Of a stretch of DNA of 64,000 bases, positions 1 through 64,000 are shown piece by piece. The number at the start of each line of letters is the position of its first letter. Positions within the stretch are counted from its first letter, which is position 1. A program made the position numbers and the translations under genes. The notes below the pieces were generated by a model. It did not search any database. It was given only the letters and a program-made list of their open reading frames with translations, and was not told where the DNA came from. This stretch comes from Escherichia phage OSYSP, in sequence record MF402939; one strand, given 5' to 3'.

Positions 1-6
1 TCTGCT

Positions 7-207
7 ATGGGTTTAATTGTTGCCCTAAATTTCTCTTTGTTCCATCCACGTGGTTTGGCTATATGTCGTATGCCTGATGATGGTTGTTCACCCCATCTTT
101 TACAGGTGGAAGATGATATTTGGGAGTACACTCCAGATATTCTCAAAGAAGCTAAAGAACAGTTAAACCATGTTGGGATCTATGTTCCAGGCTTGAATGA
201 TGAATGA
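7..207 (+). CDS. Small hypothetical protein, possibly the 3' end of a gene that starts upstream of the window (frame is open from position 1)
   Basis: ORF track; frame open to window edge; followed by a hairpin terminator. Confidence 0.3.
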   Translation: MGLIVALNFSLFHPRGLAICRMPDDGCSPHLLQVEDDIWEYTPDILKEAKEQLNHVGIYVPGLNDE

Positions 208-230
208 TTTTTATTAGCTGAACTCTGATT

Positions 231-256
231 ACCGAGTCATTTTGGCTCGGTTTTAT
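231..256 (+). terminator. Rho-independent terminator (ACCGAG ... CTCGGT stem followed by TTTT)
   Basis: Inverted repeat plus T-run read directly from the sequence. Confidence 0.5.
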
Positions 257-289
257 CCGTACTCAAGACCAATGATAGCACCATCCGGA

Positions 290-345
290 AAATTTTACTT
301 GCAGGATGCCCAAAATCTTGATATAATATTTATATTGAATTGAGA
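290..345 (+). promoter_or_regulatory. Early sigma70-type promoter (TATAAT at about 322-327) with the conserved downstream ATTGAGAGA leader module
   Basis: Match to the promoter module that recurs across the early region. Confidence 0.5.
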
Positions 346-826
346 GACATTAGTAAAAATTGATTTTGCTAATTTTTCTTGTTTACAATCCGCGATACGG
401 AACAGTTAGGCTGCCCCATTAAGGGTTGTTTTAACTGTTACGTGTTAGTTTTTAAACAAATAATTAATAGAATACTTAGCGATCTGCGTCCCGTAGGAAC
501 CCTGGTAAGGCCTCGAAGCAACCTAGATAGAGGTGGTTGTGAAGTGAGACGGGAGGAGTGAAAAACTCCGAGACGTGATTCTGTAAGTTATATTGCATCT
601 AGTATGAGCTAGTATATGAAGCATTAGGTGAGCAAATCTGGCTTAGCGGCCATCCTCAAGGATTTGTGCGGTATAGCAAAGCAGCAGCGCAGCGTGAAAG
701 TGGAAGTTGCCACCCCACTTCAGTATTTGCGATTAATTTGTTGAGAAATTGACAGTAACAGTTGTTCTATTCTTTCTGAATAGTCCTAAAGAAAACTTAT
801 TTCATTTCCAATACAGGAGTATTGTT

Positions 827-3616
827 GTGTTTTCAATCCTACAAGGTCATGCAGGATTTCATCGCGATTTAGCCACAGGCAATTGGCGAGAAGTTAAGGC
901 AGAAGATTATCTTTTTGCTAAAAGATTTTCCTCAAAGCATCCTGAAGGTAAACCAGCTTCAATGCCCTTCAAGTTTGATGTAATTGACGAAGTTGATCCT
1001 CAAACCCTAGTAGAAATGCTTCCTCTTATGAGACGTTTAACGTCTGATCCTCATATCGTTGCGGTACGAGGTAGATGTCTTGCACCTAAAAATAATGTGC
1101 GACGTAAGAAGGGCAACTTTAATGTATCTAATCCAAGTCATATAATCGCAATGGATGTGGATGGTATTGTAGATACAGGAGGTTGTAACAAGTTTGATCT
1201 TGTTGGCATGGCGCGTCATATTATTAGGATGTTGAATAGTATTAGTGAGGATATGTTTCCTCTTGATGCAGGGTTTATTGCTCATGCATCGTCTTCGGCT
1301 GGACTAAAACCAGGTATCCGAATGCATTTAATACTAGAATCTAATGTTAAAGTTACACAGGGTCAGATCAAGTTCTTATTTACATCTATCAACGAAAGTA
1401 GTAGACAAAAGTATGGTTTTGATATTGCCGACTTAGCTTATTACTCTTCAGTACAGCTCCACTATTTTGCAGATCCTTTATTTATTGATGGTATAGTTGA
1501 TCCGTTTAAAGCGGAGGATGCTTCACGTCTGGTATTTGTTAAGGGTTCTAAAGTAAATTTACCTAATAATCTAGTTGACTATGAAACAACTAGAGGGGAG
1601 TTTAAAGAGGAATTCTACTCTTTACTCGATCAAATTAAAGGTAAAAAAGCTGCCTCTGATAAAGTAGAAGAAACCATCAGCGAGTTAGAGGAAGCTGAGG
1701 ATGGTGTATATCTACGTATTATTCCTAAACTCTATCACCGAGCACTAGAGGATGGTGTAGATTTTGGTTGGCTAGAGAAGGAGATCCGCCCAGCTTTATC
1801 TGAGTATATTGCAACTAAAGATAATAGTCGTAATATTCAGGATTATTTTAATAACGGTCGAAAACAGGCTCTGAAAGCATTTGTTAATAATTCTAAACGT
1901 GATATACCTGATGTTTTAAAAGGTATTCCACTTAAAAAGCTAGAAACTAACTCTCTAGAAACAGATAATTTCTTGAAATTAAACACTGTGCCACCAGAAG
2001 GTTATATGACTTTTGTAAAAGCAAGTCTAGGTACAGGTAAAACCACGGCGGTTGTGCGTTGGTTAGATTCAGGAGTTATTAAAGGTAATTTCTTAGCAAT
2101 TACCAATACTAGGGCACTGGTGTCTTCAAATGCCAAGAAATTTAGTGCAGGACAATATGATAAGTCTGTAGATATGCTTAATTTTAAGCGTGGTGCTATT
2201 GACCGTATGTCCACAACTATCCACTCTTTACATAAGTTTAAGAGTTTTATTGGTCAAATTGATGCAATCTTTATCGATGAATGTGATGCAGTAATGAATG
2301 ACCTATTATTCGCCCCGGTTGTTAAGCAACGTCGTGAGTGTATTCAGGTTCTTCGTGATATTCTTGCAACTGCAAAAATCATTATACTATCCGATGGTGA
2401 TATTAGTGCGGAAACAATTGAAGCATATGGTTCTTTGATTGAGTTCGATAAACCAGTTGCATTCTATAATCATCACCGTAAGATGCTGTCAAAAGCCCAC
2501 GCTTATGAGTTTCCAGATGAATCCAGTATTTGGGTTGCACTTCAGACTTCTCTAGAGATGGGGGAGAAATCTATTCTAGTATCTGATTGTGGCCCTGATG
2601 AGCTGAATGAGAAGGGTATGGCACTGCGTCGTAACACGGGTGCGTTAGTTAAGGAAATCCATTCAAACTCTACCTCAGATGTGGATATTCGACGTATTCT
2701 GGATTATACAACTAATGAGCTAATTGATCAACAAATTGATTGCTTATTATGTAGTCCATCCGTAACGAGCGGTGTTGACTTCAACTATTTTGATAACGTA
2801 TTCGTTATTACTAGAACCAGTAATCAAGCGCCAAACATGCGTTTTCAAGCAATCAGGCGCGACCGTGGTGCTCAGAATATCTATTATTTTATTGATAAAT
2901 CCACTAGTGGGTTCTCTGCAGGTTCTGAACAATATAATATTGATGAAGGTTGGCTGGAGTTAGCACAGCAATTATACGCACGTCGTAGAGAGCTGGAATC
3001 TAGAAACTATACTAGTACCTTACGGTATTACTTGCTTGATCAGGGTGCAACTATTGATATTTTCAGCGAAAGCTGGGGAACTATTGAAGGTGCTGGTAAA
3101 GAATATACAGAAGAGCGAATCAAAGCTATTCTGCATTCAACTCCAGATTATTGTGCCCCACGTCATGCAGATGCATATGAAGCTAAACTACTTCTTGTTC
3201 GCTATTATCATCTTGAGTCTATTAAAGATGTAACAGTTGAGCATGTTGAACAATATATCAAAGATAAACCGAATGATCGAGCTGCATTCTTCCATAAGAT
3301 GCACGAGATGTTCTGGGAAGATATTAAAAAGTGTTCAAATGTGACCATTAAACCATTCATAGAGGCTCTGAAAGGTAAGAAGAAAGACTTCTTCCTTAAA
3401 ACAGGTCAGAGTGCTAACCCAAAATATGCTAGAATGTATCTTGGTATGATGGGTATTGGTAAGGATATGAACACTGAAAATATCGTAGACTGGTATAGAA
3501 CCTATTGTAAAATCGAGTGTATGCCAATTCCATATAAGTTCATGACTGACGAGGAAAAACATATGCACGATGAAGCAATGTCAGAGCTAGGTGCTAGAAA
3601 TGACAGTGAAGAATAA
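827..3616 (+). CDS. Large P-loop NTPase, putative replication-associated helicase or initiator; probable GTG start at 827 after an AGGAG Shine-Dalgarno
   Basis: Walker A (GTGKTT) and Walker B-like (IFIDECD) motifs in the ORF translation; position at the head of the replication module; ORF-track start at 749 looks like translated leader. Confidence 0.6.
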   Translation: MFSILQGHAGFHRDLATGNWREVKAEDYLFAKRFSSKHPEGKPASMPFKFDVIDEVDPQTLVEMLPLMRRLTSDPHIVAVRGRCLAPKNNVRRKKGNFNVSNPSHIIAMDVDGIVDTGGCNKFDLVGMARHIIRMLNSISEDMFPLDAGFIAHASSSAGLKPGIRMHLILESNVKVTQGQIKFLFTSINESSRQKYGFDIADLAYYSSVQLHYFADPLFIDGIVDPFKAEDASRLVFVKGSKVNLPNNLVDYETTRGEFKEEFYSLLDQIKGKKAASDKVEETISELEEAEDGVYLRIIPKLYHRALEDGVDFGWLEKEIRPALSEYIATKDNSRNIQDYFNNGRKQALKAFVNNSKRDIPDVLKGIPLKKLETNSLETDNFLKLNTVPPEGYMTFVKASLGTGKTTAVVRWLDSGVIKGNFLAITNTRALVSSNAKKFSAGQYDKSVDMLNFKRGAIDRMSTTIHSLHKFKSFIGQIDAIFIDECDAVMNDLLFAPVVKQRRECIQVLRDILATAKIIILSDGDISAETIEAYGSLIEFDKPVAFYNHHRKMLSKAHAYEFPDESSIWVALQTSLEMGEKSILVSDCGPDELNEKGMALRRNTGALVKEIHSNSTSDVDIRRILDYTTNELIDQQIDCLLCSPSVTSGVDFNYFDNVFVITRTSNQAPNMRFQAIRRDRGAQNIYYFIDKSTSGFSAGSEQYNIDEGWLELAQQLYARRRELESRNYTSTLRYYLLDQGATIDIFSESWGTIEGAGKEYTEERIKAILHSTPDYCAPRHADAYEAKLLLVRYYHLESIKDVTVEHVEQYIKDKPNDRAAFFHKMHEMFWEDIKKCSNVTIKPFIEALKGKKKDFFLKTGQSANPKYARMYLGMMGIGKDMNTENIVDWYRTYCKIECMPIPYKFMTDEEKHMHDEAMSELGARNDSEE

Positions 3617-3833
3617 AAAATGGGAAACAAGGAAGTTTCCAGTAAAAGAACGTAAAGTTCCTGTTTATGATACTTCGGAAAAGCTATGTAGGGTGGTACC
3701 GCACAGATTAGCTGGCATCCCTAACATATCCGAATGGTTACTTAAACAACGGAGGACTAACGTATCTCTTCGCATAGGGTTTGAGTTAGATAAAGTATAT
3801 GCTGAACTTTCTTCTTTGCTCAAAGAATCATAA
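3600..3833 (+). CDS. Small basic hypothetical protein overlapping the 3' end of the ATPase gene
   Basis: ORF track (3591..3833); ATG at 3600. Confidence 0.3.
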   Translation: MTVKNKKWETRKFPVKERKVPVYDTSEKLCRVVPHRLAGIPNISEWLLKQRRTNVSLRIGFELDKVYAELSSLLKES

Positions 3834-3900
3834 AAAATTTATTTGCTTTCAGGAAAATTTTTCTGTATAATAGATTCATAAATTTGAGAGAGGAGTTTAA
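3830..3900 (+). promoter_or_regulatory. T5 P-N25-like strong early promoter (TTGCTT -35, TATAAT -10, ATAAATTTGAGAGAGGAG leader)
   Basis: Sequence TTTATTTGCTTTCAGGAAAATTTTTCTGTATAATAGATTCATAAATTTGAGAGAGGAGTT matches the classical T5 N25 promoter as I recall it. Confidence 0.8.
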
Positions 3901-3902
3901 AT

Positions 3903-4607
3903 ATGGCTGGTTCTCACAGAAAGAAACATATCCATGAAATCCCGGATGAAGTCTTTAAAAAAGTTATAGAGCATCTGGAGAACGGTGGTACTAAGAAAGC
4001 AGCATGTGAAATGCTAGGCGTATCATCCAATCCAACTATGGAAAGGATGATTGAAGAGTGGCAAGACCGCCAGATTCAAGTTGCCGAAATGAAGAAAAAG
4101 AAACGTGGTACACTCATTGAAGGTATTGAGTTGGCCAACGTTATTGAACAGTATCTATCTGGCGATTCTTTTGAAGAGATTGCCGATCGTAATTACCGCT
4201 CTGTAGCAATGGTTAAATCTGTTCTGGAACGCTATGGTGCTCTGCTTCGTTTGAATGATATTGTAGATCCATTGAGTCCTCCAATTATTCCTGACGATGC
4301 TGTGGCAGAAGAATTTGAGGTAGGTGAGCTTGTTTGGGTTCCTGGATACCAGTGTATCGGTGAAATCAAAAAAGCAATGGATAACCCTGTTGGTTGTTAC
4401 CGTGTATGGCTCTTATCAGAAGGCAAACAACAGAACGTTCATTATATGAATTATGAGCTGGCTTCTGTTAAACACCTGGAAAAGCTAGGGGTTGATGTAA
4501 AGTCTCTGGGGTACAAATGGTCCCGGGAAGAAGTTATCACACTGATTAACGAAGCTGTTAAGGCTGCCTTGAAACTTGATAAAGATAAAGGAAAACGCCG
4601 TGAGTAG
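3903..4607 (+). CDS. Hypothetical early protein (234 aa)
   Basis: ORF directly downstream of the P-N25-like promoter and leader. Confidence 0.6.
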   Translation: MAGSHRKKHIHEIPDEVFKKVIEHLENGGTKKAACEMLGVSSNPTMERMIEEWQDRQIQVAEMKKKKRGTLIEGIELANVIEQYLSGDSFEEIADRNYRSVAMVKSVLERYGALLRLNDIVDPLSPPIIPDDAVAEEFEVGELVWVPGYQCIGEIKKAMDNPVGCYRVWLLSEGKQQNVHYMNYELASVKHLEKLGVDVKSLGYKWSREEVITLINEAVKAALKLDKDKGKRRE

Positions 4608-4851
4608 ACTAACTGATTTACTTAAAGATGGGGAAGTAAAAACGCTATATCGTAGAAGCTGGGATAACGATAATTACGGCTTAGTGTTACTAACTTTAGA
4701 TGCTGACTCGGATGTAGCTACTCAACATACCTGGGTAGCCGGTAACTATCCATATAGCGAGGCTGTTTCATTAACAGTATGCGAAGCTATTGCAGATGAT
4801 TGGGAGGTTGCCAGCATCGATGATATGCGTGCTGTTGGCCTGCTGGAGTAA
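4576..4851 (+). CDS. Hypothetical protein (91 aa)
   Basis: ORF track; start overlaps the upstream gene. Confidence 0.45.
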   Translation: MIKIKENAVSRLTDLLKDGEVKTLYRRSWDNDNYGLVLLTLDADSDVATQHTWVAGNYPYSEAVSLTVCEAIADDWEVASIDDMRAVGLLE

Positions 4852-4865
4852 CTACTTAAAAATTT

Positions 4866-4900
4866 CAGTTGCTTAATCCTACAATTCTTGATATAATATT
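4866..4900 (+). promoter_or_regulatory. Early promoter (TTGCTT ... TATAAT)
   Basis: Consensus -35/-10 hexamers read from the sequence. Confidence 0.55.
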
Positions 4901-4954
4901 CTCATAGTTTGAAAGAACTATTCTGTTTAATTCTTAATTAAGGAAATATAAAAT

Positions 4955-5365
4955 ATGACTACTCCAACTCAGTGGACTGATGAACTGTTCGAAAAAATGT
5001 CTTCCGAATACGTTGCTCGTATGGAGCAATTCCCAGAGGATGAACGTCCGGGTGTTAGCATGGAAATTGTTAGCGAAATTGCCCAGGAAAATGGTGTAAC
5101 TCCGAACGGTTTTCGTATGAAGCTGACTAAAGCAGGTTTGTATATCAAGAAAGCTGCTGGTTCTACTTCTAAATCTAGCGCATCTACTGGAGAAAAAGCT
5201 TCCGGTGGTTCTCGTACCTCCAAAGCCCAAGCTCATGCTGATCTTCGTTCAGCATTCTCTGATGCTGGCTTAGCGCCAGATTTTCTGGATGATGCAATTA
5301 TCGACAAACTGACCGGTAAAGCGGCTGCTCATCTGGCAGAAGCAATCCGAGCTATCACTAAGTAA
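4955..5365 (+). CDS. Hypothetical early protein with Ser/Ala-rich low-complexity C-terminal half
   Basis: ORF track; promoter upstream. Confidence 0.55.
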   Translation: MTTPTQWTDELFEKMSSEYVARMEQFPEDERPGVSMEIVSEIAQENGVTPNGFRMKLTKAGLYIKKAAGSTSKSSASTGEKASGGSRTSKAQAHADLRSAFSDAGLAPDFLDDAIIDKLTGKAAAHLAEAIRAITK

Positions 5366-5401
5366 TTTTAGATAAATCCACCAACAAAAGGAACTATAGC
5401 T

Positions 5402-5698
5402 ATGACTAAAGCTGAAATTATTGCACAGTGCGAAAAATTTGGTGAGTTTTATCTTCATTACGAGAAACTTCGTCAGAAAGGAACCACGTATCTTCAGGGT
5501 ACAATGGAATTTGATCCGGCCCAAGATAAATATCTGGCTGAGCGTATTAAACGCGAACGTATTCGTAAAGCGAAAGATGATGAAATCCTTGTCTTCTCTC
5601 GTACTAATGATAGCTTCCGTTTTATTCCTGTCGAGAAAGTTCGTCGTGTGACTAGCCTCCAATCAGAGTTAGATCGTGCTTCTCCAGTAGGCCGATAA
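5402..5698 (+). CDS. Hypothetical basic protein (98 aa)
   Basis: ORF track; terminator immediately downstream. Confidence 0.55.
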   Translation: MTKAEIIAQCEKFGEFYLHYEKLRQKGTTYLQGTMEFDPAQDKYLAERIKRERIRKAKDDEILVFSRTNDSFRFIPVEKVRRVTSLQSELDRASPVGR

Positions 5699-5708
5699 GA
5701 AAACAATT

Positions 5709-5731
5709 AGCCCCTATATGGGGCTTTTTGT
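5709..5731 (+). terminator. Rho-independent terminator (AGCCCC-TATAT-GGGGCT-TTTTT)
   Basis: Hairpin plus T-run. Confidence 0.7.
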
Positions 5732-5748
5732 GTATTTGGGATATGTAA

Positions 5749-6057
5749 ATGAGCGAACAGGTAAATCAAAACTATGAAGGACACGTTGATGACCAGTCCA
5801 TCATACTTTGGGAGAAGGAGGGGGAACAAGTAAGATTAACAGTATCTGAATTTCGTGGGAATCTATACATGGGTATTCGTTACTGGCTTCTTGATATTAA
5901 TGATGAGTGGTTTCCAACGAAATCTGGCTTCTCTTTTCCTTACACCCTAGAAACAACATCACAGCTTTTCTATGCGTTTACACAGATTCTTAGCGAATCT
6001 GAGGTTTTACATGAAGTACAGAAACGAGCTGAAGAACTCAAAGCCAAGAATGCCTAG
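5749..6057 (+). CDS. Hypothetical protein (102 aa)
   Basis: ORF track. Confidence 0.5.
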   Translation: MSEQVNQNYEGHVDDQSIILWEKEGEQVRLTVSEFRGNLYMGIRYWLLDINDEWFPTKSGFSFPYTLETTSQLFYAFTQILSESEVLHEVQKRAEELKAKNA

Positions 6058-6071
6058 TTCTTGGCTTTTTC
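6043..6071 (+). terminator. Rho-independent terminator (GCCAAGAA ... TTCTTGGC + TTTTTC)
   Basis: Hairpin plus T-run overlapping the stop codon. Confidence 0.65.
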
Positions 6072-6082
6072 TTTATAAATGT

Positions 6083-6125
6083 ATTTGCTTTCAACTCAGT
6101 TTTGTTATATAATATTTATATAAAT
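6083..6125 (+). promoter_or_regulatory. Early promoter with ATAAATT leader
   Basis: TTGCTT ... TATAAT consensus. Confidence 0.6.
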
Positions 6126-6144
6126 TAATGAGAGATATAAATAA

Positions 6145-7116
6145 ATGACTAATGTAAAAGAATTTATTAAACGCTGTCAAGAAGCATATTATCAAGGCAT
6201 GTCTTTAATCTCTGATGAGGAGTATGATCGCCTGGTAAAACGCTTCCCGTTAGAGGAAGAGATCGGGCCTAAGGGTGATATTCCACATCTATATCGTATG
6301 TATTCTTTACAGAAAGTTTACTATAACCGTGGAGATAAACCACCATTCAATCCTTTAGGTCAGGTGGAAACCGATAAGTTAGATGGTTGTGCAATTTCTC
6401 TGCTATATATTAATGGCGAATTTGTTCAAGCACTAACTCGTGGTAATGGTATTCTGGGGAATGATGTCACAAGCAACGTAAGATTGCTGAACATTCCTAA
6501 AAAGATTTCCCAAAAAGTACCTACTCAAATCACTGGTGAAGTTCTAATTACAAAAGAAGTAGAAAATAAACGTAACTTTGCCTCTGGTGCTATTAACCTC
6601 AAAGATAGCGATGCTTTCGTACAACGCATTGGAGAAGGCGGTTTAATCTTTGTTGCTTATGGTATCCAGTGTTCTGCTGAATCTGTAGGTATTACAGAAG
6701 CATATTTAAAAGATATGCTTTGGCTAGAGAATGAGAACTTCTTAACAGTCGTTAATGTGCGTTCCTTTTTTAAATGGATTCCGACGGACGGTAAAGTTGT
6801 TCGTATTAATGACAACAACAAATTCTTCCGCGAAGGCTGGACTAATAAATTCCCTCGTGGAGCATTCGCTATTAAAGAGGATGAAGAAGGCGAGATTACA
6901 ACTCTTACTAAAGTTGAATGGCAGGTAGGGGCTTCTGGTAAAGTAACTCCAGTTGGTTATTTCGAACCGGTAATTATTGATGATGCTACGATTGTTAAAG
7001 CGACTCTTAATAACGTTGATTATATTAACTCTCTCGATCTAGAGATCGGTTGCCAGATTCGAGTGATTCGTGCTGGTGGTGTAATCCCGTGCATAGTAGA
7101 GCGAGTATATGATTAA
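6145..7116 (+). CDS. NAD-dependent DNA ligase, N-terminal subunit (adenylation plus OB domains)
   Basis: KxDG adenylation motif (ETDKLDGCAISLLY) and LigA-like architecture in the translation. Confidence 0.8.
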   Translation: MTNVKEFIKRCQEAYYQGMSLISDEEYDRLVKRFPLEEEIGPKGDIPHLYRMYSLQKVYYNRGDKPPFNPLGQVETDKLDGCAISLLYINGEFVQALTRGNGILGNDVTSNVRLLNIPKKISQKVPTQITGEVLITKEVENKRNFASGAINLKDSDAFVQRIGEGGLIFVAYGIQCSAESVGITEAYLKDMLWLENENFLTVVNVRSFFKWIPTDGKVVRINDNNKFFREGWTNKFPRGAFAIKEDEEGEITTLTKVEWQVGASGKVTPVGYFEPVIIDDATIVKATLNNVDYINSLDLEIGCQIRVIRAGGVIPCIVERVYD

Positions 7117-7256
7117 TACATAACCCTTTGCTACCCATCTACCATATCGGAATTATAAAGTGGTTATTGACATTTTCGCCGCTTAGGTATATACTATTAT
7201 CATTCAGTTGAGGGATAGAAAGTTATGGCGAGGGTAAGCAAAGTTAGTTAAAATTG

Positions 7257-7300
7257 TAGTTGCTAAATGCTTAAATACTTGCTATAATATTTATATAAAT
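7257..7300 (+). promoter_or_regulatory. Early promoter sitting between the two ligase ORFs
   Basis: TTGCTA ... TATAAT plus ATAAATTGATAAGGAAG leader. Confidence 0.55.
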
Positions 7301-7318
7301 TGATAAGGAAGAAATTTG

Positions 7319-8095
7319 ATGAAAATCGAAATTCCAACACAATGTCCCTCTTGTGGTTCTAAGCTAGATCTTGTCAACGGACAATTATTCTGTCGTAATA
7401 AGTCCAACTGTCCAGCGCAATCAAGTAAGTTAATTGAGAACTTCTGTACAAAAATGAAGTTAAAGGGCTTTGGCCCGAAAACTATTGAAAAGCTGGAGCT
7501 GACTAAGATTTCAGAACTATTTTACCTAACCGAAGAAGATTTGGTTAGAGCCGTGGGTAGCAAGGTTGCCGCTAAGTTAATTAGCGAATTAAATACTAAA
7601 GTTCGTGGAGACATTGACTTTGGTTCAGTTCTCGGTTCTTTAGGAATCCCTCTAATTGGAGAGGTTGCAGCAAAGAAATTGTCCCAAAATTGCACCAGTT
7701 TTCAAGATGTGAGAGCTGATGGCAAAGCTGGAGAAAACTATAAAGCCTGGCTAAATTCCCCACAAGGCAAGGATGTTATCGAATTACCGTGGAAATTCTC
7801 AAATGGTATTAAGGGTGCTAAAGCTGACATCATTACTGATGGTCTAGTAGCCCAACCAAACGGAATAACGGTGTGTATTACCGGATCTTTGCAAGATTTT
7901 GCAAATCGAACGGATGCAACAAACTATTTAGAAGGTCTAGGATACACGGTTAAGAAATCCGTTACCAAAGACGTCAAATACCTAATCTGTGAGGATGAAT
8001 CGAAGCGTTCTTCCTCATCTTATAAGAAAGCCGAAACGAATGGGATAGAAATCCTGTCGATTAAAGAACTATTGGAGAAAAATAATAATGTCTAA
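7319..8095 (+). CDS. NAD-dependent DNA ligase, C-terminal subunit (Zn finger, HhH, BRCT-like)
   Basis: Cys4 motif CPSCGS...CRNKSNCPAQ; C-terminal BRCT-like region (ITGSL...KYLICEDE). Confidence 0.75.
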   Translation: MKIEIPTQCPSCGSKLDLVNGQLFCRNKSNCPAQSSKLIENFCTKMKLKGFGPKTIEKLELTKISELFYLTEEDLVRAVGSKVAAKLISELNTKVRGDIDFGSVLGSLGIPLIGEVAAKKLSQNCTSFQDVRADGKAGENYKAWLNSPQGKDVIELPWKFSNGIKGAKADIITDGLVAQPNGITVCITGSLQDFANRTDATNYLEGLGYTVKKSVTKDVKYLICEDESKRSSSSYKKAETNGIEILSIKELLEKNNNV

Positions 8096-8855
8096 ACTGA
8101 ACTGGAACGTAGAAGGTGTAACCGAGTCTCTGAAAGCAAAAGCCACTGCTCTGGGTGTTGCTGTAATCTCTCAAGAACAAGTAGCTGCTATCGCTGCTGA
8201 ACTGGCTGCTGAAACTGGCAAAGACGTTACCGCTCGCTCTGTTGGCTCTAAGCTGCGTAAAGAAGGTTTCGAAGTACAGAAAGCTAACGAAGTACAGAAA
8301 TCTCCGTGGACTCCTGAGCAGGAAGCTGAACTGGTTGATTTCCTGAACGCTCATGCTGGTCAGTATACCTATGCTGAAATCGCTGCTGCTGTAGCTGGTG
8401 GTCAATTTGGTGCTAGGCAGGTACAGGGTAAGATCCTGAGTCTGGAAATGACCGCTTCTGTTAAACCAACTGAAAAAGCAGCTGCTGTTCGTTCCTTCAC
8501 TCCTGATGAAGAAACTGATTTTGTTAATCAGGTTGTTGCTGGTGCTACTATTGAAGCTATCGCTGCTCACTTCGGTCGTAATATCAAGCAGATCCGTGGT
8601 AAAGCTCTGAGCCTGCTTCGTGAAGGTCGTATCGCTGCTATGCCGGTACAGGAAACTTCAAGTGCTAAAACTCGTGAAGATCTGCTAGAAGGTCTGGATC
8701 TGGTTAACATGACCGTTGCTGAGATCGCTGAGAAAACTGGTAAGTCTGAGCGTGGTGTTAAATCTATGTTGTCTCGTCGTGGTCTGGTTGCTAAGGACTA
8801 TGATGGTGCCGCTAAGCGTGCTAAACTGGATGCAAAAGCTGCGGCTGCTGAATAA
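8088..8855 (+). CDS. Ala-rich protein with internally duplicated helical modules; possible DNA-binding regulator
   Basis: ORF track; repeated AIAA...G(K/R) modules in the translation. Confidence 0.5.
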   Translation: MSKLNWNVEGVTESLKAKATALGVAVISQEQVAAIAAELAAETGKDVTARSVGSKLRKEGFEVQKANEVQKSPWTPEQEAELVDFLNAHAGQYTYAEIAAAVAGGQFGARQVQGKILSLEMTASVKPTEKAAAVRSFTPDEETDFVNQVVAGATIEAIAAHFGRNIKQIRGKALSLLREGRIAAMPVQETSSAKTREDLLEGLDLVNMTVAEIAEKTGKSERGVKSMLSRRGLVAKDYDGAAKRAKLDAKAAAAE

Positions 8856-8871
8856 TCTGGTAAATTAAACC

Positions 8872-8905
8872 TAAGGGGAGGGGGCTATGCTCCTTCCCCT
8901 TTTTG
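8872..8905 (+). terminator. Rho-independent terminator (AAGGGGA ... TCCCCTT + TTTT)
   Basis: Hairpin plus T-run. Confidence 0.7.
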
Positions 8906-8937
8906 CATTTAGAAGGCACGAAAGCGTGCAAAGGAGA

Positions 8938-10410
8938 ATGACCTTGTTTAACGTGCAAGCTGTAGTGTTGAAGATGCTTCTAGCTTCCGAACAGAAGCAA
9001 ATAGCATTGGAAACATTCTCAAAACTGCATAAAGATCATTTTAATGACGCTTTCTCCTCAATTTACCAAGCCGTCCAGAATTATTATAAAAAATATAACA
9101 CAATGCCGTCCATTGACGCACTGATGCTTGAGGCTAATAGGAACGCCCGCCTTTCTCAAGCTCTAGTCGTTTTAGCTAACACTCAAATTCCAGAAGTTAG
9201 CATGGAACAGGCACTTGAAGTCCTAGAGGCCGAGTATACACAGGATTTATTCCTGAAGCTTCTAGAAACAGACGTGCTTCAAGATTTAACAATGCTGGAT
9301 CAGGGAGAAATTCTTAACCGAGTTGCCTCCCTTCACTTAAAATTAGAAGAGAAAGTAACGAATACTGGAAAAGTATTCAACGCAGATAATATGCGTATTT
9401 TCCAGAGAGAAGAAGATACCAAACTGAACTTAATCGCTCTTGGTATTTGTAATGAGTTCGACGCTCAAATTGGTTTAGCTCGCACAGAAACGTTACTGCT
9501 TGGTGGTTGGCGTGGTACTGGTAAATCCATTATCTGTTCAAACATACAGGTTCAGCAATATTTGAATGGGGATATTGCTCCATACTTCTCAATTGAGATG
9601 AAAGAACATGAAGTATTTAGACGTAATCTAGCCATGTTAGCTGGTGTATCAGCACTAGCAATGCGTAATAATACTCTAGAAGGTGCAGCTCTGTTGAGAT
9701 TAGCCAGAACTAGAGCTAGGATGTTTAACGGTGGTGAAGAGCTCTTCGATAACTTCGTTAAACAGTATACAATGGCTAAGATGAGTGATTTCTACGACAT
9801 GGAGAGTAAGCTAATAGAAGGGTATGAGCTACATACTCCTATGATTATTGTTTATGACCCTGAGCTGTCTATTACAACAGTTGACGTAGAATTAAATAAA
9901 TTAGTTGCTAGATATGGGGATAAAGTTACAGTAGCTTTACTGGACTATATTAACCAAACCCGACTTCCAGACTCTAAAACCATTGATATGTATGACTGGA
10001 AAGAACAGATGGTTGTTAGCTCGTCTTTCAAATCTATCTGCCAGAAACATAACGTGGCTGGTGTAGCTCCTTACCAGATTGATCAAGATGGTAGAACACG
10101 TATGTCAAAAGGGATTCTTGATTCCGCAGACATGGCTGCTAATCTTAATGCTGCAAAAGCTGATAATGGTCAAGGTGCTATTATGTTTGACTTCGTTAAG
10201 ACTCGTTCTTCTGATAGCGTGAAGTTTATGCCTAAAATGAACTGGGAAACCCTGCGGATGGATAACACTACCAACCTAGCAATGGAAGATATATCTCAAA
10301 TGGAAGCTGAGTTCGTTATCCCTATTGAGAAGGATAAGCCGGCTCAATCTAAACGTGCTAAGAAAGACAAAGCTGAAAATTCAACAGGTGAACAGGCCAG
10401 CGATATATGA
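8938..10410 (+). CDS. Putative DnaB-like/RecA-fold replicative helicase
   Basis: Walker A GWRGTGKS; AAGGAG Shine-Dalgarno before ATG at 8938; lies directly upstream of primase. Confidence 0.55.
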   Translation: MTLFNVQAVVLKMLLASEQKQIALETFSKLHKDHFNDAFSSIYQAVQNYYKKYNTMPSIDALMLEANRNARLSQALVVLANTQIPEVSMEQALEVLEAEYTQDLFLKLLETDVLQDLTMLDQGEILNRVASLHLKLEEKVTNTGKVFNADNMRIFQREEDTKLNLIALGICNEFDAQIGLARTETLLLGGWRGTGKSIICSNIQVQQYLNGDIAPYFSIEMKEHEVFRRNLAMLAGVSALAMRNNTLEGAALLRLARTRARMFNGGEELFDNFVKQYTMAKMSDFYDMESKLIEGYELHTPMIIVYDPELSITTVDVELNKLVARYGDKVTVALLDYINQTRLPDSKTIDMYDWKEQMVVSSSFKSICQKHNVAGVAPYQIDQDGRTRMSKGILDSADMAANLNAAKADNGQGAIMFDFVKTRSSDSVKFMPKMNWETLRMDNTTNLAMEDISQMEAEFVIPIEKDKPAQSKRAKKDKAENSTGEQASDI

Positions 10411-11297
10411 GTAGAATAACAGAACTACTTGATCTGAAAGGCATTGAATATAAAGACACAGGTGGGGACATCCTCATCTGTTGTCTCAATCCAGATCATG
10501 ACGATAAACACCCAAGTTTGCGTATTGACCCTGAAACAGGTATTATGCACTGCTTGAGTTGTGGCTTCGGTAAAGGTATACCGAGCATTTACCATTATTT
10601 TAATGAGACTCAGTACCGACAGTCCCCAAGGCTATCGCAAGTACGTAAAAAGATTTCAGAGATTAGGAATGGATCAACGAATCTTGCAATTCCTGAATCT
10701 GCTTACCTTTTCGAAGGTGATTTCCGAGGTATAAGTTCTAAGACCTTGAAGAAATATTTTGCTTTCCAACACCAAGCAGACTGGGAAGGCAGAATTGTAT
10801 TCCCAATCACAGATGCTGTTGGACGCAATATCCTATTTTTGGGTCGTTCTATAAACAGTTCTGCCCCTCCTAAATACTTAGTAAAACCAAAACAAGTTTC
10901 ACCGCCAATTTTTCCTGTACGATATAATACTCCAGTCCTTATTCTAGTTGAAGGCATCTTTGATATGCTGAACCTAGAGGATAATGGTATAGACTATGCT
11001 TCTTGCTGCTTTGGTACACATCAGTTTACTTCGGATAACATTGCAGATAAGTTCAGTCCTTATATTATCGCCGGTGTAAAAGTTGTTGTTATCTTACTAG
11101 ATAATGATGCTTCTGGTAATAAAGCTGCCCAGGCTCTAGCAAAATTAATTCGTACAAAAACACGTTTAACACCTGTAGTTGCTAACTTCTTACTTCCAGA
11201 GGGTAAGGATCCTGGTGATTTAAATAAAGAAGAAGTCGATACGTTAGCAAAACGTATTGAAATTTTAGTTGCTGAATCACTTAAAGATTTGGTATAA
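10407..11297 (+). CDS. DNA primase (zinc-ribbon plus TOPRIM)
   Basis: CxxxxH...CxxC zinc motif and TOPRIM-like EGIFD / LLDNDASG motifs. Confidence 0.75.
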   Translation: MSRITELLDLKGIEYKDTGGDILICCLNPDHDDKHPSLRIDPETGIMHCLSCGFGKGIPSIYHYFNETQYRQSPRLSQVRKKISEIRNGSTNLAIPESAYLFEGDFRGISSKTLKKYFAFQHQADWEGRIVFPITDAVGRNILFLGRSINSSAPPKYLVKPKQVSPPIFPVRYNTPVLILVEGIFDMLNLEDNGIDYASCCFGTHQFTSDNIADKFSPYIIAGVKVVVILLDNDASGNKAAQALAKLIRTKTRLTPVVANFLLPEGKDPGDLNKEEVDTLAKRIEILVAESLKDLV

Positions 11298-11300
11298 TAT
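11285..11300 (+). promoter_or_regulatory. Extended -10 promoter (TGGTATAAT)
   Basis: TGnTATAAT motif. Confidence 0.4.
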
Positions 11301-11359
11301 ATTGGTAAGTTAGAGAAGAAACACTGAAGTTATACTTACTTACCAAGAGGAGATTAAAT

Positions 11360-13927
11360 TTGAAAATCGCAGTAGTTGATAAAGCTCTAAATAACACTCG
11401 TTACGATAAACATTTCCAGCTATACGGCGAGGAAGTTGATGTATTCCATATGTGTAACGAGAAGTTGTCCGGTCGTTTGCTCAAAAAGCATATTACTATC
11501 GGGACTCCGGAAAACCCATTTGACCCGAATGATTATGATTTTGTTATACTGGTAGGTGCCGAACCTTTTCTGTACTTTGCAGGTAAGAAAGGTATTGGTG
11601 ATTATACCGGTAAACGTGTAGAGTATAATGGATATGCTAACTGGATTGCTAGTATCAGCCCAGCCCAGTTACACTTTAAACCTGAAATGAAACCAGTTTT
11701 TGATGCAACAGTAGAGAATATCCACGATATTATCAATGGTCGTGAGAAGATTGCAAAAGCTGGTGATTACCGTCCTATTACTGACCCTGACGAGGCAGAA
11801 GAATATATCAAGATGGTGTATAATATGGTTATCGGACCTGTCGCATTCGACTCCGAAACCTCAGCACTATACTGTCGAGATGGTTATCTGCTTGGTGTTT
11901 CTATATCTCACCAAGAGTATCAGGGTGTATATATTGATTCTGATTGTCTCACAGAGGTTGCAGTATATTATCTCCAGAAAATTCTAGATAGTGAAAACCA
12001 CACTATTGTTTTTCACAACTTGAAGTTTGATATGCACTTTTATAAGTACCATCTGGGACTTACTTTTGATAAAGCACATAAAGAACGCAGGCTCCATGAT
12101 ACCATGTTGCAGCACTATGTTCTAGATGAACGTCGTGGTACTCATGGCTTGAAATCTCTAGCAATGAAGTATACCGATATGGGTGACTATGACTTCGAAC
12201 TAGATAAGTTCAAAGATGATTACTGCAAAGCACATAAAATCAAGAAAGAAGATTTCACCTATGATTTAATTCCATTTGATATTATGTGGCCGTATGCTGC
12301 GAAAGATACAGATGCTACTATACGTTTGCACAACTTCTTTTTACCAAAAATTGAGAAGAATGAAAAACTTTGCAGTCTGTACTATGATGTTTTGATGCCT
12401 GGTTGCGTATTCTTGCAACGTGTTGAGGATCGTGGAGTACCTATCTCTATTGATCGTTTGAAAGAAGCTCAGTATCAATTGACCCATAATTTGAATAAAG
12501 CCCGTGAGAAACTGTACACTTATCCAGAAGTTAAACAGCTAGAACAAGGTCAGAATGAAGCATTTAACCCGAACTCTGTTAAGCAACTTCGTGTTCTTCT
12601 GTTCGATTATGTTGGTTTGACTCCAACTGGTAAGTTAACAGATACGGGTGCAGATTCTACAAACGCAGAAGCTCTGAATGAGTTGGCAACCCAGCATCCT
12701 ATTGCTAAAACTCTTCTAGAGATTCGTAAGCTGACTAAGCTGATCTCTACTTATGTTGAGAAGATTCTACTGAGTATTGATGCAGATGGTTGCATTCGTA
12801 CTGGTTTCCATGAACATATGACTACTTCTGGTCGTCTGAGTTCTTCTGGTAAACTGAACCTGCAACAGCTACCTCGTGATGAATCTATTATTAAGGGTTG
12901 TGTAGTTGCACCACCTGGATACCGTGTAATCGCGTGGGACTTAACAACTGCGGAAGTTTACTATGCTGCTGTTCTATCTGGTGATAGAAATATGCAACAA
13001 GTATTTATCAACATGAGAAATGAACCCGATAAATACCCTGACTTCCACTCTAACATCGCCCACATGGTATTTAAATTGCAATGTGAACCTCGTGATGTTA
13101 AGAAGCTGTTCCCAGCTCTACGTCAGGCAGCTAAGGCAATTACCTTTGGTATTTTGTATGGTTCTGGCCCGGCTAAAGTAGCACATTCTGTTAACGAAGC
13201 ATTGCTAGAGCAAGCAGCCAAAACTGGTGAACCGTTTGTTGAATGTACTGTTGCAGATGCTAAAGAGTACATTGAGACTTACTTTAGTCAATTCCCACAG
13301 CTTAAGCGTTGGATTGATAAGTGCCACGATCAGATCAAGAATCATGGGTTTATCTATAGTCACTTTGGTCGTAAACGTCGTCTGCATAATATCCATTCCG
13401 AAGACCGTGGCGTTCAGGGTGAAGAAATTCGTTCTGGATTTAACGCAATCATTCAGTCTGCTTCTTCTGATAGTCTCCTTTTAGGTGCTGTAGATGCAGA
13501 TAATGAGATCATTTCTCTTGGCTTAGAACAAGAGATGAAGATTGTTATGCTGGTTCATGACTCCGTAGTTGCTATTGTTCGCGAGGATTTGATCGACCAG
13601 TACAATGAAATCCTGATTCGTAATATTCAGAAAGACCGTGGTATCAGTATTCCTGGCTGTCCTATTGGTATTGATTCAGATTCTGAAGCTGGAGGTTCTC
13701 GTGACTATTCTTGTGGTAAGATGAAGAAACAGCATCCATCAATTGCTTGTATTGATGATGACGAATATACTCGTTACGTTAAAGAAATGCTACTTGATGC
13801 AGATTTCGAGTATAAGAAATTAGCTGCAATGGATAAAGAACATCCAGACCACAGCAAGTACAAGGATGATAAGTTTATTGCTGTATGTAAAGATCTGGAT
13901 AACGTGAAAAGGATTCTCGGTGCTTAA
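11360..13927 (+). CDS. Family A DNA polymerase with 3'-5' exonuclease domain (855 aa, TTG start)
   Basis: Exo motif FDSETS, pol motif A (DLTTAE), motif B (KAITFGILYGSG), motif C (VHDS); length matches the T5 polymerase. Confidence 0.95.
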   Translation: MKIAVVDKALNNTRYDKHFQLYGEEVDVFHMCNEKLSGRLLKKHITIGTPENPFDPNDYDFVILVGAEPFLYFAGKKGIGDYTGKRVEYNGYANWIASISPAQLHFKPEMKPVFDATVENIHDIINGREKIAKAGDYRPITDPDEAEEYIKMVYNMVIGPVAFDSETSALYCRDGYLLGVSISHQEYQGVYIDSDCLTEVAVYYLQKILDSENHTIVFHNLKFDMHFYKYHLGLTFDKAHKERRLHDTMLQHYVLDERRGTHGLKSLAMKYTDMGDYDFELDKFKDDYCKAHKIKKEDFTYDLIPFDIMWPYAAKDTDATIRLHNFFLPKIEKNEKLCSLYYDVLMPGCVFLQRVEDRGVPISIDRLKEAQYQLTHNLNKAREKLYTYPEVKQLEQGQNEAFNPNSVKQLRVLLFDYVGLTPTGKLTDTGADSTNAEALNELATQHPIAKTLLEIRKLTKLISTYVEKILLSIDADGCIRTGFHEHMTTSGRLSSSGKLNLQQLPRDESIIKGCVVAPPGYRVIAWDLTTAEVYYAAVLSGDRNMQQVFINMRNEPDKYPDFHSNIAHMVFKLQCEPRDVKKLFPALRQAAKAITFGILYGSGPAKVAHSVNEALLEQAAKTGEPFVECTVADAKEYIETYFSQFPQLKRWIDKCHDQIKNHGFIYSHFGRKRRLHNIHSEDRGVQGEEIRSGFNAIIQSASSDSLLLGAVDADNEIISLGLEQEMKIVMLVHDSVVAIVREDLIDQYNEILIRNIQKDRGISIPGCPIGIDSDSEAGGSRDYSCGKMKKQHPSIACIDDDEYTRYVKEMLLDADFEYKKLAAMDKEHPDHSKYKDDKFIAVCKDLDNVKRILGA

Positions 13928-14417
13928 TTTCAAATTGCCCGTCTATGCGTTACGGGCGTTTGTATCAATTGAGCAAGAAGGTGATTATTCCGTAATTACA
14001 ACAAGGTATAATAAATATGTGCTAGATAACAGGAAGTTGCCTGGCACGTTTTCTCAACGTAGGCTTATTCTATTTGAGAAACGGAAAGAATTACCATACA
14101 AGCTCTACCCTATTAGAGGTAGAATATCAATGTTGTCTCAATTAGTTGGGTCAAAGCGTAGCCAATTTATAGATTCTGATGGAAATCTTATTAACTGGAA
14201 GAAAACTACGTTCTATGATGTTGTCACCTCTAAAGTTTTGCATTCAGCTAGAATTTATAATGGAAAATACCAATGCTATGTGGCTAAAGTCCCTTATCCA
14301 TTTGTATTATCCTATGTTCCAGCTTATATAAGCTATATTCTGGTAAATAATAGCCATGTTATTTATCAAGTCCATCAAGAGGAGCCTGAAATTCCTAGAC
14401 TTAGAATAAAATTATGA
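13920..14417 (+). CDS. Hypothetical protein (165 aa)
   Basis: ORF track; translationally coupled to neighbours. Confidence 0.5.
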   Translation: MLNFKLPVYALRAFVSIEQEGDYSVITTRYNKYVLDNRKLPGTFSQRRLILFEKRKELPYKLYPIRGRISMLSQLVGSKRSQFIDSDGNLINWKKTTFYDVVTSKVLHSARIYNGKYQCYVAKVPYPFVLSYVPAYISYILVNNSHVIYQVHQEEPEIPRLRIKL

Positions 14418-15766
14418 AGGTTGTTATATCTAATAAAGCCTATTTCAAGCCCGATGATGAACTTTGGGATTATTGTAGTAAGCAAACCACTTATCACATA
14501 GAGACAATGACTAGTAAATACCCTATTATGTATAAGAATAGTGGTGTTGTTGCCAAAGAGATTAAGTGGATTCCTATTACGCGTCTGGACTTACTAGATG
14601 CTAAAGGAGTAAAATACGAATTAGTCGATAAACGTACATTAGCTCCGGTAGACATACCAAAACCTAAGTTCAAATTGCGCGAAGAAGATCAACTTCCAAT
14701 ATACGAAGAGTGCGATGATACCTGTATTATTAATGGTAAGCCTGGATTTGGTAAAACTATCCTAGCCCTTGCACTTGCGTATAAATTTGGTCAGAAAACT
14801 TTGGTAATCTGTACGAATACATCCATTCGTGAAATGTGGGCGGCAGAAGTTCGTAAATGGTTTGGGTTTGAACCAGGCATCATAGGTTCTGGGAAATACA
14901 ATATTGATCCACCAATTGTAGTCAGTAATATTCAAACAGTGAATAAACACGCGAATAATCTTTCTAAAGTATTCGGTACTGTTATAGTTGATGAAGTTCA
15001 CCATTGTGTGGCTACAACTTTCACTAACTTCCTAGAAATATCATGTGCTCGCTATAAAATTGGACTATCCGGTACACTAAAACGAAAAGATGGTTTACAA
15101 GTTATGTTCAAAGATTTCTTTGGATATAAGATATTTAGCCCGCCGGTTAATAATACTGTTGCACCTACAATCCATAGGTACTCCGTGCCTGTTGAGCTAT
15201 CAGGAAACCAAAACGTGCCGTGGGCATTACGTGCTAACGATGTGTATAATCATCCTGAATATCGAGAGACTATTATAAACCTAGCACATTTATATGTGAA
15301 TATGGGACATAAAGTACTCATTGTAAGTGATAGAACAGAGTTAATCCAAACAGTACTAGAAGCACTATCTCAGAGAGGAGTCACAACCTATGAGATTATT
15401 GGCGCAACTCACTTAGATGACCGATTAAAAATTCAGGAAGATATAGCAAAAGGTGGGCCTTGTGTGCTTGCAGCAGCTCAAAGTATCTTCTCTGAGGGTA
15501 TTTCCCTTAATGAGCTATCTTGTTTAATAATGGGAAGCCTTATTAATAATGAATCTCTCATTGAACAGCTTGCAGGCCGTGTTCAACGTATTGTCGATGG
15601 TAAACTCGACCCTATTGTTGTAGATCTAATTATGAAAGGTGGCACTGGACTAAGACAGGCTTCTGGACGTATGGCAGTATATCGTAACAACGGGTGGAAA
15701 ACTATTACTATGACTCCGGAGAAAGCAGTTCAATTAGCTAAAATTGCATTTGGCAACAGCTCATAA
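14414..15766 (+). CDS. SF2 DNA helicase (D10-like)
   Basis: Walker A GKPGFGKT and DEVHH box. Confidence 0.85.
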   Translation: MKVVISNKAYFKPDDELWDYCSKQTTYHIETMTSKYPIMYKNSGVVAKEIKWIPITRLDLLDAKGVKYELVDKRTLAPVDIPKPKFKLREEDQLPIYEECDDTCIINGKPGFGKTILALALAYKFGQKTLVICTNTSIREMWAAEVRKWFGFEPGIIGSGKYNIDPPIVVSNIQTVNKHANNLSKVFGTVIVDEVHHCVATTFTNFLEISCARYKIGLSGTLKRKDGLQVMFKDFFGYKIFSPPVNNTVAPTIHRYSVPVELSGNQNVPWALRANDVYNHPEYRETIINLAHLYVNMGHKVLIVSDRTELIQTVLEALSQRGVTTYEIIGATHLDDRLKIQEDIAKGGPCVLAAAQSIFSEGISLNELSCLIMGSLINNESLIEQLAGRVQRIVDGKLDPIVVDLIMKGGTGLRQASGRMAVYRNNGWKTITMTPEKAVQLAKIAFGNSS

Positions 15767-15769
15767 ATG

Positions 15770-15800
15770 ATGTATAATATATACATAAATTTGAGAGAGA
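15770..15800 (+). promoter_or_regulatory. Early promoter (TATAAT + CATAAATTTGAGAGAGAG leader)
   Basis: Match to the recurring promoter module. Confidence 0.5.
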
Positions 15801-15849
15801 GAAAGTTTCGGATTGATAAGAAAGTCCGAAGCAGAAAAATAAAAATTTT

Positions 15850-15895
15850 AGTTGCTAAATTCTCTCGAAATCTAGTATAATATATACATAAATTC
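15850..15895 (+). promoter_or_regulatory. Early promoter (TTGCTA ... TATAAT + CATAAATTCGAGGAG leader)
   Basis: Consensus hexamers. Confidence 0.6.
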
Positions 15896-15988
15896 GAGGA
15901 GAAAACAAAAATTAAATTCTTCGATTATGAAAAGCTATACTTACTAGCTAGAGGAAATTCCGACCTAATTATTAAGCTATTCAAAAGA

Positions 15989-16273
15989 ATGCTTACGGAG
16001 CCTGATGCTCACCAATTATTGGTCGGTTCCTCATTCATTTTGAATGAATCAACAATAGTTGATAATCCAAATAAATTGTCTAATAGACAACTGGCAGAAT
16101 ATCTAGGAATTTTAAGTCTACGAAATTATGCCGAATACAAGTTTACAAACGATCCTAGTTTGGACATACAATATGTTCCAGTATGGATACCACGTTTAGT
16201 AATCGACACTAACCCACTAATCGCAATTAACAAATCGAAATTAATCTTTAAAGAGGAAATAAAATATGGCTAA
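15989..16273 (+). CDS. Hypothetical protein (94 aa)
   Basis: ORF track. Confidence 0.4.
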   Translation: MLTEPDAHQLLVGSSFILNESTIVDNPNKLSNRQLAEYLGILSLRNYAEYKFTNDPSLDIQYVPVWIPRLVIDTNPLIAINKSKLIFKEEIKYG

Positions 16274-17039
16274 GTCTTGGGGCGAAACTACTGGCGGTTC
16301 TAACGATAAAATCGAATTCCTGAAGTTCAACAACGGTATCACTCGTGTTCGTATCGTTTCTGGTGTTCTTCCACGTTATGTCTATTGGCTGACTAATAAA
16401 GAGGGTAGCGTAGCTCCTTTCGAATGTCTCCGTTTTAACCGTGACAAAGAGAGTTTTGTTCGTGGTAAAGCTGATCCGGTTCATGAGATGGGCTTCTTTG
16501 AGAAAGAGCTGGATAAAGATGGTAATCGCGTTCCGCTGAAACCGAAGAAAAACTATATCGCTTTTGTTATCGACCGTTCTGATAACAAACTGAAAGTAAT
16601 GGAAGTCAAAGCTACTATTCTGAAAGGCATCCAGTCTATCATGAAGCAGTTGAATCTGGCAACTCCGTTTGATATTGATATTTCTATCGAGAAAAAAGGT
16701 AAAGGTTTCGATACTGAGTATGATGTACAGCAGATTGCTGCTATGCAGTTCCAGATTAAGCTGCAAGATCCTAACAGTGCAGAATCTAAGCAATATGCTG
16801 CGGATGTAGATCTGATTGGTGAAGCTATGTGTGACGAAGATGGCGACATCATTAAGTTCGAAAAAGTTCCTTCTCTGGAACAAACTTATCCGGTTCCTAC
16901 CTATGAAGAGCAGAAAGAAGCAATTCAAGCCTTCATGGAAGGTCGTGAGAATAAAGATGATGATGCCAAGTCTGGTAACAGCACTGCTGGTTCCCAGAAA
17001 GGTATTGATCACGAAGCTGCAAGCGATCTGGATGACTAA
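16266..17039 (+). CDS. Putative ssDNA-binding or other DNA-binding protein with acidic C-terminal tail
   Basis: Acidic C-terminus (…DHEAASDLDD); location inside the replication/recombination module. Confidence 0.35.
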   Translation: MAKSWGETTGGSNDKIEFLKFNNGITRVRIVSGVLPRYVYWLTNKEGSVAPFECLRFNRDKESFVRGKADPVHEMGFFEKELDKDGNRVPLKPKKNYIAFVIDRSDNKLKVMEVKATILKGIQSIMKQLNLATPFDIDISIEKKGKGFDTEYDVQQIAAMQFQIKLQDPNSAESKQYAADVDLIGEAMCDEDGDIIKFEKVPSLEQTYPVPTYEEQKEAIQAFMEGRENKDDDAKSGNSTAGSQKGIDHEAASDLDD

Positions 17040-17044
17040 TAAAT

Positions 17045-17070
17045 AGAGGGGCTTCGGCCCCTTTCTTTTT
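17045..17070 (+). terminator. Rho-independent terminator (GGGGC-TTCG-GCCCC + TTTCTTTTT)
   Basis: Hairpin plus T-run. Confidence 0.75.
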
Positions 17071-17075
17071 AACCA

Positions 17076-18053
17076 ATGAGAATATTATTTAGTGCTGATC
17101 ATCATATCAAACTAGGACAGGATAAAGTTCCAAAGGAATGGCAGAAGCGTCGCTTCCTGATGCTAGGAGAACGGTTAAATGATATATTCCATAATCATAA
17201 CTGTGATCTTCATATTGCTGGTGGTGATATACTTGATGTTGCCGACCCGTCGTCAGAAGAAATAGAACTGCTTGAACAGTTCATGTCAAGACTTGACCAT
17301 CCAGGCAAAATCTTTACTGGAAATCATGAAATGTTAACTAAAACCATTTCGTGTCTATATCATTATGCGGGGGTTATTAATAAAGTAACTAGTGGGAAGT
17401 GGGAAGTAATTACCAAACCATATCGTTCCCCTGAATTTGATATTGTTCCGTATGATGAAATCCATAAGTCTAAGTGGAAACCATCTGAATCAAAACTATG
17501 TTTCACGCATGTTCGTGGTGAAATCCCTCCACATGTAAAACCAGAAATTGATCTAACTAAGTACAACTGTTATGATACTGTAATTGCTGGCGATTTACAT
17601 TCTTATACTAATAGCCAGACTATCGGATCTACTAGACTCCTCTACCCAGGGTCTCCATTAACTACATCGTTCCATAGAGAACGCACAAAAGGTACAAATG
17701 GTTGCTTTATCATTGATACCGACACATTAAAAGTAGAATGGATTGAACTAGGTGATTTACCACAACTGATCCGTAAAACAATCGGAGCAGGTGAAGAGAT
17801 GGAACCTAGTGATTATGATCGTGTAGTCTACGAAGTTACTGGTGACGTTGTTCAATTAAAGTCTATCAAAGACTCTGATTTATTAGATAAGAAGATTAAC
17901 CATCGAGTTACTAAAGATGCTAAGTTAAATCTTGTTGATCTTGATATGTTGGGCGAACTTGAACTTTACTTCCGTGAAGTCGAGAAGCTATCTCAAGGCG
18001 ACATTGATAGAATCTTGGCTAGAGCTGCGAAATATGTCAAAGATTACAATTAA
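17076..18053 (+). CDS. SbcD/Mre11-like metallophosphoesterase nuclease
   Basis: Calcineurin-like phosphoesterase motifs (SADHH, GGD, GNHE). Confidence 0.8.
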   Translation: MRILFSADHHIKLGQDKVPKEWQKRRFLMLGERLNDIFHNHNCDLHIAGGDILDVADPSSEEIELLEQFMSRLDHPGKIFTGNHEMLTKTISCLYHYAGVINKVTSGKWEVITKPYRSPEFDIVPYDEIHKSKWKPSESKLCFTHVRGEIPPHVKPEIDLTKYNCYDTVIAGDLHSYTNSQTIGSTRLLYPGSPLTTSFHRERTKGTNGCFIIDTDTLKVEWIELGDLPQLIRKTIGAGEEMEPSDYDRVVYEVTGDVVQLKSIKDSDLLDKKINHRVTKDAKLNLVDLDMLGELELYFREVEKLSQGDIDRILARAAKYVKDYN

Positions 18054-19872
18054 GACACTAAAATTTAGTAACGTTATGTCTTACGGTAAGGACATCGTAA
18101 TTCATTTCGATAAGAATCCAGTTACTCAACTAATCGGTGGCAATGGGCTAGGGAAATCTACTATCGCCACGGTTATAGAAGAGCTGTTCTATAATAAGAA
18201 CTCACGTGGTATTAAGAAAGATGCTCTGTTCTCTTGGTCTTCTCCGAAAAAAGAGTATGATATGCACGCTTACTTCTCAAAAGATGAAGATGAGTATGAA
18301 TTGCATAAAGTAGTTAAATCAACTGCTAAGGTTACACTCATTAAGAATGGAGAAGATATTAGTGGGCATACGGCAACCCAAACATATAAGATGATTGAAG
18401 AAATTATGGGGGGTGACTTTCAAACATTCACCAAACTGATTTATCAATCAGTGGGTTCTAATCTAGACTTCCTAAAAGCAACAGATGCAACACGTAAGGC
18501 TTTTCTTGTTAACTTGTTCAATCAAGAGCAATACAAAGAAATGTCAGAAACTATTAAGGCTGACCGTAAAGAAATAGCAAATACCTTAAATAATTTGCAG
18601 GGCCAGATGGCTGTAATTACGAAAATCCTTAATGGAAAAAATAATCTAGGAACTTTGCAGGAACCTGTAGAGGTGCCGGAGTTTGATGAAGAGCCATTAG
18701 CACAAGAACTTACTGAATCGAAAATTAAGGCGGCATTAGCCAAGTCTCAAGAGGCTAATATTACTAAGTTGCGTAATTTGGACAAAGCTGTACAAGTTGC
18801 CGAACAATCTTTCGAACCTTTCAAAAATTTGCCCGCGCCCACCGACCAAAGTGAAGAGATCTCGAGTGTTACGCGTGACCTAACGATTGTGACCTCACGT
18901 GCGAGCGAAGTTAAGAAACGTTATCAGAAGTTCAAGCAAGAGGCTTCAAATACTGAATGCCCTACTTGCGGTACTCATCTGGATACAACTGCTGCCCAAA
19001 AAGCAATGGATATGGCTAGAACAGAATATGATCCTCTGTTCAAAGAGAAGCAATCTCTTGAAGCTAAGCTAGAACAGTTGAAGAAAGAACAACTTGAGTA
19101 CGTTGCGTATACTAGAGCAAAGGATGCTTTGGATAAAGCGGTGGTAGCTAGAGACGAGTTCAAAAATTCAATGAGTGATGCTTCTTTTGAAGAACTCAAT
19201 GTGCAAATCCTACAGGTGCAAATCCGACAATTAGAACAGGAAATCGCTGATGGCCGCTCTAAGGTTGCAATTGCCAAAGAGCATAATGCAAATGTCGAAT
19301 TAGCCAACGCAAAATATAAAGCGAAACTAGAACAGATTGAGAAAGCTGAAGCAGAAATGTCTGAGATTACTTCCAAACTTGATGGAGTAGCCGAAGCTGT
19401 AGCTGATCTTGATATTCTAATTGCTGCTTTGAAAAATCTGGTGGGATATAAACTAGAGCATAGTGTGAAAGTATTCGAAGAATTAATTAATAAATACCTT
19501 TCTATTATGACTGGAGGTAAATTCGCACTTGGATTTGAACTTGATGAAACGAAGTTACAAGTAGTAATCTTCAATGATGGAAATCGTACCAGTATGGAGA
19601 ACTGCTCTACTGGTCAGCAAAGTAGAATTAATCTAGCAACCCTGTTAGCTATTCGTATGCTGTTAACATCTATTAGTAAAGTTAATATTAATCTTCTATT
19701 CCTTGATGAAGTAATTAGCTTTATTGATACGAAAGGACTTGATACTCTCGTTGAACTATTAAATGAGGAAGAAAGTCTAAATTCTATCATTGTTTCTCAT
19801 GGGCATACGCATCCATTAGCTCATAAGATTACTGTCAAAAAAGATGCAGAAGGATTTTCCTACTTAGAATAA
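18034..19872 (+). CDS. SbcC/Rad50-like ATPase
   Basis: Walker A GGNGLGKST, coiled-coil middle with CPTCG zinc hook, C-terminal ABC signature/D-loop (LLFLDEV). Confidence 0.85.
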   Translation: MSKITIKTLKFSNVMSYGKDIVIHFDKNPVTQLIGGNGLGKSTIATVIEELFYNKNSRGIKKDALFSWSSPKKEYDMHAYFSKDEDEYELHKVVKSTAKVTLIKNGEDISGHTATQTYKMIEEIMGGDFQTFTKLIYQSVGSNLDFLKATDATRKAFLVNLFNQEQYKEMSETIKADRKEIANTLNNLQGQMAVITKILNGKNNLGTLQEPVEVPEFDEEPLAQELTESKIKAALAKSQEANITKLRNLDKAVQVAEQSFEPFKNLPAPTDQSEEISSVTRDLTIVTSRASEVKKRYQKFKQEASNTECPTCGTHLDTTAAQKAMDMARTEYDPLFKEKQSLEAKLEQLKKEQLEYVAYTRAKDALDKAVVARDEFKNSMSDASFEELNVQILQVQIRQLEQEIADGRSKVAIAKEHNANVELANAKYKAKLEQIEKAEAEMSEITSKLDGVAEAVADLDILIAALKNLVGYKLEHSVKVFEELINKYLSIMTGGKFALGFELDETKLQVVIFNDGNRTSMENCSTGQQSRINLATLLAIRMLLTSISKVNINLLFLDEVISFIDTKGLDTLVELLNEEESLNSIIVSHGHTHPLAHKITVKKDAEGFSYLE

Positions 19873-19875
19873 AAC

Positions 19876-20358
19876 ATGGCTGTAGATAGTAGAGAGAAAG
19901 GTAAACGTGGTGAATATCAGGTAAGGGATATTCTACGTGAGCGTACAGGTCTTGAGTGGGAACGTGTTCCTGGCTCTGGTGCTTTTGGCCAGAGCCACGG
20001 ACTGAAGGGTGACATCTACCTTCCACCACAAAGCGGACACATTAGTAAATACTGCTTCGAAGTTAAGTGGTATAAAGATGATAATATATCAAGTAATTTA
20101 TTTAATGTTGGTGAATCCACTCTAGAGAAGTGGTGGCAGCAGTGCTCACGTGAAGGTGAGCAGATGAACTCCAAACCTGCATTAATATTCAAAAAAGACA
20201 GAGGACAGTGGTTAATAGCTTTGGATAGCTCAGACCCGATGGTTGACAACTTAATGAGTCGTACCCATATGGTGTTAAATAAGAAAGGCATGGAAATCGT
20301 AATCGGTTTATTTGAGCCGTGGCTACATAATGCATCTGTTGAGGACTTAATTAAATAA
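19876..20358 (+). CDS. Holliday junction resolvase-like PD-(D/E)xK nuclease
   Basis: Hjc-like pattern EKGKRGE ... GDIY ... FEVK. Confidence 0.6.
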   Translation: MAVDSREKGKRGEYQVRDILRERTGLEWERVPGSGAFGQSHGLKGDIYLPPQSGHISKYCFEVKWYKDDNISSNLFNVGESTLEKWWQQCSREGEQMNSKPALIFKKDRGQWLIALDSSDPMVDNLMSRTHMVLNKKGMEIVIGLFEPWLHNASVEDLIK

Positions 20359-21233
20359 TGAGTAAATCCTGGGGAAAATTTATTGAAGAAGAGGAAGCTG
20401 AAATGGCTTCCCGTCGTAACCTAATGATTGTCGATGGAACTAACTTAGGCTTTCGCTTCAAACATAACAACAGTAAAAAACCATTTGCCTCAAGTTATGT
20501 TTCCACTATTCAATCTTTAGCAAAATCCTACTCCGCAAGAACTACGATTGTTCTAGGTGATAAGGGGAAATCTGTATTTCGTCTAGAACATCTACCAGAG
20601 TATAAAGGTAATCGTGATGAAAAGTATGCACAACGTACAGAAGAAGAGAAAGCACTGGATGAACAGTTCTTTGAGTATTTGAAAGATGCTTTCGAGTTGT
20701 GTGAAACTACATTCCCAACTTTTACCATTCGTGGTGTAGAAGCAGATGATATGGCAGCTTATATTGTTAAACTCATCGGGCATCTTTATGATCACGTTTG
20801 GTTGATTTCTACCGATGGTGACTGGGATACGTTATTAACGGATAAAGTTTCTCGATTTTCTTTTACTACACGTCGTGAGTATCATCTTCGTGATATGTAT
20901 GAACATCATAATGTTGATGATGTTGAGCAGTTTATCTCCCTGAAAGCAATTATGGGTGATCTAGGGGATAATATTCGCGGCGTTGAAGGTATTGGGGCAA
21001 AACGCGGATATAATATTATTCGTGAGTTTGGTAACGTACTAGATATTATTGATCAGCTTCCACTGCCTGGAAAACAGAAATATATACAGAATCTGAATGC
21101 ATCGGAAGAACTGCTTTTCCGAAACTTGATTCTGGTTGATTTACCGACGTATTGTGTAGATGCTATTGCTGCCGCAGGGCAAGATGTATTAGATAAATTT
21201 ACAAAAGATATTTTGGAGATTGCAGGACAATGA
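20358..21233 (+). CDS. Flap endonuclease / 5'-3' exonuclease (D15-like, 291 aa)
   Basis: N-terminal LMIVDGTNLGFR motif typical of 5' nucleases; size and position. Confidence 0.85.
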   Translation: MSKSWGKFIEEEEAEMASRRNLMIVDGTNLGFRFKHNNSKKPFASSYVSTIQSLAKSYSARTTIVLGDKGKSVFRLEHLPEYKGNRDEKYAQRTEEEKALDEQFFEYLKDAFELCETTFPTFTIRGVEADDMAAYIVKLIGHLYDHVWLISTDGDWDTLLTDKVSRFSFTTRREYHLRDMYEHHNVDDVEQFISLKAIMGDLGDNIRGVEGIGAKRGYNIIREFGNVLDIIDQLPLPGKQKYIQNLNASEELLFRNLILVDLPTYCVDAIAAAGQDVLDKFTKDILEIAGQ

Positions 21234-21676
21234 TTAAAATTAAATTAACTCACCCAGATTGTATGCCTAAGATTGGTTCCGAAGATGCCGCAGGTATGGA
21301 TCTGCGAGCATTCTTTGGTACTAACCCTGCCGCAGATTTACGTGCTATTGCACCAGGCAAATCCTTAATGATTGACACCGGTGTCGCGGTGTCAATTCCG
21401 CGAGGCTGGTTCGGTTTGGTGGTTCCTCGTAGCTCTTTAGGTAAGCGCCATTTGATGATTGCAAACACCGCAGGGGTGATCGACTCAGACTATCGTGGTA
21501 CTATTAAGATGAACCTCTATAATTACGGTTCTGAAATGCAAACTCTGGAGAATTTCGAGAGACTTTGTCAGCTAGTAGTGCTACCACACTATTCAACTCG
21601 TAATTTTGAAATAGTTGACGAACTAGAGGAGACTATTCGTGGAGAAGGTGGATTTGGAAGCTCAGGAAGCAAATAA
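21230..21676 (+). CDS. dut: dUTP diphosphatase
   Basis: dUTPase motifs AAGMDLRA, RSSLG, GVIDSDYRG, GGFGSSG. Confidence 0.9.
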   Translation: MIKIKLTHPDCMPKIGSEDAAGMDLRAFFGTNPAADLRAIAPGKSLMIDTGVAVSIPRGWFGLVVPRSSLGKRHLMIANTAGVIDSDYRGTIKMNLYNYGSEMQTLENFERLCQLVVLPHYSTRNFEIVDELEETIRGEGGFGSSGSK

Positions 21677-21692
21677 TTTTACTGATCCTAAT

Positions 21693-21896
21693 ATGGTAGG
21701 TATTGATACTAATATGTCGGCTTATCAGATTAAAACTGAACCAGAAAAGTATGTACTGAAAACAGACAAAGAAGGTAATGTTACTTTCTGGGATCCTGAA
21801 GGTTTTGTGGAGCTTTGTACTAATAGTGACAACGAGCATTTAAAAATACTATTAACCATTTATAATCTTGGTATTATAGAAGGTTGTAGAAGCTAG
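21693..21896 (+). CDS. Small hypothetical protein (start uncertain)
   Basis: ORF track (21639..21896), trimmed to the first ATG after the dut stop. Confidence 0.3.
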   Translation: MVGIDTNMSAYQIKTEPEKYVLKTDKEGNVTFWDPEGFVELCTNSDNEHLKILLTIYNLGIIEGCRS

Positions 21897-21901
21897 TTAT
21901 A

Positions 21902-21940
21902 GAAAAACCCCAGCGGATTTTGTCCGCTGGGGTTTCTTTT
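21902..21940. terminator. Bidirectional rho-independent terminator between convergent early and late transcription units
   Basis: CCCCAGCGGA-TTTTG-TCCGCTGGGG flanked by an A-run and a T-run. Confidence 0.8.
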
Positions 21941-21953
21941 TACTATGTATACA

Positions 21954-24863
21954 TTATGAGTTATCTGGCTTAATGAGCTCACTCACAAGTTTTTTCAGTT
22001 CGGTTAATTCTTGCTCAAGTTTGTTAACTTTATCAGCTTGATAACGAAATGCACAAGCTAAATCCGCCATAATTACGTTATTATCAAGAGCTAATGTATC
22101 GTCCGCTTTATCAACAACAATTTGACGGTCTACATATTCTTCACCTTCTTCATTAACACCTATAACATCTGCAAAAATATCCCCGCCAGGAATTAATTTT
22201 ACATATTCCGGGTCTATTTTTAGTAGGTCTTGGGCTATTAAACCAAATCGCTGGATGTTGCTTCCATTGTATTTAAACATTGTAGGCAGCCACTGCATAA
22301 CGCGATCATAGCTTTCTTTTCCATCTGTATAAATTATATCATGCTTTAAATCTCTGTCAGAGTTGGCGGCCTTTTGAAAAATGAAATTTCCACTTGATGA
22401 CCATGTAGTTATATCGTTTGATGCTGGCTGAAACTGGAAGTTACAGAAAAAATTGCCATCACCACGAAGCCTTAACGAGCAAAAAGGCCAAGCATTATTT
22501 CCCTGTGGGATAAGACCCCAAGTTGCACGAATTGGATAACCACCAGTTGATTGTGTACCCCATGAAAGTCCAGGCGCCCATCCACCATCATTGTTAGGAA
22601 TAATCTCGCCCCAAACAAGAGCATTACCCCAATAGTTAGGATCATCCCAGCCCATTTGTTGGGTTTTGCCAGTGTATTGGGCGGAATGAGTTCTGCCGTC
22701 AGGGTAAAACTTGTGCATATAGGCCTGTATCCCTGCTTGATACAATTCTATTCCAAAAGATTCAATGTGTGTGTCGCCTCTTCTGATTAAACCAGCGATA
22801 GCGTAATCGTCATACCAATTGTAACGACTTACACCAGTCCATGTGTTTATGGGTGGATTCATGGTTGAAAATAGTTGTGACGCATTGCGTTCATTCCCGT
22901 CTGCATAAATACCAGCCCCCGGAGCTAATGAGATTGATTTTGCTCCTGAAAAAGTACCATTTTCATTAAATTGATAATAGTGAAACAAGTTATTATGAAA
23001 CACACCTATTGTATGTTTTCCTACGCCTACTTGAGTTTCGAAATAAGACTGAGAAGAACCAATATCCTCGCCTTGTGTGTTCTTTAATTTTGAATGGTAT
23101 ATACCTGCGTTTGCAGTATTTGCATTTTCCGTTTCATTTTCAACATTAAGGCTTAGAAATTTTGGTGCATGTTTTTCGCCAAGTCCTATATTGTTTCTAA
23201 TACCATTCGCATCCTTAGCACCCGTACCACCAAATTGAATACCTAGTGGTAGCCATTGATTGGTTGTAGCATCATAAACGCCCCAATGATCCCCACCATC
23301 TGGAATGGTTAGATACTTGTTTTTATTTGGGGAATATAAAACTGTTTCACCAGAAGTCTGAAACAGCCTATCAACTCCTAAATTATATCTAGCACCTTCA
23401 AGTGTATCCGCTCCAGTACCACCAGCAATAATTGATAATGGAAGAGATTCCCATGAGATACCATCACCATTTATGTTTTTCTGGAGTACAATAAGCCCAT
23501 CATCTCGCATAACAAATCTATATAATCTATTATGCGAGTATAAAAAAGTATGAACCCCATCCTGCACAAGTGAGTCTATAAGGAGCGTCTGACGAGAAGC
23601 ATTAATATCCGACAGATCTGAAAGATTATTTTCTTTTAGTAACGATTTACCAATAATACCTTCAGCTTTTCCAGCAGCCACTTCTGCACGTCCAGCGTCG
23701 GTAGATGCGCTTTGTGCGCTACTAGCAGCATTACTAGCTTGTTGCCCGGCCTCAACAGCACTGTTACCCGCTTGTGTAGCGGAAATAGCAGCGGCGTCTT
23801 TTAGCACGGTAGTTTCGGACACAGCGGCATCCTTAATTGCTTGCGTCTCGCTTACTGCACTATCCTTAATAGTCTGTGTGTCAGACTTTAATTTTTCAAC
23901 ATCTGCTTTTAAAGCTGTTGTTTCACCTACAGCGGCATCCTTAATTGCTTGCGTCTCGCTTACTGCACTATCCTTAATAGTCTGTGTGTCAGACTTTAAT
24001 TTTTCAACATCTGCTTTTAAAGCTGTTGTTTCACCTACAGCGCTATCTTTAATTAGTTGAGTATCTGATTTTAGTTGCTCAACATCTGATTTTAAGCCTT
24101 GAATAGTGGTTACTGACTGACTAGCTGAGGTTGCAGAACTAGCTGCGTTAGTCTCACTATCTTTGGCTTTAGTCTCACTAGTTTTAGCATTTGTTTCACT
24201 AGTTTTAGCATTTGTTTCAGAGGTTTTTGCAGCAGACGCTGATGTAGCAGCTTGTGTAGAGAATGTTTCCGCCTCATTCCTAAAACCACTGGAATCCGCA
24301 GCGGAAGCGGCAGCATTAGTCTCACTGATTTTTGCTTTATCTTCACTAATTTTTGCAACAGCAGCAGATGCAGCAGCATTAGTCTCACTGATTTTTGCTT
24401 TATCTTCACTAGCCTTTGCATTAATTTCGCTAGTTTTAGCTTTATCTTCACTAGCCTTTGCATTAATTTCGCTAGTTTTAGCTTTATCTTCACTAGTCTT
24501 TGCATTAGTTTCGGATATTTTAGCTGCTGCAGCGGATTCTGCAGACTTATTGGCTGACGTTGCGGACTGAGTAGCAGAAGTAGCTGATTGGGTAGCCGAT
24601 GCTTCAGAAGCTTCCGCGGAAATCGCAGCTTCCTGTTCAGAATTCTTAGCATTAAGCTCTGAAGTCTTAGCAGCTATTTCAGAATCTTTTGCAGCCGCAG
24701 CAGATTTAGCAGTGGCCTCTATAGAAGATACTAACTCATTAGCAGTAATAGAGCTAATAGAATTTCCAAGAGTTACTGTGTATCTAGGAAATTTACTAGC
24801 AGTAGCTTTAGTATCATCAATATTTAATATTTGTTGTACAATAATCTTAGTAGTTATTGCCAT
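21954..24863 (-). CDS. L-shaped tail fibre (pb1-like) with Ala/Ser/Thr/Lys-rich repetitive shaft and C-terminal intramolecular chaperone (peptidase S74-like)
   Basis: Tandem repeats in the translation; C-terminal SDRDLKHD ... GLIAQDL motif; position after dut as in T5-like phages. Confidence 0.8.
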   Translation of the reverse strand: MAITTKIIVQQILNIDDTKATASKFPRYTVTLGNSISSITANELVSSIEATAKSAAAAKDSEIAAKTSELNAKNSEQEAAISAEASEASATQSATSATQSATSANKSAESAAAAKISETNAKTSEDKAKTSEINAKASEDKAKTSEINAKASEDKAKISETNAAASAAVAKISEDKAKISETNAAASAADSSGFRNEAETFSTQAATSASAAKTSETNAKTSETNAKTSETKAKDSETNAASSATSASQSVTTIQGLKSDVEQLKSDTQLIKDSAVGETTALKADVEKLKSDTQTIKDSAVSETQAIKDAAVGETTALKADVEKLKSDTQTIKDSAVSETQAIKDAAVSETTVLKDAAAISATQAGNSAVEAGQQASNAASSAQSASTDAGRAEVAAGKAEGIIGKSLLKENNLSDLSDINASRQTLLIDSLVQDGVHTFLYSHNRLYRFVMRDDGLIVLQKNINGDGISWESLPLSIIAGGTGADTLEGARYNLGVDRLFQTSGETVLYSPNKNKYLTIPDGGDHWGVYDATTNQWLPLGIQFGGTGAKDANGIRNNIGLGEKHAPKFLSLNVENETENANTANAGIYHSKLKNTQGEDIGSSQSYFETQVGVGKHTIGVFHNNLFHYYQFNENGTFSGAKSISLAPGAGIYADGNERNASQLFSTMNPPINTWTGVSRYNWYDDYAIAGLIRRGDTHIESFGIELYQAGIQAYMHKFYPDGRTHSAQYTGKTQQMGWDDPNYWGNALVWGEIIPNNDGGWAPGLSWGTQSTGGYPIRATWGLIPQGNNAWPFCSLRLRGDGNFFCNFQFQPASNDITTWSSSGNFIFQKAANSDRDLKHDIIYTDGKESYDRVMQWLPTMFKYNGSNIQRFGLIAQDLLKIDPEYVKLIPGGDIFADVIGVNEEGEEYVDRQIVVDKADDTLALDNNVIMADLACAFRYQADKVNKLEQELTELKKLVSELIKPDNS
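23850..24560. repeat. Tandem direct DNA repeats inside the tail-fibre gene (roughly 40-60 bp units, several copies)
   Basis: Repeated blocks such as GCATTAGTCTCACTGATTTTTGCTTTATCTTCACTA and CTTTGCATTAATTTCGCTAGTTTTAGCTTTATCTTCACTAGC. Confidence 0.8.
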
Positions 24864-25285
24864 TATCTAGTTACCCCATCACTGATAAATACTTTACCCT
24901 CCATTATACGAAAAGAACTAATAGCTGATCCTATGACGTCTCGTGTCATAATTATATCATAGTATCCTGCAAAACGTTGGCGAGGGTTATACTTATCTCT
25001 CTCTTTGGTAGCTTTTTCGCCAATATTATCTACTGCCTCTACAGGTAAACTTATAGCTATAGCACCTTGAGCAGCATCAGTAATTTTAGTAGTAAAAGAT
25101 GCCAAAGTTTCCGCATTCTCATCAAGCCCGGCCTTTATAGTACCCCTTAGGGAATACCCTGTTAAGTTAACAGGGGTATTTGTAGGTGGATAAGTACTAT
25201 CATCAACATCTAAGAATTGCATCATTAGACCATAAGGTACTTTCTCATCTATCACTAAGTCTATAACTCTATTTTCAGTACTCAT
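24863..25285 (-). CDS. Tail collar protein (p132-like, 140 aa)
   Basis: Size and synteny with the T5-like tail tip module. Confidence 0.55.
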
Positions 25286-25291
25286 TATTTA

Positions 25292-27364
25292 TTACCTTAT
25301 ATGGATATACCCACTATTTAGGTCTATCTTCATCTTGTAGTATGCCTCAGGATTTCCTGATAACGCAGCGTTCCTATCATAAATGATGTTAACACCGATC
25401 TGAGATAAGAAAGCATTTCCTGCTACAATTTTATCTGCCGTCACCGTCCCGTTAACAATCATGTTTCCGTGGAGAACCATTGCAGGGTTAACCCAACCAG
25501 ACCCGTTCCATTGCCTTGTAAATGCTGATTGTGGGGCATTACTGTTAAATTCAGTTAATACATCATATTTAACTGGAGGAGAACCGAAGTTACTTTGAAA
25601 GAAGGAATTAGCTTGTCCATCATCCCAACCACCTAAACCTGCTATACCTACAGAGTACATCCCAGGACCACGTTGTCCATCATGCCCTATAGTACCTTCA
25701 GTACCACTCCACTGAACCACATCTGACCAGCTAGTACCCTCTAATAACCTATTAGTAACTGGATCAAGTGTACCCGTAGTCGCATAGATATTTTGTGTCA
25801 TATCTGTACGGTTAGGTGGAGTTTTTGACCAACCAGGAGGTGGATAATCTTGTTCTAGTGGTTTAGCAGGTAGAGATGTTGCTAACTTATAAACAAATAC
25901 TGTCTGTTTACCTTGTAAACCAGTTTCAATATCTACGTCACCATTTGGTGTCCCAATTACTACACCACTAGAGATACGCAAGGTAGTACCATCATAACGT
26001 ATCCATTGTGTAGCGTTACCAATGTCTAATTTAGCTTTGGCAGAGGTATTATCCATACCCATCCAAATACCGGAGTTATTATCCCCCCAAGATTTACCTT
26101 GAGTGTAAATTGCTGGGTTATCCTTACCAGATAAGTTAGTCATAATAAAGTTCGCAGCATTAATATCTCTAGTAATTACTTTACCATCAACGTTAACAAC
26201 ACGGTTTATAGGGTCGAAAGAAATAGGTGCTTTTCCTTCTTCATCCAGTAGACCAATGTTAATAGCACCAGTAGCTGCGTCGATTAAGAATGTCTGTCTC
26301 CAGATTTCTCCATCTTTCATGCTACCCTTAATAAAGGCATAATTAACGTCAATACCTGTCTCATTGACAAAGCTATTGTCTAGAGGAGTATCTTCATTCA
26401 ATATAAATGTTACAGGAGCTGATTCTGTTATATCTTGCTTATTTGGTCCCCAGGCAATTGATGATACCTTAAAAGTATGCTCAACTTTCCATGGGAATGA
26501 TATAATCGTTGCAGCTCTAGCAGCCCCAACGTTTATCTTTTGAGCTTTATCCCAGCCAGTCTTAGCGTATTCTTCAGAGTTTATATAAGTAACCAGAAAT
26601 TCACGGACATTAGCACCCGCACCACGTTCCCAGTCCCACTCTATTCTGACATCATATCGTTCCTTACCATCTGCAATTCGTGCAGCTTTAAAGGCAATGT
26701 TAGTAGGTGCAGTAGGTGGTACAAAATTATAAGCTACAGTGAAAACGCTAGGATATTCATAATAACCAGATGAGTCAACTGTAACACCATCTGGCATCGT
26801 AACTTGACCAGATATTCTGATCTTATAGTCGCCAACGGGAACACCACCAAATTTGATAGTAGGTCCCAGCGCGCCTATATAGTATTTAACCCATTCACTA
26901 TCTTCTGATGCAGTACTTTTTAATTCAATAGTGCAGTAACTAGCTTCACCAGTAGTCTCTACAACAACTATTGGAGCACCAACACCAACGTCAACGGGTT
27001 CTGATTCAGATCTTGCTGCAGTAATTATTGGCTTTTCCTTTGTTCTAAAGTTAGTTTCATTAGAGAGGTTTATACCAATTTTTGCATTTAAAAGTTCTGA
27101 GTCGATAATTGAATCATAGAAAGCCCCCTGAACCTGGTAGGTGGTTGAGGGGGTTAAATTATTAATCATTACGAAGAAAGTATCTATACCGGTATAATCA
27201 CGTCTATCTATACTTTCTCCTATTTTTAACCAAAAAGATCTACCAATAACATCATAATCAGTATAAATGGAGTGCTGGACATAAGCCAAAGTATATCCAG
27301 TCATTATACTATTTAAGACCATTTTGGCTGGTGCATTATTTGAAATCATTAAATGGATGCCCAC
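25292..27364 (-). CDS. Tail tip / central fibre protein (pb4-like)
   Basis: Size (690 aa) and synteny. Confidence 0.6.
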   Translation of the reverse strand: MGIHLMISNNAPAKMVLNSIMTGYTLAYVQHSIYTDYDVIGRSFWLKIGESIDRRDYTGIDTFFVMINNLTPSTTYQVQGAFYDSIIDSELLNAKIGINLSNETNFRTKEKPIITAARSESEPVDVGVGAPIVVVETTGEASYCTIELKSTASEDSEWVKYYIGALGPTIKFGGVPVGDYKIRISGQVTMPDGVTVDSSGYYEYPSVFTVAYNFVPPTAPTNIAFKAARIADGKERYDVRIEWDWERGAGANVREFLVTYINSEEYAKTGWDKAQKINVGAARAATIISFPWKVEHTFKVSSIAWGPNKQDITESAPVTFILNEDTPLDNSFVNETGIDVNYAFIKGSMKDGEIWRQTFLIDAATGAINIGLLDEEGKAPISFDPINRVVNVDGKVITRDINAANFIMTNLSGKDNPAIYTQGKSWGDNNSGIWMGMDNTSAKAKLDIGNATQWIRYDGTTLRISSGVVIGTPNGDVDIETGLQGKQTVFVYKLATSLPAKPLEQDYPPPGWSKTPPNRTDMTQNIYATTGTLDPVTNRLLEGTSWSDVVQWSGTEGTIGHDGQRGPGMYSVGIAGLGGWDDGQANSFFQSNFGSPPVKYDVLTEFNSNAPQSAFTRQWNGSGWVNPAMVLHGNMIVNGTVTADKIVAGNAFLSQIGVNIIYDRNAALSGNPEAYYKMKIDLNSGYIHIR

Positions 27365-30198
27365 TCCACAGACTGTTCTCCATCATCCCCTTCTGCCCTA
27401 ATACGAAAATACAATTTTCTATTTATACCTAGAGCACCGCTGTTCTGGAGAGCAAAGTCTGCCTTATTATATGTTAATAAATAGTCATAAGTATACTGAT
27501 TTTCAATACGTACACTTCTTAACATCCTATTTTGTGAATCGTGTATTTCAAGGGTATAAAATATACTCTCTATTATATCTTCTTCAGGTATTCTATCCCA
27601 GGCTAGTTTCACATCTGGGCCAACAAACTCAGTTACATCTCCAGAAGCAGTATTAGTTACCCTAAAATTAGATACTACACTAAGGTTTTTAGCAGAGTTA
27701 AGTTCTATAGACAGAGTCACCGGGGAACTTCTTCTACCATTAATATCTACTGCCCTTATCTCAAATATAGCCAGACCTGCTGGTTCCCCAATTATTTCTT
27801 GGACCATACGTTCGTTAGGATTGGTCTCTAACTGTTGTATTATGTAAGGTTCGGCATGGCCTGAGTGCACAATAGAGTAGTAAACTACATTATTGGTTAG
27901 ACTCGGAAGCCAGGATAACTCACCATTTTTACCTATAGAGCCTACTAAACCGCCAGGAGTAGGAGTATATTTAAAGTCTCTAGGAGGAAGGACATTGTTA
28001 CTAATATCAGGAATATCATTACCGCTATTATCAACCTGCTCAGAGTTGATGAATACATCCTCTCCATACTCCTGTAAGGTAACATTTATCTTACCCTCTC
28101 TAGAGTTTTCAACCTCATCAACTAGGAAATACTTTTTGTTCCACCCGTAACGGTCATACGTGAATGCAATAGCATCATTGGGTTCAATCCCTATGAACTG
28201 GTATGGTAATGAGAAAGAAAGTGTTCTTGAGTATCTGGATTTCTTAAGTTCTCTATCCGCAAAACTTCTTGCAGTATAGTAGTTAGTAATATTAGCAAAA
28301 GATAGTTGTAATTTTTTATCTAGGTTCTTGTCCTGTTCCTTATACTTGGAATTATAGAATGTAATAGAATTAGTTTTCCAGCTAAGGGCGGGATCTACGA
28401 TAGATGCTTGAACTGAGTTGAATTTATTTCTACCAGTAGTATCTGATAGCTCCAAATCACCGTAAGTATCTAGAAAATTAATCTCTAAGGGAGTATTAGA
28501 GTATTTTTCTACAGTAACCCTATACTGACCAGATAAATTGTTAATAGCCCCACCATAGGACTCTAACAAACCTTGCACATTTTTAAATACTGATTCAGAT
28601 GTATCCAAAATAGTATTCATTTGTACTATTTGTCTATTTTCTGCTAGTGGATCAGTCCACCCAACGTATCTCCAATATGGCTGCCAAGATACCTGATAGG
28701 ATTCATCTATAATATCTAAAATAGCTGCCTCCTGTATTAATTGCTGAAGAGGGAACTGATCAATGGTAATATTAGCGCCATATCTATCAGAGGTTAAGTA
28801 ATCAAGTGTTTGCCAAATACCATTTAAACTAGTACTATTAGCAGTTACTCTACCATCAGAATGATAGACTTTTACTTTTTTACCTTGAATTTCAGCACTA
28901 ACTTCTGGAATCTCAGTCCTATTTTCATTAATAGTGAAGCGCACCACTGCGTATGCAGTATCTAGTAGCTTATATCTAGCATCCCAGTACTCCGGCCCAT
29001 TGCCATTCATATTCTGAAGGTAGAATCCACGTTCTTTAGCTATATCTACTAGTACTTCAGAGGCTGTTTGATCAGATTTTCCGTGATAAGTCCAAATCCT
29101 TATGTCACCATTTCCATCATTATACTTATACTCTTGACCATGGACGGATGGACTACTAGAAGAGGTTCCAGATGCTATCCTCTGCATTGTATCTCCTGCT
29201 ATTTTTTTAGTACCAAAGCAGGTTCTAGCGGAGCTATCATTAGCATCTACGCAGATCATAGGATTATCACCGAAGGAGAAATCAAGAAAACCATCAATCT
29301 CCCCCTCAGCAAAGGCGTATACGACATAAACTATGTTGGGATTGTGTAGTTCTGTATCAGCAAAAATAGGTATTCCAGGAATTTTTTGAACCCCATAAAC
29401 CACCGGTATGTATTTAGCAGCAAGGTTAAAATCTATATCCACTTCCTTAGTGACAGTTTCATAGTATTTTTTAAGGCTGTAGCTTCTAGATAAACCAAAT
29501 AATTTTTTCTTTGATTTTAGCTTGTATCTTTCTTCTTGAACCTGATATTTTGCTAGGATAGAGATACTTTTATTAGAGTGGAAGAAGCCGTAGTCTTCTT
29601 GATACTCTGGTCTTTTAGCACCATTAGATGGTACTAACTGTCCAGCTACAACTTCAAGCCCCCTATGGGAAGCGTCATCAGTATATCTACCATTAACTCT
29701 ATCAAAGTCATAGAATTGGTTAGAACAATTCCAGGTAATTGTAGAGGTTCCTACTCCAGAGGTACTAATGTTATCTTTAATACCCCCTCCAGTAATCCTC
29801 CCCCTAAAATATAGTAAAGGACCATTTGTATCTGGGTCTACTGGCAGAATAGAACCATCTTCAGTAATAATTGCTTGATGAATTGATACGGTTCTATCTA
29901 AGAAGGATACACCATTTTGTACTAGTTTTAGTACTTCATCCTGAGCTGTACCAGTAATAGTAAAAGATAGACTACCAATAGATAAATCTCTATTTTGTTT
30001 ATGTGAGCTAATAGACTTAACTTTACCCGCCTGGTATAAGATGCCATTATATAGTACATCCCTAAAATAATCAGTTAAATAAATAAAAGCAGTACTAGTA
30101 CCAGTAGAGCCAGGTAACTCTAGAGAAATTAGACTAGCAGTTTTTATTCTGCTATTATTTTTTAAGTAGTTTCTAGCACTATCTAGTATTTTTTTCAT
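27349..30198 (-). CDS. Baseplate hub / tail tip protein (pb3-like, 949 aa)
   Basis: Length and position match the T5-like baseplate hub. Confidence 0.65.
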   Translation of the reverse strand: MKKILDSARNYLKNNSRIKTASLISLELPGSTGTSTAFIYLTDYFRDVLYNGILYQAGKVKSISSHKQNRDLSIGSLSFTITGTAQDEVLKLVQNGVSFLDRTVSIHQAIITEDGSILPVDPDTNGPLLYFRGRITGGGIKDNISTSGVGTSTITWNCSNQFYDFDRVNGRYTDDASHRGLEVVAGQLVPSNGAKRPEYQEDYGFFHSNKSISILAKYQVQEERYKLKSKKKLFGLSRSYSLKKYYETVTKEVDIDFNLAAKYIPVVYGVQKIPGIPIFADTELHNPNIVYVVYAFAEGEIDGFLDFSFGDNPMICVDANDSSARTCFGTKKIAGDTMQRIASGTSSSSPSVHGQEYKYNDGNGDIRIWTYHGKSDQTASEVLVDIAKERGFYLQNMNGNGPEYWDARYKLLDTAYAVVRFTINENRTEIPEVSAEIQGKKVKVYHSDGRVTANSTSLNGIWQTLDYLTSDRYGANITIDQFPLQQLIQEAAILDIIDESYQVSWQPYWRYVGWTDPLAENRQIVQMNTILDTSESVFKNVQGLLESYGGAINNLSGQYRVTVEKYSNTPLEINFLDTYGDLELSDTTGRNKFNSVQASIVDPALSWKTNSITFYNSKYKEQDKNLDKKLQLSFANITNYYTARSFADRELKKSRYSRTLSFSLPYQFIGIEPNDAIAFTYDRYGWNKKYFLVDEVENSREGKINVTLQEYGEDVFINSEQVDNSGNDIPDISNNVLPPRDFKYTPTPGGLVGSIGKNGELSWLPSLTNNVVYYSIVHSGHAEPYIIQQLETNPNERMVQEIIGEPAGLAIFEIRAVDINGRRSSPVTLSIELNSAKNLSVVSNFRVTNTASGDVTEFVGPDVKLAWDRIPEEDIIESIFYTLEIHDSQNRMLRSVRIENQYTYDYLLTYNKADFALQNSGALGINRKLYFRIRAEGDDGEQSVEWASI

Positions 30199-30809
30199 AA
30201 ACTTTCCCGTAAATTTAATGAGATGCCGGAATATGTTCCGTTATTATTTAATGTAGATCCGAAAGCATCACCATTCATGAGTTTTGTTCTAAACAGTATC
30301 CCATTAAATACTGGTTTTTCAGCTCCAGTAGTCGTTACAAATAAATCAGGGTATACGTTAATAGACCATGAATTACCAGATCTATTAAATGATGTTATTT
30401 TATAAACTTTTGGGTGATTGGATAATTTAAATAAATCACCTGGTTTAGGGATGCCGGTAAGAACACCTTTTGTATCCATAGTAATATTGGAACCTTTTTG
30501 TCCTGCTGGTATATTTACTAAGTTAGTATTGCCCCTAACCCTAAAAGCCTCATACTGAGGTAATATAACATCAATGTAGCCTCCTGTCCTCTTATACTCT
30601 AGAATAAAGGAATCTAGAACACTATATTCATCAGGAAACAATTCTGGGTAAGAAATATTTATACCCCAGTACTGAGCAGATACCTTAACTTCGTTAACTT
30701 TACCATTAGGTAACTCATCACGAATTACTGGGTCATTATCAATCAGGTTAACACTTTCGAATCCTAATCCTGAAAGTTCTGGATTCGTGTATGGGTCTGG
30801 TAATCTCAT
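30195..30809 (-). CDS. Distal tail protein (Dit, pb9-like, 204 aa)
   Basis: Size and position immediately downstream of the tape measure gene. Confidence 0.65.
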   Translation of the reverse strand: MRLPDPYTNPELSGLGFESVNLIDNDPVIRDELPNGKVNEVKVSAQYWGINISYPELFPDEYSVLDSFILEYKRTGGYIDVILPQYEAFRVRGNTNLVNIPAGQKGSNITMDTKGVLTGIPKPGDLFKLSNHPKVYKITSFNRSGNSWSINVYPDLFVTTTGAEKPVFNGILFRTKLMNGDAFGSTLNNNGTYSGISLNLRESL

Positions 30810-30887
30810 AGTTAATTTCTCCTCTTAGATACAATTATTATAATAGTATTAGAAAATTTTATCAAGAAATTTTTATTTTTCCATATA

Positions 30888-30913
30888 GAAAAGGAGGACT
30901 CAAAGTCCTCCTC
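30888..30913 (-). terminator. Hairpin terminator after the tape measure gene (GGAGGAC ... GTCCTCC + T-run), followed by a TATGGAAAAATAAAAA element
   Basis: Read from the minus strand. Confidence 0.5.
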
Positions 30914-30918
30914 CAGTT

Positions 30919-33900
30919 TTAAGAATTTCCTAGTGTTTTTAGGCTAGCACCATTCTCATTCAGAGCTAGTTCTACTGCATCCCTCAGAGCACCGCTATTA
31001 CTAGAGGCGAACTCTCTAAAACTAGCAGCATCCATAGCACTAATATTCAGGATGATAGGTCTTCCTGAGATTGAATTAGAGGAATTTTTTAACTCATCAT
31101 TAGGTGTAGCTTTCATAGGAATCATAGGTGTAATTACTTCTGTACCATGTTCTCCCATCTGGTAGCTAACCCCTGGGTACATATTACCACCTTCGGCACG
31201 AGGCACAAATGAATTAGCATTACCAATACCTTGATCACCACGTATATAGGATAGTTCCCCAGCGTTAGCAGACATAGATACATCAATGTTCTTCTGACGC
31301 TCTCCAAGAGTTAAATAACTAGTAGTATCCGCTCCAGAATCTGCAATACTTGACATACTAGAGGCAGAGGATGCCTGCGCTAATGCCAGAGCACCTGCTA
31401 ATCCTGCCGCTACCATCAGAGGGATAGAGAACGGGTATGGTACAGCTGTTGCTGCCTGCATAACTGCTACTGCAGTTTGGATGATAATCTGCTTCTTAGC
31501 TGCATCTTGTTGAATCTTCAGCTTTTCAGCTTCTAGCTTCTTCAATTTAGCTTTAGATGCTTCTGATTTACCATCACGTTTCTGCTCCGCTGCGATAGCT
31601 GCATCAATAGCACTAACCTGCTGACTAGTACTGTATTGAATCATAGAAGCCACAGTTTGCATACCAGAAGCAATCAAGGAAGTAGTATCTAGAGATCCCT
31701 GAGAGAACTGAATCATAGCATTAGTTAAGTTACCCATACTTTGTGCTACTGCAGTTGCTTCAGAATTTAGCTCAGATAGCTTAGAGATTGCTTGGTCATA
31801 AGAAGCCATTCTATTTTGCATATCAGCAAAATCTTTATCTTCTCCAGATAATCCCGTTGTAGGAGTGTACACAGCACCTACAGAGGATCCTACCTGTTGT
31901 TGCATTTGAGCATTACGTTGCGCCGTTAAAGCAGACATTTGAGCCCTTGTCTTAGCTATTTCAGCATTCCAGCGCATTTGCTCGTTAGCATTACCTTTGG
32001 TAAGTTCTTTCATCTGAGTATAAAAATCTAACTGCATTTCCATTTTTTGCATTTCCCCTGCCAGAGGGAACATGGAAGTTAGAGTATTTTCAAAGGCTTC
32101 TTGCCTTTTACTGGTCATTTCAGCTTGCTGATCCTGACGGAATTTCCATATTTCACGTTCAATTTGAGCTTGAGAACGTCTAGACTGTTCAGCCTCTTTC
32201 TGTTTATCAGCCTGTTTTGTATACCATTCGTACTTCTCTTTTTCAATGGTCAATTCAAGATTTAACTGTGCTAGACGATACTGAGTATCTGTCATAGTAC
32301 GGTTATTTAAGAGAGCTATCTCACGATCTACACCAAGAATTTTATCTGTGTAATCCTTGACCTTCTTCTGAGCTTCCATACCCTGATTAGTAAGTTTAAG
32401 TTTCTCCAGCTGAATTTTTTCAATTTCTTTCTCAACAGCTTTATTTCCCTGGTTTGTTTGAAGAACACGGCGTAAAGCAGCTTCTTGCTCTTCTAACTGT
32501 TGGAGTTCTAAACGTCTACCAGCTTCCTGAGCCTTTTCCTTATCCTTAGTTTGATTATACACATCAGCTATTTTCTGTTGAACTGCTAACTGATTTTTAG
32601 TTTCATTACCAGTTAGTTTAACATACTCAGATAGAGCCTGAGATGCAGTTTTCATTTCAGACAGGGTGTTATAACCCAGGTTAAGGTTTTTAACATATTC
32701 ATCGGCACTCTTACCGGTACCTAAGGATAGAGATTCTATATTTTTTATAGCATCTGCCAAAGTAGCACTAGTTTTAGCAGCAGTATCTGTATTATGAGCA
32801 ACGTTCTGTATATCATTAGCTAAGTCACTAGCCGTTTTCTTAGTCTGATTGTACGCTTTCTGCTGCTCAGTTAGTCCTTTTAATACAGTAGAGTTAAAAT
32901 CGTATACAGCATCAGGATCAGTAGTATCTCTCTGTAGATTAATTTGCTTCTGAAACTCTGGACTAGCCTTTGCAGCAGCGGCACCAGCAGCTTGATACGC
33001 TGATTTCCAAGCATTGAGATTCTCTGTAGAATCCTCTACTTCCTTACCAAGTCTAGTTACTTGTAGACCCATAGCTGCAGTTTCTGCTACAAATTGCTTA
33101 TTGGCCTCCGAAGCACCTGCTGCTGCAAGACCAACAGGAATACCTTCACCAACTTGACGTATAGCTAATTTTGTATAGAAATCTGCTTGTTCCATTCGTT
33201 TATCAAACTCAGATTTTAGCTTATTACGCTTATCAAGAGATTCCTTATACATATCTAGAGCTTTATTATAGCCTTCTTCAGAAGCAGCTAAACTTAAAGC
33301 AACAGCACCAACGTTGGTAGGGTCTATCTGTCTATTAGTTTTTTCTTGGGCCCTAGCTGCTTCAGCAGATATAGAAGCCTGAGATGTATAAAATACTGTG
33401 TTGATAGCATCAATTACTGGCCCTAAATACTTAGCAGCAGCTTGTTGTATTTTTCTTAGTGCAGCATCTGCATTAGCAGCAAATTGCTCCCACGGAGTTG
33501 CACGTAGTACTTCATCTAGGTAGCCAAAACGCTTAGTAGATTCAGCAATTACCGCGTTAGCGTATGCTTGTTGCTTCTGGAAAGTGGTAAGACTATTAAC
33601 ATTATATGTTATACCTGTGTTTGCAGCATTTAACTGTTTAACATAATCAGCGTATGCATCATTAAGACGGATGGTGACACCCAGCTCATCCAGAAGTTCG
33701 ATTTCTTGTTTAGATACGCCCTTAATTACACGGTTAAGTGCATCAGTCATATCAACGCCAAGAACAGCAGCCGCACGACGAGCTACTAAACCAAATTTAT
33801 TAAGTTGTTCGGCATCAAATCCATAAGCAGATGCTGAAGATGCCTGTCTCATTGCTTCCTCAAAAGAAATAGCATATCCAGCAGCTTCTTGTAGTGATCT

Positions 33901-34602
33901 AGCAAGGGTCTGAACAGGAGTACCTGTCTGAGTACCTACTATAACACCAAATTTTTCTAGACGATTTAGCTGATCACCTAGTTTAAGTTGTTCAAATGCT
34001 GATTGCAAAACGAAGATGTTGGAAGCAAGAGCTGCGTACATAATAGGTAGACTACCACCGATCTTAGCCATTGCCGCAAAATCACGAGTTGCACCACGTG
34101 CTGAACCAGAAGTATTACCAATAGCTCTAGAAGCTCTACCAGCGGCACCAGCAGTATCATTAAAACCCCTAGCTGTGCCACCTAATGCTCTATTAGTATC
34201 ATATAATCTATCCTGGACTTTTTCTGTTGCAGCTGCAACATCATTACCCATTGTTTTAACAGATCTAGAAACTCCATCGAATCCAATTTCTAGTTTATCT
34301 GTTACTTCAATAAGCTGGATAGCTAGGTAATCTAGTTTATCACCAATATCATTAATAGATTTGGTGATACCAGCCATACCCCTACTAGCTTGCATTTTAG
34401 TAAGACTTTTTGCTGCTCTGTCTGCTGCCCTCTCAATGGAATAAAGAGTTTTGGGCATTTTACCTAACTGCTCATTTGTTAGTTCGGAAGCAGCAGCAGC
34501 ATTTTCCAACGCATCAGATACGTTTTCAATAGACTTTGCAGTACGAGTTGCCCCCTTCTGTTTAACGTCTATTAGTAATTCTCGTATTAGCTTATCAGTC
34601 AT
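30919..34602 (-). CDS. Tail tape measure protein (pb2-like, 1227 aa)
   Basis: Length; long coiled-coil regions; position between chaperone genes and Dit. Confidence 0.85.
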   Translation of the reverse strand: MTDKLIRELLIDVKQKGATRTAKSIENVSDALENAAAASELTNEQLGKMPKTLYSIERAADRAAKSLTKMQASRGMAGITKSINDIGDKLDYLAIQLIEVTDKLEIGFDGVSRSVKTMGNDVAAATEKVQDRLYDTNRALGGTARGFNDTAGAAGRASRAIGNTSGSARGATRDFAAMAKIGGSLPIMYAALASNIFVLQSAFEQLKLGDQLNRLEKFGVIVGTQTGTPVQTLARSLQEAAGYAISFEEAMRQASSASAYGFDAEQLNKFGLVARRAAAVLGVDMTDALNRVIKGVSKQEIELLDELGVTIRLNDAYADYVKQLNAANTGITYNVNSLTTFQKQQAYANAVIAESTKRFGYLDEVLRATPWEQFAANADAALRKIQQAAAKYLGPVIDAINTVFYTSQASISAEAARAQEKTNRQIDPTNVGAVALSLAASEEGYNKALDMYKESLDKRNKLKSEFDKRMEQADFYTKLAIRQVGEGIPVGLAAAGASEANKQFVAETAAMGLQVTRLGKEVEDSTENLNAWKSAYQAAGAAAAKASPEFQKQINLQRDTTDPDAVYDFNSTVLKGLTEQQKAYNQTKKTASDLANDIQNVAHNTDTAAKTSATLADAIKNIESLSLGTGKSADEYVKNLNLGYNTLSEMKTASQALSEYVKLTGNETKNQLAVQQKIADVYNQTKDKEKAQEAGRRLELQQLEEQEAALRRVLQTNQGNKAVEKEIEKIQLEKLKLTNQGMEAQKKVKDYTDKILGVDREIALLNNRTMTDTQYRLAQLNLELTIEKEKYEWYTKQADKQKEAEQSRRSQAQIEREIWKFRQDQQAEMTSKRQEAFENTLTSMFPLAGEMQKMEMQLDFYTQMKELTKGNANEQMRWNAEIAKTRAQMSALTAQRNAQMQQQVGSSVGAVYTPTTGLSGEDKDFADMQNRMASYDQAISKLSELNSEATAVAQSMGNLTNAMIQFSQGSLDTTSLIASGMQTVASMIQYSTSQQVSAIDAAIAAEQKRDGKSEASKAKLKKLEAEKLKIQQDAAKKQIIIQTAVAVMQAATAVPYPFSIPLMVAAGLAGALALAQASSASSMSSIADSGADTTSYLTLGERQKNIDVSMSANAGELSYIRGDQGIGNANSFVPRAEGGNMYPGVSYQMGEHGTEVITPMIPMKATPNDELKNSSNSISGRPIILNISAMDAASFREFASSNSGALRDAVELALNENGASLKTLGNS

Positions 34603-34614
34603 GTTTTATTTTTC

Positions 34615-34652
34615 CCAATAAAAAAGGCTCTGGGCAAATCACCCAGAGCCAA
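34615..34652 (-). terminator. Hairpin plus T-run (GGCTCTGGG ... CCCAGAGCC, TTTTTT) followed by ATTGGGAAAAATAAAAC and the tape measure start codon
   Basis: Read from the minus strand. Confidence 0.5.
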
Positions 34653-34685
34653 GCCTCATCGTGGAACGCCCATTGGAGGAAACTT

Positions 34686-35054
34686 TTACCGTGCACGAGA
34701 TCTAGCATGTGGCTTAACGTTAGGAATCCTTCCGTTTTGCGGTTTATGCTTCTCAGCACGCTTACGTGCAGCATCTACAGCTTTAGCATCAAATATATTG
34801 ATAATGTGTAGAACAAATTCTTTTTCTATAGGATCAGTAATCCCATAAATATCAAATAAAACACCTAATGCAGCCTTATCCTTACCTATAAAAATAGGAA
34901 AGTCACCCGGTATGAAACAGTCAATCAGACTGTTATAAATATTCATACTAATAGATACAATAGGTGGAAAATCTTCGAGTTCAACAGGCATAGCCTTTGG
35001 ATCAGGTTCTATACCCATTGACTCGCAAAGTATTAAATATTGTTGTTTAGTCAT
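34686..35054 (-). CDS. Tail assembly chaperone, downstream ORF (possible frameshift partner)
   Basis: Position between tail tube genes and tape measure; its frame is open upstream across the preceding stop. Confidence 0.45.
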   Translation of the reverse strand: MTKQQYLILCESMGIEPDPKAMPVELEDFPPIVSISMNIYNSLIDCFIPGDFPIFIGKDKAALGVLFDIYGITDPIEKEFVLHIINIFDAKAVDAARKRAEKHKPQNGRIPNVKPHARSRAR

Positions 35055-35115
35055 TTTAGATGCTGAGCTTTTAATACATTTGTCTGCAAAATCAGCAACA
35101 GCATCTAGGAGTTCT

Positions 35116-35520
35116 TTACGCTTTTGGGCTACGAAAAGTGTCTAAGTGGAACACTGTCTGGTTGATCCAAGAATCAAACGCAGCAGAGTTCTGCATGAGC
35201 ATTACAGCGTTATCGCGGCTAAAAGGAACTTCAGTAGCAGGATCAGCATCTGTTTCAATCAGCATCAGTTTTTCAACGTCACCAACAGTTAAGCCAGTCC
35301 AGCCTTTAATAGCTGCGTCAACAAAGGCTTCAATGAACTTATCGTCATCCTGTACCTGAATCAAAGTACCGTTAACCCATTCATCGCGTTTAGCAGAGGA
35401 AATAACACGTTTAGAAGTAGCACGAGACATGTAGTTAAGTTCTAATTTAAAGTTCGGCATACCTGGGTAGGAAAGAGTAATAGTACGAGTATCAAGAGTA
35501 ATATCTTTTAAATTAATCAT
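35116..35520 (-). CDS. Tail assembly chaperone (134 aa)
   Basis: Position; acidic small protein upstream of tape measure. Confidence 0.45.
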   Translation of the reverse strand: MINLKDITLDTRTITLSYPGMPNFKLELNYMSRATSKRVISSAKRDEWVNGTLIQVQDDDKFIEAFVDAAIKGWTGLTVGDVEKLMLIETDADPATEVPFSRDNAVMLMQNSAAFDSWINQTVFHLDTFRSPKA

Positions 35521-36416
35521 TTTTTAATTTCTCCAAAGAAATCTATTCTCACTGGGTCTGAAGAAGCAGTAGGTATAATATCCCACTCAACTCTATACAC
35601 ATCTGAGAACTCTAGGCGTTTTGTAATACGTGCTGAAGGAAAATCTATAGAAATATTATTATTTCTTATCGTTAAAGGTACATCTATCTCCGGTTCTATA
35701 TTATAAACCATATCTCCTGCAAAACGTTTTAAGTAGTACAGAGAAATGGTTGCCGAAGCATTCATTTCAGTTACATAGGCTCTTTTATTATTATAAATTT
35801 TATTTATATCAAAAACACTCTTATCCTCTCTCCAGGAGCACTGCTGCTGGAAAGATAAAGAGGCAGAAATAAGACCGGGTAAGATGCTGCCATTAGTAGA
35901 AGCTATTACTGGGCTGTAAGACATTACTTCACCCTGTATAATAGAAGCTGCTTCTCTATACGTAGATACTTCTGAGAATTTCCCAGACTCAATACCAACA
36001 TTAAGAATTGGTATGTTCTTATCTAAAGAAAAATCTACCGTAGATACATAACAGTTTTCAAAATATACACAGTTATTATCTTTGTTTACTATATAGATAT
36101 TGAACATAATAGGTTCAATATTACTACTATATAGTGGGAGTAAGAAAGTATTACCTTTTCTATCAAAACCTAACCATTCAAAGAAGTTAGCTTCAGTAAG
36201 AGTATTACTAAAATTTACTGCTAGAGAGATAGAAGAGGGGGTTTGAGCATTTATAATAGAGTCTGCATAGTTAGTTCTACGATGAACAGTCCTACGAAGA
36301 GTCTTGAATTCCTCGTAGGAAGTCTGTATATCATAGTTTGATAGGGCATCAAAATGAAATGCCCTACCATCATACTCAACTATAACTTTTGACTCTCTCA
36401 TTAGAGAGTAGTACAT
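35517..36416 (-). CDS. Tail protein (p140-like, 299 aa)
   Basis: Size and synteny. Confidence 0.5.
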   Translation of the reverse strand: MYYSLMRESKVIVEYDGRAFHFDALSNYDIQTSYEEFKTLRRTVHRRTNYADSIINAQTPSSISLAVNFSNTLTEANFFEWLGFDRKGNTFLLPLYSSNIEPIMFNIYIVNKDNNCVYFENCYVSTVDFSLDKNIPILNVGIESGKFSEVSTYREAASIIQGEVMSYSPVIASTNGSILPGLISASLSFQQQCSWREDKSVFDINKIYNNKRAYVTEMNASATISLYYLKRFAGDMVYNIEPEIDVPLTIRNNNISIDFPSARITKRLEFSDVYRVEWDIIPTASSDPVRIDFFGEIKK

Positions 36417-36420
36417 TTAA

Positions 36421-37818
36421 TTAGCCACCTGCTGTTACAGTAATCTGTTTAGTACCTTTAACTCCAGAACCATCTTTAGCAGTAGCTTCTACAGTTACTT
36501 CACCAGTTTTAGTGGTGTCCGCAGTTAATAGGCCAGATTCTGGATCAATTGTAGCTGCATCACCGGCAGTGATAGCCCAAGTAACTTCCTTATTCTTTGC
36601 GGAAGAAGGAGTAACTTCAACACTCATTTGAAGAGTAGCCGAGTTATTTACTGTAGTAGCATCACCAGCAGATTTAACAGTAATTGCGGTTACAGCATTA
36701 GTAGCACCATCACCATTAACAATCAAGTTATTAATAGTTGTTTTGGTATATTTACTAGAGAAGCCTAAGTAACCTTCGTCACCAGCATCCAGATCAGATG
36801 GAATAGCTTTAAACTCTACTGAAGTACCAAGTACATCATCAGTTTCAATAGTAGGAATATTAACGTGTGCTTGTTTAGCTACCAGAATAGCCGCAGGACG
36901 TTCTTCATCGTATTCACCACCAAGTACTAGAGCAATTTCGAAGCGGTTAACTACCTTCAGAGTTTTGATAAGATCTTTATACAGCTCCATAGAACCAAGA
37001 GACTTATCATTCAGATAAGCAGTTAATGAACCAGTTAATTCAAAAGCACCAGTAAATGAACCAATTGGAATATTAACACGAGACATAATATTCGGGGTTA
37101 GGTACGTGATGTTGTTATTAATAGTGAAAGTACCACCAGTAATAGGAATATCATAAGACTTATTGGTATCCATGTCTTTGATCTTCAAGATCGTTAGTTT
37201 GTTCTTAATATAAGAACCCTGGATAGTCATATAAGTTTCATCATCAATACCTAACTCATCTGGGTCAAATGGTTGCGCATCCAGAGGAATGAGCTGATTA
37301 CCATTACCAGACCAAGTTACACGGCCAATATCTTCGATATCAACGTTAACTTCTGCCTGATTAATCTGACAGGAATCGATATAACTCCATGCTTTATCAG
37401 TCAGAATATAAATATGTAACATTGCTAACTCATGGTAGGAGTTATCTTTGAAGTTAACCATGAAGTTAGCTTCGTTATTGTGTGCCCCTGTATTACCTTC
37501 TAAGTTAATAGCTTTACCACTAGAAAGTGCATGCCATAACATATAGTCAGGAACGATTTGCTTCTGATCATCTTTATTGATATAGGGCAGGATGTAAGTA
37601 GAGAAACTCCACTCAGCCGCGTTTAAAGAGTCATTAAAACGTTTAGAACCACGAGTTGGACGCGGACCAGCTTCATTAACAGTAATATCTGTTGAGTTAC
37701 TGTCCTGACCCCAAGAAATATCATCCTGAACTAGAATCTCTTGCGTGTTGGTCTTATTATGACCAGTCTTAACCGTAGACACGAAGATTCGAGTATTACG
37801 TAATAGTTGTAAAGACAT
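36421..37818 (-). CDS. Major tail tube protein (pb6-like, 465 aa) with C-terminal Ig-like domain
   Basis: Length; C-terminal Ig-like (Big_2-type) segment; position. Confidence 0.75.
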   Translation of the reverse strand: MSLQLLRNTRIFVSTVKTGHNKTNTQEILVQDDISWGQDSNSTDITVNEAGPRPTRGSKRFNDSLNAAEWSFSTYILPYINKDDQKQIVPDYMLWHALSSGKAINLEGNTGAHNNEANFMVNFKDNSYHELAMLHIYILTDKAWSYIDSCQINQAEVNVDIEDIGRVTWSGNGNQLIPLDAQPFDPDELGIDDETYMTIQGSYIKNKLTILKIKDMDTNKSYDIPITGGTFTINNNITYLTPNIMSRVNIPIGSFTGAFELTGSLTAYLNDKSLGSMELYKDLIKTLKVVNRFEIALVLGGEYDEERPAAILVAKQAHVNIPTIETDDVLGTSVEFKAIPSDLDAGDEGYLGFSSKYTKTTINNLIVNGDGATNAVTAITVKSAGDATTVNNSATLQMSVEVTPSSAKNKEVTWAITAGDAATIDPESGLLTADTTKTGEVTVEATAKDGSGVKGTKQITVTAGG

Positions 37819-37844
37819 TTAATTATTTTCTCCTAATCTGTAAC

Positions 37845-38330
37845 TTATCTGCGAAGTGACCTACGTGGAGGCTGATACCTCACTGTTACATTTATTTCTG
37901 CTAAACCATATGGGGCCAGTAGACCCTCATCTGTACTAACTGATGTAATGCTCATATCAGTCGCCTCACATGGGAAGGTCGATCCATTAGGTTTACTAAC
38001 AGTATATTCTAAATTTCCACCTGTGTCAATAACGGTTTTTATATCCGCTACGAGTTTTTCAAGTTGCTCTTGAATGTCTGTTTTCTCTTTATCATACACC
38101 AGGATAGGAAGTTCTAAAAACATCCATTGTTGACCTGAGGGAAGATACTGCCCAGTTTCAGTTCCGATATGAACTGCAACATAAGGAAACTCTCGTATCT
38201 CCTCAAACTTATAAGTTTGACGTGAGACGTTTCCATACAAGTTATTAAAATATTCATCTGGTTGAGAGCCATCCATTTGTTTGGCTATTCGGTCAACCAG
38301 AGCTTGTGCTATACTTGTTCTGTGATCCAT
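37845..38330 (-). CDS. Tail terminator / completion protein (161 aa)
   Basis: Synteny between connector genes and tail tube. Confidence 0.45.
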   Translation of the reverse strand: MDHRTSIAQALVDRIAKQMDGSQPDEYFNNLYGNVSRQTYKFEEIREFPYVAVHIGTETGQYLPSGQQWMFLELPILVYDKEKTDIQEQLEKLVADIKTVIDTGGNLEYTVSKPNGSTFPCEATDMSITSVSTDEGLLAPYGLAEINVTVRYQPPRRSLRR

Positions 38331-38333
38331 TTA

Positions 38334-39101
38334 TTAGGTTCCTTGATTAACCTTAATTTTGTACCTGGAGTGAATTAAGTCTCTTGCAGCTTTAGCTATC
38401 GCCTCTCCAATTAGTCTTTGGGGGTTTCTAGCACCTGGGTAGGGTCGTAATGACAATCTTCGATATGTAGATACTGCAGGATTAAATACTGAATATGGAC
38501 GTACCATATAATTATATGTAACATTTAATTCAGGAGAACCTTTGCTAGTTCCAGCATCTCTAAGCATAACATCTTTAACTTTTAGAGAATTTGCAAAACG
38601 ACCTGTTCTAAATTTAAGTGGAGCTCCTGCTTTTTTCATATCCTTTATTAAGTATTCTTTAGCAACCAACTCCAGAATAACCTTCATATTACTATTTGAT
38701 ACAAAACGACCAGAGGCACCTGTTACTGCACCAGAATATCCATCTTCTACGTCTCTAGGATCCCCAAAGTTTACTTGAACTCTACCAGTAGAACGTTTTT
38801 TACCTACAGAGGATTTTTTACCAGCGGTTGCTTGAATAAGACTTTCTAAAGCACCTAAGTCTCCTGTTAGATCTAAGCTAGAAGAAACTGCTTTTAGAAT
38901 AGAAGCGGTCCTAACATTAAGGAGATCTTGGGATACAGGTTTTGAGAACTTAAAAGATACCTGAGCAACAGTACCATCCCTAGTAGGATCTTTTAGTCCT
39001 GTTTCAACAGAGTATACAACAGTATTCTTATTGTTCTCGGAACGCCCAACATTATCTAGCTGCTCCTTAATAATTTGTGTAGCTAAATCAGAAAGAGACA
39101 T
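38334..39101 (-). CDS. Head-tail connector / tail completion protein (255 aa)
   Basis: Synteny. Confidence 0.4.
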   Translation of the reverse strand: MSLSDLATQIIKEQLDNVGRSENNKNTVVYSVETGLKDPTRDGTVAQVSFKFSKPVSQDLLNVRTASILKAVSSSLDLTGDLGALESLIQATAGKKSSVGKKRSTGRVQVNFGDPRDVEDGYSGAVTGASGRFVSNSNMKVILELVAKEYLIKDMKKAGAPLKFRTGRFANSLKVKDVMLRDAGTSKGSPELNVTYNYMVRPYSVFNPAVSTYRRLSLRPYPGARNPQRLIGEAIAKAARDLIHSRYKIKVNQGT

Positions 39102-39613
39102 TATACTCTCCTGTAAACTTCAATAATAGTACGAATATGCTCTGGAATACCAGATTTAGTATTATTAAATGTAACCGTTTCCCCACCAATTGTTTTAGCT
39201 TGACGGTAATCCTGTTTATGCCAATGATCTACTAGCATACATGCTGCAAGTTTGAGATCCTCAGGAATTGGGTTAAATCCACCTTGTGTGTACTCTACAT
39301 CCATATAACCTTCTGGAGGACTAAATTTAAGAAGTATAACCCCATCAGAGTACAGCCTATATTGCTCAGGGTCTATCTCCTTATCATTAATAGTCATTTT
39401 GGTCACTGAAGTAGCCGAGGGAGAGCTTAAAAAGTATTTTTTACGAGTAGGTTTTGTATTGATTAACTGGTCTACCGCATCAGCATCATCCATACCTAAA
39501 AGGCTAGTAATCAGCGCATTGGCAGCAGTAATCATCATTTCTACTCCAGACTCTAGTTCAGGTCGTTTTAACCCGCCGTATAATCTATAGTCTTCAGCTG
39601 TGATTATTTGCAT
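39101..39613 (-). CDS. Head completion / head-tail adaptor protein (170 aa)
   Basis: Synteny directly downstream of the capsid gene. Confidence 0.4.
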   Translation of the reverse strand: MQIITAEDYRLYGGLKRPELESGVEMMITAANALITSLLGMDDADAVDQLINTKPTRKKYFLSSPSATSVTKMTINDKEIDPEQYRLYSDGVILLKFSPPEGYMDVEYTQGGFNPIPEDLKLAACMLVDHWHKQDYRQAKTIGGETVTFNNTKSGIPEHIRTIIEVYRRV

Positions 39614-39625
39614 TTATTTTTCCCA

Positions 39626-39650
39626 ATAAAAAAGAGAGCCGAAGCTCTCC
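39626..39650 (-). terminator. Terminator after the capsid gene (GAGAGC-TTCG-GCTCTC + TTTTTT) followed by ATTGGGAAAAATAA and a start codon
   Basis: Read from the minus strand. Confidence 0.6.
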
Positions 39651-39671
39651 TTATCGGCTGAAAAGCCTGTA

Positions 39672-41048
39672 TTAAGATGCAGCGTAAGCACCAGATACAA
39701 CGCCATTTGCAAAGTAACGTTGCAGGTTAACACGCTGAGTAACGTAGTATGCGTCACGCTGTTTACCAGCTTGGCGCTCACGTTCAACAGTAACAGCACG
39801 CTGGCGTGGCATTACGAAGTTATCTTTATAAACAATAACTGCGAACTCTGCGGAAGTAGCTTTAGCTGGGAAGTATTCTGAAACTACAACCGGCAGACCA
39901 TAAATACGACCAACCTGACCCTGCAGTTTAACAGCATCATTACCAACTTGGGCAACATCCTGCCATTCTTCATCTTCCAGCAGATCGTAGTAAGCATCCA
40001 TAGATACAATCAGTACCAGTTTGGACAGTTTCAGACCATGGCGGCCCAGTTTACGACGCAGTTTAGAGATAGTTTTAGCAGTTACCAGTACGGAACCATC
40101 AGCTTTAGCTTCAGTAATAACTTTAGCACTATCTTCACTAGCAAGAGTCAGCAGACCTTTCGGCTTACCGGAACCATCACCAGTCATGAAGGCTTCTTCA
40201 ATAGAAACAGCGTGTGCTTCAATCAGACGCTTACGAAGCAGTGGCAGCAGGGAGAAGATTGCATCTTCTTCAGTTTCATCAGTAATGAAGGATTTAGCAG
40301 CCAGTTTGTAAGTACTGAAGTGGATCTCTTTAAGAGCTCCTTTAACTTCCTCACCAGTAGTTGTATCGGTACCATAAGTAGAAGCAGCAACCCAAGTAGC
40401 TTTACCAGCATCCGGTTCAACCAGCATAGTAAGAATCTTACTGGACATCGGCAGTTCTTCGAACAGTGCGCCAACTACCAGCTCTTTCTGCAGGTCACGG
40501 ATAATACGCTGAGAGAAAATAGTTTCATAGCTTTCACTAGAAACTTCTACAGAAGAAGACTGATTCACTGCTTTCAGGTGTCTCTGACCATGCTCGGTCT
40601 CGAATACGCCTTTTTCCATTACATAAGATAACAGAACCAGTTTTTCAACTTCATCTTCAAAGTTTTCCTGAGTACCGTACAGTGCTTTAGCAACACTATC
40701 ACCAACGAAGGAACGACCTTCACGAGCTGTTAGCAGAGATTTGATTTCGTCTTGAAGACCGACAATAGTTTCCTGTTGTTTTTCTACAGTTTGTGCAAAC
40801 AGTTCTGCGCTCTTCTTAGATTTCTCATCCAGAGACTTAACCAGATCCAGAGCCTCTTCCAGACGCTTACGGTCTTCACCAACAGCTTTAGAAACCAGGT
40901 CATTCATACGAGCCAGTTCTTTTTCTTCCTGCTCTTTACGCATACGTTCAGCTTCCTGAGCTTTCTGAGCAGCGGTCAGACCTTCCAGAGATTTAGCCAG
41001 ATCACCCAGACCAAGTTCTTCTTTCAGCTTATTAATATCAATAGTCAT
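39672..41048 (-). CDS. Major capsid protein (pb8-like, 458 aa) with N-terminal coiled-coil scaffold (delta) domain
   Basis: Length; charged coiled-coil N-terminal ~150 aa; downstream of prohead protease. Confidence 0.85.
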   Translation of the reverse strand: MTIDINKLKEELGLGDLAKSLEGLTAAQKAQEAERMRKEQEEKELARMNDLVSKAVGEDRKRLEEALDLVKSLDEKSKKSAELFAQTVEKQQETIVGLQDEIKSLLTAREGRSFVGDSVAKALYGTQENFEDEVEKLVLLSYVMEKGVFETEHGQRHLKAVNQSSSVEVSSESYETIFSQRIIRDLQKELVVGALFEELPMSSKILTMLVEPDAGKATWVAASTYGTDTTTGEEVKGALKEIHFSTYKLAAKSFITDETEEDAIFSLLPLLRKRLIEAHAVSIEEAFMTGDGSGKPKGLLTLASEDSAKVITEAKADGSVLVTAKTISKLRRKLGRHGLKLSKLVLIVSMDAYYDLLEDEEWQDVAQVGNDAVKLQGQVGRIYGLPVVVSEYFPAKATSAEFAVIVYKDNFVMPRQRAVTVERERQAGKQRDAYYVTQRVNLQRYFANGVVSGAYAAS

Positions 41049-41065
41049 TTTTAAATAATTCTCCG

Positions 41066-41698
41066 TTATTCTTTAACGTAGCCTAAAGCTATCGCAAGTT
41101 TTTCTAGTTCAGAAAGATTACGTTCTTGAGCTGGGACAGCTTTAGAACTTATTGCAGTAAAAGATTTACGCCATTCAGTATAATCATGACCATTCATGCT
41201 CTTAGCGAGATTGAATGTTGAGTCCTGATTACAAGGTACAGAAACTACCGAAACTTCGTATAGTTCTAAATCTTTAATAATAAATATATCAGTAGCTTCA
41301 TCCCACTCTGCATCTAGGCAGCGGAATCCGATACTAAAAGTTTTCAGTACACCGTTTTTAATTAGTGAAAAGATAGCCGGGTCAGAACTTTCATAGATCT
41401 CGCATTCGATTTCGAGACCCATTTCAGTAGGGTTAAGATCAATACACTTACCGATTGGACGACGATGATCGTGTCCGAAAAGAATAATCGGGTTTTTCAT
41501 ATAGTTAGTAAGTGCATTAGATGTTTTCCACGCAGAAGCAGGAATTACATCACCAGCGCGATCTTTACTAATTGTATTAGCGAATCCACGGATTTTTACA
41601 ACGCCCTCTTTGGATTCGCTATCAATAGATTTAATATAAGCATCTAAATGAACGGGTGCTGATTTTAACTTGTTATAGTCAATAGCAGCTTGTGTCAT
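41066..41698 (-). CDS. Prohead maturation protease (210 aa)
   Basis: Size and position between decoration and capsid genes. Confidence 0.65.
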   Translation of the reverse strand: MTQAAIDYNKLKSAPVHLDAYIKSIDSESKEGVVKIRGFANTISKDRAGDVIPASAWKTSNALTNYMKNPIILFGHDHRRPIGKCIDLNPTEMGLEIECEIYESSDPAIFSLIKNGVLKTFSIGFRCLDAEWDEATDIFIIKDLELYEVSVVSVPCNQDSTFNLAKSMNGHDYTEWRKSFTAISSKAVPAQERNLSELEKLAIALGYVKE

Positions 41699-41701
41699 TT
41701 A

Positions 41702-42196
41702 TTAGCCTCCAGGAACAGTAGGATTAACTGTCACAGCACATGCAGTAGAATCCTTACTTACTTGCTTACTATCTGTTACAGTTACTTTATAAGAACCGGC
41801 ATCCCCAGCTGCTGCTGTAGGCTTAGTATAGGTAGCTCCTGAAGCATCCGGAATAGGAGAACCATCTTTAGTCCATGCATAAGTATATGGACCAGTACCA
41901 CCAGTTGCAGTAACAGAAAGTGTTAATGCTGCTCCCTCTTCAACTGACATGCTAGCAGTTAAATCTTTAGAAAGAGTTAACGGTGGGGCCGGTGGAGTAG
42001 GAGGAACTGCTTTACCATAAGCCTCTACAAATTTCTTCCATACTTTACGGTTAGTATGCGCAGATGAAAGCCCTAGTTCTCTACGCAGAAAAGCATAGCT
42101 AGGAACATATTTATGCGCAGCAACCGTAGCAAAGAAGATATGAGATTCTGGCAGTTTTTCACCAAAAATGGTCTTTAGACCATTATAATCAATCAT
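41702..42196 (-). CDS. Capsid decoration protein with C-terminal Ig-like domain (pb10-like, 164 aa)
   Basis: Ig-like motif (GPYTYAW ... GSYKVTVTD); size. Confidence 0.65.
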   Translation of the reverse strand: MIDYNGLKTIFGEKLPESHIFFATVAAHKYVPSYAFLRRELGLSSAHTNRKVWKKFVEAYGKAVPPTPPAPPLTLSKDLTASMSVEEGAALTLSVTATGGTGPYTYAWTKDGSPIPDASGATYTKPTAAAGDAGSYKVTVTDSKQVSKDSTACAVTVNPTVPGG

Positions 42197-43410
42197 TCTT
42201 TATCTCCCTCGGTGGAACCTTGAGGTCTACCACCTTCTTGACCAGATACACCTGTTGCAGAACCAGCAACGTTAGCAGGAATACGAATCCTATCCATCTG
42301 CTCATCATCTAAAGGTTCCAGGTTCAGCTCTAAACGAGCTTCGTTACCAGTCATAATACCATTATTAACCAATGAGGTTAAATGTTTAGCCTCAGCTTCT
42401 TTATCTGGTGTTAATGCAGCTACCTCCTTAGTATTAGGGGTAATCTTATAACCAAAAAAGAAAGTAAGAGAACTAGTCAGTTTGTTCAGCATAGGAATGA
42501 TAGTCATATAATAGAACAATTCGATGTTTGGTCGAATATTCGCATTATTACCACCATCAAGCAGTACTTGCGGAACTCCAAAGGCTAGACAAATAGATTT
42601 ATTAAATCCTTCGATGTCTTCCTTAAAGTCTAGATCTTTAAAAGAGGATATTTGGGAGTACGGTTTAGCTTTCATACCACCATCTAGAATCAGGACAGAA
42701 GACTGACCAGTACTAGGATTATAATCGAGTTGTAATTCTTCTTGTTTACGCTCACGCAATTTCTTGTTCAGGATTTCATCCGTCTCAAGAATAAGACCAA
42801 TCACGGTTCCATTATCTAGGAATTTCTCTTTAAAGTTAAGCATCTTGGAACGCTTCTCAAGAGAATCAATAACAGTAGCAACACGAGATTGTCCAGAAAT
42901 TTGAGAATTTGTGCCGCACACGTAACTGTTATCCTTTATAAAGATAATCTCATCTACGCGATAGTCTATCTGATTATTAAATATAAATTTTTTGATAAAC
43001 TTATTGGCATCTGCCTCGACCTGCATAAGAGCAGCCGGGACATGGTAAAGCGATGTGCCATCCCAATAGATGTATGCACAACCTTCAAAAAGTAGGTCAG
43101 TGACTACAAGTCTACGGAATGTGCTTATATCCATGAATGGATTAGGTCGTACATTTAAGAGAGTGTCTAGAGTCTTTGTTTTGACGCCATTAGCGTACGT
43201 AACAATATTATATTTATCTCCGACAGTATAAGAACACTCCGCCGCACTATCTATAACCATATTGGCAGTTCGATTGAGAATCTCAATCTTGCTATAGGCT
43301 TGTCCAGTGGTAAAAGGCTTACGGTTAGTGCGATGACTAACTGGTTCCATGTCTCTTATAATACGTTGACCCGGATTTAACTTTTCAGTAATCCAGCTTT
43401 TTAAACCCAT
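42193..43410 (-). CDS. Portal protein (405 aa)
   Basis: Size and position between terminase and protease. Confidence 0.75.
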   Translation of the reverse strand: MGLKSWITEKLNPGQRIIRDMEPVSHRTNRKPFTTGQAYSKIEILNRTANMVIDSAAECSYTVGDKYNIVTYANGVKTKTLDTLLNVRPNPFMDISTFRRLVVTDLLFEGCAYIYWDGTSLYHVPAALMQVEADANKFIKKFIFNNQIDYRVDEIIFIKDNSYVCGTNSQISGQSRVATVIDSLEKRSKMLNFKEKFLDNGTVIGLILETDEILNKKLRERKQEELQLDYNPSTGQSSVLILDGGMKAKPYSQISSFKDLDFKEDIEGFNKSICLAFGVPQVLLDGGNNANIRPNIELFYYMTIIPMLNKLTSSLTFFFGYKITPNTKEVAALTPDKEAEAKHLTSLVNNGIMTGNEARLELNLEPLDDEQMDRIRIPANVAGSATGVSGQEGGRPQGSTEGDKE

Positions 43411-43847
43411 TATAAGAACCTTGCGAATCCTGATTTTATTTCAGTCTTGACTTGTGTCTTTTCTTGAGGATTCTGTAATTTGTCTTTCTGCTTTTGAACC
43501 CATGCTTTCTGTTTATTAGCAGAAAATAATGGAGGTTCTTTCGTGTAAACCTTATGTAATAGTTGGTGATGGTGTACACAAAGGGTAACAGTGTCTTCTA
43601 CTAGCTCATGCCTATATCGATCATAGAATGCCGTCCTATTTGAAAGGACTGTTTCTTCGTCAGTGAAATCCAATTGGAGTTCTTTAGCAAATTTTTTAAC
43701 TAGTAGAGACACCGTATGGTAATGATGAAGCTCTAATTCTTCAGCACAACCGCAGATAGCACATTGAGAGTCTTTTTTATATTGACTTTTTATTCCGTCT
43801 CTCATAAGGGATATAGCATCGCGTTTATATTTTATATTGCTTGCCAT
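43410..43847 (-). CDS. HNH-type endonuclease / zinc-binding protein; start taken at the ATG preceded by GAGGAG
   Basis: CAICGC ... HHYH ... CVHHHQLLH motif pattern. Confidence 0.55.
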   Translation of the reverse strand: MASNIKYKRDAISLMRDGIKSQYKKDSQCAICGCAEELELHHYHTVSLLVKKFAKELQLDFTDEETVLSNRTAFYDRYRHELVEDTVTLCVHHHQLLHKVYTKEPPLFSANKQKAWVQKQKDKLQNPQEKTQVKTEIKSGFARFL

Positions 43848-43961
43848 AGTGTTCTCCTCAACTGTATGAATATAGTATACATAATCGTATCGAATTTGTA
43901 AAGGGGATTTTAAAATACAGGAATGGGATACCAACTGAGTAGTATCCCATCCTATACTTAT

Positions 43962-45278
43962 TTATTTACCACGGGAAATAGAGTAAATTCCATAGCGGAG
44001 CGCATCACAAAGGTGAGAGTTAGCATCATGACGTGGTTTTTCACGTGATAATTTCTCTTCACCTTCTTGGAAGTCCCACTTATAGTTCTGCAATGCATGA
44101 ATTAGGGAGGAACATGAGGCATCTACAATAATCTTGCCCTGCTGAAATAACGCTTGCAAACATGCTAGGCCATCTAGAACAGATTTTTTAGCTGGAGCTG
44201 ATGCAATTTCATGCTCATAAGCTAAGTCCTGGCGGAACTGAGCAGCGGCAGAGTCAACAAAAATACGATCAACTTTATAACGATCTATACAGTGCTGAAT
44301 ATAAGCAGCATGCTGAGCTGTAGTTTTCTCCACCTGCTGGTACTCTTCTAATACATAGTAAGTATCCGTATCGTAATGATATTTAATAGTAAGAACTGCT
44401 GTAGGATCACGATAACCAACGTCAATACCAAGCAACGTTTCGAATGCTTCATCATCTTTAAAGAAGTGGCGCATACCTTTGAGGTCTTTAACATGATCGA
44501 TAGCATTAAAAGTATCAAAGATCTGGCCTTCAAATACAGAGAAGTCAGCCTCGTATTCCTGGCGGAAGTAGTTTTTACTAACTGTACGACGTGCTTCCTC
44601 AATGTCATTCAAATCAGCACGTGGGTTATCACGATATGTACCATGAATAGATACCCAGTTAGGCAACGTATCATCAAATCCGTAGGCGTAAAACTCTTTA
44701 AACCAGTTACCCCCACGAGGGGTGGAAATAAATAGAGCCTTAGAATTAGGTTTATCTAGAGTAGGACGCAGCTGAACCCTGAAGGCATCACCACCCACAT
44801 CGGAAATTGCCGCCTCGTCAAAGATGATAAAATCATATGAACGTCCAACTGCGGAGTCAGCCTGAGCCGCGGAAGCTAGTTTAAATAGGGAACCATTTGC
44901 CAGTTCAATCTCTTTATCTTTAGCGTTTTCACGTTCGGTTTGTAGGCCGTACTTCTTAATAAGACCACGAATCTGAGACCACCCGATATTGGCCAGTGAG
45001 TAGTTAGGGGCAACTACTAGTACCTTCACATTAGGTTCCAGCAATTTTAGGAACCCAAGAGTATATGCGATGAAGGATTTACCTACACGGCGTGATACAC
45101 ACGCCGTTACAAAACGATGTCTAGGGTCCTCTAGAGCATTAATAATCGCTATTTGAGGGCCATTAGGTGTAATACCCTCTTGTGCTAGTATTCCCGAAAC
45201 AGGTAGACGGAAGAAACGTTTGTCTATTCCGAAATCAATAACATCTACTGTGTTAACGTAGGGTCTTGATACTTCCAT
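43962..45278 (-). CDS. Terminase large subunit (438 aa)
   Basis: Walker A-like RRVGKS near the N-terminus; size; position. Confidence 0.85.
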   Translation of the reverse strand: MEVSRPYVNTVDVIDFGIDKRFFRLPVSGILAQEGITPNGPQIAIINALEDPRHRFVTACVSRRVGKSFIAYTLGFLKLLEPNVKVLVVAPNYSLANIGWSQIRGLIKKYGLQTERENAKDKEIELANGSLFKLASAAQADSAVGRSYDFIIFDEAAISDVGGDAFRVQLRPTLDKPNSKALFISTPRGGNWFKEFYAYGFDDTLPNWVSIHGTYRDNPRADLNDIEEARRTVSKNYFRQEYEADFSVFEGQIFDTFNAIDHVKDLKGMRHFFKDDEAFETLLGIDVGYRDPTAVLTIKYHYDTDTYYVLEEYQQVEKTTAQHAAYIQHCIDRYKVDRIFVDSAAAQFRQDLAYEHEIASAPAKKSVLDGLACLQALFQQGKIIVDASCSSLIHALQNYKWDFQEGEEKLSREKPRHDANSHLCDALRYGIYSISRGK

Positions 45279-45760
45279 TACTTCTTACCTCCAGTAGCTA
45301 GGGAAGTAATTAAGTCCATGTAGTTTTGATCCCCAGCTCCAGCAATAATATTATTCTGGATGTTGGTCTGATTGGCTGGAGTACGGGCTGCTGCCTTCAC
45401 TTTCTCCAGTTCTACCATCATTTTCATTTCTTCCATCTTCATCTTGTGTGCCTTCCAGAGAATGTTCATAATATCCTGGTCAGAACCCATGCCGGTTTCT
45501 TCTAGTTCCTCCAGCTTACGCTTGATAACTTCATCCAGAACACCAAATAAACGATCCCTATTACGGAAACCACTCTCCATAAAAATATCATTTAAGTAGT
45601 TCTTAACTTCACTACGATTCATAATATCTCGGAAAGCAATTTCTGACATTCCAAGACTACGTGCGGCAGAAGGCACATCGCTGCCACACTGTAAATAAGC
45701 TTCAATCACATCCATCCCCTCAGGGGACATAAGATCTGGTACTAATACATCATTTGCCAT
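45278..45760 (-). CDS. Terminase small subunit (160 aa)
   Basis: Position immediately upstream of and coupled to the large subunit gene. Confidence 0.6.
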
Positions 45761-45770
45761 ATTTCCTCCT

Positions 45771-47558
45771 TTAGGTAAGGCGTTGAACTGTTACTCTTAA
45801 TCTCGGTAGGAAAATAGCTGCAGCCTCATCAGCGTGAATAATTACGCCCAATTCAGCATTACCATTTCCTAGATTTTTAATAGTATAAATATATCCGTTT
45901 CTTCTAAATGTTAACTCATCAGGTCTACTTGCCCAAGTTTGAGTATAGCTGTATGCAGTAGTGGAGTGATAAGGGACTAAGTATCCAGGAGGTAAGGTTA
46001 ATATTTGATGGAATATTCCATCACCTTCCGTGTAACTATGCTGTCTTCTTCCTTGTACTTGCCAAGCAACACCACCATATGTGCGTATAGCTCCTCCTGC
46101 GGTATTAATATTCCCCATGATAACTTCAGTAGTTAATATTACTGTTGCGTTAGCGTTAGGCAATCCTAATCCTATGGTGGCCAAAGCTCTATAGTAGTTA
46201 CCTGCTCCAGGATATGTTGGAGTTATATCATCGCCAACGTAAGTGCTAGCAACATTATTAGGAAATAGTCTTAAGGGTACAGTACTAGGACTCCACACAG
46301 CTCCATGCTCATTACCTATAGTGTTATTACTTGAGTTTACGTACCATTGCTTACCCGCTCCGAATTTGTAAATACTAATTTGAGACTTAGCCCCTCCATA
46401 ATCTACGGGAGACCATAAAGATCCATTACTAGATCCTACAATTTCACAGCGCGCAGTAGTATCCCCGAAGGCTCCAGTGTACGCTGCGTTATTTCCAATG
46501 TACTCCATATCTGGCCTATAGCCTAAGTTACCAAAAGCATTTTGGTTGATAAACTTATATCCAGTATTTGGTAAACTAACCCCTTTTATAGTAAAATTAG
46601 ATGGAGTTATAAGTATATCTGACCCAGTAAATGGATTACCGGATACGCCCATATTACCATTAGAGTACCTTAGATTAAGTACATACCAAATAACTTTGGT
46701 AGGTGTAATATTATAACCATCCTGCACATATACTTTCTTAGCGGCCTGTGCTGCTAGATTAGATGTTGAACCTTTACATATATAAACCTTATCAGGGTAA
46801 GTAGGAGATTGGTACAATAAGTTAACATTATCGGGTACTGTGCCTTTTTTACCTACGTAACTTCGTATATTAGAGTTACAAACGTAAAAACAATTATGCC
46901 CTCTATGGGCGGCCCCTATAGGAGCTTGCCAGTTAGGATGCCAGTAGTCAGCATTACCACCGTCTATAGGTACTGTAGACGCTCCCGCTGGAAATCCTGC
47001 TAAAGTCCATGCCCTACCTATAGCCTCACCAGCATATGCTCCTCCCGGCCTATATAAATTAAACCCGGAGGCTTGAGATATAGTACCTCCTGTACCTTGC
47101 CTAGCAATTGATTCTTCATGGCCTAAACCAGAGTTATAAATATAGGTGCCATGTGCTAAACTATTACCTGATGCAAAAGCTGACGTAAGACCTACTTCTG
47201 CACCTGCCCTACCAATAGGCGGATCTTCAAAAAATGTAGTAAATTGACCAACTTGAGATTGAGTACCATTAAGAAAAGCCCTATGAGTACCATTAATCTC
47301 AATAGCAGTTAGTATAACTCTACCTGGGTCATTGGATTTAATATTTATTATGTCAGAAGGCATCTGACATACAAAAAACCCATTTCCGGCATTACCTAGC
47401 CCAGCCTCGTAAGTACCATCAACTAGGACAAATGGCATATCACTATGAAAAATACTATTGGCATTTGGACTATAGTGACGATTAATGTCACCCCCAGATT
47501 CAGTATTTAAAGATAGTACGGTCTTACCATCGCTATACTTTCCAGCGAAAAAACCCAT
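45771..47558 (-). CDS. Receptor-binding protein (pb5/Oad-like, 595 aa)
   Basis: Position after terminase and divergent to the lipoprotein gene, as in T5-like phages; Gly/Asn/Tyr-rich. Confidence 0.65.
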
Positions 47559-47583
47559 ATAATCTCCTATTATAAAAATGTAT

Positions 47584-47625
47584 TTGCTTTTATCCCTCTA
47601 TTTTGCTATAATAGACTCATAAATT
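47584..47625 (+). promoter_or_regulatory. Strong early-type promoter for the lipoprotein gene
   Basis: TTGCTT - 17 bp - TATAAT followed by CATAAATTAGAAATGGAGAG leader. Confidence 0.65.
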
Positions 47626-47643
47626 AGAAATGGAGAGATAAAT

Positions 47644-47910
47644 ATGAAAAAGTTTGTGATTGCACTAGTTGCCGCAGTTATGTTGTCTGGTTGTGCACCT
47701 GCCCCCAAACCATTTTGTACGGGATTTGTAAAATCTTTTGGCGGTGCGGGAGAGGAGCATTACGGCCTCAAGGTTCAAAAAGTTCGTATTAAGGGAGATC
47801 GCTTTCCAGTAGTACAGCTCCGTACTAAGTTTGGGTGGTGGGATCTCAGTCAGTTTGACCTTAAATACGGTGATTGTAAATTTAAACTAGAGCAATCTAA
47901 CTACCTGTAA
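47644..47910 (+). CDS. llp: Lytic-conversion lipoprotein (Llp-like receptor-blocking lipoprotein, 88 aa)
   Basis: Signal peptide with lipobox LSGC; divergent from the receptor-binding protein gene. Confidence 0.75.
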   Translation: MKKFVIALVAAVMLSGCAPAPKPFCTGFVKSFGGAGEEHYGLKVQKVRIKGDRFPVVQLRTKFGWWDLSQFDLKYGDCKFKLEQSNYL

Positions 47911-48023
47911 TTAGTATAAAGCAAAAAGACATCCAAGTAAACTAAATTTTTTATTTCTTGGACGGTATACTGGCAGAAACCACTATATAAGAAAAGTAGA
48001 AGTCCTTCTAGGAAGTCGCAAGC

Positions 48024-48215
48024 ATGGTTGGTTATGCACAAACTATAAAATATTTTAAATACCACACTTATAGGAGCATGAAAGATATGTCAAACAAAAG
48101 AAAGAGTAGGCGCGGAGAAGTGTACGATAGTTGGATTAATAGTTTTGGATTCGGAACTATCCTATTCTTTATTTTCGTAGGTTTTTGGTTAGCAGCTATG
48201 GCGGGGTGGATTTAA
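48024..48215 (+). CDS. Small membrane protein with C-terminal transmembrane helix
   Basis: ORF track; hydrophobic C-terminus (ILFFIFVGFWLAAMAGW). Confidence 0.45.
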   Translation: MVGYAQTIKYFKYHTYRSMKDMSNKRKSRRGEVYDSWINSFGFGTILFFIFVGFWLAAMAGWI

Positions 48216-48322
48216 TGGAATGGGTAATTATTGCGTTGCTAGGGATTGTGATTATTGGGCAATGTATTTTAGATAATCACTTAGCTAGAATTGAAACTTT
48301 ACTAACGGAGAAACGTAAATGA
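48215..48322 (+). CDS. Unannotated micro-ORF (about 35 aa, MEWVIIALLGIVIIGQCIL...), single transmembrane helix
   Basis: Hand translation; start overlaps the previous stop (TAATG) and its stop overlaps the next start (ATGA). Confidence 0.35.
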   Translation: MEWVIIALLGIVIIGQCILDNHLARIETLLTEKRK

Positions 48323-48513
48323 TGGAAGTAGTAGCTACACTAATAGTAATACTAGTCTGGGCAACTTTCATTGTTTCTTATAACGCGTATGTTCGCCTAA
48401 AAACTCTAGAGGCCCAGGTAAAGCAGCAACAATTTGCACTAGAAAAATTAGTAGAGCTTCAACGCTGTGATAGTACCCGTATTCTGCAAATTGAGAGGGA
48501 ATTAGATGTTTAG
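48319..48513 (+). CDS. Small membrane protein (transmembrane helix plus coiled coil)
   Basis: ORF track; hydrophobic N-terminus. Confidence 0.45.
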   Translation: MMEVVATLIVILVWATFIVSYNAYVRLKTLEAQVKQQQFALEKLVELQRCDSTRILQIERELDV

Positions 48514-48751
48514 TATTATAATTGCTTTTATTATCGGGATACTCACGGGAGTTTTCGGAATGACTGCGGCAATCAACAAGCATCGTAAATATATTGCGGA
48601 AGTATCGCGGGAGATTGCGGAAAGGGAGCGGAAGTTTGATGAGAAACGTGCGGAGTTCGAACGAGAGTGGTCGGACGGTTCTCGGGCGTCGCGGAAGAGA
48701 TTCCGTGAGTTCAGACCAGAATACAGGTTTGATGACCCTTCTATGCGCTAA
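48506..48751 (+). CDS. Small membrane protein (N-terminal transmembrane helix, charged Arg/Glu-rich tail)
   Basis: ORF track. Confidence 0.45.
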   Translation: MFSIIIAFIIGILTGVFGMTAAINKHRKYIAEVSREIAERERKFDEKRAEFEREWSDGSRASRKRFREFRPEYRFDDPSMR

Positions 48752-48854
48752 TTTGACTTTTGCCAATTTCTTTGGATTACGTACGCGTGGGTGTGTCCAG
48801 TGGCCCCCCAGATGAGAATGAGTCTCATTACCGCCTGGTACTTAGCAGGCTAAT

Positions 48855-48887
48855 AGTCCCGGCATGTTATCATTACACACCGGGACT
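48855..48887. other. Stem-loop (AGTCCCGG ... CCGGGACT) next to the ATGAGAATGAGTCTCAT and TTAGCAGGCTAA motifs
   Basis: Inverted repeat read from the sequence. Confidence 0.4.
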
Positions 48888-48903
48888 ATTTCAACTTTAA
48901 TTA

Positions 48904-49680
48904 CTACGCAACTTTTAATTTCTCAATATATTGTTGCGGGCTGCAACTATATTCTGCGCGTTCTTCTTCGGTCATACCTTCCCAACATAATTGCAGGCGG
49001 TCGGCTAGGAACTGATAATCATTATCATCCTCAAGAGATTCATCGATAAAGGTTTCACCTATCAATGTAACCCCAATCGATAGAATATCGTTAACGGCTT
49101 GTGCGTCCAGCGTTTTAAATCCGTATGATGCCGCCGCTGATAGCACGCCTTTATGATCATCAATCATCGTGAAATCAGCGTTCGGATATAATTGTTTAAA
49201 TAACTCAAAGTAATGGCTTTTATAAATAGCGTCTTTGCTGTGGTATATTTCGCTAACTTTATCAGCCTCAAAATATTTGTGTAGTGTATCGCGGGAAAAT
49301 ACACGGATATTACTATCCCCACGCCCTCGCAATCCTTGTTTACGCAAATAATAATAATCCGACTTGCTCATCAGTCGAGCGGTGCAAATAATGTTTAATG
49401 TATTTGCGTCATTCATGCACTGGCGCATATATGTAACAAGGGGCAATAAAGTATCTTGCATTATTAAATCATGTTTGCAGGCTTCATTTTTATACTTATT
49501 TAAATCTAAATTGCCCTCGCTATCAAAGCAAGGCGCTACACGATGGAAAGAATTAATGATAGTGCCGTCCAGATCCCAAATCATGACGCGGGAAATATGC
49601 GGGAAATTACGGGTAATATTCATTTTAACTTGATTCATTTTGTTACGTTCTCCATTAAAGGGATTTAGTTTATCCAGCAT
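48904..49680 (-). CDS. dmp: HAD-family 5'-deoxyribonucleotidase (Dmp-like); true start possibly at 49638
   Basis: HAD motif I (IWDLDGTI); position next to the A1-like gene. Confidence 0.6.
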   Translation of the reverse strand: MLDKLNPFNGERNKMNQVKMNITRNFPHISRVMIWDLDGTIINSFHRVAPCFDSEGNLDLNKYKNEACKHDLIMQDTLLPLVTYMRQCMNDANTLNIICTARLMSKSDYYYLRKQGLRGRGDSNIRVFSRDTLHKYFEADKVSEIYHSKDAIYKSHYFELFKQLYPNADFTMIDDHKGVLSAAASYGFKTLDAQAVNDILSIGVTLIGETFIDESLEDDNDYQFLADRLQLCWEGMTEEERAEYSCSPQQYIEKLKVA

Positions 49681-49718
49681 TGCCCGCTATTTATCAGCGG
49701 GCAATAATAAATCAACTA

Positions 49719-50111
49719 TTAAAGACCATAAGCCAACGCATCAGCGATAAAACTAATATCTTCACCTGATACGCTGGAACGAATCCCCGCACAAGTATAT
49801 ACTTTTGCGCTGATCAATTGATCATCGAGGCAAGCGGGGCAAGGCGCGACAACTGCAAAGGCTAGGCCGGATTTTACGGCGTCGATGATAATCGTTTCTT
49901 GTTTCACAGTATCAACATAAACACCTTTTGCTTTAATATGGCTGGTTAGTTTACCTTGCATATATGCAAAGGTAGTAACCTGCAAAGCGTCATTAAAATC
50001 TAATAGGTCATCAATAACGTGCCCCGCCTCGACGTGGTAACGTTCACCATTAGAATAAACCAGAACAATTGAGGACTGAGCGCGATCGAATGGAATATTT
50101 TGCTTTTTCAT
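49719..50111 (-). CDS. Hypothetical pre-early protein (130 aa)
   Basis: ORF track. Confidence 0.5.
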   Translation of the reverse strand: MKKQNIPFDRAQSSIVLVYSNGERYHVEAGHVIDDLLDFNDALQVTTFAYMQGKLTSHIKAKGVYVDTVKQETIIIDAVKSGLAFAVVAPCPACLDDQLISAKVYTCAGIRSSVSGEDISFIADALAYGL

Positions 50112-50149
50112 ATTTATAAAACTCCAATTAGTTTAATAATGGATTTAAT

Positions 50150-50407
50150 TTATTTGATAATAATCTGCATCTGGTACGGCGTTAATTCACCGTTTACGGG
50201 TAAATTATTATCGCTCAGCCACTCATAAAAAGCGTCATCGTCATCAAAAGGAACAATATCGTTATCACGGGAATCGACGGAAATAATACCATCCGTATTA
50301 GTTTTGGCGGCTAGGATAGGCCCGAAGCTGTAAACTTTATCAGATTCCATTTCATCCGGTGAAATGAATACTTTTTCGTCTAATGTTTTGGGAAGAGTAA
50401 CTTTCAT
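50150..50407 (-). CDS. Small strongly acidic protein (85 aa); DNA-mimic / anti-defence candidate
   Basis: Large excess of Asp/Glu over Lys/Arg, including a DDDD run. Confidence 0.45.
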   Translation of the reverse strand: MKVTLPKTLDEKVFISPDEMESDKVYSFGPILAAKTNTDGIISVDSRDNDIVPFDDDDAFYEWLSDNNLPVNGELTPYQMQIIIK

Positions 50408-50462
50408 TTAATTTAGCTCCTATAATAGCGGCTATATTTCAAGCCGCTAGGGTATTAATTAT

Positions 50463-52127
50463 TTACGCGAAAAATTTACCGTTTTTAAAGTCGATCAAAG
50501 TGCGCTGACCGTTTGCATAGGTAATAACATGCGTTTGCGTCCAGCTTGACGCGCCAACGTTGTAACCCATGTCCAGACTACCAGCTACGCCAGCGGTATA
50601 TACCCCGCCGTAAATGCTTGCCGTATGAGTATGCCCCGTGTTTAATTTGCCCAATTTCTTAAACTGTTTAGGATTGCCACGGCTGCCGTTAATGCCATTG
50701 TGACCGTGTACGCCGCACTCGATGCCTGCAATTTTAAATGATTGGTCAGTTGTTAGGAAAATGGCGTTAAATTCACAACCTGCAACCTTACGCAGCGCAT
50801 AATCAAGCACGTTGAAAGTATCGTCATGATCACCGATTGCCGCGTAAATTGCAGCATTTAGGCGGTGATATAGTTCCGCGTTTGCGGGATCGTCTTTAAT
50901 GTTAGCATTACGATCATCAAGCCAACGGGATAGCGCTAAATCGTGGTTTGATTCCACGATGATTGTTTGAGAAAAATCGCGCTCCATTGACTCCAGCACG
51001 CGCCCCGTATCGATGAGATCATCCAGAACCTTATCACGTCCGGCGGCGTATTGTTTTGCTAGGAATACACCCGAAGCGCGGTTGTGATGGTTGCGGGATG
51101 TAAAATCATGCACGTCATGAATAAACTGATATTTAGGCTTGAGAATATCAAGCAAGCTATTTTCGCCAGCCCATGACGCAACGGCGCAATCGTCATCTAA
51201 TTTTTCGGCGTGAATATCGCCATATTGCAAGCCTAAAACATGCCCCGATGTTTCATAACATCCGGCGGGAGTGGCGCAAATATTCAAATCGTAAAACACG
51301 CCGCTTTCGTCCATCGTTTCAAGCTGGCGAACAAAAAATTCTCCGTCTTCGTCAAACTCAACAACAAGCGCACCGAAATTATGCAGCGCCTCGGCCTTTT
51401 GTCCTGCTTTCTGCTGGATGTAATTTTTTAGGGTTGCCGTTCCAGTTGAATACATACGACGCACTACTTCACCTTTTAAAGCTGGCACGCTTTCGGCGGT
51501 AATTTTAGCGTGACCAATTGCCAGACCTTCCAGATTAAGCGCCGTTGCAGTTTCAGCGAATCCAGAAAGCGGATAATCTGCGGTTGGCAAAACGTTAATT
51601 TCAGCCATGAAAGCAAAACGGCGGTTATTTAAAAACACGTTTTTATTGCAGATATATTTGTCAAATGCGGAATCATATTTTATTCCTTCTGCACCCTCGC
51701 CATTTTGAAAACCGTTTTTGTTATAAATAAACTTGCTAACCAGCAAATCAGCGCCGATATATTTAGCAAATTGCTCCAGTGAGGCTAAAAAGTTTTTATG
51801 CGGGAAAGTATTATTCTGAATCGACGTAATAATAAAGCGTTTACCCTGCTTTACTTCCCATTGCTCAACCGTGCTAGAAACAATCCCCGCCGCTTCTGGA
51901 CGCTCATCGTTTTTAATGGCTTTTGCTACTTTCGCCGCTTTCGGTTTAGCTGGTTTATTTGCTTCCAACCAGTCGCAGATAGCGGTCGAGTGTTTTGTTG
52001 TATCGTAGACCGCTTTTGATATATCGTCGCAGACCTCCAGTTTAGTAGCGCGCAGACGTTTACCATAGAAATTAAAGTCAGCGGCCATTTTCAGGATAAC
52101 GGTTTGTTTTTCTGCGGAAATAATCAT
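50463..52127 (-). CDS. A1: A1-like pre-early protein with metallophosphoesterase domain (554 aa)
   Basis: Phosphoesterase motifs (GDIH, SNHD, GHNG, GHTH) in the C-terminal half; size close to T5 A1; adjacent to the A2-like and dmp-like genes. Confidence 0.65.
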   Translation of the reverse strand: MIISAEKQTVILKMAADFNFYGKRLRATKLEVCDDISKAVYDTTKHSTAICDWLEANKPAKPKAAKVAKAIKNDERPEAAGIVSSTVEQWEVKQGKRFIITSIQNNTFPHKNFLASLEQFAKYIGADLLVSKFIYNKNGFQNGEGAEGIKYDSAFDKYICNKNVFLNNRRFAFMAEINVLPTADYPLSGFAETATALNLEGLAIGHAKITAESVPALKGEVVRRMYSTGTATLKNYIQQKAGQKAEALHNFGALVVEFDEDGEFFVRQLETMDESGVFYDLNICATPAGCYETSGHVLGLQYGDIHAEKLDDDCAVASWAGENSLLDILKPKYQFIHDVHDFTSRNHHNRASGVFLAKQYAAGRDKVLDDLIDTGRVLESMERDFSQTIIVESNHDLALSRWLDDRNANIKDDPANAELYHRLNAAIYAAIGDHDDTFNVLDYALRKVAGCEFNAIFLTTDQSFKIAGIECGVHGHNGINGSRGNPKQFKKLGKLNTGHTHTASIYGGVYTAGVAGSLDMGYNVGASSWTQTHVITYANGQRTLIDFKNGKFFA

Positions 52128-52223
52128 ATTAATAAAACTCCATTAAAGGGATTAAAAACGTTTGTTATTGGCAAATATTGCCAAATATAACGCCTTGAAT
52201 AATAGGCGTTATAATTTGCAACA

Positions 52224-52421
52224 TTAATTTAAAGGCATAAGGCTAGAACTAACACCACAAGCAACGGCGGCAATAAAACAAATCAGACCTAAACGCTTTG
52301 CCAATTTAGACTTACGTTTAAAATAATATGAGTCTAAATCATTTTGAAAATAAGCGAATAATAACGAGGCCGCCATAATAAATAAGCCTAGAATGAGGGA
52401 TTCAGTAGGGTAAAAGATCAT
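52224..52421 (-). CDS. Small two-helix membrane protein (65 aa)
   Basis: ORF track; two hydrophobic segments. Confidence 0.4.
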   Translation of the reverse strand: MIFYPTESLILGLFIMAASLLFAYFQNDLDSYYFKRKSKLAKRLGLICFIAAVACGVSSSLMPLN

Positions 52422-52477
52422 TTTAAAACTCCAGTCAAAGGGAAATTATAGTGGGGAATATTCCCCACTAATTAAAT

Positions 52478-52885
52478 TTATTCGCCTGCGGCTTGTTTTA
52501 CTTCATCGGCAACGCCTAACAGTTGCGCCACGGCGTCCAGTGTTTCAAGTTTTGCACTTTCCAGACTTGCCAGATCATCGGCGTCTTTGATAATGCCGGA
52601 ATCAATAGCATGTTTAGCGATAACGCGTACATAGTGAGCTTTGCGGATTGAGCTACCGCCGCCAACTTTGCGCGGCTTATCGCTTTTCTGATACGCTTTC
52701 GCGCTGGTCAATTTTGACCGAACGGATACGGGAGAAGCCGCGCCCACTGCTTTTGCAATCTCTTTTAAACCGTAGCTATTTGCGAAATCTAAACCGTTTT
52801 CATTGATTAACTGCTGATACATGGAAACGGCTTTTTGGGTGTTTTCTTCATTCCAAGCAAATTTTGCGGTTTTAACGTTAGTCAT
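52478..52885 (-). CDS. A2: A2-like pre-early DNA-binding protein (135 aa)
   Basis: Size and position next to the A1-like gene; basic segment. Confidence 0.5.
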   Translation of the reverse strand: MTNVKTAKFAWNEENTQKAVSMYQQLINENGLDFANSYGLKEIAKAVGAASPVSVRSKLTSAKAYQKSDKPRKVGGGSSIRKAHYVRVIAKHAIDSGIIKDADDLASLESAKLETLDAVAQLLGVADEVKQAAGE

Positions 52886-52983
52886 GGTAAAAACTCCTAT
52901 TAGTTTAATTTAAGGGATAAGATTAACATAGTGTTAATCATTATATTCCCCATATTTCAGAGGAATATAAAGTTAACACTAAA

Positions 52984-53235
52984 TTATAACACAGCTTCCC
53001 ATTTTTCGTTACGCTGTACAACCTTTACAACGTCGCCGGATTTAACGCGAACGCTAAAAACGGTTTTGCCGTTGTTACTACGTTCATTTTCAGCGTATAC
53101 CGCGTCGATTGTATCAAACGGCATAAGCGCCGCACCTTTAATACGTTCGGCTTTTCCGGTTAGTTCATCCGTTTTAGTAACGAAAGGAATAAAAACGGAT
53201 TGACCAATTTTAGGCGCGGTAATAACGTTTTTCAT
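52984..53235 (-). CDS. Hypothetical pre-early protein (83 aa)
   Basis: ORF track. Confidence 0.45.
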   Translation of the reverse strand: MKNVITAPKIGQSVFIPFVTKTDELTGKAERIKGAALMPFDTIDAVYAENERSNNGKTVFSVRVKSGDVVKVVQRNEKWEAVL

Positions 53236-53462
53236 AATATAAACTCCTAGTTATTTGGGGATTGTTCCGCATTACCTGCTAGAAAGTAGCAGGTAATAAG
53301 CAACAATCCGCTCACCGCTATAATCAATTTAAAGAACTCCATGCAGGCCGCTATATCCCAGTTAGGGGGCGGGACACATTATGGTAAGTGCCGACCGTCA
53401 GATTTTATCAAGTTATCGCTCTTATCGAACTGAGTACATCTTAAAGCCTATCGGCTAGGTTG

Positions 53463-53666
53463 TCAAACAATTTTTTGCAGTTTTTTATAATTCTCTTTCA
53501 AGTCAATCATAATATTTCGCCAGATCATTTCTAAACCTTGCTGGCGGCCTTTCTTGTACTGCGTGAATCGGTATTTTACCGATCTTTGCGCTACTGTCAA
53601 CAAATTTTTTGTTTTGCTGTCCAGTGCCTTGCTAGGTTTACCAGTGATCAATAAAGTTTGTTTCAT
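53463..53666 (-). CDS. Small basic protein (67 aa), possibly DNA-binding
   Basis: ORF track; Lys/Arg-rich. Confidence 0.4.
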   Translation of the reverse strand: MKQTLLITGKPSKALDSKTKNLLTVAQRSVKYRFTQYKKGRQQGLEMIWRNIMIDLKENYKKLQKIV

Positions 53667-54091
53667 ATCTGCGATTCCTTATAATGTATAAGTTTACCGC
53701 CGATAGACTTTAAGATGTACCCAATTTTTAAAGAGCGCGGCGGTAAACTTCCCGCCGTGTAGTTCGTCATTGCCGCCCTACGAGATAAATAATAAGGGAT
53801 TCACAAAAATGGCGCAACCTTATTTTTGTAAAGAAACGTAAAGACAAATGCCACCGGACACCGTGCGGCGACCTGGGCGCGACGCACTAAAATTAAAAGA
53901 AACGGGCGCGCGAATACCACAAAACATAGCAGATAGGCAAGTAATTTTTTCATTTATATTTGCTTTGCCCTACTTGACAAAATCTAAAAAACTCGTGGTA
54001 GCGATAAACGAGGGTAGGCAATGCAATGGCATGGCTAAAAACTTCATCGCGTTCTAGGGCGTTTTAGGCGCATTCTAGCCTTGTTGATAAC

Positions 54092-54534
54092 TTATCCCCA
54101 GAAGCAAAAATGAAATTTTCCTAGTTATCCACTTGACTTTTATTTTCCAGTGGATAACTACTTATTTTATAAAATAAATTAATTGACTTTTATTTGTTAG
54201 TATGCGTCGGAAAGATAGCAGACTAATAATTGCTAGGATGATAATCATGCTGGTGGATTGTAACGGCTTAAATTATTAGCAGACTATTAATCACGGAAAA
54301 TCTCATTAGCCAACTAACTATTTCATGATATATAATATACTTATAAATTAAGGAGAAATAATAATTATAAGAAATAATAGCTACAGTAAATATTAACTAT
54401 AAGAAACTATCGGCCTAAGTGAGAACCACTATCATTTAAGTTATCCACAACGTTATCCACAGCACAAAATGATTTGACATAATAGGCGGTGATATAAGGA
54501 CTTTTACACAGACTTATCCACAGCTTATCCTACT
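54092..54534. promoter_or_regulatory. DnaA-box cluster in the divergent intergenic region (perfect TTATCCACA at 54441, 54453, 54514; variants at 54092, 54125, 54150 inverted, 54526)
   Basis: Direct match to the 9-mer DnaA box consensus. Confidence 0.7.
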
Positions 54535-54549
54535 GTATAAATATACAAG
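54508..54549 (+). repeat. Left arm of a 42-bp inverted repeat (ACAGACTTATCCACAG..TATCCTACTGTATAAATATACA), with DnaA box and -10-like TATAAAT
   Basis: Reverse complement of 58209-58250, identical except 2 central bases (hand-aligned). Confidence 0.8.
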
Positions 54550-54815
54550 GTAAAAAGGTAGTGTTAACAACTGCAATCAATTTTAAGCGGCCTAAAACGC
54601 TTTCTAACGAGCTAAATGCGGTGGGGTAATATTAAAGTAAAGTCTTCACCCGTCGCCCTGGTGGCTTCACTGTGTTTTGCTCTTTATTGCACCGCTGCGC
54701 GGTTAGCATAAAACTAGGCGCTAGGCAAGGAAAATAAAAAGGTAAAATAATATTTGCCCCTAGAAAGAAAATACCTTTATCATTCACTCACCGATTAACG
54801 AGGGAGGCCGAACAA

Positions 54816-55808
54816 ATGAGGCTTTATAAACCAGATAACGCAACCGTCTTAAAAGGTGCATTGCGCAACCTGCTGGATGGTAGCAGAACAACCAGCATTA
54901 AACATTTTGTTTTCAATATTGAAACACTTCATCGTAATTTTCTTGATGATTACGATGCTTATAATATGAATAGTTTTCTACCGTTATATAATCAAGGGGC
55001 AACGCTTGTTTTATATAATCAGGAATCTCACTTGCTTACTAGTCGAGGGCCAGATACTGATTTTATTATAGTGAAAGGCAGTACAGTAAAAGCCTATGAT
55101 GCGGGGGCGGGCTTAGAAGTTTTCACGATAGAAAATTATGAGCCTTATGATAAGGATCTTTATGACGTAGAAAATTTTCTCGATTCATTTTGGCGTTATT
55201 TATCAATTGGGTGGAATCGATCAGATTATCACGGGTATCGTTTTGCGGCTATAATGGCTTTTGATGATAACGGTAATTTTTTGCTACCGTCGGAATTATA
55301 CCCGTATGTATATAATGATTTAATAGAGGAGGCTGGTTTTACTTTCTGGAAAGATGAAGATCAGCCTATTGACAACACGGAAAAACATGCTGTAAATTCT
55401 AACACTCAAAGCGTTAACACTCAAACTACTGAAAATAAAGGGAAAAATACTATGACCAAGATCGCTAACATCGTTGCCGCTAATAAATCCGCTGTTGTAA
55501 ACGCTGCAAAACTGGAAGCGGGTAAAATTGCACTGACTCAAATCACGAAAGTAGCGGCTAAAAAACCGCCGTTTATTATCAAGGGTTATATTGATACGCC
55601 GATTGGTCGGGTAGTGATTGCCAACCTGCTGAGTGTAGCGGTTGACCAGTACGCCCCGAGTAACCAGAAAGCGAAAGCGGTAGCAGGAGCGGCTATGGAA
55701 GCGGCAATGCTAGAAATGGTGCAAAGTTTTAACATCGCTGAAATGATCGATGAAATGGTAAAAGGTATCGATATTTCTACTTTCACCGTTAACAACGAAA
55801 GCGAGTAA
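54816..55808 (+). CDS. Hypothetical pre-early protein (330 aa)
   Basis: ORF track; GGAGG Shine-Dalgarno upstream. Confidence 0.6.
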   Translation: MRLYKPDNATVLKGALRNLLDGSRTTSIKHFVFNIETLHRNFLDDYDAYNMNSFLPLYNQGATLVLYNQESHLLTSRGPDTDFIIVKGSTVKAYDAGAGLEVFTIENYEPYDKDLYDVENFLDSFWRYLSIGWNRSDYHGYRFAAIMAFDDNGNFLLPSELYPYVYNDLIEEAGFTFWKDEDQPIDNTEKHAVNSNTQSVNTQTTENKGKNTMTKIANIVAANKSAVVNAAKLEAGKIALTQITKVAAKKPPFIIKGYIDTPIGRVVIANLLSVAVDQYAPSNQKAKAVAGAAMEAAMLEMVQSFNIAEMIDEMVKGIDISTFTVNNESE

Positions 55809-55872
55809 TAATATTAAGCGGGGATTGTTACCCCGCTTTAATGTTCCCTTGTTAATTAATAGGAGGCTAATT

Positions 55873-56367
55873 ATGTCAGAAGAAAAATATGGCTTCTCAC
55901 TGGGAGAAGTGAGCACGGCTAAACACGATATGATCATTTTGGTCGATTGTCATACTGGCTATTGCGGAGAAGGCTGGACGGAGGAACATTTTGTTCCAGC
56001 TGGCTGTAATCTGGACGCTTTCGCTCAGGAAATGGCTGTTGATAATGCTTCTCGTTTCGGTAGCGATGGCTATGAAGACGAGGAAACTGGCGAATGGTAT
56101 GAAAATGAAAACGTATACGCTAGTCTTTATCATTATCAATTAAGTAAATCCGGCGCATATGTAAACGGCGGCGATCCTATTAATTCCATCATGAGATTAA
56201 TTATTAAACATGGTGGCGTCGAGATAATTGATAACAAAGCGGTAATATACGCAAACCGATTAAAACAGCTTGTTTATATTCCTGATAATACCCGATGGGA
56301 TGAATATGCTGTTTTGCATGACGAATTGAAACGATGTTTCAATATTGAATCCTTACAAGTAGTCTAA
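55873..56367 (+). CDS. Hypothetical acidic protein (about 164 aa, start at MSEEKYG)
   Basis: AGGAGG Shine-Dalgarno 6 nt before ATG at 55873. Confidence 0.55.
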   Translation: MSEEKYGFSLGEVSTAKHDMIILVDCHTGYCGEGWTEEHFVPAGCNLDAFAQEMAVDNASRFGSDGYEDEETGEWYENENVYASLYHYQLSKSGAYVNGGDPINSIMRLIIKHGGVEIIDNKAVIYANRLKQLVYIPDNTRWDEYAVLHDELKRCFNIESLQVV

Positions 56368-56472
56368 TGTAAAGTTTTGTAAAGGTCGCCTTTTATGGTG
56401 GCCTTTTTTGTTATAATGCTTTTACACCAAAACGGTGGATTGAAAATTTTCCCAAAAATTTGGAGGCTTAAA

Positions 56473-56703
56473 ATGGTTGCATACTCTTCTGCTAGTCATC
56501 TGTTTACCGCGCAAGGCTGGGTATCTAATCGCGTCATCATTCATGAAATGGTGCAGGAGTTCGGCATTGCTAAAACTTACACTACCATTCAGGAACTATA
56601 CAACGCCGATAAAATCGATCAGCAAACGGCTGGCTTTTTGCTGGATACCCTGAAGGCGGAACATTGCACCAAAAAACAAGCCGCTAAAATTGTTTTAATG
56701 TAA
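56473..56703 (+). CDS. Hypothetical protein (about 76 aa, start at MVAYSS)
   Basis: GGAGG Shine-Dalgarno before ATG at 56473. Confidence 0.5.
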   Translation: MVAYSSASHLFTAQGWVSNRVIIHEMVQEFGIAKTYTTIQELYNADKIDQQTAGFLLDTLKAEHCTKKQAAKIVLM

Positions 56704-56749
56704 TTAATAACGGGGCGTTATTTTCGCCCCGCTAACTAGGAGAATGAAA

Positions 56750-56899
56750 ATGGTTATTTTTCGAGCTATTCTGGCAGGTATCTTGGGCGCTATTTTATCG
56801 TTGTTTGCAATAGCTTTCGGTGTTCACGCCGTTATTGTCGGCGCGGGTATCGCCGTTTTTTCTTATCTGCTGGGCTGCATGATTAGTAAAGGAGAATAA
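56750..56899 (+). CDS. Unannotated hydrophobic micro-protein (49 aa, MVIFRAILAGILGAILSLFAIAFGVHAVIVGAGIAVFSYLLGCMISKGE)
   Basis: Hand translation; AGGAG Shine-Dalgarno; stop lies 2 nt before the next ATG. Confidence 0.5.
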   Translation: MVIFRAILAGILGAILSLFAIAFGVHAVIVGAGIAVFSYLLGCMISKGE

Positions 56900-56901
56900 A
56901 A

Positions 56902-57114
56902 ATGATCCGCAACGTTTCTCTTGCTCGTTCGAAAGGCTTTAAGCTGGTGGACGTTAACACGTTCGAGCGTGAAGATTGTAAAATCGAATATGTAGCGCGG
57001 AATAAAAACGCCTTTCGTGTTACCGAGAAAAAATTCGATAAGCGCGGCAACGTGGTCGCTGAAACGGTTAAACATTTTGCCACCTTTTACGCTGCGTTTC
57101 GTGGGGTACTATGA
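56902..57114 (+). CDS. Hypothetical basic protein (70 aa)
   Basis: ORF track. Confidence 0.5.
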   Translation: MIRNVSLARSKGFKLVDVNTFEREDCKIEYVARNKNAFRVTEKKFDKRGNVVAETVKHFATFYAAFRGVL

Positions 57115-57236
57115 AAAGCGTTATCATTATTAGCCTTGCAATGGTTGGCGGTTTTACCGCCACCTTATTTAAAAATGATCCCCTTTTACTGGGGATTTTT
57201 ATGCTTTTATCTGGCTATCTGATTGGGAGGTTATAA
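57111..57236 (+). CDS. Unannotated hydrophobic micro-protein (41 aa, MKSVIIISLAMVGGFTATLFKNDPLLLGIFMLLSGYLIGRL)
   Basis: Hand translation; ATGA start/stop overlap with the upstream gene. Confidence 0.5.
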   Translation: MKSVIIISLAMVGGFTATLFKNDPLLLGIFMLLSGYLIGRL

Positions 57237-57237
57237 A

Positions 57238-57582
57238 ATGGTAATTTATGAAGGCAATCGTTTTGTTGCTAATTGCCGTCCTGCATTGCTAGCAAATTAC
57301 TTAAATCAGCTTTCACCAGCTTATAAGGGCGTTATTAATATTTATGAGGGCAAAGTGCATTATAAGGTTAATGCGGTCGTTGCCCGTGAACTAGCGTTTC
57401 AATTTTTGACCTTTGCATCTTGTGACGTTCAGGTTATGGGTGAGGCGTTAATTGCAGAAAATGAAGATGATTTTATTAACATTTTTCGCAAGATATGCAC
57501 CGAGCGCCTGATCATGAAAGGCGCTTATATTCAATCCACTGCGGATAGTATTGAAACAGCGTTTCGAAAGGTGGCGCAATGA
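57238..57582 (+). CDS. Hypothetical protein (about 114 aa, start at MVIYEG)
   Basis: GGGAGG Shine-Dalgarno before ATG at 57238. Confidence 0.5.
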   Translation: MVIYEGNRFVANCRPALLANYLNQLSPAYKGVINIYEGKVHYKVNAVVARELAFQFLTFASCDVQVMGEALIAENEDDFINIFRKICTERLIMKGAYIQSTADSIETAFRKVAQ

Positions 57583-57737
57583 AAAAGTTTTTAATAGCTG
57601 GCATGTTTCCGTTGTTGCCTTATGTAATTTGCTGGGCTTTATATGCTCATGGTGCTAGTGTTCCCGGTGTGGCTTCATTTGGTGTATCGGCGGGCTTTCT
57701 AGCTGGACTATTGGCAAGCGTATATTTACGCAAATAA
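57579..57737 (+). CDS. Unannotated hydrophobic micro-protein (52 aa, MKKFLIAGMFPLLPYVICWALYAHGASVPGVASFGVSAGFLAGLLASVYLRK)
   Basis: Hand translation; ATGA overlap with the upstream gene. Confidence 0.5.
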   Translation: MKKFLIAGMFPLLPYVICWALYAHGASVPGVASFGVSAGFLAGLLASVYLRK

Positions 57738-57756
57738 TTAATAACGGAGCGTTATT

Positions 57757-57951
57757 ATGAGCAATAAAATTGTTGTAACCAAAATCAGTACAATGGTTGA
57801 TGTTTTTTACGTGCCCGATACGCCGGAGAATCGGCGAGCGGTCGAGCGTGGCGAGTATGATAAAGTGATTTATGATCACGATGGTTACTATCAACATTTG
57901 GTGGATTCCTACGGGGAGGAGGAAAAAATCACGCATCGACTACCAGACTAA
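57757..57951 (+). CDS. Small acidic protein (64 aa)
   Basis: ORF track. Confidence 0.5.
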   Translation: MSNKIVVTKISTMVDVFYVPDTPENRRAVERGEYDKVIYDHDGYYQHLVDSYGEEEKITHRLPD

Positions 57952-57992
57952 TAATCACGGGGCGCAACTACCAGGGAGTGCCCCCAATTCTC

Positions 57993-58087
57993 AAATGAGA
58001 ATCATTCTCATTTGACTGCGCCCGCGATGGTTAGCCTGCTAATGATTAGGGTGTTACGTGTCGCCTTGTGTGATCGTTAGCAGGCTA
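57993..58087. repeat. Palindromic elements: AAATGAGAATCATTCTCATTT and a 12-bp inverted pair TTAGCCTGCTAA / TTAGCAGGCTAA
   Basis: Read from the sequence; related motifs occur at 48812-48853. Confidence 0.7.
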
Positions 58088-58208
58088 ACTAATTTTTAAG
58101 CCTCCTCCAATTTTGCCCTTGTTTTAGTACCCCCACCAAAATTAAACGCGTTAGAATGCGATCTAGGACGTTTTAGCGGTATACTAGAATTATTCACTAC
58201 ATAGGAAT

Positions 58209-58250
58209 ACTGTATATTTATACAGTAGGATATCCTGTGGATAAGTCTGT
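58209..58250 (-). repeat. Right arm of the 42-bp inverted repeat (reverse orientation), includes DnaA box TGTGGATAA at 58236; a second box at 58309
   Basis: Hand-computed reverse complement matches 54508-54549. Confidence 0.8.
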
Positions 58251-58334
58251 TAATAACGCCTCAAAATGGCTAGGATTCTGTCAAATCAAATCGTGCTGTT
58301 AATAAGTCTGTGGATAACTTAAATAACAGTGTTT

Positions 58335-58510
58335 CTCACTTCCATTCTTAAATGAGAATCATTATCATTCGCAGTCCACTGTCTAACCGATAATCATTTC
58401 CTTTCTTAAATGAGAATCATTTCACTTTTTGAATAGTTCTCATTTCCTTTCTTAAATGAGAATAATTATCATTCGCATTCCACTTCTTAAATGATAATGA
58501 TTCTCATTCA
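58335..58510. repeat. Cluster of at least 4 copies of TTCTTAAATGAGAAT(C/A)ATT in direct and inverted orientation
   Basis: Read from the sequence. Confidence 0.75.
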
Positions 58511-58515
58511 AAGTC

Positions 58516-58533
58516 GCAGGGCAATTGCCCTGC
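58516..58533. repeat. Perfect 18-bp palindrome GCAGGGCAATTGCCCTGC
   Basis: Self-complementary by inspection. Confidence 0.85.
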
Positions 58534-58538
58534 GCTTT

Positions 58539-59141
58539 TGTGCAAATCCGACATTGCTCCACGGGTGTTACGTGCGGGCATGTATGTGCGAATCCGACAA
58601 TTTTTGGTAGTGTGCGAATCCGACCCTAAAAACTTTTGTGATGTGCGAATCCAACAATGAATTTTCCCAAAAACTCCAGCAATCACGAACTGCGTTCGAA
58701 TCCTGTGGGATATGTGCAAATCCGACACGGTTTTTCTAGGATTAAGATGTGCAAATCCGACAAGATTTTTGTGACTTCGATGAGAGGGTGTGTGATTGTA
58801 TAGGTTTGAGGAGAAGATGAGAGAGCGAGAAAAGTTTGGGAGGCTAGAAGGATGCGGGCGCAGGATTGGTGCGGAGCACCTGATTTGCGGGGATTTTGGG
58901 GAAGAGTTGAGATAATTTGGGAAGATTTGAGATAGGTGCAGAAAAAGTAAAATTTTATTAGCAAAATGGGGCAAAATAGCTTGACAAGTGAAAATTTCTG
59001 TGGCTCTAAAAACTCAGGCAATCATGGGCCTTCGGCCCGAAATAATGCTGCCATTTTCAAGAGATTATATGTTCCTAAAAACTTAGGCGTTTGTGCAAAT
59101 CCGACCATAAATTTCTAGGAACACAATGTACAAATCCGACA
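58539..59141 (+). repeat. Iteron-like array: 8 same-orientation copies of 15-bp TGTGC(G/A)AATCCGAC(A/C) at 58539, 58585, 58611, 58642, 58713, 58748, 59092, 59127
   Basis: Direct repeats located by hand; copy 4 carries CCAACA and copy 8 TGTACA variants. Confidence 0.8.
58790..58945. repeat. Purine-rich (G/A) strand-asymmetric tract with short GAGATA / TTGGG repeats
   Basis: Read from the sequence. Confidence 0.6.
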
Positions 59142-59169
59142 GTAATTTCTGGAAATGTGTTTTCAAAAA

Positions 59170-59240
59170 ATGTCTCCTAGAAATAACCGCCCTCCCTATA
59201 ACCGCCCTGTATTAACCGCCCTGTATTAACCGCCTATTGC
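59170..59240. repeat. Short tandem repeats (A/T)TAACCGCC(CT), 4 copies, flanked by TTCTAGGAA / TTCCTAGAA inverted motifs
   Basis: Read from the sequence. Confidence 0.65.
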
Positions 59241-59662
59241 TAGAGTTTCTAGGAATATGAAAACCGCCTGAGTTGACTAGAGAAACAGATTTAAAGTTTA
59301 ATGTAAACTCTAGAGTTAGTGCTCAACTATTCCTAGAAACTTAGGAGTCTAGAAGAAAGTGTTGTGCCATCCTAGCAGATGAGCGGCAACAGGTGTATCA
59401 TCTTGAACACAAATATTGCCTTTAAATATTTTTAGTTATTTAAAAGTAAATATACCCCCATTTCATGAGAGCTTACTCGTGGGGCGCGTGAGTATTACGG
59501 AAGACTTAGTAATTAGATCTATACTCGTGCTGTCGCAACGTATAGACGTAATACTAAGTGTAATAATCATCGCCCCTAGAGTTCAAAACAAGAGTTGTTT
59601 TTAATCTATGAGATTATTATAACATGTGCCGCAATGAGTTGTCAAGAAGATTTTGTTAATGT

Positions 59663-60019
59663 TTATACATCTCCTTCGAAATTGGTATTGGGATCGTAAA
59701 TCTTTTTGGCTCCTGTATTTAATAGGAATCGTTCTGCAAGTTGTGGGTGAATATCAAAGAACTCTGTACATCCTTCGAATCCCTTTAAATTACAGCGGTA
59801 TTTCTTAAAGTAGATATGAGCAGCGGCTTCTAGATCTCTAGGGTTATGGGTTTCATAGATTCCATACACATATAAATCGTCAAAACCTCGATAGACTATC
59901 TTATCTAAGTTTAGAGTTTGAATCCTATTATGTGGATTCATGCTAATACCGATCTTTGTTCTCTTAGGGATCTTTGTCAGATCCCTGTTCGCAAGAATAT
60001 ATACTTTATATAGTGACAT
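59663..60019 (-). CDS. T5orf172 / GIY-YIG-like domain protein (118 aa)
   Basis: Pattern VYILAN ... KIGIS.NP..R resembles the T5orf172 (GIY-YIG superfamily) signature. Confidence 0.45.
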   Translation of the reverse strand: MSLYKVYILANRDLTKIPKRTKIGISMNPHNRIQTLNLDKIVYRGFDDLYVYGIYETHNPRDLEAAAHIYFKKYRCNLKGFEGCTEFFDIHPQLAERFLLNTGAKKIYDPNTNFEGDV

Positions 60020-60737
60020 TCTTTCTAGCCTTTAGATAGATTCCTTTAGATGCTAAATAAATATATGTAGCAAGGAATGAAGATGTAGATCCTGTTTCTT
60101 CAAGAGTAATAGATCCCTTTGCATAACGCTTGGTTCTAGGAGCCTGGTTAAGCACAAGCGCAGTGAGACTACCTAATCCTAGAGCATCCATTAGACGTTT
60201 GAAGGAGTCCTTTTCATCATGGATAGCGTATAGGATATAATCTTCCGCTGTAGTAAGTTCTATGTCACGATGATGTGCCACTGCAATCCGTGCTACTACA
60301 GCTCCAATCGTTCTATAAATATCTTCAAACGTGATACTAGTTTCAAATGCTAACGCTGGAAGATGATCGAACTTACATTTCTTAGGCGGAATGTATAATT
60401 GTTCTGGATATGCTTCTAATGCTTCTCTAGCGGATGTTTCTCTATAAGCCGGGAGAGGTTCATCAATGATAACATGGATATAGTTTCCCATGTGACCTTT
60501 AGCAGTGGGGTCTAAAGACTTGAGGAGTTTATTCATATCAACGTAAGAATAAGCAAGGTCGGCTTTTGCTGCTTTGTTATCATACTTAATCTTACCACCC
60601 TCCCATCTAGCTGGGAACATTTCGCAAACAAACATTACTGCATGTTTCTCTTCAGTGGTTAAATCAGAGAAACAGCGATGATCAGCCCCCTTAGCGAGGG
60701 CTAGAATATTCTTAAACTTTACAGCCAAATCTTTCAT
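60006..60737 (-). CDS. Hypothetical early protein (243 aa)
   Basis: ORF track; coupled to neighbours. Confidence 0.55.
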   Translation of the reverse strand: MKDLAVKFKNILALAKGADHRCFSDLTTEEKHAVMFVCEMFPARWEGGKIKYDNKAAKADLAYSYVDMNKLLKSLDPTAKGHMGNYIHVIIDEPLPAYRETSAREALEAYPEQLYIPPKKCKFDHLPALAFETSITFEDIYRTIGAVVARIAVAHHRDIELTTAEDYILYAIHDEKDSFKRLMDALGLGSLTALVLNQAPRTKRYAKGSITLEETGSTSSFLATYIYLASKGIYLKARKNVTI

Positions 60738-61357
60738 TAATTACCTCTCTTATCTTCATTAATGACAGCTCCCAACGCTTCCATAATTGCATCTTCTAAA
60801 CTTCCATGTTTACTAGGATTATTAAAATGAATAGTACAAACAGAACCCCTAGAAACTCCAGCATCCGCAGGTGCTACGCTTCGCATATCAGATTCAAAAG
60901 CTTCTTGGGTATGTTGCAACTGTACAGAAGGGCCGTAATCTTCACCAAACTTATATGACTTCGTACTACTTACCACACCCCCACAAGGAACATTGTGCAT
61001 ATCCGACATTAATCTTTTATCGGAGTTATTCAGCATTGAGATTGTCCCTGACTGCCATGGATCTCTAATAGTCACTGGAGTACTAGGGCGGTTCACCTCA
61101 GTCTTCACAAGTTTGTACCCTGCATCGATTAGTGCATTAATCAGGTTATCCGCCGGGATGCGAGCCGTACCAAAAATCTTACGAGCGTTGTTGAGCCTAC
61201 CTTCAAAATCTTTACATGCTTTAATATTAGTGTGTGCAAAGGTTAGCTTCATAGATTTGAACTGTACAGTGGCAGTTAAATCTTTAAAGCTATAATCCCA
61301 CGTATTCAGTTCATGATCTGGTACTACTTGAATAGATTGTTGTGCATATAAAGTCAT
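60737..61357 (-). CDS. Hypothetical early protein (206 aa)
   Basis: ORF track. Confidence 0.55.
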   Translation of the reverse strand: MTLYAQQSIQVVPDHELNTWDYSFKDLTATVQFKSMKLTFAHTNIKACKDFEGRLNNARKIFGTARIPADNLINALIDAGYKLVKTEVNRPSTPVTIRDPWQSGTISMLNNSDKRLMSDMHNVPCGGVVSSTKSYKFGEDYGPSVQLQHTQEAFESDMRSVAPADAGVSRGSVCTIHFNNPSKHGSLEDAIMEALGAVINEDKRGN

Positions 61358-61542
61358 TATTTATTCCCCAGTTTGTCTAACAGCTTATGAGCTGCTAGAT
61401 TATATTGTTTAAGTTCACGATTAAGAATTTGGTTCTCACACTTTAACTCTAAATTCTTATTATTAAGAATATTGCAGATTAGTAGAAGTGCTAGTATAAC
61501 TAGCAGAGAACCTACGAGCATTAAAAGAAAAAGAGTTTCCAT
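61357..61542 (-). CDS. Small membrane protein (transmembrane helix plus coiled coil, 61 aa)
   Basis: ORF track; hydrophobic N-terminus. Confidence 0.45.
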   Translation of the reverse strand: METLFLLMLVGSLLVILALLLICNILNNKNLELKCENQILNRELKQYNLAAHKLLDKLGNK

Positions 61543-61775
61543 TATTTAACTCCCATGTAACGTTTGAGATATATGATGAAGTCTTCTGCTGTATGCTCTA
61601 CGCTACCTTGAGCTACAAATAGCTTGAGGGCTTCACGTTGTAGTTTAAGAGCAGCCAACTCACCACGTAATTTTATTAGATCTTCTGCTAGTTCTCTAGC
61701 TCTACGCATAATAGCAAAAGATACAAGTACTACGATGAATAACATAACTACTAAAATAATTGCTATGATTTCCAT
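61542..61775 (-). CDS. Small membrane protein (transmembrane helix plus coiled coil, 77 aa)
   Basis: ORF track. Confidence 0.45.
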   Translation of the reverse strand: MEIIAIILVVMLFIVVLVSFAIMRRARELAEDLIKLRGELAALKLQREALKLFVAQGSVEHTAEDFIIYLKRYMGVK

Positions 61776-62053
61776 ATTAACATCCAGCTTTTATCACACA
61801 TTTGGGCATGATCTATCAGTTCATTCATTGATGTATTGTTATCATAAATGCACTCTAGTATATACCTTCTGTCAAATTCGTCAACCAAATATTCTACATT
61901 ATTTATTACTACTTTATACAGATCTGGGACTAGAGAGCATGTATTTGGTATGGGGCGACTGCTTAAGTCTATTTCATTATAGCCCCATGTTGTTTTAAAT
62001 AGTTTGTTACTAAGTGCTGCTAATGGATTTGACCATATAATATAGCTACTCAC
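61763..62053 (-). CDS. Hypothetical protein (96 aa)
   Basis: ORF track. Confidence 0.4.
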   Translation of the reverse strand: MSSYIIWSNPLAALSNKLFKTTWGYNEIDLSSRPIPNTCSLVPDLYKVVINNVEYLVDEFDRRYILECIYDNNTSMNELIDHAQMCDKSWMLIWKS

Positions 62054-62492
62054 TATTTATCTCCATTCTTAACTTTGAAAACTTATTATACCAAACTATA
62101 TGATTATCGTCAATTACAAATTTATGATAACATGCTGGTACGGTATAAGTTCCATAATCCGTGACACGCTGCACAACCTTGTGTACACACAGTCGACAAC
62201 CATGCCCTTCTAAATGAGATCTAGCAGTCTGCCAGTAATAACCATCATGATCTGGACAATAAATCTCGACTTGTTGCTGCATTGTTTTATAATTTACACG
62301 CTCATACCCAAAGAAAGCTCCATGAGCTGCAACGGCTTTCTTGATAAATATAAGGTTTAGTGCTTCTTGTTGAAAGTCGGGGTGTAGCTGCTTAATCTTA
62401 GTTCTATTAATAGACCCATCCGATTTTACGAATCTATTTATAGGGAAGTTGTTAGCTTCCTCGATTAATAATTCATTTACTTTTTCTCTCAT
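62046..62492 (-). CDS. Hypothetical Cys/His-containing protein (start taken at MREKVNELL)
   Basis: ORF track (62046..62594), trimmed to an internal ATG that removes the overlap with the upstream gene. Confidence 0.4.
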   Translation of the reverse strand: MREKVNELLIEEANNFPINRFVKSDGSINRTKIKQLHPDFQQEALNLIFIKKAVAAHGAFFGYERVNYKTMQQQVEIYCPDHDGYYWQTARSHLEGHGCRLCVHKVVQRVTDYGTYTVPACYHKFVIDDNHIVWYNKFSKLRMEINSE

Positions 62493-62493
62493 A

Positions 62494-62697
62494 CTAAATA
62501 GTCTCACAGCTAAGGTGGAAACATTCGTAAGCATCTCCAGTAAACTCTTTATCTTGTAGTATACACTTAGCCTGGTCTTCCGGTACTCCAACATCTAATA
62601 ATTGTTGTTTACTTGGCTTTTCAGCGAATACTTTTACAAAATACTCACCATCCTGATTATACTCATTTATATCTCTAGTAAGGACATACACTTGCAT
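62494..62697 (-). CDS. Hypothetical protein (67 aa)
   Basis: ORF track. Confidence 0.4.
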   Translation of the reverse strand: MQVYVLTRDINEYNQDGEYFVKVFAEKPSKQQLLDVGVPEDQAKCILQDKEFTGDAYECFHLSCETI

Positions 62698-62753
62698 TTG
62701 AAGTTCCTTGAAAACACAAAAGGCCAGAACAATTAAGTCCTGGCCTCCTAAAA

Positions 62754-63125
62754 TTAATGAAGTTGTTTACCACTTCTTAACATAGTGGCCGTTTCCATAA
62801 GACCTAGCGTAGCATCACGCTTATTGATCTGTTTACCAAGTTCATCAGTACGTTTACTGATGTAAGCATTAATAGCCATATTCATAGCTGTAGCGAGATC
62901 TTCTTTGGTTATCTCTTCATCGTCTAAAGCTAATTTAGCCAAAGAATCAAATGTGCTAGAGAGTCCTATAAGATCTGAGGTTTCTCCCGCCAAAATAGGA
63001 TTAATATTATCTACTGTTACTTCTAGCATGGAGTTGACAATATCTTCACCGTCTATTAGACCAGTTTCAATATTACTCTCCCACTCCTTCATCTGCTCCA
63101 ATAATGGATTTTTCTTTTCTGTCAT
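62754..63125 (-). CDS. Hypothetical acidic protein (start taken at MTEKKNPLL)
   Basis: ORF track (62754..63191), trimmed. Confidence 0.4.
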   Translation of the reverse strand: MTEKKNPLLEQMKEWESNIETGLIDGEDIVNSMLEVTVDNINPILAGETSDLIGLSSTFDSLAKLALDDEEITKEDLATAMNMAINAYISKRTDELGKQINKRDATLGLMETATMLRSGKQLH

Positions 63126-63534
63126 GGTAGAGGTTTCCTGTGTCAGTCGGTAAGAAGGATGATTGCGTTTTAGGTGGATGTTGCTTAGCAATCCAGTTAA
63201 GAATCAGCACGCGACTAGGAACAATATCGGTGTTATACCAAAAATCGTGAACCCATTGACGAGCATCTTCAAACTTACCAAATTTATATGCTTTCTTAAA
63301 CAATTCAAATCCAAAACAATCTGGTGTAAAGTCTACTTCGCGATATTGAATTACTTTAGAACCAGTTAGGTCTTGGATCGCTGCATTAATTTCTGTATGC
63401 GAGAATTTTGTTTCATGAAACTTATTAAAGAATCGGTAGTTGAAGCGTCCGTTCGTTTCGACAAACAACTGGATGAAGAGATCGTTAAATTGGTTATCAA
63501 ACCAGTAATTCTGTAGTTGTTGTAGTGCTGTCAT
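63073..63534 (-). CDS. Hypothetical protein (153 aa)
   Basis: ORF track. Confidence 0.45.
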   Translation of the reverse strand: MTALQQLQNYWFDNQFNDLFIQLFVETNGRFNYRFFNKFHETKFSHTEINAAIQDLTGSKVIQYREVDFTPDCFGFELFKKAYKFGKFEDARQWVHDFWYNTDIVPSRVLILNWIAKQHPPKTQSSFLPTDTGNLYHDRKEKSIIGADEGVGE

Positions 63535-63731
63535 TTACGAACTCCGTTAATTTCCACGATGATGCCTTCGTACATAAAAGGAAGTAGTTCAGAAGTGTAG
63601 AAGATATTTTCCGTTATTCCTAGATGTCGAAAAAGTATATTAAATAATGCTGTTAGAAATACAATCTGAGGCAGTAATACAAAATACTCAGTTATAATCT
63701 TTGGTGCCTGATAAACAAGACGTTTTACCAT
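63531..63731 (-). CDS. Small membrane protein (66 aa)
   Basis: ORF track; hydrophobic core. Confidence 0.4.
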   Translation of the reverse strand: MVKRLVYQAPKIITEYFVLLPQIVFLTALFNILFRHLGITENIFYTSELLPFMYEGIIVEINGVRK

Positions 63732-64000
63732 TGTTTTTAAGTCTCCTTATTACTTTGGCCTGCTCCACAATAATGAAAACTGCGAGCACTAATAGTGCTA
63801 TTAGTCCCGCAGTAATTGGTACTAAATCAATCATGGTAGACGCCATACGTAATTAGCTGTCTGTAGGATCTTAGGTGTGTCATTATGATACATTACTACA
63901 GACTTTGGTGAGTAGCTATCAGCTAGTTCTTTACGAATCATTTCACACTCTTCACCAGTATCAATATTTTTAACTATCACTTTCATATTAAGTGGTGTTA

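Follow-up and report, generated by a model that had tools for sequence, protein, structure and literature searches.

The early promoters of bacteriophage T5 were sequenced and characterised in the 1980s, and one of them, P-N25 from the Bujard laboratory, became the source of the 'T5 promoter' of expression vectors and a template routinely used to study promoter escape. P-N25 joins a TTGctt -35 element, a 17-bp spacer and a TATAAT -10 element to an UP element and a 6-bp discriminator; its initiation is limited by the rate of escape, and its purine-rich initial transcribed sequence (ITS) favours escape (PMC12464699). Every identified T5 early promoter carries ATATT in its discriminator, an UP element is marked in Figure S5 of the same study, and transcripts from the DNA polymerase gene promoter Ppol were mapped by primer extension and showed early kinetics (PMC7472727).

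The window analysed here, a stretch of 64,000 nt from Escherichia phage OSYSP (MF402939), had been described in a sequence-only reading as carrying nine copies of one early promoter module, one of them matching P-N25, from which a T5-like phage was proposed. All nine sites were present within 3 nt of the positions proposed, with -10 hexamers starting at 322, 3866, 4892, 6108, 7283, 11293, 15773, 15876 and 47607, all on the plus strand. I consider it about 95% probable that the sites belong to the early promoter class of a T5-like phage and are used by host sigma-70 RNA polymerase in its unmodified form. Their sequence identity, non-randomness, positions, orientation and conservation are observed.

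The copy near 3866 is P-N25. Alignment of window positions 3828-3902 with the published T5 N25 transcription template gave 75 identities in 75 positions (-50 to +25) and no mismatch, bearing out the match claimed for this stretch: the UP-like block, TTGCTT, the 17-bp spacer, TATAAT, the discriminator AGATTC and the ITS ATAAATTTGAGAGAGGAGTT are all identical, and the promoter occupies the same genomic place, upstream of gene D2, as 'promoter P-N 25' in the T5 record AY543070. That record reads GGAGTTAAAT where the window and the published N25 template read GGAGTTTAAAT. The surrounding genome, in contrast, is that of a mosaic Tequintavirus and not of T5 itself; it shares 94-99% identity with many T5-like phages, so that the family proposed was the right one and the T5-like origin of the window is confirmed.

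The remaining copies, too, coincide with annotated T5 promoters, which upholds their description as early promoters. Eight sites coincide with T5P32, P-N25, P-N26, the ligA promoter, P-K28a, Ppol, P31A and P31B, and the ninth lies at the position of the lytic-conversion lipoprotein gene (llp) promoter. Over 86 ungapped positions (-50 to +36 from the start of the -10 hexamer), seven sites are identical to annotated T5 promoters at 80-86 positions, while site 322 was judged by window positions 280-441; departures from T5 consist of 1-2-nt indels within the purine tract or immediately 3' of it. The T5 early class as annotated in AY543070 and AY587007 (P-H207, P-D/E33, P10-P16, T5P32-T5P38 and others) has the same consensus, positions and orientation.

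About 70 bp are common to the nine sites, running from an A/T block to a purine run in the order AAAAtTtTA, -35 TTGCTn, spacer, TATAAT, a 6-nt A/T discriminator, +1 A, ATAAATT and purines. A -35 of TTGCT(T/A) had been proposed and holds for six of the nine, the exceptions being TTGCAG (322), TTGCTG (11293) and TTGGCA (15773), so that TTGCT itself opens the -35 in seven. TATAAT is perfect in every copy, and the spacer, put earlier at about 17 bp, is 17 or 18 bp throughout; spacers are A/T-rich, and five of the nine copies have an extended -10 TGn. The A/T block, which the sequence-only reading did not mention, lies 2-10 nt upstream of the -35 and carries 1-2 bits per position in the position weight matrix (PWM) of the nine sites. 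The discriminators are, in order of position, ATTTAT, AGATTC, ATTCTC, ATTTAT, ATTTAT, ATATTG, ATATAC, ATATAC and AGACTC; they fit an A/T-rich ATAT/ATTT pattern, with strict ATATT not in every copy. Information content in the discriminator and at +1 to +7 is again 1-2 bits per position, a conservation beyond the known needs of sigma-70 recognition, and there may be an extra functional layer at these bases.

Further downstream, the proposed ATAAATT is exact in six sites and present with one or two bases changed in three. The proposed GAGAG tract is found literally in five and missing as such from four, although all nine are purine-rich, with a purine fraction of 0.62-0.92 at +8 to +20 against a window mean of 0.50. 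Its placement before the ATG held for four copies (3866, 6108, 7283 and 47607), in which leaders of 24-25 nt bring the gene start to +25/+26 and the purine run is the ribosome-binding site. The claim of a leader was overstated for the other five, whose leaders are ~51, 55, 101, 204 and 493 nt long and which retain the purine run 50-490 nt from the start codon. All +1 positions given below are predictions based on N25 and on spacing.

A generic sigma-70 consensus scan found 60 sites against 59 expected and thus no separation from background; being no better than shuffles, it was replaced with a module-specific, two-block PWM covering -52 to +16. Scored leave-one-out, the nine sites reached 27.5-51.7 bits, while 100 dinucleotide shuffles searched on both strands gave a best score of 17.1 bits (mean 3.5). 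The pattern TTGCTW-N16-18-TATAAT alone had six matches against 0.30 expected, with six or more in none of 100 shuffles. The non-random part is the extended module and not plain -35/-10 resemblance.

Every copy is co-oriented with its downstream genes and lies in an intergenic gap or gene end, often just 3' of a terminator hairpin. Eight precede early replication or nucleotide-metabolism genes across a rightward cluster comprising obp, D2, D3, ligA, ligB, pol and the D11 operon. The leftmost (283-353), equivalent to T5P32, stands ahead of obp, the replication-origin-binding-protein gene, and its long leader, and has its -35 TTGCAG at 299-304, its -10 at 322-327 and a predicted +1 at A334. It is the weakest match of the nine (27.5 bits leave-one-out); positions 280-441 are nevertheless 100% identical to T5, and both T5 records annotate a promoter here (58999-59073; T5P32 in AY587007). 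Some 490 nt without an ORF follow, and the only hit to known RNA families in this leader was at chance level. P-N25 (3827-3902) is the promoter of gene D2, directly before which T5 has its annotated copy, with its -35 at 3843-3848, its -10 at 3866-3871, a predicted +1 at A3878 and an ATG at 3903; its 25-nt leader includes the ribosome-binding site GAGAGGAG, and the ORF at 3903-4607 matches the PHROG annotated for D2 homologues. P-N26, the gene D3 promoter (4853-4923; 85/86 against T5, annotated 'promoter P-N 26'), has its -35 at 4869-4874, its -10 at 4892-4897, a predicted +1 at A4904 and a 51-nt leader to the ATG at 4955.

The ligA promoter (6069-6139; T5P35 in AY587007, annotated as a promoter and 86/86 against T5) directly follows a terminator-like hairpin at 6040-6068 and has its -35 at 6085-6090, its -10 at 6108-6113, a predicted +1 at A6120 and a 25-nt leader to the ATG at 6145. 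P-K28a, the ligB promoter (7244-7314; 86/86, annotated 'promoter P-K 28a'), has a -35 TTGCTA at 7260-7265, its -10 at 7283-7288, a predicted +1 at A7295 and a 24-nt leader to the ATG at 7319. Upstream of it on the same strand lies P-K28b (7167-7195; annotated in T5 as 'promoter P-K 28b'), TTGACA-17-TATACT, whose core matches T5 exactly; it is outside the stereotyped module and absent among the sites above 14 bits in the flexible-discriminator module scan of the window. Ppol (11253-11324; 85/86, annotated as a promoter) combines a -35 TTGCTG at 11269-11274 with an 18-bp spacer and a -10 at 11293-11298 that contains the primase stop codon; its predicted +1 is G11305 and its gene starts with TTG at 11360.

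The last two copies of the cluster are adjacent. P31A (15734-15804; annotated 'promoter P31A', 80/86 ungapped) differs from its T5 counterpart solely by one extra GA in the purine run; its -35 TTGGCA (15750-15755) falls within the 3'-terminal part of the D10 helicase gene, with the -10 at 15773-15778 and a predicted +1 at A15785. A stable hairpin follows at about +21 to +48 (-14 kcal/mol, z = -4.6), and P31A reads straight into P31B (15836-15907; 86/86, annotated 'promoter P31B'), which has a -35 TTGCTA at 15852-15857, an 18-bp spacer, a -10 at 15876-15881, a predicted +1 at A15888 and a 101-nt leader to the ATG at 15989. Since site 322 lacks a nearby ORF and P31A runs into P31B, a simple gene promoter does not describe all copies. 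Folding of the Ppol, P-N26 and P31B leaders found no significant structure, leaving the hairpin after P31A as the only significant one, and Rfam and tRNA scans of the window gave nothing at the gathering threshold.

The ninth copy (47568-47643; -35 TTGCTT 47584-47589, -10 47607-47612, predicted +1 A47619, 25-nt leader, ATG 47644) lies within the late region, before a gene for a receptor-blocking lipoprotein of the Cor family. The ORF matches PHROG 1119, a Cor superinfection exclusion protein (E = 1.8e-26), and relatives annotate a receptor-blocking protein at this locus. T5 has a promoter at the equivalent position, before llp, with no mismatches to the module; the cassette here is of the Cor type, closest to Salmonella phages and unlike T5 llp, while the promoter class is the same. 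The site would form an island of early expression next to the late gene for the receptor-binding protein, and the title of Decker et al. (1994) has the T5 counterpart lipoprotein gene expressed early.

Scanning both strands of the window with discriminators of 5-8 nt yielded nothing past the nine sites except weak ones at 54331, 43879 and 62090, so the list given by the sequence-only reading is essentially complete for this window. The two minus-strand sites, 43879 and 62090, have TTGAC/TTACA-type -35 elements and no ITS, and were not counted. The module scan marks a putative, weak tenth copy on the plus strand (54291-54362), with a poor -35 TAGCCA (54307-54312), an 18-bp spacer, TATAAT (54331-54336) and then ATACTT-ATAAATTAAGGAG; it scored 31.2 bits with the module PWM and 28.4 bits in the flexible-discriminator scan. 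Found in the part of the terminal repeat that holds DnaA boxes, it has no ORF start within ~480 nt; T5 keeps it at 6041-6093, without annotation, and BF23 at 5267.

T5 itself holds 20 further module matches, all within annotated promoter features where none were expected by chance; together with the eight in the homologous stretch this makes at least 28 annotated copies, a lower bound as the pattern searches used fixed spacing. P-H207, with its 7-nt discriminator, was missed by the pattern. Four late or pre-early promoters of T5 (P-G25, P-J5, P-H22 and the T5.011 promoter) do without the ATAAATT segment. Outside Tequintavirus, the module recurs at syntenic positions: Klebsiella phage Shiner (Sugarlandvirus; 22-49 bits) has it ahead of ligB and pol and behind the D10 helicase gene, and Pectobacterium phage DU_PP_V (Hongcheonvirus; 27-32 bits) has it ahead of obp, D2 and D3; in the most distant BLAST hits the promoter segment alone still aligns. 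The downstream half of the module is kept across subfamilies of the Demerecviridae, in copies distant from genes and in the terminal-repeat copy with its crippled -35.

Polymerase contacts, escape kinetics and early timing are carried over by analogy from the T5 literature, and on that footing the module would work as follows. The upstream A/T block may be an UP-like element contacted by the alpha C-terminal domains, and the near-consensus upstream half would give very fast and tight polymerase binding, by which host promoters could be outcompeted. The 6-nt discriminator (ATATxx or AGAxTC) would melt easily, and transcription would begin from A with the initial sequence ATAAATT followed by a purine-rich non-template strand. 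Such a purine-rich initial transcript would reduce backtracking and abortive cycling and so permit escape from a tightly bound promoter. The copy at 47607 would provide early expression of the receptor-blocking lipoprotein inside the late region.

Other readings concern mainly the downstream half. The discriminator, ATAAATT and purine run might, on top of their promoter function, also form a site for a phage-encoded factor that switches the early class on or off. An information content of 1-2 bits per position in the discriminator and at +1 to +7 is uncommon among sigma-70 promoters, ORF-distant copies and different subfamilies retain these positions, and T5 late and pre-early promoters are without them; the early-specific ATATT has also been noted before, with the mechanism of class switching called unknown (PMC7472727). 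However, the binding protein is putative only, selection for purine-richness is already explained by the effect of the ITS on escape, and paralogous copies could merely share ancestry, which leaves this reading unlikely, if worth keeping in view. Somewhat more doubtful still is the specific proposal that the invariant downstream half may be a class mark that times the early class, acting through a phage factor (gpT5.026 or D5) or through the RNA 5' end; if true, it would bear on the mechanism of T5 temporal switching. A role at the RNA level, with AUAAAUU and the purine run forming a 5' leader that enhances translation, offers ribosome standby or signals stability or processing, would suit the fixed 24-25-nt leader of four copies, where the purine run supplies the Shine-Dalgarno sequence, and the A/U-rich leaders with their unstructured 5' ends. 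I regard it as improbable, as the tract is useless as a ribosome-binding site at 50-490 nt from the start codon in five copies, and the effects of the N25 ITS occur in vitro with pure polymerase and without translation.

A dispersed repeat family lacking promoter function, such as recombination or mobile-element relics, would account for the labels that AY587007 places on the -10/ITS parts of four sites, 'repeat b' (copies 4-5) and 'repeat c' (copies 6-7). Yet the same record also calls these sites early promoters, conservation coincides exactly with the functional sigma-70 elements while spacers diverge, and every copy faces downstream genes. N25, N26, K28a and Ppol have moreover been characterised experimentally in T5, and this reading is contradicted by published work in which N25 and Ppol drive transcription in vitro and in vivo; it deserves hardly any credence and was rejected on the conserved sigma-70 elements and the published T5 transcription.

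Read as early-class promoters, the nine sites add nothing new to biology: the reference genomes already annotate them, and P-N25 is in routine laboratory use. What they provide is a transcription map of the right-arm early region, with eight predicted early starts over 16 kb, to which the lipoprotein island adds another. The uniformity of the discriminator and first transcribed bases in the early class may relate to the temporal class switching of T5. Beyond T5, the closest comparison is with lambda PR and T7 A1, which share with this class a near-consensus -35, a 17-bp spacer, a near-consensus -10 and an UP element, and Hsu and Han set the architecture of N25 directly against lambda PR. Unlike either, the T5 class repeats a stereotyped A/T discriminator and ITS in dozens of copies, and its -35 begins TTGCT rather than TTGAC.

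Nine sites on the plus strand, named here by the starts of their -10 hexamers (322, 3866, 4892, 6108, 7283, 11293, 15773, 15876 and 47607), are classical phage T5 early promoters, already known and annotated in reference genomes. A sequence-only reading had claimed at least nine recurring sites of this type; all nine that it listed were found, which confirms the observation, and their interpretation as T5-type promoters is supported. Aligning them on the -10 gave the consensus ttnnttAAAAtTtTAn-TTGCTn-(17 or 18 bp)-TgnTATAAT-ATaTac-ATAAATTngAgAganA, with likeness among sites reaching well beyond the -35 and -10 hexamers. The literal pattern TTGCTW-N16-18-TATAAT occurred 6 times against 0.30 expected, and with a weight matrix spanning the UP-like block, -35, -10, discriminator and first 16 transcribed bases, leave-one-out scores of the nine sites were 27.5-51.7 bits, compared with a top score of 17.1 bits across 100 dinucleotide shuffles of both strands. 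Allowing a discriminator of 5-8 nt, the scan of the window returned the nine sites, a weaker one at 54331 and no other comparable site. A plain sigma-70 consensus scan was uninformative for the window (60 sites vs 59 expected), so the signal resides in the extended module. The same reading had given every site TTGCT(T/A), ATAAATT and GAGAG; these were present literally in 6/9, 6/9 and 5/9 sites, and the purine-rich tract held for all nine (purine fraction 0.62-0.92 at +8 to +20, vs 0.50).

The copy at 3866 had been matched to P-N25, a standard laboratory tool. On alignment, window 3828-3902 agreed at 75/75 bases with the T5-N25 promoter used as a transcription template in published work (bioRxiv 10.1101/2022.08.30.505822), and P-N25 primers in PMC4447248 carry the same sequence. 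In the T5 record AY543070, the homologous place carries an annotated promoter for 8/8 of the sites from 322 to 15876: an unnamed promoter at 58999-59073 (322), P-N25 (3866), P-N26 (4892), the promoter before ligA (6108), P-K28a (7283), the promoter before pol (11293), P31A (15773) and P31B (15876). The annotated neighbour P-K28b (7167-7195, TTGACA-17-TATACT) is of a different type. A second T5 record, AY587007, names the counterparts 'putative early promoter T5P32-T5P38' and lists their -10 and initial transcribed parts under two dispersed repeats, 'repeat b' and 'repeat c', so the recurrence was already recorded in 2005. Over 86 ungapped positions, seven sites were identical to T5 at 80-86 of 86, departing by only one 1-nt and one 2-nt length change and two substitutions, and both length changes lie within the purine tract or immediately behind it: the P31A tract (window 15793-15805) reads GAGAGAGAGAAAG vs GAGAGAGAAAG in AY543070, and the N25 tract (window 3893-3902) reads GGAGTTTAAAT vs GGAGTTAAAT, the TTT form being common to the window and the published template. 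Around site 322, window 280-441 showed 100% identity to T5; genes flanking the promoters showed 89-98%. Site 47607 lies within the late region, adjoins the receptor-binding-protein gene and stands before the gene for an 88-aa receptor-blocking lipoprotein of the Cor family (PHROG 1119, E = 1.8e-26); T5 has an annotated promoter at the equivalent position, before its lytic-conversion lipoprotein gene, with 0 mismatches to the module.

The purine tract had also been placed before the ATG. Measured between the predicted +1 and the start codon, the leader is short at four sites, with 25 nt (3866, 6108, 47607) or 24 nt (7283), where the purine run doubles as Shine-Dalgarno sequence; the other five have leaders of 51-493 nt. 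The run is retained without a nearby start codon at 4892 (51 nt), 11293 (55 nt) and 15876 (101 nt); the leader of 15773 (204 nt) passes through P31B, and the leader of 322 (493 nt) is long and ORF-free. Since the run is kept far from start codons in five copies, its main role is probably transcriptional.

Published T5 work supplies the mechanism, to which the window adds anatomy and conservation. Host sigma-70 polymerase transcribes all T5 gene classes, primer-extension products of the T5 pol promoter Ppol show early kinetics, and an ATATT-type discriminator occurs in all identified T5 early promoters (PMC7472727). N25 combines a near-consensus core (TTGctt/17 bp/TATAAT) with an upstream UP element, an A/T-rich spacer and a 6-bp discriminator; promoter escape is its limiting step, and a purine-rich initial transcribed sequence aids escape, while variants rich in pyrimidines backtrack and abort (Hsu and Han, PMC12464699). 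By these N25 features, the module would be a fast-capture cassette with an escape-friendly initial transcript, its upstream part capturing polymerase very rapidly and its initial transcript allowing the enzyme to leave the promoter. Three observations contradict a purely dispersed-repeat reading: conservation falls on the functional sigma-70 elements, spacers differ among copies, and every copy is oriented toward its gene. In addition to its promoter role, the downstream half could mark the class for a regulator made by the phage, or could act in the RNA as a 5' leader signal common to the copies. The discriminator and +1 to +7 show more uniformity than sigma-70 is known to require for recognition, and the T5 class-switching mechanism is still described as unknown in the literature.

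Several observations concern the surroundings of these promoters. The Ppol -10 TATAAT (11293-11298) contains the primase stop codon TAA (11295-11297), and the P31A -35 (15750-15755) lies within the final codons of the D10 helicase gene. Just 3' of the D10 stop codon, between the tandem P31A and P31B, is a hairpin (15805-15832, -14 kcal/mol, z = -4.6) at about +21 to +48 of the P31A transcript; it has no U-run after it and is therefore not a typical intrinsic terminator. The ~490-nt ORF-free leader of promoter 322 (334-826) runs to the origin-binding-protein gene (GTG 827, AGGAG at 815-819). Window 300-441, with 100% identity to T5, covers its first 108 nt, with a hairpin at 397-443; its middle (~442-753) is a G+C-richer cassette of ~310 nt, with imperfect inverted repeats at its two borders (443-468 and 732-754), where T5 has an equally long segment that does not align. 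Phage chee24 matches window 250-840, the whole leader included, at 99.5%. The leader RNA had a fold z-score of -2.97, and an Rfam search of 334-826 gave no match. T5 replication origins are reported near the genome centre, so a replication origin or structured RNA is conceivable here. Just 3' of the first promoter, 352-389 repeats part of the module's upstream half (AAAAATTGATTTTGCTAA), with only a poor -10, TACAAT, 18 bp from TTGATT. This second copy is unchanged in T5 and may represent either a weak tandem promoter or a relic. A tenth, weak copy (54291-54362, plus strand; -35 TAGCCA, poor) lies among the terminal-repeat DnaA boxes, with no ORF start within ~480 nt; this putative promoter is kept in T5 (6041-6093, unannotated) and BF23 (5267).

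The T5-like family call was borne out: the phage is a mosaic Tequintavirus, with ~95% identity to VEc33 over window 1-25000 and, around 3700-4000, 99% to HdH2 and 98.3-98.7% to T5, while the nearest relatives of its receptor-binding region are Salmonella phages. It lacks the HNH homing-endonuclease genes hegI and hegJ, which in T5 follow obp and the D6 helicase gene; at these two points the alignment to T5 has gaps of ~500 nt (window ~3546-3596 and ~10407-10410). Within 48900-64000, one terminal repeat copy (dmp 48904-49680, A1 50463-52127, A2 52478-52885, DnaA boxes 54100-54530) directly follows the late region, and left-arm early genes come next on the minus strand at 59-64 kb. From this order, the record differs from the linear virion map and is a circularised or collapsed-repeat assembly.

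The rest of T5 was searched with the fixed-spacing module (23 specified bases, ≤3 mismatches, 0 expected by chance), which gave 20 more matches in annotated promoters (20/20), including P-F30, P11, P13b, P14a/b, P15a/b/c, P16-17, P-D/E33 and the llp promoter, and one unannotated place per terminal repeat. With the 8 in the homologous stretch, T5 has at least 28 copies; P-H207, a class member with a 7-nt discriminator, was missed by the strict pattern. In the remotest BLAST relatives, alignment is left only over the promoter segment at window 289-349. Outside the genus, syntenic copies precede ligB and pol and follow the D10 helicase gene in Klebsiella phage Shiner (Sugarlandvirus; 22-49 bits), and precede obp, D2 and D3 in Pectobacterium phage DU_PP_V (Mccorquodalevirinae; 27-32 bits). 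In contrast, the T5 late (P-G25, P-J5) and pre-early (P-H22, T5.011 promoter) promoters compared are without ATAAATT, and their -35 is mostly TTGAC-type.

What the first reader, a model, noticed from the sequence alone, without database searches (positions are those of the whole stretch)
6145..8095. NAD-dependent DNA ligase encoded as two separate ORFs with a promoter between them
The adenylation/OB half (KxDG motif) ends at 7116 and the Zn-finger/HhH/BRCT half starts at 7319. The roughly 200-bp gap holds stop codons and a promoter-like TTGCTA...TATAAT element, so this is neither a frameshift nor an obvious intron. A two-subunit ligase is unusual relative to bacterial LigA and raises the question of how the halves assemble.
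Basis: partly seen in the sequence, partly recalled or inferred. Interest (0 to 1): 0.45.

Follow-up and report, generated by a model that had tools for sequence, protein, structure and literature searches.

The report
Phage T5's known two-piece DNA ligase
This is the well-known split NAD-dependent DNA ligase of phage T5 and its relatives: two adjacent genes, separated by a conserved pair of strong promoters, whose products work together as a heterodimer.

Summary
ORF 6145-7116 encodes domain Ia, the adenylation domain (KLDG) and the OB fold. ORF 7319-8095 encodes the Cys4 zinc finger, the HhH region and the BRCT domain. The 202-bp gap between them has stop codons in all three frames and two sigma-70 promoters.

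The window is a T5-like phage, 98% identical to T5. [quoted passage not shown] PDB entry 9HU3 is a [quoted passage not shown]. Its two chains match the two ORFs at E 1e-103 and 1e-79.

What I add:
- All 90 related loci that carry separate ligA and ligB ORFs are cut at the same OB/zinc-finger linker.
- Every one of 35 distinct ligB-upstream regions carries a near-consensus promoter.
- Within T5-likes the gap is as conserved as second codon positions.
- Compact unsplit relatives of 555-586 aa sit at the same position in the replication module. Split and fused states changed at least twice.
- The gap sometimes holds endonuclease or other accessory genes.

No intron, intein, frameshift or pseudogene is involved. 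Verdict: real, correctly interpreted, already known.

The parts
6040..6068 (+). Terminator-like hairpin after the upstream PC4-like gene (5749-6057); context only
   Evidence: 12-bp stem followed by a T-run.
6085..6113 (+). Promoter-like element before ligA: TTGCTT, 17-nt spacer, TATAAT. It lies inside the stretch that T5 annotates as 'putative promoter' (window 6073-6140)
   Evidence: Read from the sequence. T5 annotation mapped with an offset of 4499. The -10 hexamer and leader (6108-6129) are identical to those before ligB.
6145..7116 (+). ligA, 323 aa: short domain Ia (nt 6145-6282, motif AYYxG..ISDEEYDRL), adenylation domain (about 6283-6897, KLDG at 6376-6387) and OB fold (6898-7107)
   Evidence: Pfam PF01653 and PF03120. 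100% protein identity to T5 LigA. E 1.9e-103 to PDB 9hu3_A; residues 214-320 align to E. coli LigA 2owo 284-390. dN/dS 0.01-0.17.
7117..7318 (+). 202-bp intergenic region between the two halves. No coding potential; it carries two tandem promoters and the ligB leader and Shine-Dalgarno sequence
   Evidence: Stop codons in all frames. No Rfam match and no unusual RNA fold, z = -1.0. Nucleotide diversity 0.012 among 26 distinct T5-likes, against 0.158 and 0.091 at ligA and ligB third codon positions.
7167..7195 (+). Distal promoter, TTGACA-17-TATACT. Corresponds to T5 P-K28b (annotated span = window 7147-7221)
   Evidence: 11 of 12 match. T5 annotation. Both hexamers conserved across relatives of 53-72% LigB identity.
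7260..7288 (+). Proximal promoter, TTGCTA-17-TATAAT with TG extension. Corresponds to T5 P-K28a (annotated span = window 7240-7314).
   Evidence: A promoter at this position, with the -10 hexamer ending 24-41 nt before the ligB start, is the best hit in all 24 distinct regions outside the T5/Priunavirus/Vibrio clade. In that clade the distal promoter scores highest.
7305..7309 (+). Shine-Dalgarno sequence AAGGA, 9 nt before the ligB ATG
   Evidence: Read from the sequence; conserved in the alignment of relatives.
7319..8095 (+). ligB, 258 aa: Cys4 zinc finger (C9, C12, C25, C31; nt 7343-7411), HhH region (about 7427-7798), low-confidence linker (7808-7855) and BRCT domain (7859-8077)
   Evidence: Pfam BRCT plus sub-threshold HhH hits. 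The four Cys are invariant in 28 homologues. E 1.3e-79 to 9hu3_B; residues 3-123 align to 2owo 402-530. AlphaFold model with pLDDT 82.8 matches 9hu3_B and the C-terminal half of E. coli LigA. dN/dS 0.05-0.15.
8088..8855 (+). D5-type DNA-binding protein gene. Its ATG overlaps the end of ligB, so ligB is the first gene of the unit that continues into D5 and the helicase (8887-10410)
   Evidence: ORF list; T5 annotation. The order ligase, D5-like, DnaB, DnaG, PolA is also found in distant relatives.

Best explanation
These are the two genes of the heterodimeric NAD+-dependent DNA ligase of T5-like phages. LigA (domain Ia, nucleotidyltransferase, OB fold) takes AMP from NAD+ onto Lys78 of KLDG. 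LigB (zinc finger, HhH, BRCT) supplies the DNA-binding half of the clamp. The two polypeptides are translated separately and associate without a covalent link on nicked DNA, rebuilding the ring that single-chain bacterial LigA forms around a nick. The cut falls exactly in the short OB/zinc-finger linker, and only about 3-16 linker residues are missing. The 202-bp spacer is a real, selected intergenic region. It holds two strong early promoters (T5 P-K28b and P-K28a) that start a transcription unit running ligB, D5, helicase. No terminator follows ligA, so read-through from the ligA promoter is likely. Shown here: gene structure, domain content, conservation, purifying selection, promoter conservation, and homology to a solved heterodimer. 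Inferred: heterodimer formation and activity for this particular phage, and the transcription pattern.
For: - Identity: 98% nucleotide identity to T5, where the genes are annotated ligA/ligB subunits A and B and the gap promoters P-K28b and P-K28a.
- Domains and motifs.
- Structure of a homologue: PDB 9HU3/9I5I has chain A 'DNA ligase (NAD+)' and chain B 'DNA ligase subunit B'. They match at E 1.9e-103 and 1.3e-79. The source is a Providencia T5-like phage. The entry title is 'PR1 phage heterodimeric DNA ligase in complex with 21-mer nicked DNA containing phage nick sequence'.
- Same cut everywhere: A then B, same strand, same cut point in 90 of 93 loci, down to 34% LigB identity. The other 3 loci encode unsplit relatives.
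- Nothing missing: unsplit relatives are colinear with A+B, with only a short linker at the cut.
- Selection: both halves are under purifying selection.
- Need for LigB: a truncated Ia-NTase-OB ligase adenylates itself but cannot ligate (PMC1684257), so LigA should need LigB.
- Promoters: a near-consensus promoter with a 17-nt spacer in 34 of 35 distinct ligB-upstream regions (18 nt in L077). It scores at least 10 of 12 in 33 of 35, and shuffles reach the observed score in at most 2% of trials for those 33. The hexamers are the conserved islands in the gap alignment. Gap diversity equals that of second codon positions.
Against: - No experiment on this phage's own proteins was available.
- The paper behind 9HU3 was not in the searchable library, so its biochemical conclusions are unknown to me.
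- The HhH Pfam hits are below their curated cut-offs. The HhH assignment rests on alignment to solved LigA chains and on the fold match.
- Promoter use in vivo is taken from the T5 annotation and from conservation, not from transcript data that I could read.
- Relative expression of the two halves is unknown.
Confidence: 0.9

Rival explanations
1. LigA alone is the working ligase, like the minimal NTase-OB ligases of some viruses. LigB would then have drifted to another job, such as a BRCT/HhH nick- or replisome-binding factor.
For: LigB has its own promoters and heads the D5-helicase unit, so its expression can be uncoupled from ligA. The gap can hold up to three unrelated genes.
Against: The two genes are adjacent and in the same order in all 90 split loci. 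The zinc-finger cysteines are invariant. Unsplit relatives are colinear with A+B. A homologue crystallised as an A-B heterodimer on nicked DNA. Truncated LigA-type enzymes lacking these domains do not ligate.
Confidence: 0.06
2. The two ORFs are rejoined at the RNA or protein level, by an intron, a split intein or translational bypass.
For: Phages are known to use all three devices (general knowledge). The cut is clean and lies in a linker.
Against: There is no Rfam hit and no unusual fold in the gap. Gap length and content vary from 65 to 1360 bp and include whole genes. A+B is fully accounted for by ligase domains, leaving no room for intein halves. ligB has its own Shine-Dalgarno sequence, start codon and promoters. 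The solved homologue has two separate chains.
Confidence: 0.02
3. It is a broken gene: a pseudogene, an assembly error or a sequencing error.
For: None beyond the bare fact of two ORFs.
Against: The identical 202-bp gap occurs in the sampled T5-like records from independent isolates. dN/dS is 0.01-0.17 in both halves. The gap itself is under strong constraint.
Confidence: 0.01

Closest known systems
Bacteriophage T5 LigA/LigB (T5p114 and T5p115; 'split NAD+-dependent DNA ligase', Wang et al. 2005 as cited in PMC1684257)
   Same: It is the same locus. LigA is 100% and LigB 98% identical at protein level, with the same 202-bp gap and the same promoters P-K28b and P-K28a.
   Different: Only strain-level substitutions and a one-codon length difference in ligB (258 against 259 aa).
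PR1 phage heterodimeric DNA ligase, PDB 9HU3/9I5I (Providencia T5-like phage, Priunavirus)
   Same: Same two-gene architecture, same cut point, and a 192-bp gap with the same two promoters. Protein identity is about 52-53% (tblastn; 54-55% in the MAFFT alignments), with E 1e-103 and 1e-79. It was solved as an A-B complex on nicked DNA.
   Different: A different genus. No structure or assay exists for the window's own proteins.
Single-chain bacterial LigA (E. coli, PDB 2OWO)
   Same: Same domain order: Ia, NTase, OB, zinc finger, HhH, BRCT, with the same catalytic motifs. The T5 halves align to 2owo 284-390 and 402-530 on either side of the cut.
   Different: It is one 671-aa chain. The phage enzyme is two chains totalling 581 aa and is more compact. 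The compact phage family, split and fused together, forms its own clade against the long bacterial forms in 200 of 200 bootstraps.
Compact unsplit LigA of environmental T5-like phages (for example P0272 of 566 aa and P0281 of 557 aa)
   Same: 34-40% identity to A+B along the whole length. Same position between the PC4-like gene and the D5-like, DnaB, DnaG and PolA genes.
   Different: A single ORF with a 3-16 residue linker where T5 has a stop codon, promoters and a restart.
Other phage 'genes in pieces' (own knowledge): Aeromonas phage Aeh1 nrdA, split by the mobE homing endonuclease, and T4 topoisomerase gp39/gp60
   Same: An essential enzyme split at a domain boundary into two adjacent genes whose products reassemble. 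Here the gap holds a GIY-YIG endonuclease gene in Salmonella phage SP3 and an endonuclease-like ORF in L092.
   Different: In T5 itself the gap holds only promoters. No endonuclease remnant is detectable, so a mobile-element origin is a hypothesis, not a finding.

Membership tests
NAD+-dependent DNA ligase (LigA family) | Domain Ia with the NMN-binding YY...D..YD motif | tested here: met
   AYYQGMSLISDEEYDRL aligns to domain Ia of T. filiformis LigA. Y15, Y16, Y27 and D28 are invariant in four divergent homologues.
NAD+-dependent DNA ligase (LigA family) | Nucleotidyltransferase domain with KxDG | tested here: met
   PF01653 at E 1.3e-23. KLDG at residues 78-81 is invariant.
NAD+-dependent DNA ligase (LigA family) | LigA-type OB fold | tested here: met
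   PF03120 at E 3.3e-22, 78.6 bits against a cut-off of 32.9.
NAD+-dependent DNA ligase (LigA family) | Cys4 zinc finger after the OB fold | tested here: met
   C9, C12, C25 and C31 of LigB are invariant in 28 homologues. They align to 2owo residues 402 onward.
NAD+-dependent DNA ligase (LigA family) | HhH DNA-binding domain | tested here: inconclusive
   The Pfam HhH hits are below their cut-offs (25.0 and 17.8 bits against 27). Sequence alignment to 2owo 402-530 and the fold match to the E. coli LigA C-terminal half support the assignment.
NAD+-dependent DNA ligase (LigA family) | C-terminal BRCT domain | tested here: met
   PF00533 at E 1.6e-8, 35.1 bits against a cut-off of 21.3.
NAD+-dependent DNA ligase (LigA family) | All domains on one polypeptide | tested here: not met
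   Two ORFs in different frames, 202 bp apart. This is the known T5-type exception.
NAD+-dependent DNA ligase (LigA family) | NAD+-dependent nick sealing | not testable with these tools
   Needs biochemistry.
Heterodimeric T5-type phage ligase (LigA + LigB; PDB 9HU3 type) | Adjacent co-oriented genes cut at the OB/zinc-finger linker | tested here: met
   Same cut in 90 of 93 related loci; the other 3 encode unsplit relatives.
Heterodimeric T5-type phage ligase (LigA + LigB; PDB 9HU3 type) | Full-length similarity to both solved chains | tested here: met
   E 1.9e-103 (residues 4-323 to 11-339) and E 1.3e-79 (residues 1-254 to 1-244).
Heterodimeric T5-type phage ligase (LigA + LigB; PDB 9HU3 type) | A-B complex on nicked DNA | not testable with these tools
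   Shown for the PR1 homologue by the title of PDB 9HU3, not for this phage.
Intron- or intein-interrupted gene | Structured intron RNA, or intein halves flanking the break | tested here: not met
   No Rfam match. Fold z = -1.0. No residues beyond the ligase domains. Gap content varies between relatives.

The most novel reading that the evidence does not exclude
The split may be maintained for regulation rather than being a frozen accident. Every split lineage keeps a strong promoter in the cut, so the DNA-binding half (LigB) heads the D5-helicase replication unit and can be made at a different level or time from the catalytic half. That would let T5-like phages tune ligation, for example to tolerate their own programmed genome nicks. 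The cut has been made or healed at least twice in this phage group. In at least one lineage (L092, sister to the unsplit P0281) an endonuclease-like gene sits in the cut, which suggests that mobile-endonuclease insertion can create the split.
Probability: 0.2. Interest if true: 0.45.

Novelty: already known. Interest (0 to 1): 0.17.

Why it matters
The T5 ligase is a natural example of an essential replication enzyme working as two non-covalently joined halves. It is useful for understanding how the LigA clamp closes on DNA and for engineering split ligases. The case itself has been annotated since 2004-2005 and now has a solved heterodimer structure. The comparative points found here are modest additions that could guide experiments on why the split persists. 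They are the universal promoter in the cut, the unsplit relatives at the same genomic position, at least two changes of state, and endonuclease genes in the gap. None of them is a new kind of system.

Tried and rejected
- **Paper behind PDB 9HU3.** Five literature searches did not find it. A search for the K28 promoters also found nothing relevant.
- **Non-coding RNA in the gap.** There is no tRNA in the window, no Rfam match in 6900-7500 and no unusual RNA structure in the gap. An intron or small RNA is therefore dropped.
- **Small ORF in the gap.** The 8-codon ORF at 7226-7252 (MARVSKVS) is not conserved in relatives.
- **Insertions seen.** The two-piece matches (oldekolle, IrisVonRoten, HdH2) reflect extra small ORFs upstream of ligA, not in the gap.
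- **Homing endonucleases in Vibrio-phage gap ORFs.** None was found; one ORF is DprA-like and the rest are unknown.
- **Shared leader as a conserved co-regulation device.** The 22-nt -10/leader cassette shared by ligA and ligB is specific to T5-proper. Most relatives have no promoter directly before ligA.
- **First ligB dN/dS.** The estimate was invalid because the comparison was ungapped across a one-codon indel. It was redone with codon alignments.
- **First tree.** An NJ tree of the LigA half alone was star-like and uninformative. It was replaced by a bootstrapped tree of concatenated A+B.

Full report
**1. What is in the sequence**

The window contains ORF 6145-7116 (+, 323 aa) and ORF 7319-8095 (+, 258 aa from the ATG; a TTG lies one codon upstream).
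- The first ORF hits Pfam DNA_ligase_aden (E 1.3e-23) and DNA_ligase_OB (E 3.3e-22).
- The second hits BRCT (E 1.6e-8) plus sub-threshold HhH models.
- LigA starts with a short domain Ia motif (AYYQGMSLISDEEYDRL) and has KLDG at residues 78-81.
- LigB starts MKIEIPTQCPSCG...LFCRNKSNCPAQ, a Cys4 zinc finger. Its four cysteines are invariant in 28 homologues.
- The 202-bp gap (7117-7318) has 7, 5 and 5 stop codons in the three frames, and the two genes lie in different frames.
- The consensus scan finds TTGACA-17-TATACT at 7167-7195 (11 of 12) and TTGCTA-17-TATAAT at 7260-7288, the latter with a TG extension. An AAGGA Shine-Dalgarno sequence lies 9 nt before the ATG.

It missed only the second promoter.

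**2. What it is**

The 2.2-kb region is 98% identical to Escherichia phage T5, and 444 phage records match it.
[quoted passage not shown] The gap carries two annotated promoters, P-K28b and P-K28a. These map to window 7147-7221 and 7240-7314 and enclose the two scan hits.
[quoted passage not shown] They also show that a LigA-type enzyme truncated after the OB fold adenylates itself but cannot ligate.
- A 2013 T5 paper lists both subunits as well.

**3. Direct structural precedent**

Both ORFs have full-length matches in the PDB. These are 9hu3/9i5i chain A "DNA ligase (NAD+)" at E 1.9e-103 and chain B "DNA ligase subunit B" at E 1.3e-79.
- Chain B is 100% identical to the LigB of Providencia phage PSTCR5, a T5-like Priunavirus.
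- An AlphaFold model of the window's LigB (pLDDT 82.8) retrieves 9hu3_B. The entry title is [quoted passage not shown], released 2026-01-14.
- The question of how the halves assemble has therefore been answered experimentally for a close homologue. I could not find the paper in the library.

**4. Where the cut lies**

- LigA residues 214-320 align to E. coli LigA (2owo) residues 284-390, and LigB residues 3-123 align to 402-530. The cut is therefore in the OB/zinc-finger linker.
- An exhaustive HMMER search of 1.84 billion cluster representatives found about 55 best clusters of 304-339 aa. It also found compact unsplit relatives of 555-586 aa at 38-46% identity.
- When these are aligned to concatenated A+B they are colinear over about 540 residues (34-40% identity). 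They have just 3-16 residues where T5 has stop, spacer and start. Nothing is missing from the T5 enzyme except a few linker residues, which leaves no room for an intein.

**5. Comparative survey**

- Of the 93 related loci fetched, 90 carry ligA and ligB as separate, co-oriented ORFs in the order A then B, cut at the same point. These span phage records and IMG/VR contigs down to 34% LigB identity. The other three (L088, L089, L091) encode the unsplit form.
- The gap is 65-118 bp in distant metagenomic relatives and 189-202 bp in Markadamsvirinae and Priunavirus. It is 443-1360 bp where extra genes are inserted.
- The inserted genes include DprA-like proteins in Vibrio phages and a radical-SAM protein. 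Salmonella phage SP3 has a GIY-YIG homing endonuclease, and L092 has an endonuclease-like ORF.
- Variable gene content rules out an intron. No Rfam family matches, and the gap RNA folds no better than shuffles.
- Both halves are under purifying selection: ligA dN/dS is 0.01-0.17 and ligB 0.05-0.15.

**6. The spacer is a selected promoter region**

- I took the 200 nt (or fewer) upstream of ligB in 35 de-duplicated loci. In every one the best sigma-70 match is near-consensus.
- The spacer is 17 nt in 34 of the 35 (18 nt in L077). The match is at least 10 of 12 in 33 of 35. For those 33, dinucleotide shuffles reach the observed score in at most 2% of trials.
- In the 24 regions outside the T5/Priunavirus/Vibrio clade the -10 hexamer ends 24-41 nt before the ligB start. 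In the T5, Priunavirus and Vibrio groups a second promoter lies about 90 nt further upstream.
- In an alignment of gaps from relatives with 53-72% LigB identity, the conserved islands are exactly these elements. They are the two -35 and -10 hexamers, an A-rich tract upstream of the proximal -35, and the Shine-Dalgarno sequence.
- Among 26 distinct T5-like sequences, nucleotide diversity in the gap is 0.012. That is the same as second codon positions (0.011-0.014) and 8- to 13-fold lower than third positions of ligB (0.091) and ligA (0.158). Positions 7145-7344 are among the most conserved stretches of the 2.7 kb compared.
- No terminator-like site follows ligA, so read-through from the ligA promoter is likely.
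- ligB overlaps the start of the D5 gene (8088), which is followed by the helicase. ligB is thus the first gene of a promoter-headed replication unit.

**7. Evolution of the split**

- Unsplit compact ligases occupy the same position as the T5 pair: PC4-like gene, ligase, D5-like, DnaB, DnaG, PolA. Split ones in other environmental phages sit there too.
- I built a neighbour-joining tree of concatenated A+B (544 columns, 200 bootstraps).
  - The compact phage family separates from long bacterial LigA in 200 of 200 replicates.
  - Twelve of 14 unsplit forms are basal and never nest among split ones.
  - The split forms alone are never monophyletic (0 of 200).
  - Unsplit P0281 is sister to split L092 in 199 of 200 replicates.
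  - Unsplit P0308 falls inside an otherwise all-split clade in 160 of 200.
- The simplest reading is an unsplit compact ancestor and at least two changes of state (fission, or fission followed by re-fusion).
- L092, the split sister of an unsplit form, carries an endonuclease-like ORF in the cut (PHROG 681, E 1.8e-12). This is suggestive of fission by mobile-endonuclease insertion but is no proof of it.
- NJ with simple distances is a crude method, and an ML analysis is needed.

**8. Mechanism**

Shown here:
- two separately initiated genes that together carry all six LigA modules;
- conservation and selection on both genes and on the promoters;
- homology to a solved A-B complex on nicked DNA.

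From established LigA enzymology:
- Domain Ia and the NTase domain adenylate the KxDG lysine from NAD+.
- The zinc finger and HhH region are needed for nick binding and clamp closure. This agrees with the LigN truncation result.

Inferred for this phage:
- LigA and LigB form a heterodimer that encircles the nick.
- ligB is transcribed from P-K28b and P-K28a plus read-through.

**9. Rivals**

- LigA acting alone, with LigB repurposed (about 0.06), is disfavoured by strict co-occurrence, the invariant zinc finger and the solved heterodimer.
- RNA- or protein-level rejoining (about 0.02) and pseudogene or sequencing error (about 0.01) are effectively excluded, as described above.

**10. Verdict**

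However, it is the textbook-annotated split ligase of T5, with a homologous heterodimer structure already released. Novelty: already known. Interest is low at 0.17. The universal promoter in the cut, the unsplit relatives at the same position, and the repeated change of state are minor additions worth a note.

Noticed in passing
L031 5199-5840 (Salmonella phage SP3; also vB_Sen_SG_WM_RUS_R2): A 213-aa GIY-YIG homing-endonuclease gene sits in the ligA-ligB gap, which is 794 bp there, in only 3 phage records. The last ~70 residues of LigA next to it are noticeably more diverged than in other T5-likes, as expected for a co-conversion tract or cleavage-site immunity.
   Followed up: partly
L092 5959-6330 (ENA metagenome contig), compared with L091: An endonuclease-like 123-aa ORF (PHROG 681, E 1.8e-12; weak Pfam MUG113) lies in the cut of a split ligase. 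The closest relative of that ligase (P0281, 199 of 200 bootstraps) is unsplit. This may be a recent fission caused by a mobile gene.
   Followed up: partly
window 6108-6129 and 7283-7304: The 22-nt stretch TATAATATTTATATAAATTRAT (-10 hexamer plus leader) occurs exactly twice in the 64-kb window, once before ligA and once before ligB (0 expected by chance). The pairing is not kept in distant relatives, where ligA usually has no promoter of its own.
   Followed up: yes
window 7145-7344: This stretch, covering both promoters and the ligB start, is among the most conserved of the ligA-D5 region among 26 T5-likes (diversity 0.002-0.009). That includes the 60 nt between the two promoters, which is more than hexamer conservation alone would need. 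It may carry an extra regulatory site.
   Followed up: partly
L007 1140-2343, L038, L041, L045 564-1565, L043: In Vibrio and environmental T5-like phages the ligase gap holds accessory genes: DprA-like proteins, a radical-SAM protein (Pfam E 2.7e-11), a crAss001_48-like protein and unknowns. In each case a promoter is still present just before ligB.
   Followed up: partly
window 8088-8095: The D5 gene ATG (8088) overlaps the last codons and stop of ligB (ATGTCTAA), which suggests translational coupling of ligB and D5.
   Followed up: no
L002 1145-1618, L003 1144-1344, L004 1144-1332: Close relatives (oldekolle, IrisVonRoten, HdH2) carry one or two extra small ORFs between the PC4-like gene and ligA. 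These are absent from the window and from T5, where a promoter abuts ligA instead.
   Followed up: no
window 7795-7855 (LigB residues ~160-179): The linker between the HhH and BRCT domains is the most variable part of ligB (diversity 0.164). It carries the one- to three-codon length differences between strains and is predicted to be disordered (pLDDT below 50).
   Followed up: no
searches hit lists (P0012, P0157, P0124, P0135): Proteins 96-100% identical to the window's (T5-like) LigA or LigB are deposited under bacterial names (Enterococcus faecalis, Brucella melitensis, Salmonella enterica). These are most likely phage sequences carried into bacterial assemblies.
   Followed up: no

What the first reader, a model, noticed from the sequence alone, without database searches (positions are those of the whole stretch)
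21954..24863. Tail fibre with long tandem repeats and a C-terminal self-cleaving chaperone domain
The shaft is encoded by near-perfect tandem DNA repeats (23850-24560) giving reiterated Ala/Ser/Thr/Lys-rich peptide units, which can expand or contract by recombination. The C-terminus carries an SDRDLKHD ... GLIAQDL region typical of intramolecular chaperone (peptidase S74-type) domains that cleave themselves after folding. At 969 aa the fibre is much shorter than the T5 one as I recall it.
Basis: partly seen in the sequence, partly recalled or inferred. Interest (0 to 1): 0.45.

Follow-up and report, generated by a model that had tools for sequence, protein, structure and literature searches.

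The report
T5-type lateral tail fibre gene

Summary
ORF 21954-24863 (-) encodes 969 aa, and tandem DNA repeats cover about 23798-24565. Repeat periods are 21, 42, 63 and 108 nt, and two 108-nt copies match at 106/108. SDRDLKHD (aa 835-842) and GLIAQDL (aa 874-880) are present.

The protein is 100% identical to the tail fibre protein of Escherichia phage OSYSP, a Tequintavirus. Its first ~235 aa are homologous to T5 pb1 and DT57C LtfA, and it sits directly after the collar gene ltfC/p132.

Inferred architecture:
- aa 1-40: collar anchor.
- aa 41-411: predicted alpha-helical rod (30 unbroken heptads, then 11+11+7+7 units).
- aa 412-834: beta-rich receptor-binding part.
- aa 835-969: Peptidase_S74 intramolecular chaperone.

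Pfam places Ser835 at the same model position as T5's experimentally proven scissile Ser1264, and Lys840 has the same +5 spacing.

Length differences among close relatives (969/940/933/922/873 aa) are all whole repeat units (+36, +7, -11, -49 aa), so copy-number variation is real. The extra 36-aa unit occurs only in this Ion Torrent-sequenced genome and could be a mis-assembly. The tip plus chaperone is shared at 84-99% identity with unrelated ~50- and ~60-kb phages.

Cleavage, trimer state and receptor are inferred, not shown. This is a known kind of protein and of low interest.

The parts
21954..24863 (-). ltf gene: L-shaped (lateral) tail fibre protein, 969 aa, 103.5 kDa precursor. Identical to Escherichia phage OSYSP YP_009791002.1.
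   Evidence: ORF; exact-sequence look-up; PHROG 5481 at E 1e-273; masses.
24744..24863 (-). aa 1-40: N-terminal anchor that inserts into the LtfC/p132 collar. Its ATG shares one base with the TAA stop of ltfC (TAATG).
   Evidence: About 85% identical to DT57C LtfA residues 1-100. In DT57C this segment forms beta-strands that augment the LtfC sheets, ahead of a long helix starting at T40 (PMC10713586). TAATG overlap read.
23631..24743 (-). aa 41-411: predicted alpha-helical rod, inferred to be a three-helix coiled coil of about 55 nm. This is the repeat-encoded 'shaft'.
   Evidence: The AF2 model has helices 41-190 and 200-411. No Pro in aa 43-405. The homologous helix in DT57C LtfA is a trimeric coiled coil.
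24108..24737 (-). aa 43-252: 30 uninterrupted heptads of consensus N-A-K-T-S-E-T (Ala at position 2 in 23/30, Ser at position 5 in 28/30). Encoded by 21/42/63-nt tandem arrays.
23829..24044 (-). aa 274-345: two tandem 36-aa units (each 11+11+7+7 residues), 106/108 nt identical. The second copy is absent from every relative examined.
22362..23630 (-). aa 412-834: beta-rich distal part. It holds two small domains, each introduced by an NLSDL / GGTGA..AR.NLG motif, followed by the receptor-binding region. The predicted mature C-terminus is Asn834.
   Evidence: AF2 model at pLDDT 74.6, mostly strands. Weak internal duplication at E 3e-5. aa 560-834 is shared at 84-99% identity with T5-like, ~50-kb and ~60-kb phages. 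No alignment to the T5 pb1 distal domain.
22359..22361 (-). Codon of Ser835, the predicted nucleophile. The predicted scissile bond is Asn834-Ser835. Lys840 (+5) is the predicted general base.
   Evidence: Pfam model position 1 corresponds to T5 Ser1264 at model position 1. The Ser1264/Lys1269 mechanism is described in PMC4690869. SDRD[LIV]K occurs in 122 of 123 full-length homologues.
21957..22361 (-). aa 835-969: intramolecular chaperone (Peptidase_S74) domain, 135 aa, 15.4 kDa, predicted to be released after trimer folding. It ends in a long helix at aa 928-963.
   Evidence: The domain is colinear with the C-terminus of DT57C LtfA, though only weakly (E 0.039).
21905..21935 (.). Bidirectional intrinsic terminator: a 14-bp stem with 8 G-C pairs and T-runs on both strands. 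It lies between the ltf stop codon and the convergent 85-aa ORF.
   Evidence: T5 has an annotated bidirectional terminator at the same position.
24863..25285 (-). ltfC / p132 collar protein gene (140 aa), the attachment partner of the fibre.
   Evidence: PDB 8hqz_Q at E 8.4e-75 and T5 p132 (7qg9_R) at E 2e-64. PHROG 34807.

Best explanation
This is the single-gene L-shaped (lateral) tail fibre of a T5-like phage; the window is phage OSYSP.

Three chains attach by their first ~40 residues to the LtfC/p132 collar. Residues 41-411 form a thin three-helix coiled-coil rod encoded by 21-, 33- and 108-nt in-frame repeats. Residues 412-834 form the thicker beta-structured distal part that binds a surface glycan, probably an O-antigen or LPS structure. 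Residues 835-969 are an intramolecular chaperone: its C-terminal helices trimerise first and template folding of the intertwined tip. Ser835, activated by Lys840, then cleaves the Asn834-Ser835 bond, releasing a 15.4-kDa fragment and unmasking the 88-kDa mature fibre.

Because the rod's DNA repeats are in frame, slippage or unequal recombination changes rod length by whole units without destroying the protein. The tip plus chaperone is a cassette exchanged between unrelated phages.

Shown here: the gene, the repeats, the homologies, the conserved Ser/Lys motif, the indel pattern and the mosaicism. Inferred: trimer state, coiled coil, cleavage, receptor class and the mechanism that generates the indels.
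For: Identity: exact match to the OSYSP tail fibre protein. The window is about 95.5% identical to Tequintavirus VEc33 over 25 kb.

Fibre family: the N-terminus matches DT57C LtfA at E 7.6e-34 and T5 pb1 at 52% over aa 1-235. The gene is syntenic with ltfC and pb4.

Rod: AF2 predicts helices 41-190 and 200-411. There are 30 unbroken heptads and no Pro. The DT57C LtfA helix from T40 is a three-helix coiled coil in cryo-EM (PMC10713586).

Chaperone: PF13884 scores 33.6 bits against a cut-off of 22, starting at Ser835. T5 pb1 hits the same model starting at its proven scissile Ser1264. The predicted order of secondary-structure elements is two helices with two strands, a four-strand hairpin, then a long terminal helix. 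That order matches the published description of the T5 chaperone. SDRD[LIV]K is present in 122 of 123 full-length homologues.

Repeat dynamics: all indels among nine homologues are whole units. The 11-aa unit also varies in copy number in a different phage backbone.

Cassette exchange: the C-terminal module is found behind at least four different N-termini.
Against: - No experimental evidence of cleavage exists for this protein or any close relative.
- A profile of this chaperone aligns to T5's only over the 13-residue cleavage motif, not significantly.
- The Arg that senses correct folding in T5 (Arg1250) could not be mapped.
- The receptor is unknown. Phages carrying this tip were isolated on O157:H7, rough K-12 and Salmonella, so no single glycan is indicated.
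- The window-specific extra 36-aa unit comes from an Ion Torrent assembly and is unique to it.
Confidence: 0.85

Rival explanations
1. The second 108-nt unit (the +36 aa that makes this fibre 969 rather than 933 aa) is an assembly artefact of the OSYSP genome, not a real duplication. The true fibre would equal the 933-aa form.
For: Only this sequence carries two exact copies among all homologues retrieved. The genome was assembled from Ion Torrent reads (PMC11664485). Other assemblies visibly fail in this gene: SA001's ltf is split into three ORFs, and the phiLLS, PK7 and PK8 records begin or end inside the gene.
Against: The insertion is exactly one in-frame unit. The two copies differ at 2 of 108 positions, at the unit boundary, which is what a genuine recent duplication would look like. 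Other unit-sized indels in independent genomes show that the process occurs.
Confidence: 0.2
2. The C-terminal domain is retained in the mature fibre. It would be a non-cleaving auto-chaperone or structural cap, as proposed for the C-terminal fin of the P22 tailspike.
For: Cleavage was not observed. Similarity to solved, cleaving chaperone domains is weak apart from the Pfam core. One homologue has Cys in place of the Ser (P0007).
Against: The Ser-x4-Lys dyad is conserved in 122 of 123 homologues and sits at the same Pfam positions as T5's proven site. In T5 the uncleaved domain blocks competition for the receptor (PMC4690869), so retention would be expected to disable the fibre.
Confidence: 0.05
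3. The Ala/Ser/Thr/Lys/Glu repeat region is a flexible, disordered or non-helical linker, not a rigid coiled-coil rod. Collagen-like or beta structure was once suggested for the thin proximal part of T5 pb1.
For: The 2015 T5 paper speculated that the proximal part has a collagen fold. The heptad core positions are small and polar (Ala/Ser), atypical for stable coiled coils. The AF2 model is a monomer with pTM 0.24.
Against: There is no Gly-X-Y periodicity and no Pro. A strict 7-residue register runs over 210 residues. Helix is predicted at pLDDT 70-94. Cryo-EM shows the start of the homologous segment as a three-helix bundle.
Confidence: 0.07
4. The gene encodes a 'tail tip protein' (central fibre or tip component), as several GenBank records label it, rather than the lateral fibre.
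For: Annotations read 'tail tip protein' or 'putative tail tip protein' in VEc33, SA001, Elw and phiLLS.
Against: The central fibre pb4 is the separate 690-aa gene at 25292-27364. The N-terminus is the LtfA/pb1 collar anchor. The adjacent gene is the LTF collar protein.
Confidence: 0.02

Closest known systems
Bacteriophage T5 L-shaped tail fibre protein pb1 (Ltf, 1396 aa; PDB 4UW7/4UW8 per PMC4690869)
   Same: Same genomic position. The N-terminal anchor and heptad rod are homologous (52% identity over aa 1-235). Both are single-gene fibres. Both end in a PF13884 domain of about 133-135 aa that begins with S-D-x-x-L-K.
   Different: This protein is 427 aa shorter. Nothing aligns beyond aa ~235, so the receptor-binding part is unrelated in sequence to the polymannose-binding 'bullet' domain. 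The chaperone domains align only over the cleavage motif.
DT57C LtfA (PDB 8hqz chain d, 1076 aa), from the branched LtfA/LtfB fibre
   Same: [quoted passage not shown] Its C-terminal chaperone is weakly colinear.
   Different: The window has no ltfB gene; ltf is followed directly by a terminator. The middle and receptor-binding parts differ.
Endosialidase K1F C-terminal intramolecular chaperone (founding member of Peptidase_S74, PF13884)
   Same: Pfam family match above threshold, Ser/Lys dyad, C-terminal location, and a terminal helix suited to a trimeric coiled coil.
   Different: The passenger is a fibre tip, not a sialidase tailspike. No direct sequence or fold comparison with the K1F structure was made here.
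Lateral tail fibre tips of ~50-kb siphophages (slyngel, atuna, G29-2) and ~60-kb phages (SD04-like, PF08400 N-terminus)
   Same: aa 560-834 plus the chaperone are 84-99% identical. The 11-aa rod unit is shared and also varies in copy number.
   Different: The N-terminal attachment domains and virion backbones are completely different.

Membership tests
Peptidase_S74 / intramolecular chaperone domain (PF13884) | Match to the Pfam model above its gathering score | tested here: met
   33.6 bits against a cut-off of 22, E 4.7e-8, aa 835-889 = model positions 1-58 of 58.
Peptidase_S74 / intramolecular chaperone domain (PF13884) | Nucleophilic Ser at the domain start with a Lys five residues downstream (T5 Ser1264/Lys1269) | tested here: met
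   Ser835 and Lys840. T5 Ser1264 sits at the same model position (mechanism). The motif is conserved in 122 of 123 homologues.
Peptidase_S74 / intramolecular chaperone domain (PF13884) | C-terminal domain of about 130 aa ending in a helix that forms a trimeric coiled coil, preceded by a long beta-hairpin | tested here: met
   The domain is 135 aa. AF2 gives two helices with two strands, then a four-strand hairpin, then a helix at aa 928-963. This is the same order as the published T5 description. Trimerisation itself was not tested.
Peptidase_S74 / intramolecular chaperone domain (PF13884) | Three-dimensional similarity to solved chaperone domains (3GW6, 4UW8) | tested here: inconclusive
Peptidase_S74 / intramolecular chaperone domain (PF13884) | Autoproteolytic release after trimer folding | not testable with these tools
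   Requires SDS-PAGE or mass spectrometry of virions, or an S835A mutant.
T5-like L-shaped tail fibre (pb1 / LtfA) | N-terminal collar-binding anchor homologous to pb1/LtfA | tested here: met
   8hqz_d at E 7.6e-34; T5 pb1 at E 4e-32.
T5-like L-shaped tail fibre (pb1 / LtfA) | Gene immediately downstream of the ltfC/p132 collar gene and pb4 in a Tequintavirus tail module | tested here: met
   TAATG start/stop overlap.
T5-like L-shaped tail fibre (pb1 / LtfA) | Long alpha-helix from about residue 40 acting as a trimerisation rod | tested here: met
   Predicted helices at 41-190 and 200-411. The trimer state is inferred from DT57C.
T5-like L-shaped tail fibre (pb1 / LtfA) | Binds a specific O-antigen as a reversible primary receptor | not testable with these tools
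   Known for T5 and DT57C. The isolation hosts of phages with this tip are mixed.

The most novel reading that the evidence does not exclude
The coiled-coil rod may be a length-tunable module. In-frame gain or loss of 7-, 11- and 36-residue units through their DNA repeats would give standing variation in fibre reach, in steps of roughly 1 to 7 nm. That variation would be selected to match the thickness of the host's O-antigen or capsule layer. On this reading the repeats are an adaptive contingency feature rather than neutral slippage.
Probability: 0.15. Interest if true: 0.45.

Novelty: new member of a known kind. Interest (0 to 1): 0.15.

Why it matters
The finding mainly confirms textbook modularity of T5-like lateral fibres: a conserved anchor and rod, a swappable tip and a self-cleaving chaperone.

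Practical value is modest:
- It gives a predicted cleavage site (Asn834/Ser835) and domain boundaries for engineering the host range of OSYSP, a phage studied for biocontrol of E. coli O157:H7.
- It flags the repeat region as a place where short-read assemblies and annotations of T5-like phages often go wrong.
- It documents unit-wise length polymorphism of the rod, which could be used to test whether fibre length matters for adsorption.

Tried and rejected
1. Foldseek against the PDB with the aa 400-969 model. Best E 1.6e-3, TM below 0.12, unrelated proteins; rejected as meaningless.

3. Profile of alignment A2 against PDB sequences. Hits came only through the foreign N-termini of other phages' fibres (Klebsiella depolymerases 7vyv/7lzj) and the short GGTGA..AR.NLG motif. 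Nothing matched the receptor-binding part.

4. hhalign and hmmsearch of the chaperone profile against T5 pb1. Only the 13-residue cleavage motif aligned, not significantly.

5. The search for homologous proteins with aa 1-260, meant to survey rod length across T5-like phages. The word prefilter was swamped by the heptad low-complexity sequence and returned ~400-aa fibre proteins of other phages, with no T5-like Ltf. It was useless for that purpose. It shows only that this kind of heptad is widespread in phage fibres.

6. A literature search for earlier descriptions of tandem-repeat or heptad variation in T5-like fibres found nothing relevant.

7. Host association of the tip is mixed: O157:H7, K-12 and Salmonella. 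No receptor call was made.

8. The short ORFs overlapping the repeats on both strands (e.g. 24163-24570 +, 24110-24652 -) were dismissed as by-products of the repeats.
Full report
**Observation**

The ORF is exactly as reported: 21954..24863 on the minus strand, ATG start, 969 aa. Tandem Repeats Finder finds four arrays inside it:
- a 108-nt period, 2.2 copies, 97% matches, at 23821-24054;
- a 21-nt period at 24148-24231;
- a 63-nt period, 2.0 copies, 90%, at 24298-24420;
- a 42-nt period, 3.2 copies, 93%, at 24392-24525.

The repeat finder places repeat family members over 23798-24565. In coding orientation the two complete 108-nt units (23937-24044 and 23829-23936) are identical at 106 of 108 positions.

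At the peptide level, aa 43-252 form 30 uninterrupted heptads. Their consensus is N-A-K-T-S-E-T, with Ala at position 2 in 23/30 and Ser at position 5 in 28/30. aa 253-405 show periodicities of 7, 11, 25 and 36, meaning units of 11+11+7+7 residues. The quoted motifs are present: SDRDLKHD at aa 835-842 and GLIAQDL at aa 874-880.

**Identity of the window and the gene**

The first 25 kb of the window is about 95.5% identical to Tequintavirus VEc33 and 94-96% identical to many other T5-like phages. An exact-sequence look-up shows that the 969-aa protein is the 'tail fiber protein' of Escherichia phage OSYSP (ASM62939.1 / YP_009791002.1, 110,901-bp genome). [quoted passage not shown]

Several results place the gene in the lateral-fibre family:
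- It matches PHROG 5481 'tail fiber protein' at E 1e-273.
- Its N-terminus matches the solved DT57C LtfA (PDB 8hqz_d) at E 7.6e-34.
- It aligns to T5 pb1 at 52% identity, but only over aa 1-235.
- The gene directly upstream (24863-25285) is the LtfC/p132 collar protein: 8hqz_Q at E 8.4e-75 and T5 p132 at E 2e-64.
- Its TAA stop shares one base with the ltf ATG.
- Upstream of that lies pb4, the central straight fibre.

Downstream, a 14-bp-stem hairpin with T-runs on both strands (21905-21935) separates ltf from a convergent small ORF. T5 has an annotated bidirectional terminator at the same place. There is no second fibre gene, so this is a T5-type single-gene fibre and not the DT57C branched type.

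**Anatomy**

- **aa 1-40, the anchor.** It is highly similar to the DT57C LtfA segment that forms beta-strands augmenting the LtfC sheets, ahead of a long helix starting at T40 (PMC10713586).
- **aa 41-411, the rod.** An AlphaFold2 model predicts two long helices, 41-190 and 200-411, mostly at pLDDT 70-94. There is a low-confidence break at DSSGFRNEAE. aa 43-405 contain no proline. Because the homologous helix in DT57C is a three-helix coiled coil, I infer a trimeric coiled-coil rod. At 0.15 nm per residue (established helix geometry) it would be roughly 55 nm long. This corresponds to the 'thin proximal domain' seen in T5 electron micrographs.
- **aa 412-834, the distal part.** It is beta-rich in the model, at mean pLDDT 74.6. 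It has two small domains, each introduced by an NLSDL or GGTGA..AR.NLG motif; the internal duplication is weak (E 3e-5). The distal receptor-binding region follows.
- **aa 835-969, the chaperone.** See the next section.

**The chaperone and the cleavage site**

Pfam Peptidase_S74 (PF13884) matches aa 835-889, covering model positions 1-58 of 58, at 33.6 bits against a gathering score of 22. T5 pb1 matches the same model at residues 1264-1323, positions 1-57.

Experiments on T5 (PMC4690869) established the following:
- Ser1264 is the scissile and catalytic residue.
- The S1264A mutant stays uncleaved.
- Lys1269 activates the serine.
- The 133-residue domain is released after folding.
- The uncleaved form does not compete for the receptor.

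By Pfam register, Ser835 corresponds to Ser1264 and Lys840 to Lys1269. The predicted scissile bond is therefore Asn834-Ser835, giving an 88.1-kDa mature fibre and a 15.4-kDa fragment.

The motif SDRD[LIV]K is present in 122 of 123 full-length homologues. One Logan-derived sequence (P0007) has Cys in place of the Ser.

The predicted secondary structure after Ser835 runs: two helices with two strands, then a four-strand hairpin, then a long terminal helix at aa 928-963. This reproduces the order of elements described for the T5 chaperone.

Direct comparisons were weak:
- phmmer of the domain finds only DT57C LtfA, at E 0.039.
- A profile aligns to T5 only over the cleavage motif.
- Fold searches with the monomer model were uninformative.

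Membership therefore rests on the Pfam match, the catalytic dyad and the predicted topology. Cleavage itself is inferred.

**Repeat-number variation**

The window protein was aligned with VEc33, MET_P1_179_112, T5_ev212, Elw and four further database homologues. Sequences are 87-98% identical over the N-terminal 421 aa, and 91-99% over the whole protein for the four compared full-length. Lengths are 969, 940, 933, 922 and 873 aa.

Every length difference is an integral repeat unit inside the rod:

| Change | Where | Unit |
|---|---|---|
| +36 aa | window only | one 108-nt unit |
| +7 aa | VEc33 | one AKTSETN heptad |
| -11 aa | ev212/Elw clade | one IKDSAVSETQA unit |
| -49 aa | P0004 | seven heptads |

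In the ~60-kb phage class, which carries the same tip behind an unrelated PF08400 N-terminus, the same 11-aa unit occurs in 0, 1 or 2 copies.

One caveat applies. The window-specific extra unit is found only in OSYSP, whose genome was assembled from Ion Torrent reads. This gene also troubles other assemblies. SA001's ltf is split into three ORFs, and the phiLLS, PK7 and PK8 records start or end inside the gene. I put the chance that the extra copy is an artefact at about 0.2.

**Mosaicism**

At the DNA level, the C-terminal ~1.2 kb is 86-90% identical to ~50-kb phages such as slyngel, G29-2 and atuna. The C-terminal ~1.9 kb is 88% identical to the ~60-kb phage SD04. Other T5-like phages (IrisVonRoten, Baret, PNJ1902) share only the 5' 0.9-1.25 kb.

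At the protein level, aa 400-969 occur behind at least four different N-terminal classes, including E. coli prophages. aa 560-834 are 84-99% identical across these backbones.

This fits the published picture of lateral-fibre loci as hypervariable, exchangeable O-antigen-recognition modules in T5-like and small siphophages (PMC8594841; PMC4728585). The isolation hosts of phages with this tip include O157:H7, rough K-12 and Salmonella, so the ligand cannot be named.

**Comparison with the known, and verdict**

The feature works like T5 pb1 or DT57C LtfA and meets the testable membership criteria for both the T5-like lateral fibre and the S74 intramolecular chaperone. It differs from T5 pb1 in having a shorter body and a receptor-binding part unrelated in sequence. 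No solved structure matches that part by sequence.

The protein is already deposited and annotated as a tail fibre, and the family biology is well established. The only mildly new point is the documented unit-wise length polymorphism of the coiled-coil rod. The finding is correct but ordinary: a new member of a known kind, of low interest.

Noticed in passing
P0007 (homologue), residue aligned to window aa 835: One ~60-kb-phage homologue has CDRDLK instead of SDRDLK, so Cys replaces the predicted nucleophilic Ser. This could be a sequencing error or a thiol variant of the self-cleaving site.
   Followed up: no
L003 (Salmonella phage vB_SalS_SA001) 1500-4312: The orthologous fibre gene is annotated as three separate ORFs (1854, 543 and 135 nt). 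The breaks fall in the repeat region, probably from frameshift or assembly errors.
   Followed up: no
Phage records KY677846 (phiLLS), PV615398 (PK8), PV611632 (PK7): These genome records begin or end inside the ltf gene, at or near the repeat region. Short-read assemblies therefore tend to break here.
   Followed up: no
window 24264-24305 (aa 187-200...ADSSGFRNEAET...): This is the only low-confidence break in the predicted rod helix (pLDDT below 50 at aa 186-204). Two Phe residues sit at the heptad position normally held by Ser. It could be a hinge or stutter, or simply model uncertainty.
   Followed up: partly
Phage records MG065643, MG065649, MG065657, MG065680, MG065681 ('Campylobacter phage' E6, A143, C4, A113, A139) and MH230177 ('Aeromonas phage SD04'): These records carry this enterobacterial fibre tip at 84-87% amino-acid identity. 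Their ~50- and ~60-kb genomes resemble coliphages, so the host labels look doubtful.
   Followed up: no
Proteins P0126-P0245: Hundreds of ~400-424-aa proteins from other phage contigs share the same Ala/Lys/Ser/Glu heptad words. Some carry BppU_N or T7-fibre Pfam domains. This rod motif is therefore a widespread fibre building block beyond T5-like phages.
   Followed up: no
window aa 807 (Cys) versus the consensus of alignment A2: In the consensus 'GDGxxxRxFxF' most homologues have Arg where this clade has Cys (GDGNFFCNF). Whether this relates to the folding-sensor Arg described for T5 (Arg1250) is unknown.
   Followed up: no
window 23871-23887 and 23979-23995 (+ strand): The terminator-like hairpins reported by the scan inside the gene are the same sequence in the two 108-nt repeat copies. 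They are on the non-coding strand and are most likely incidental.
   Followed up: no
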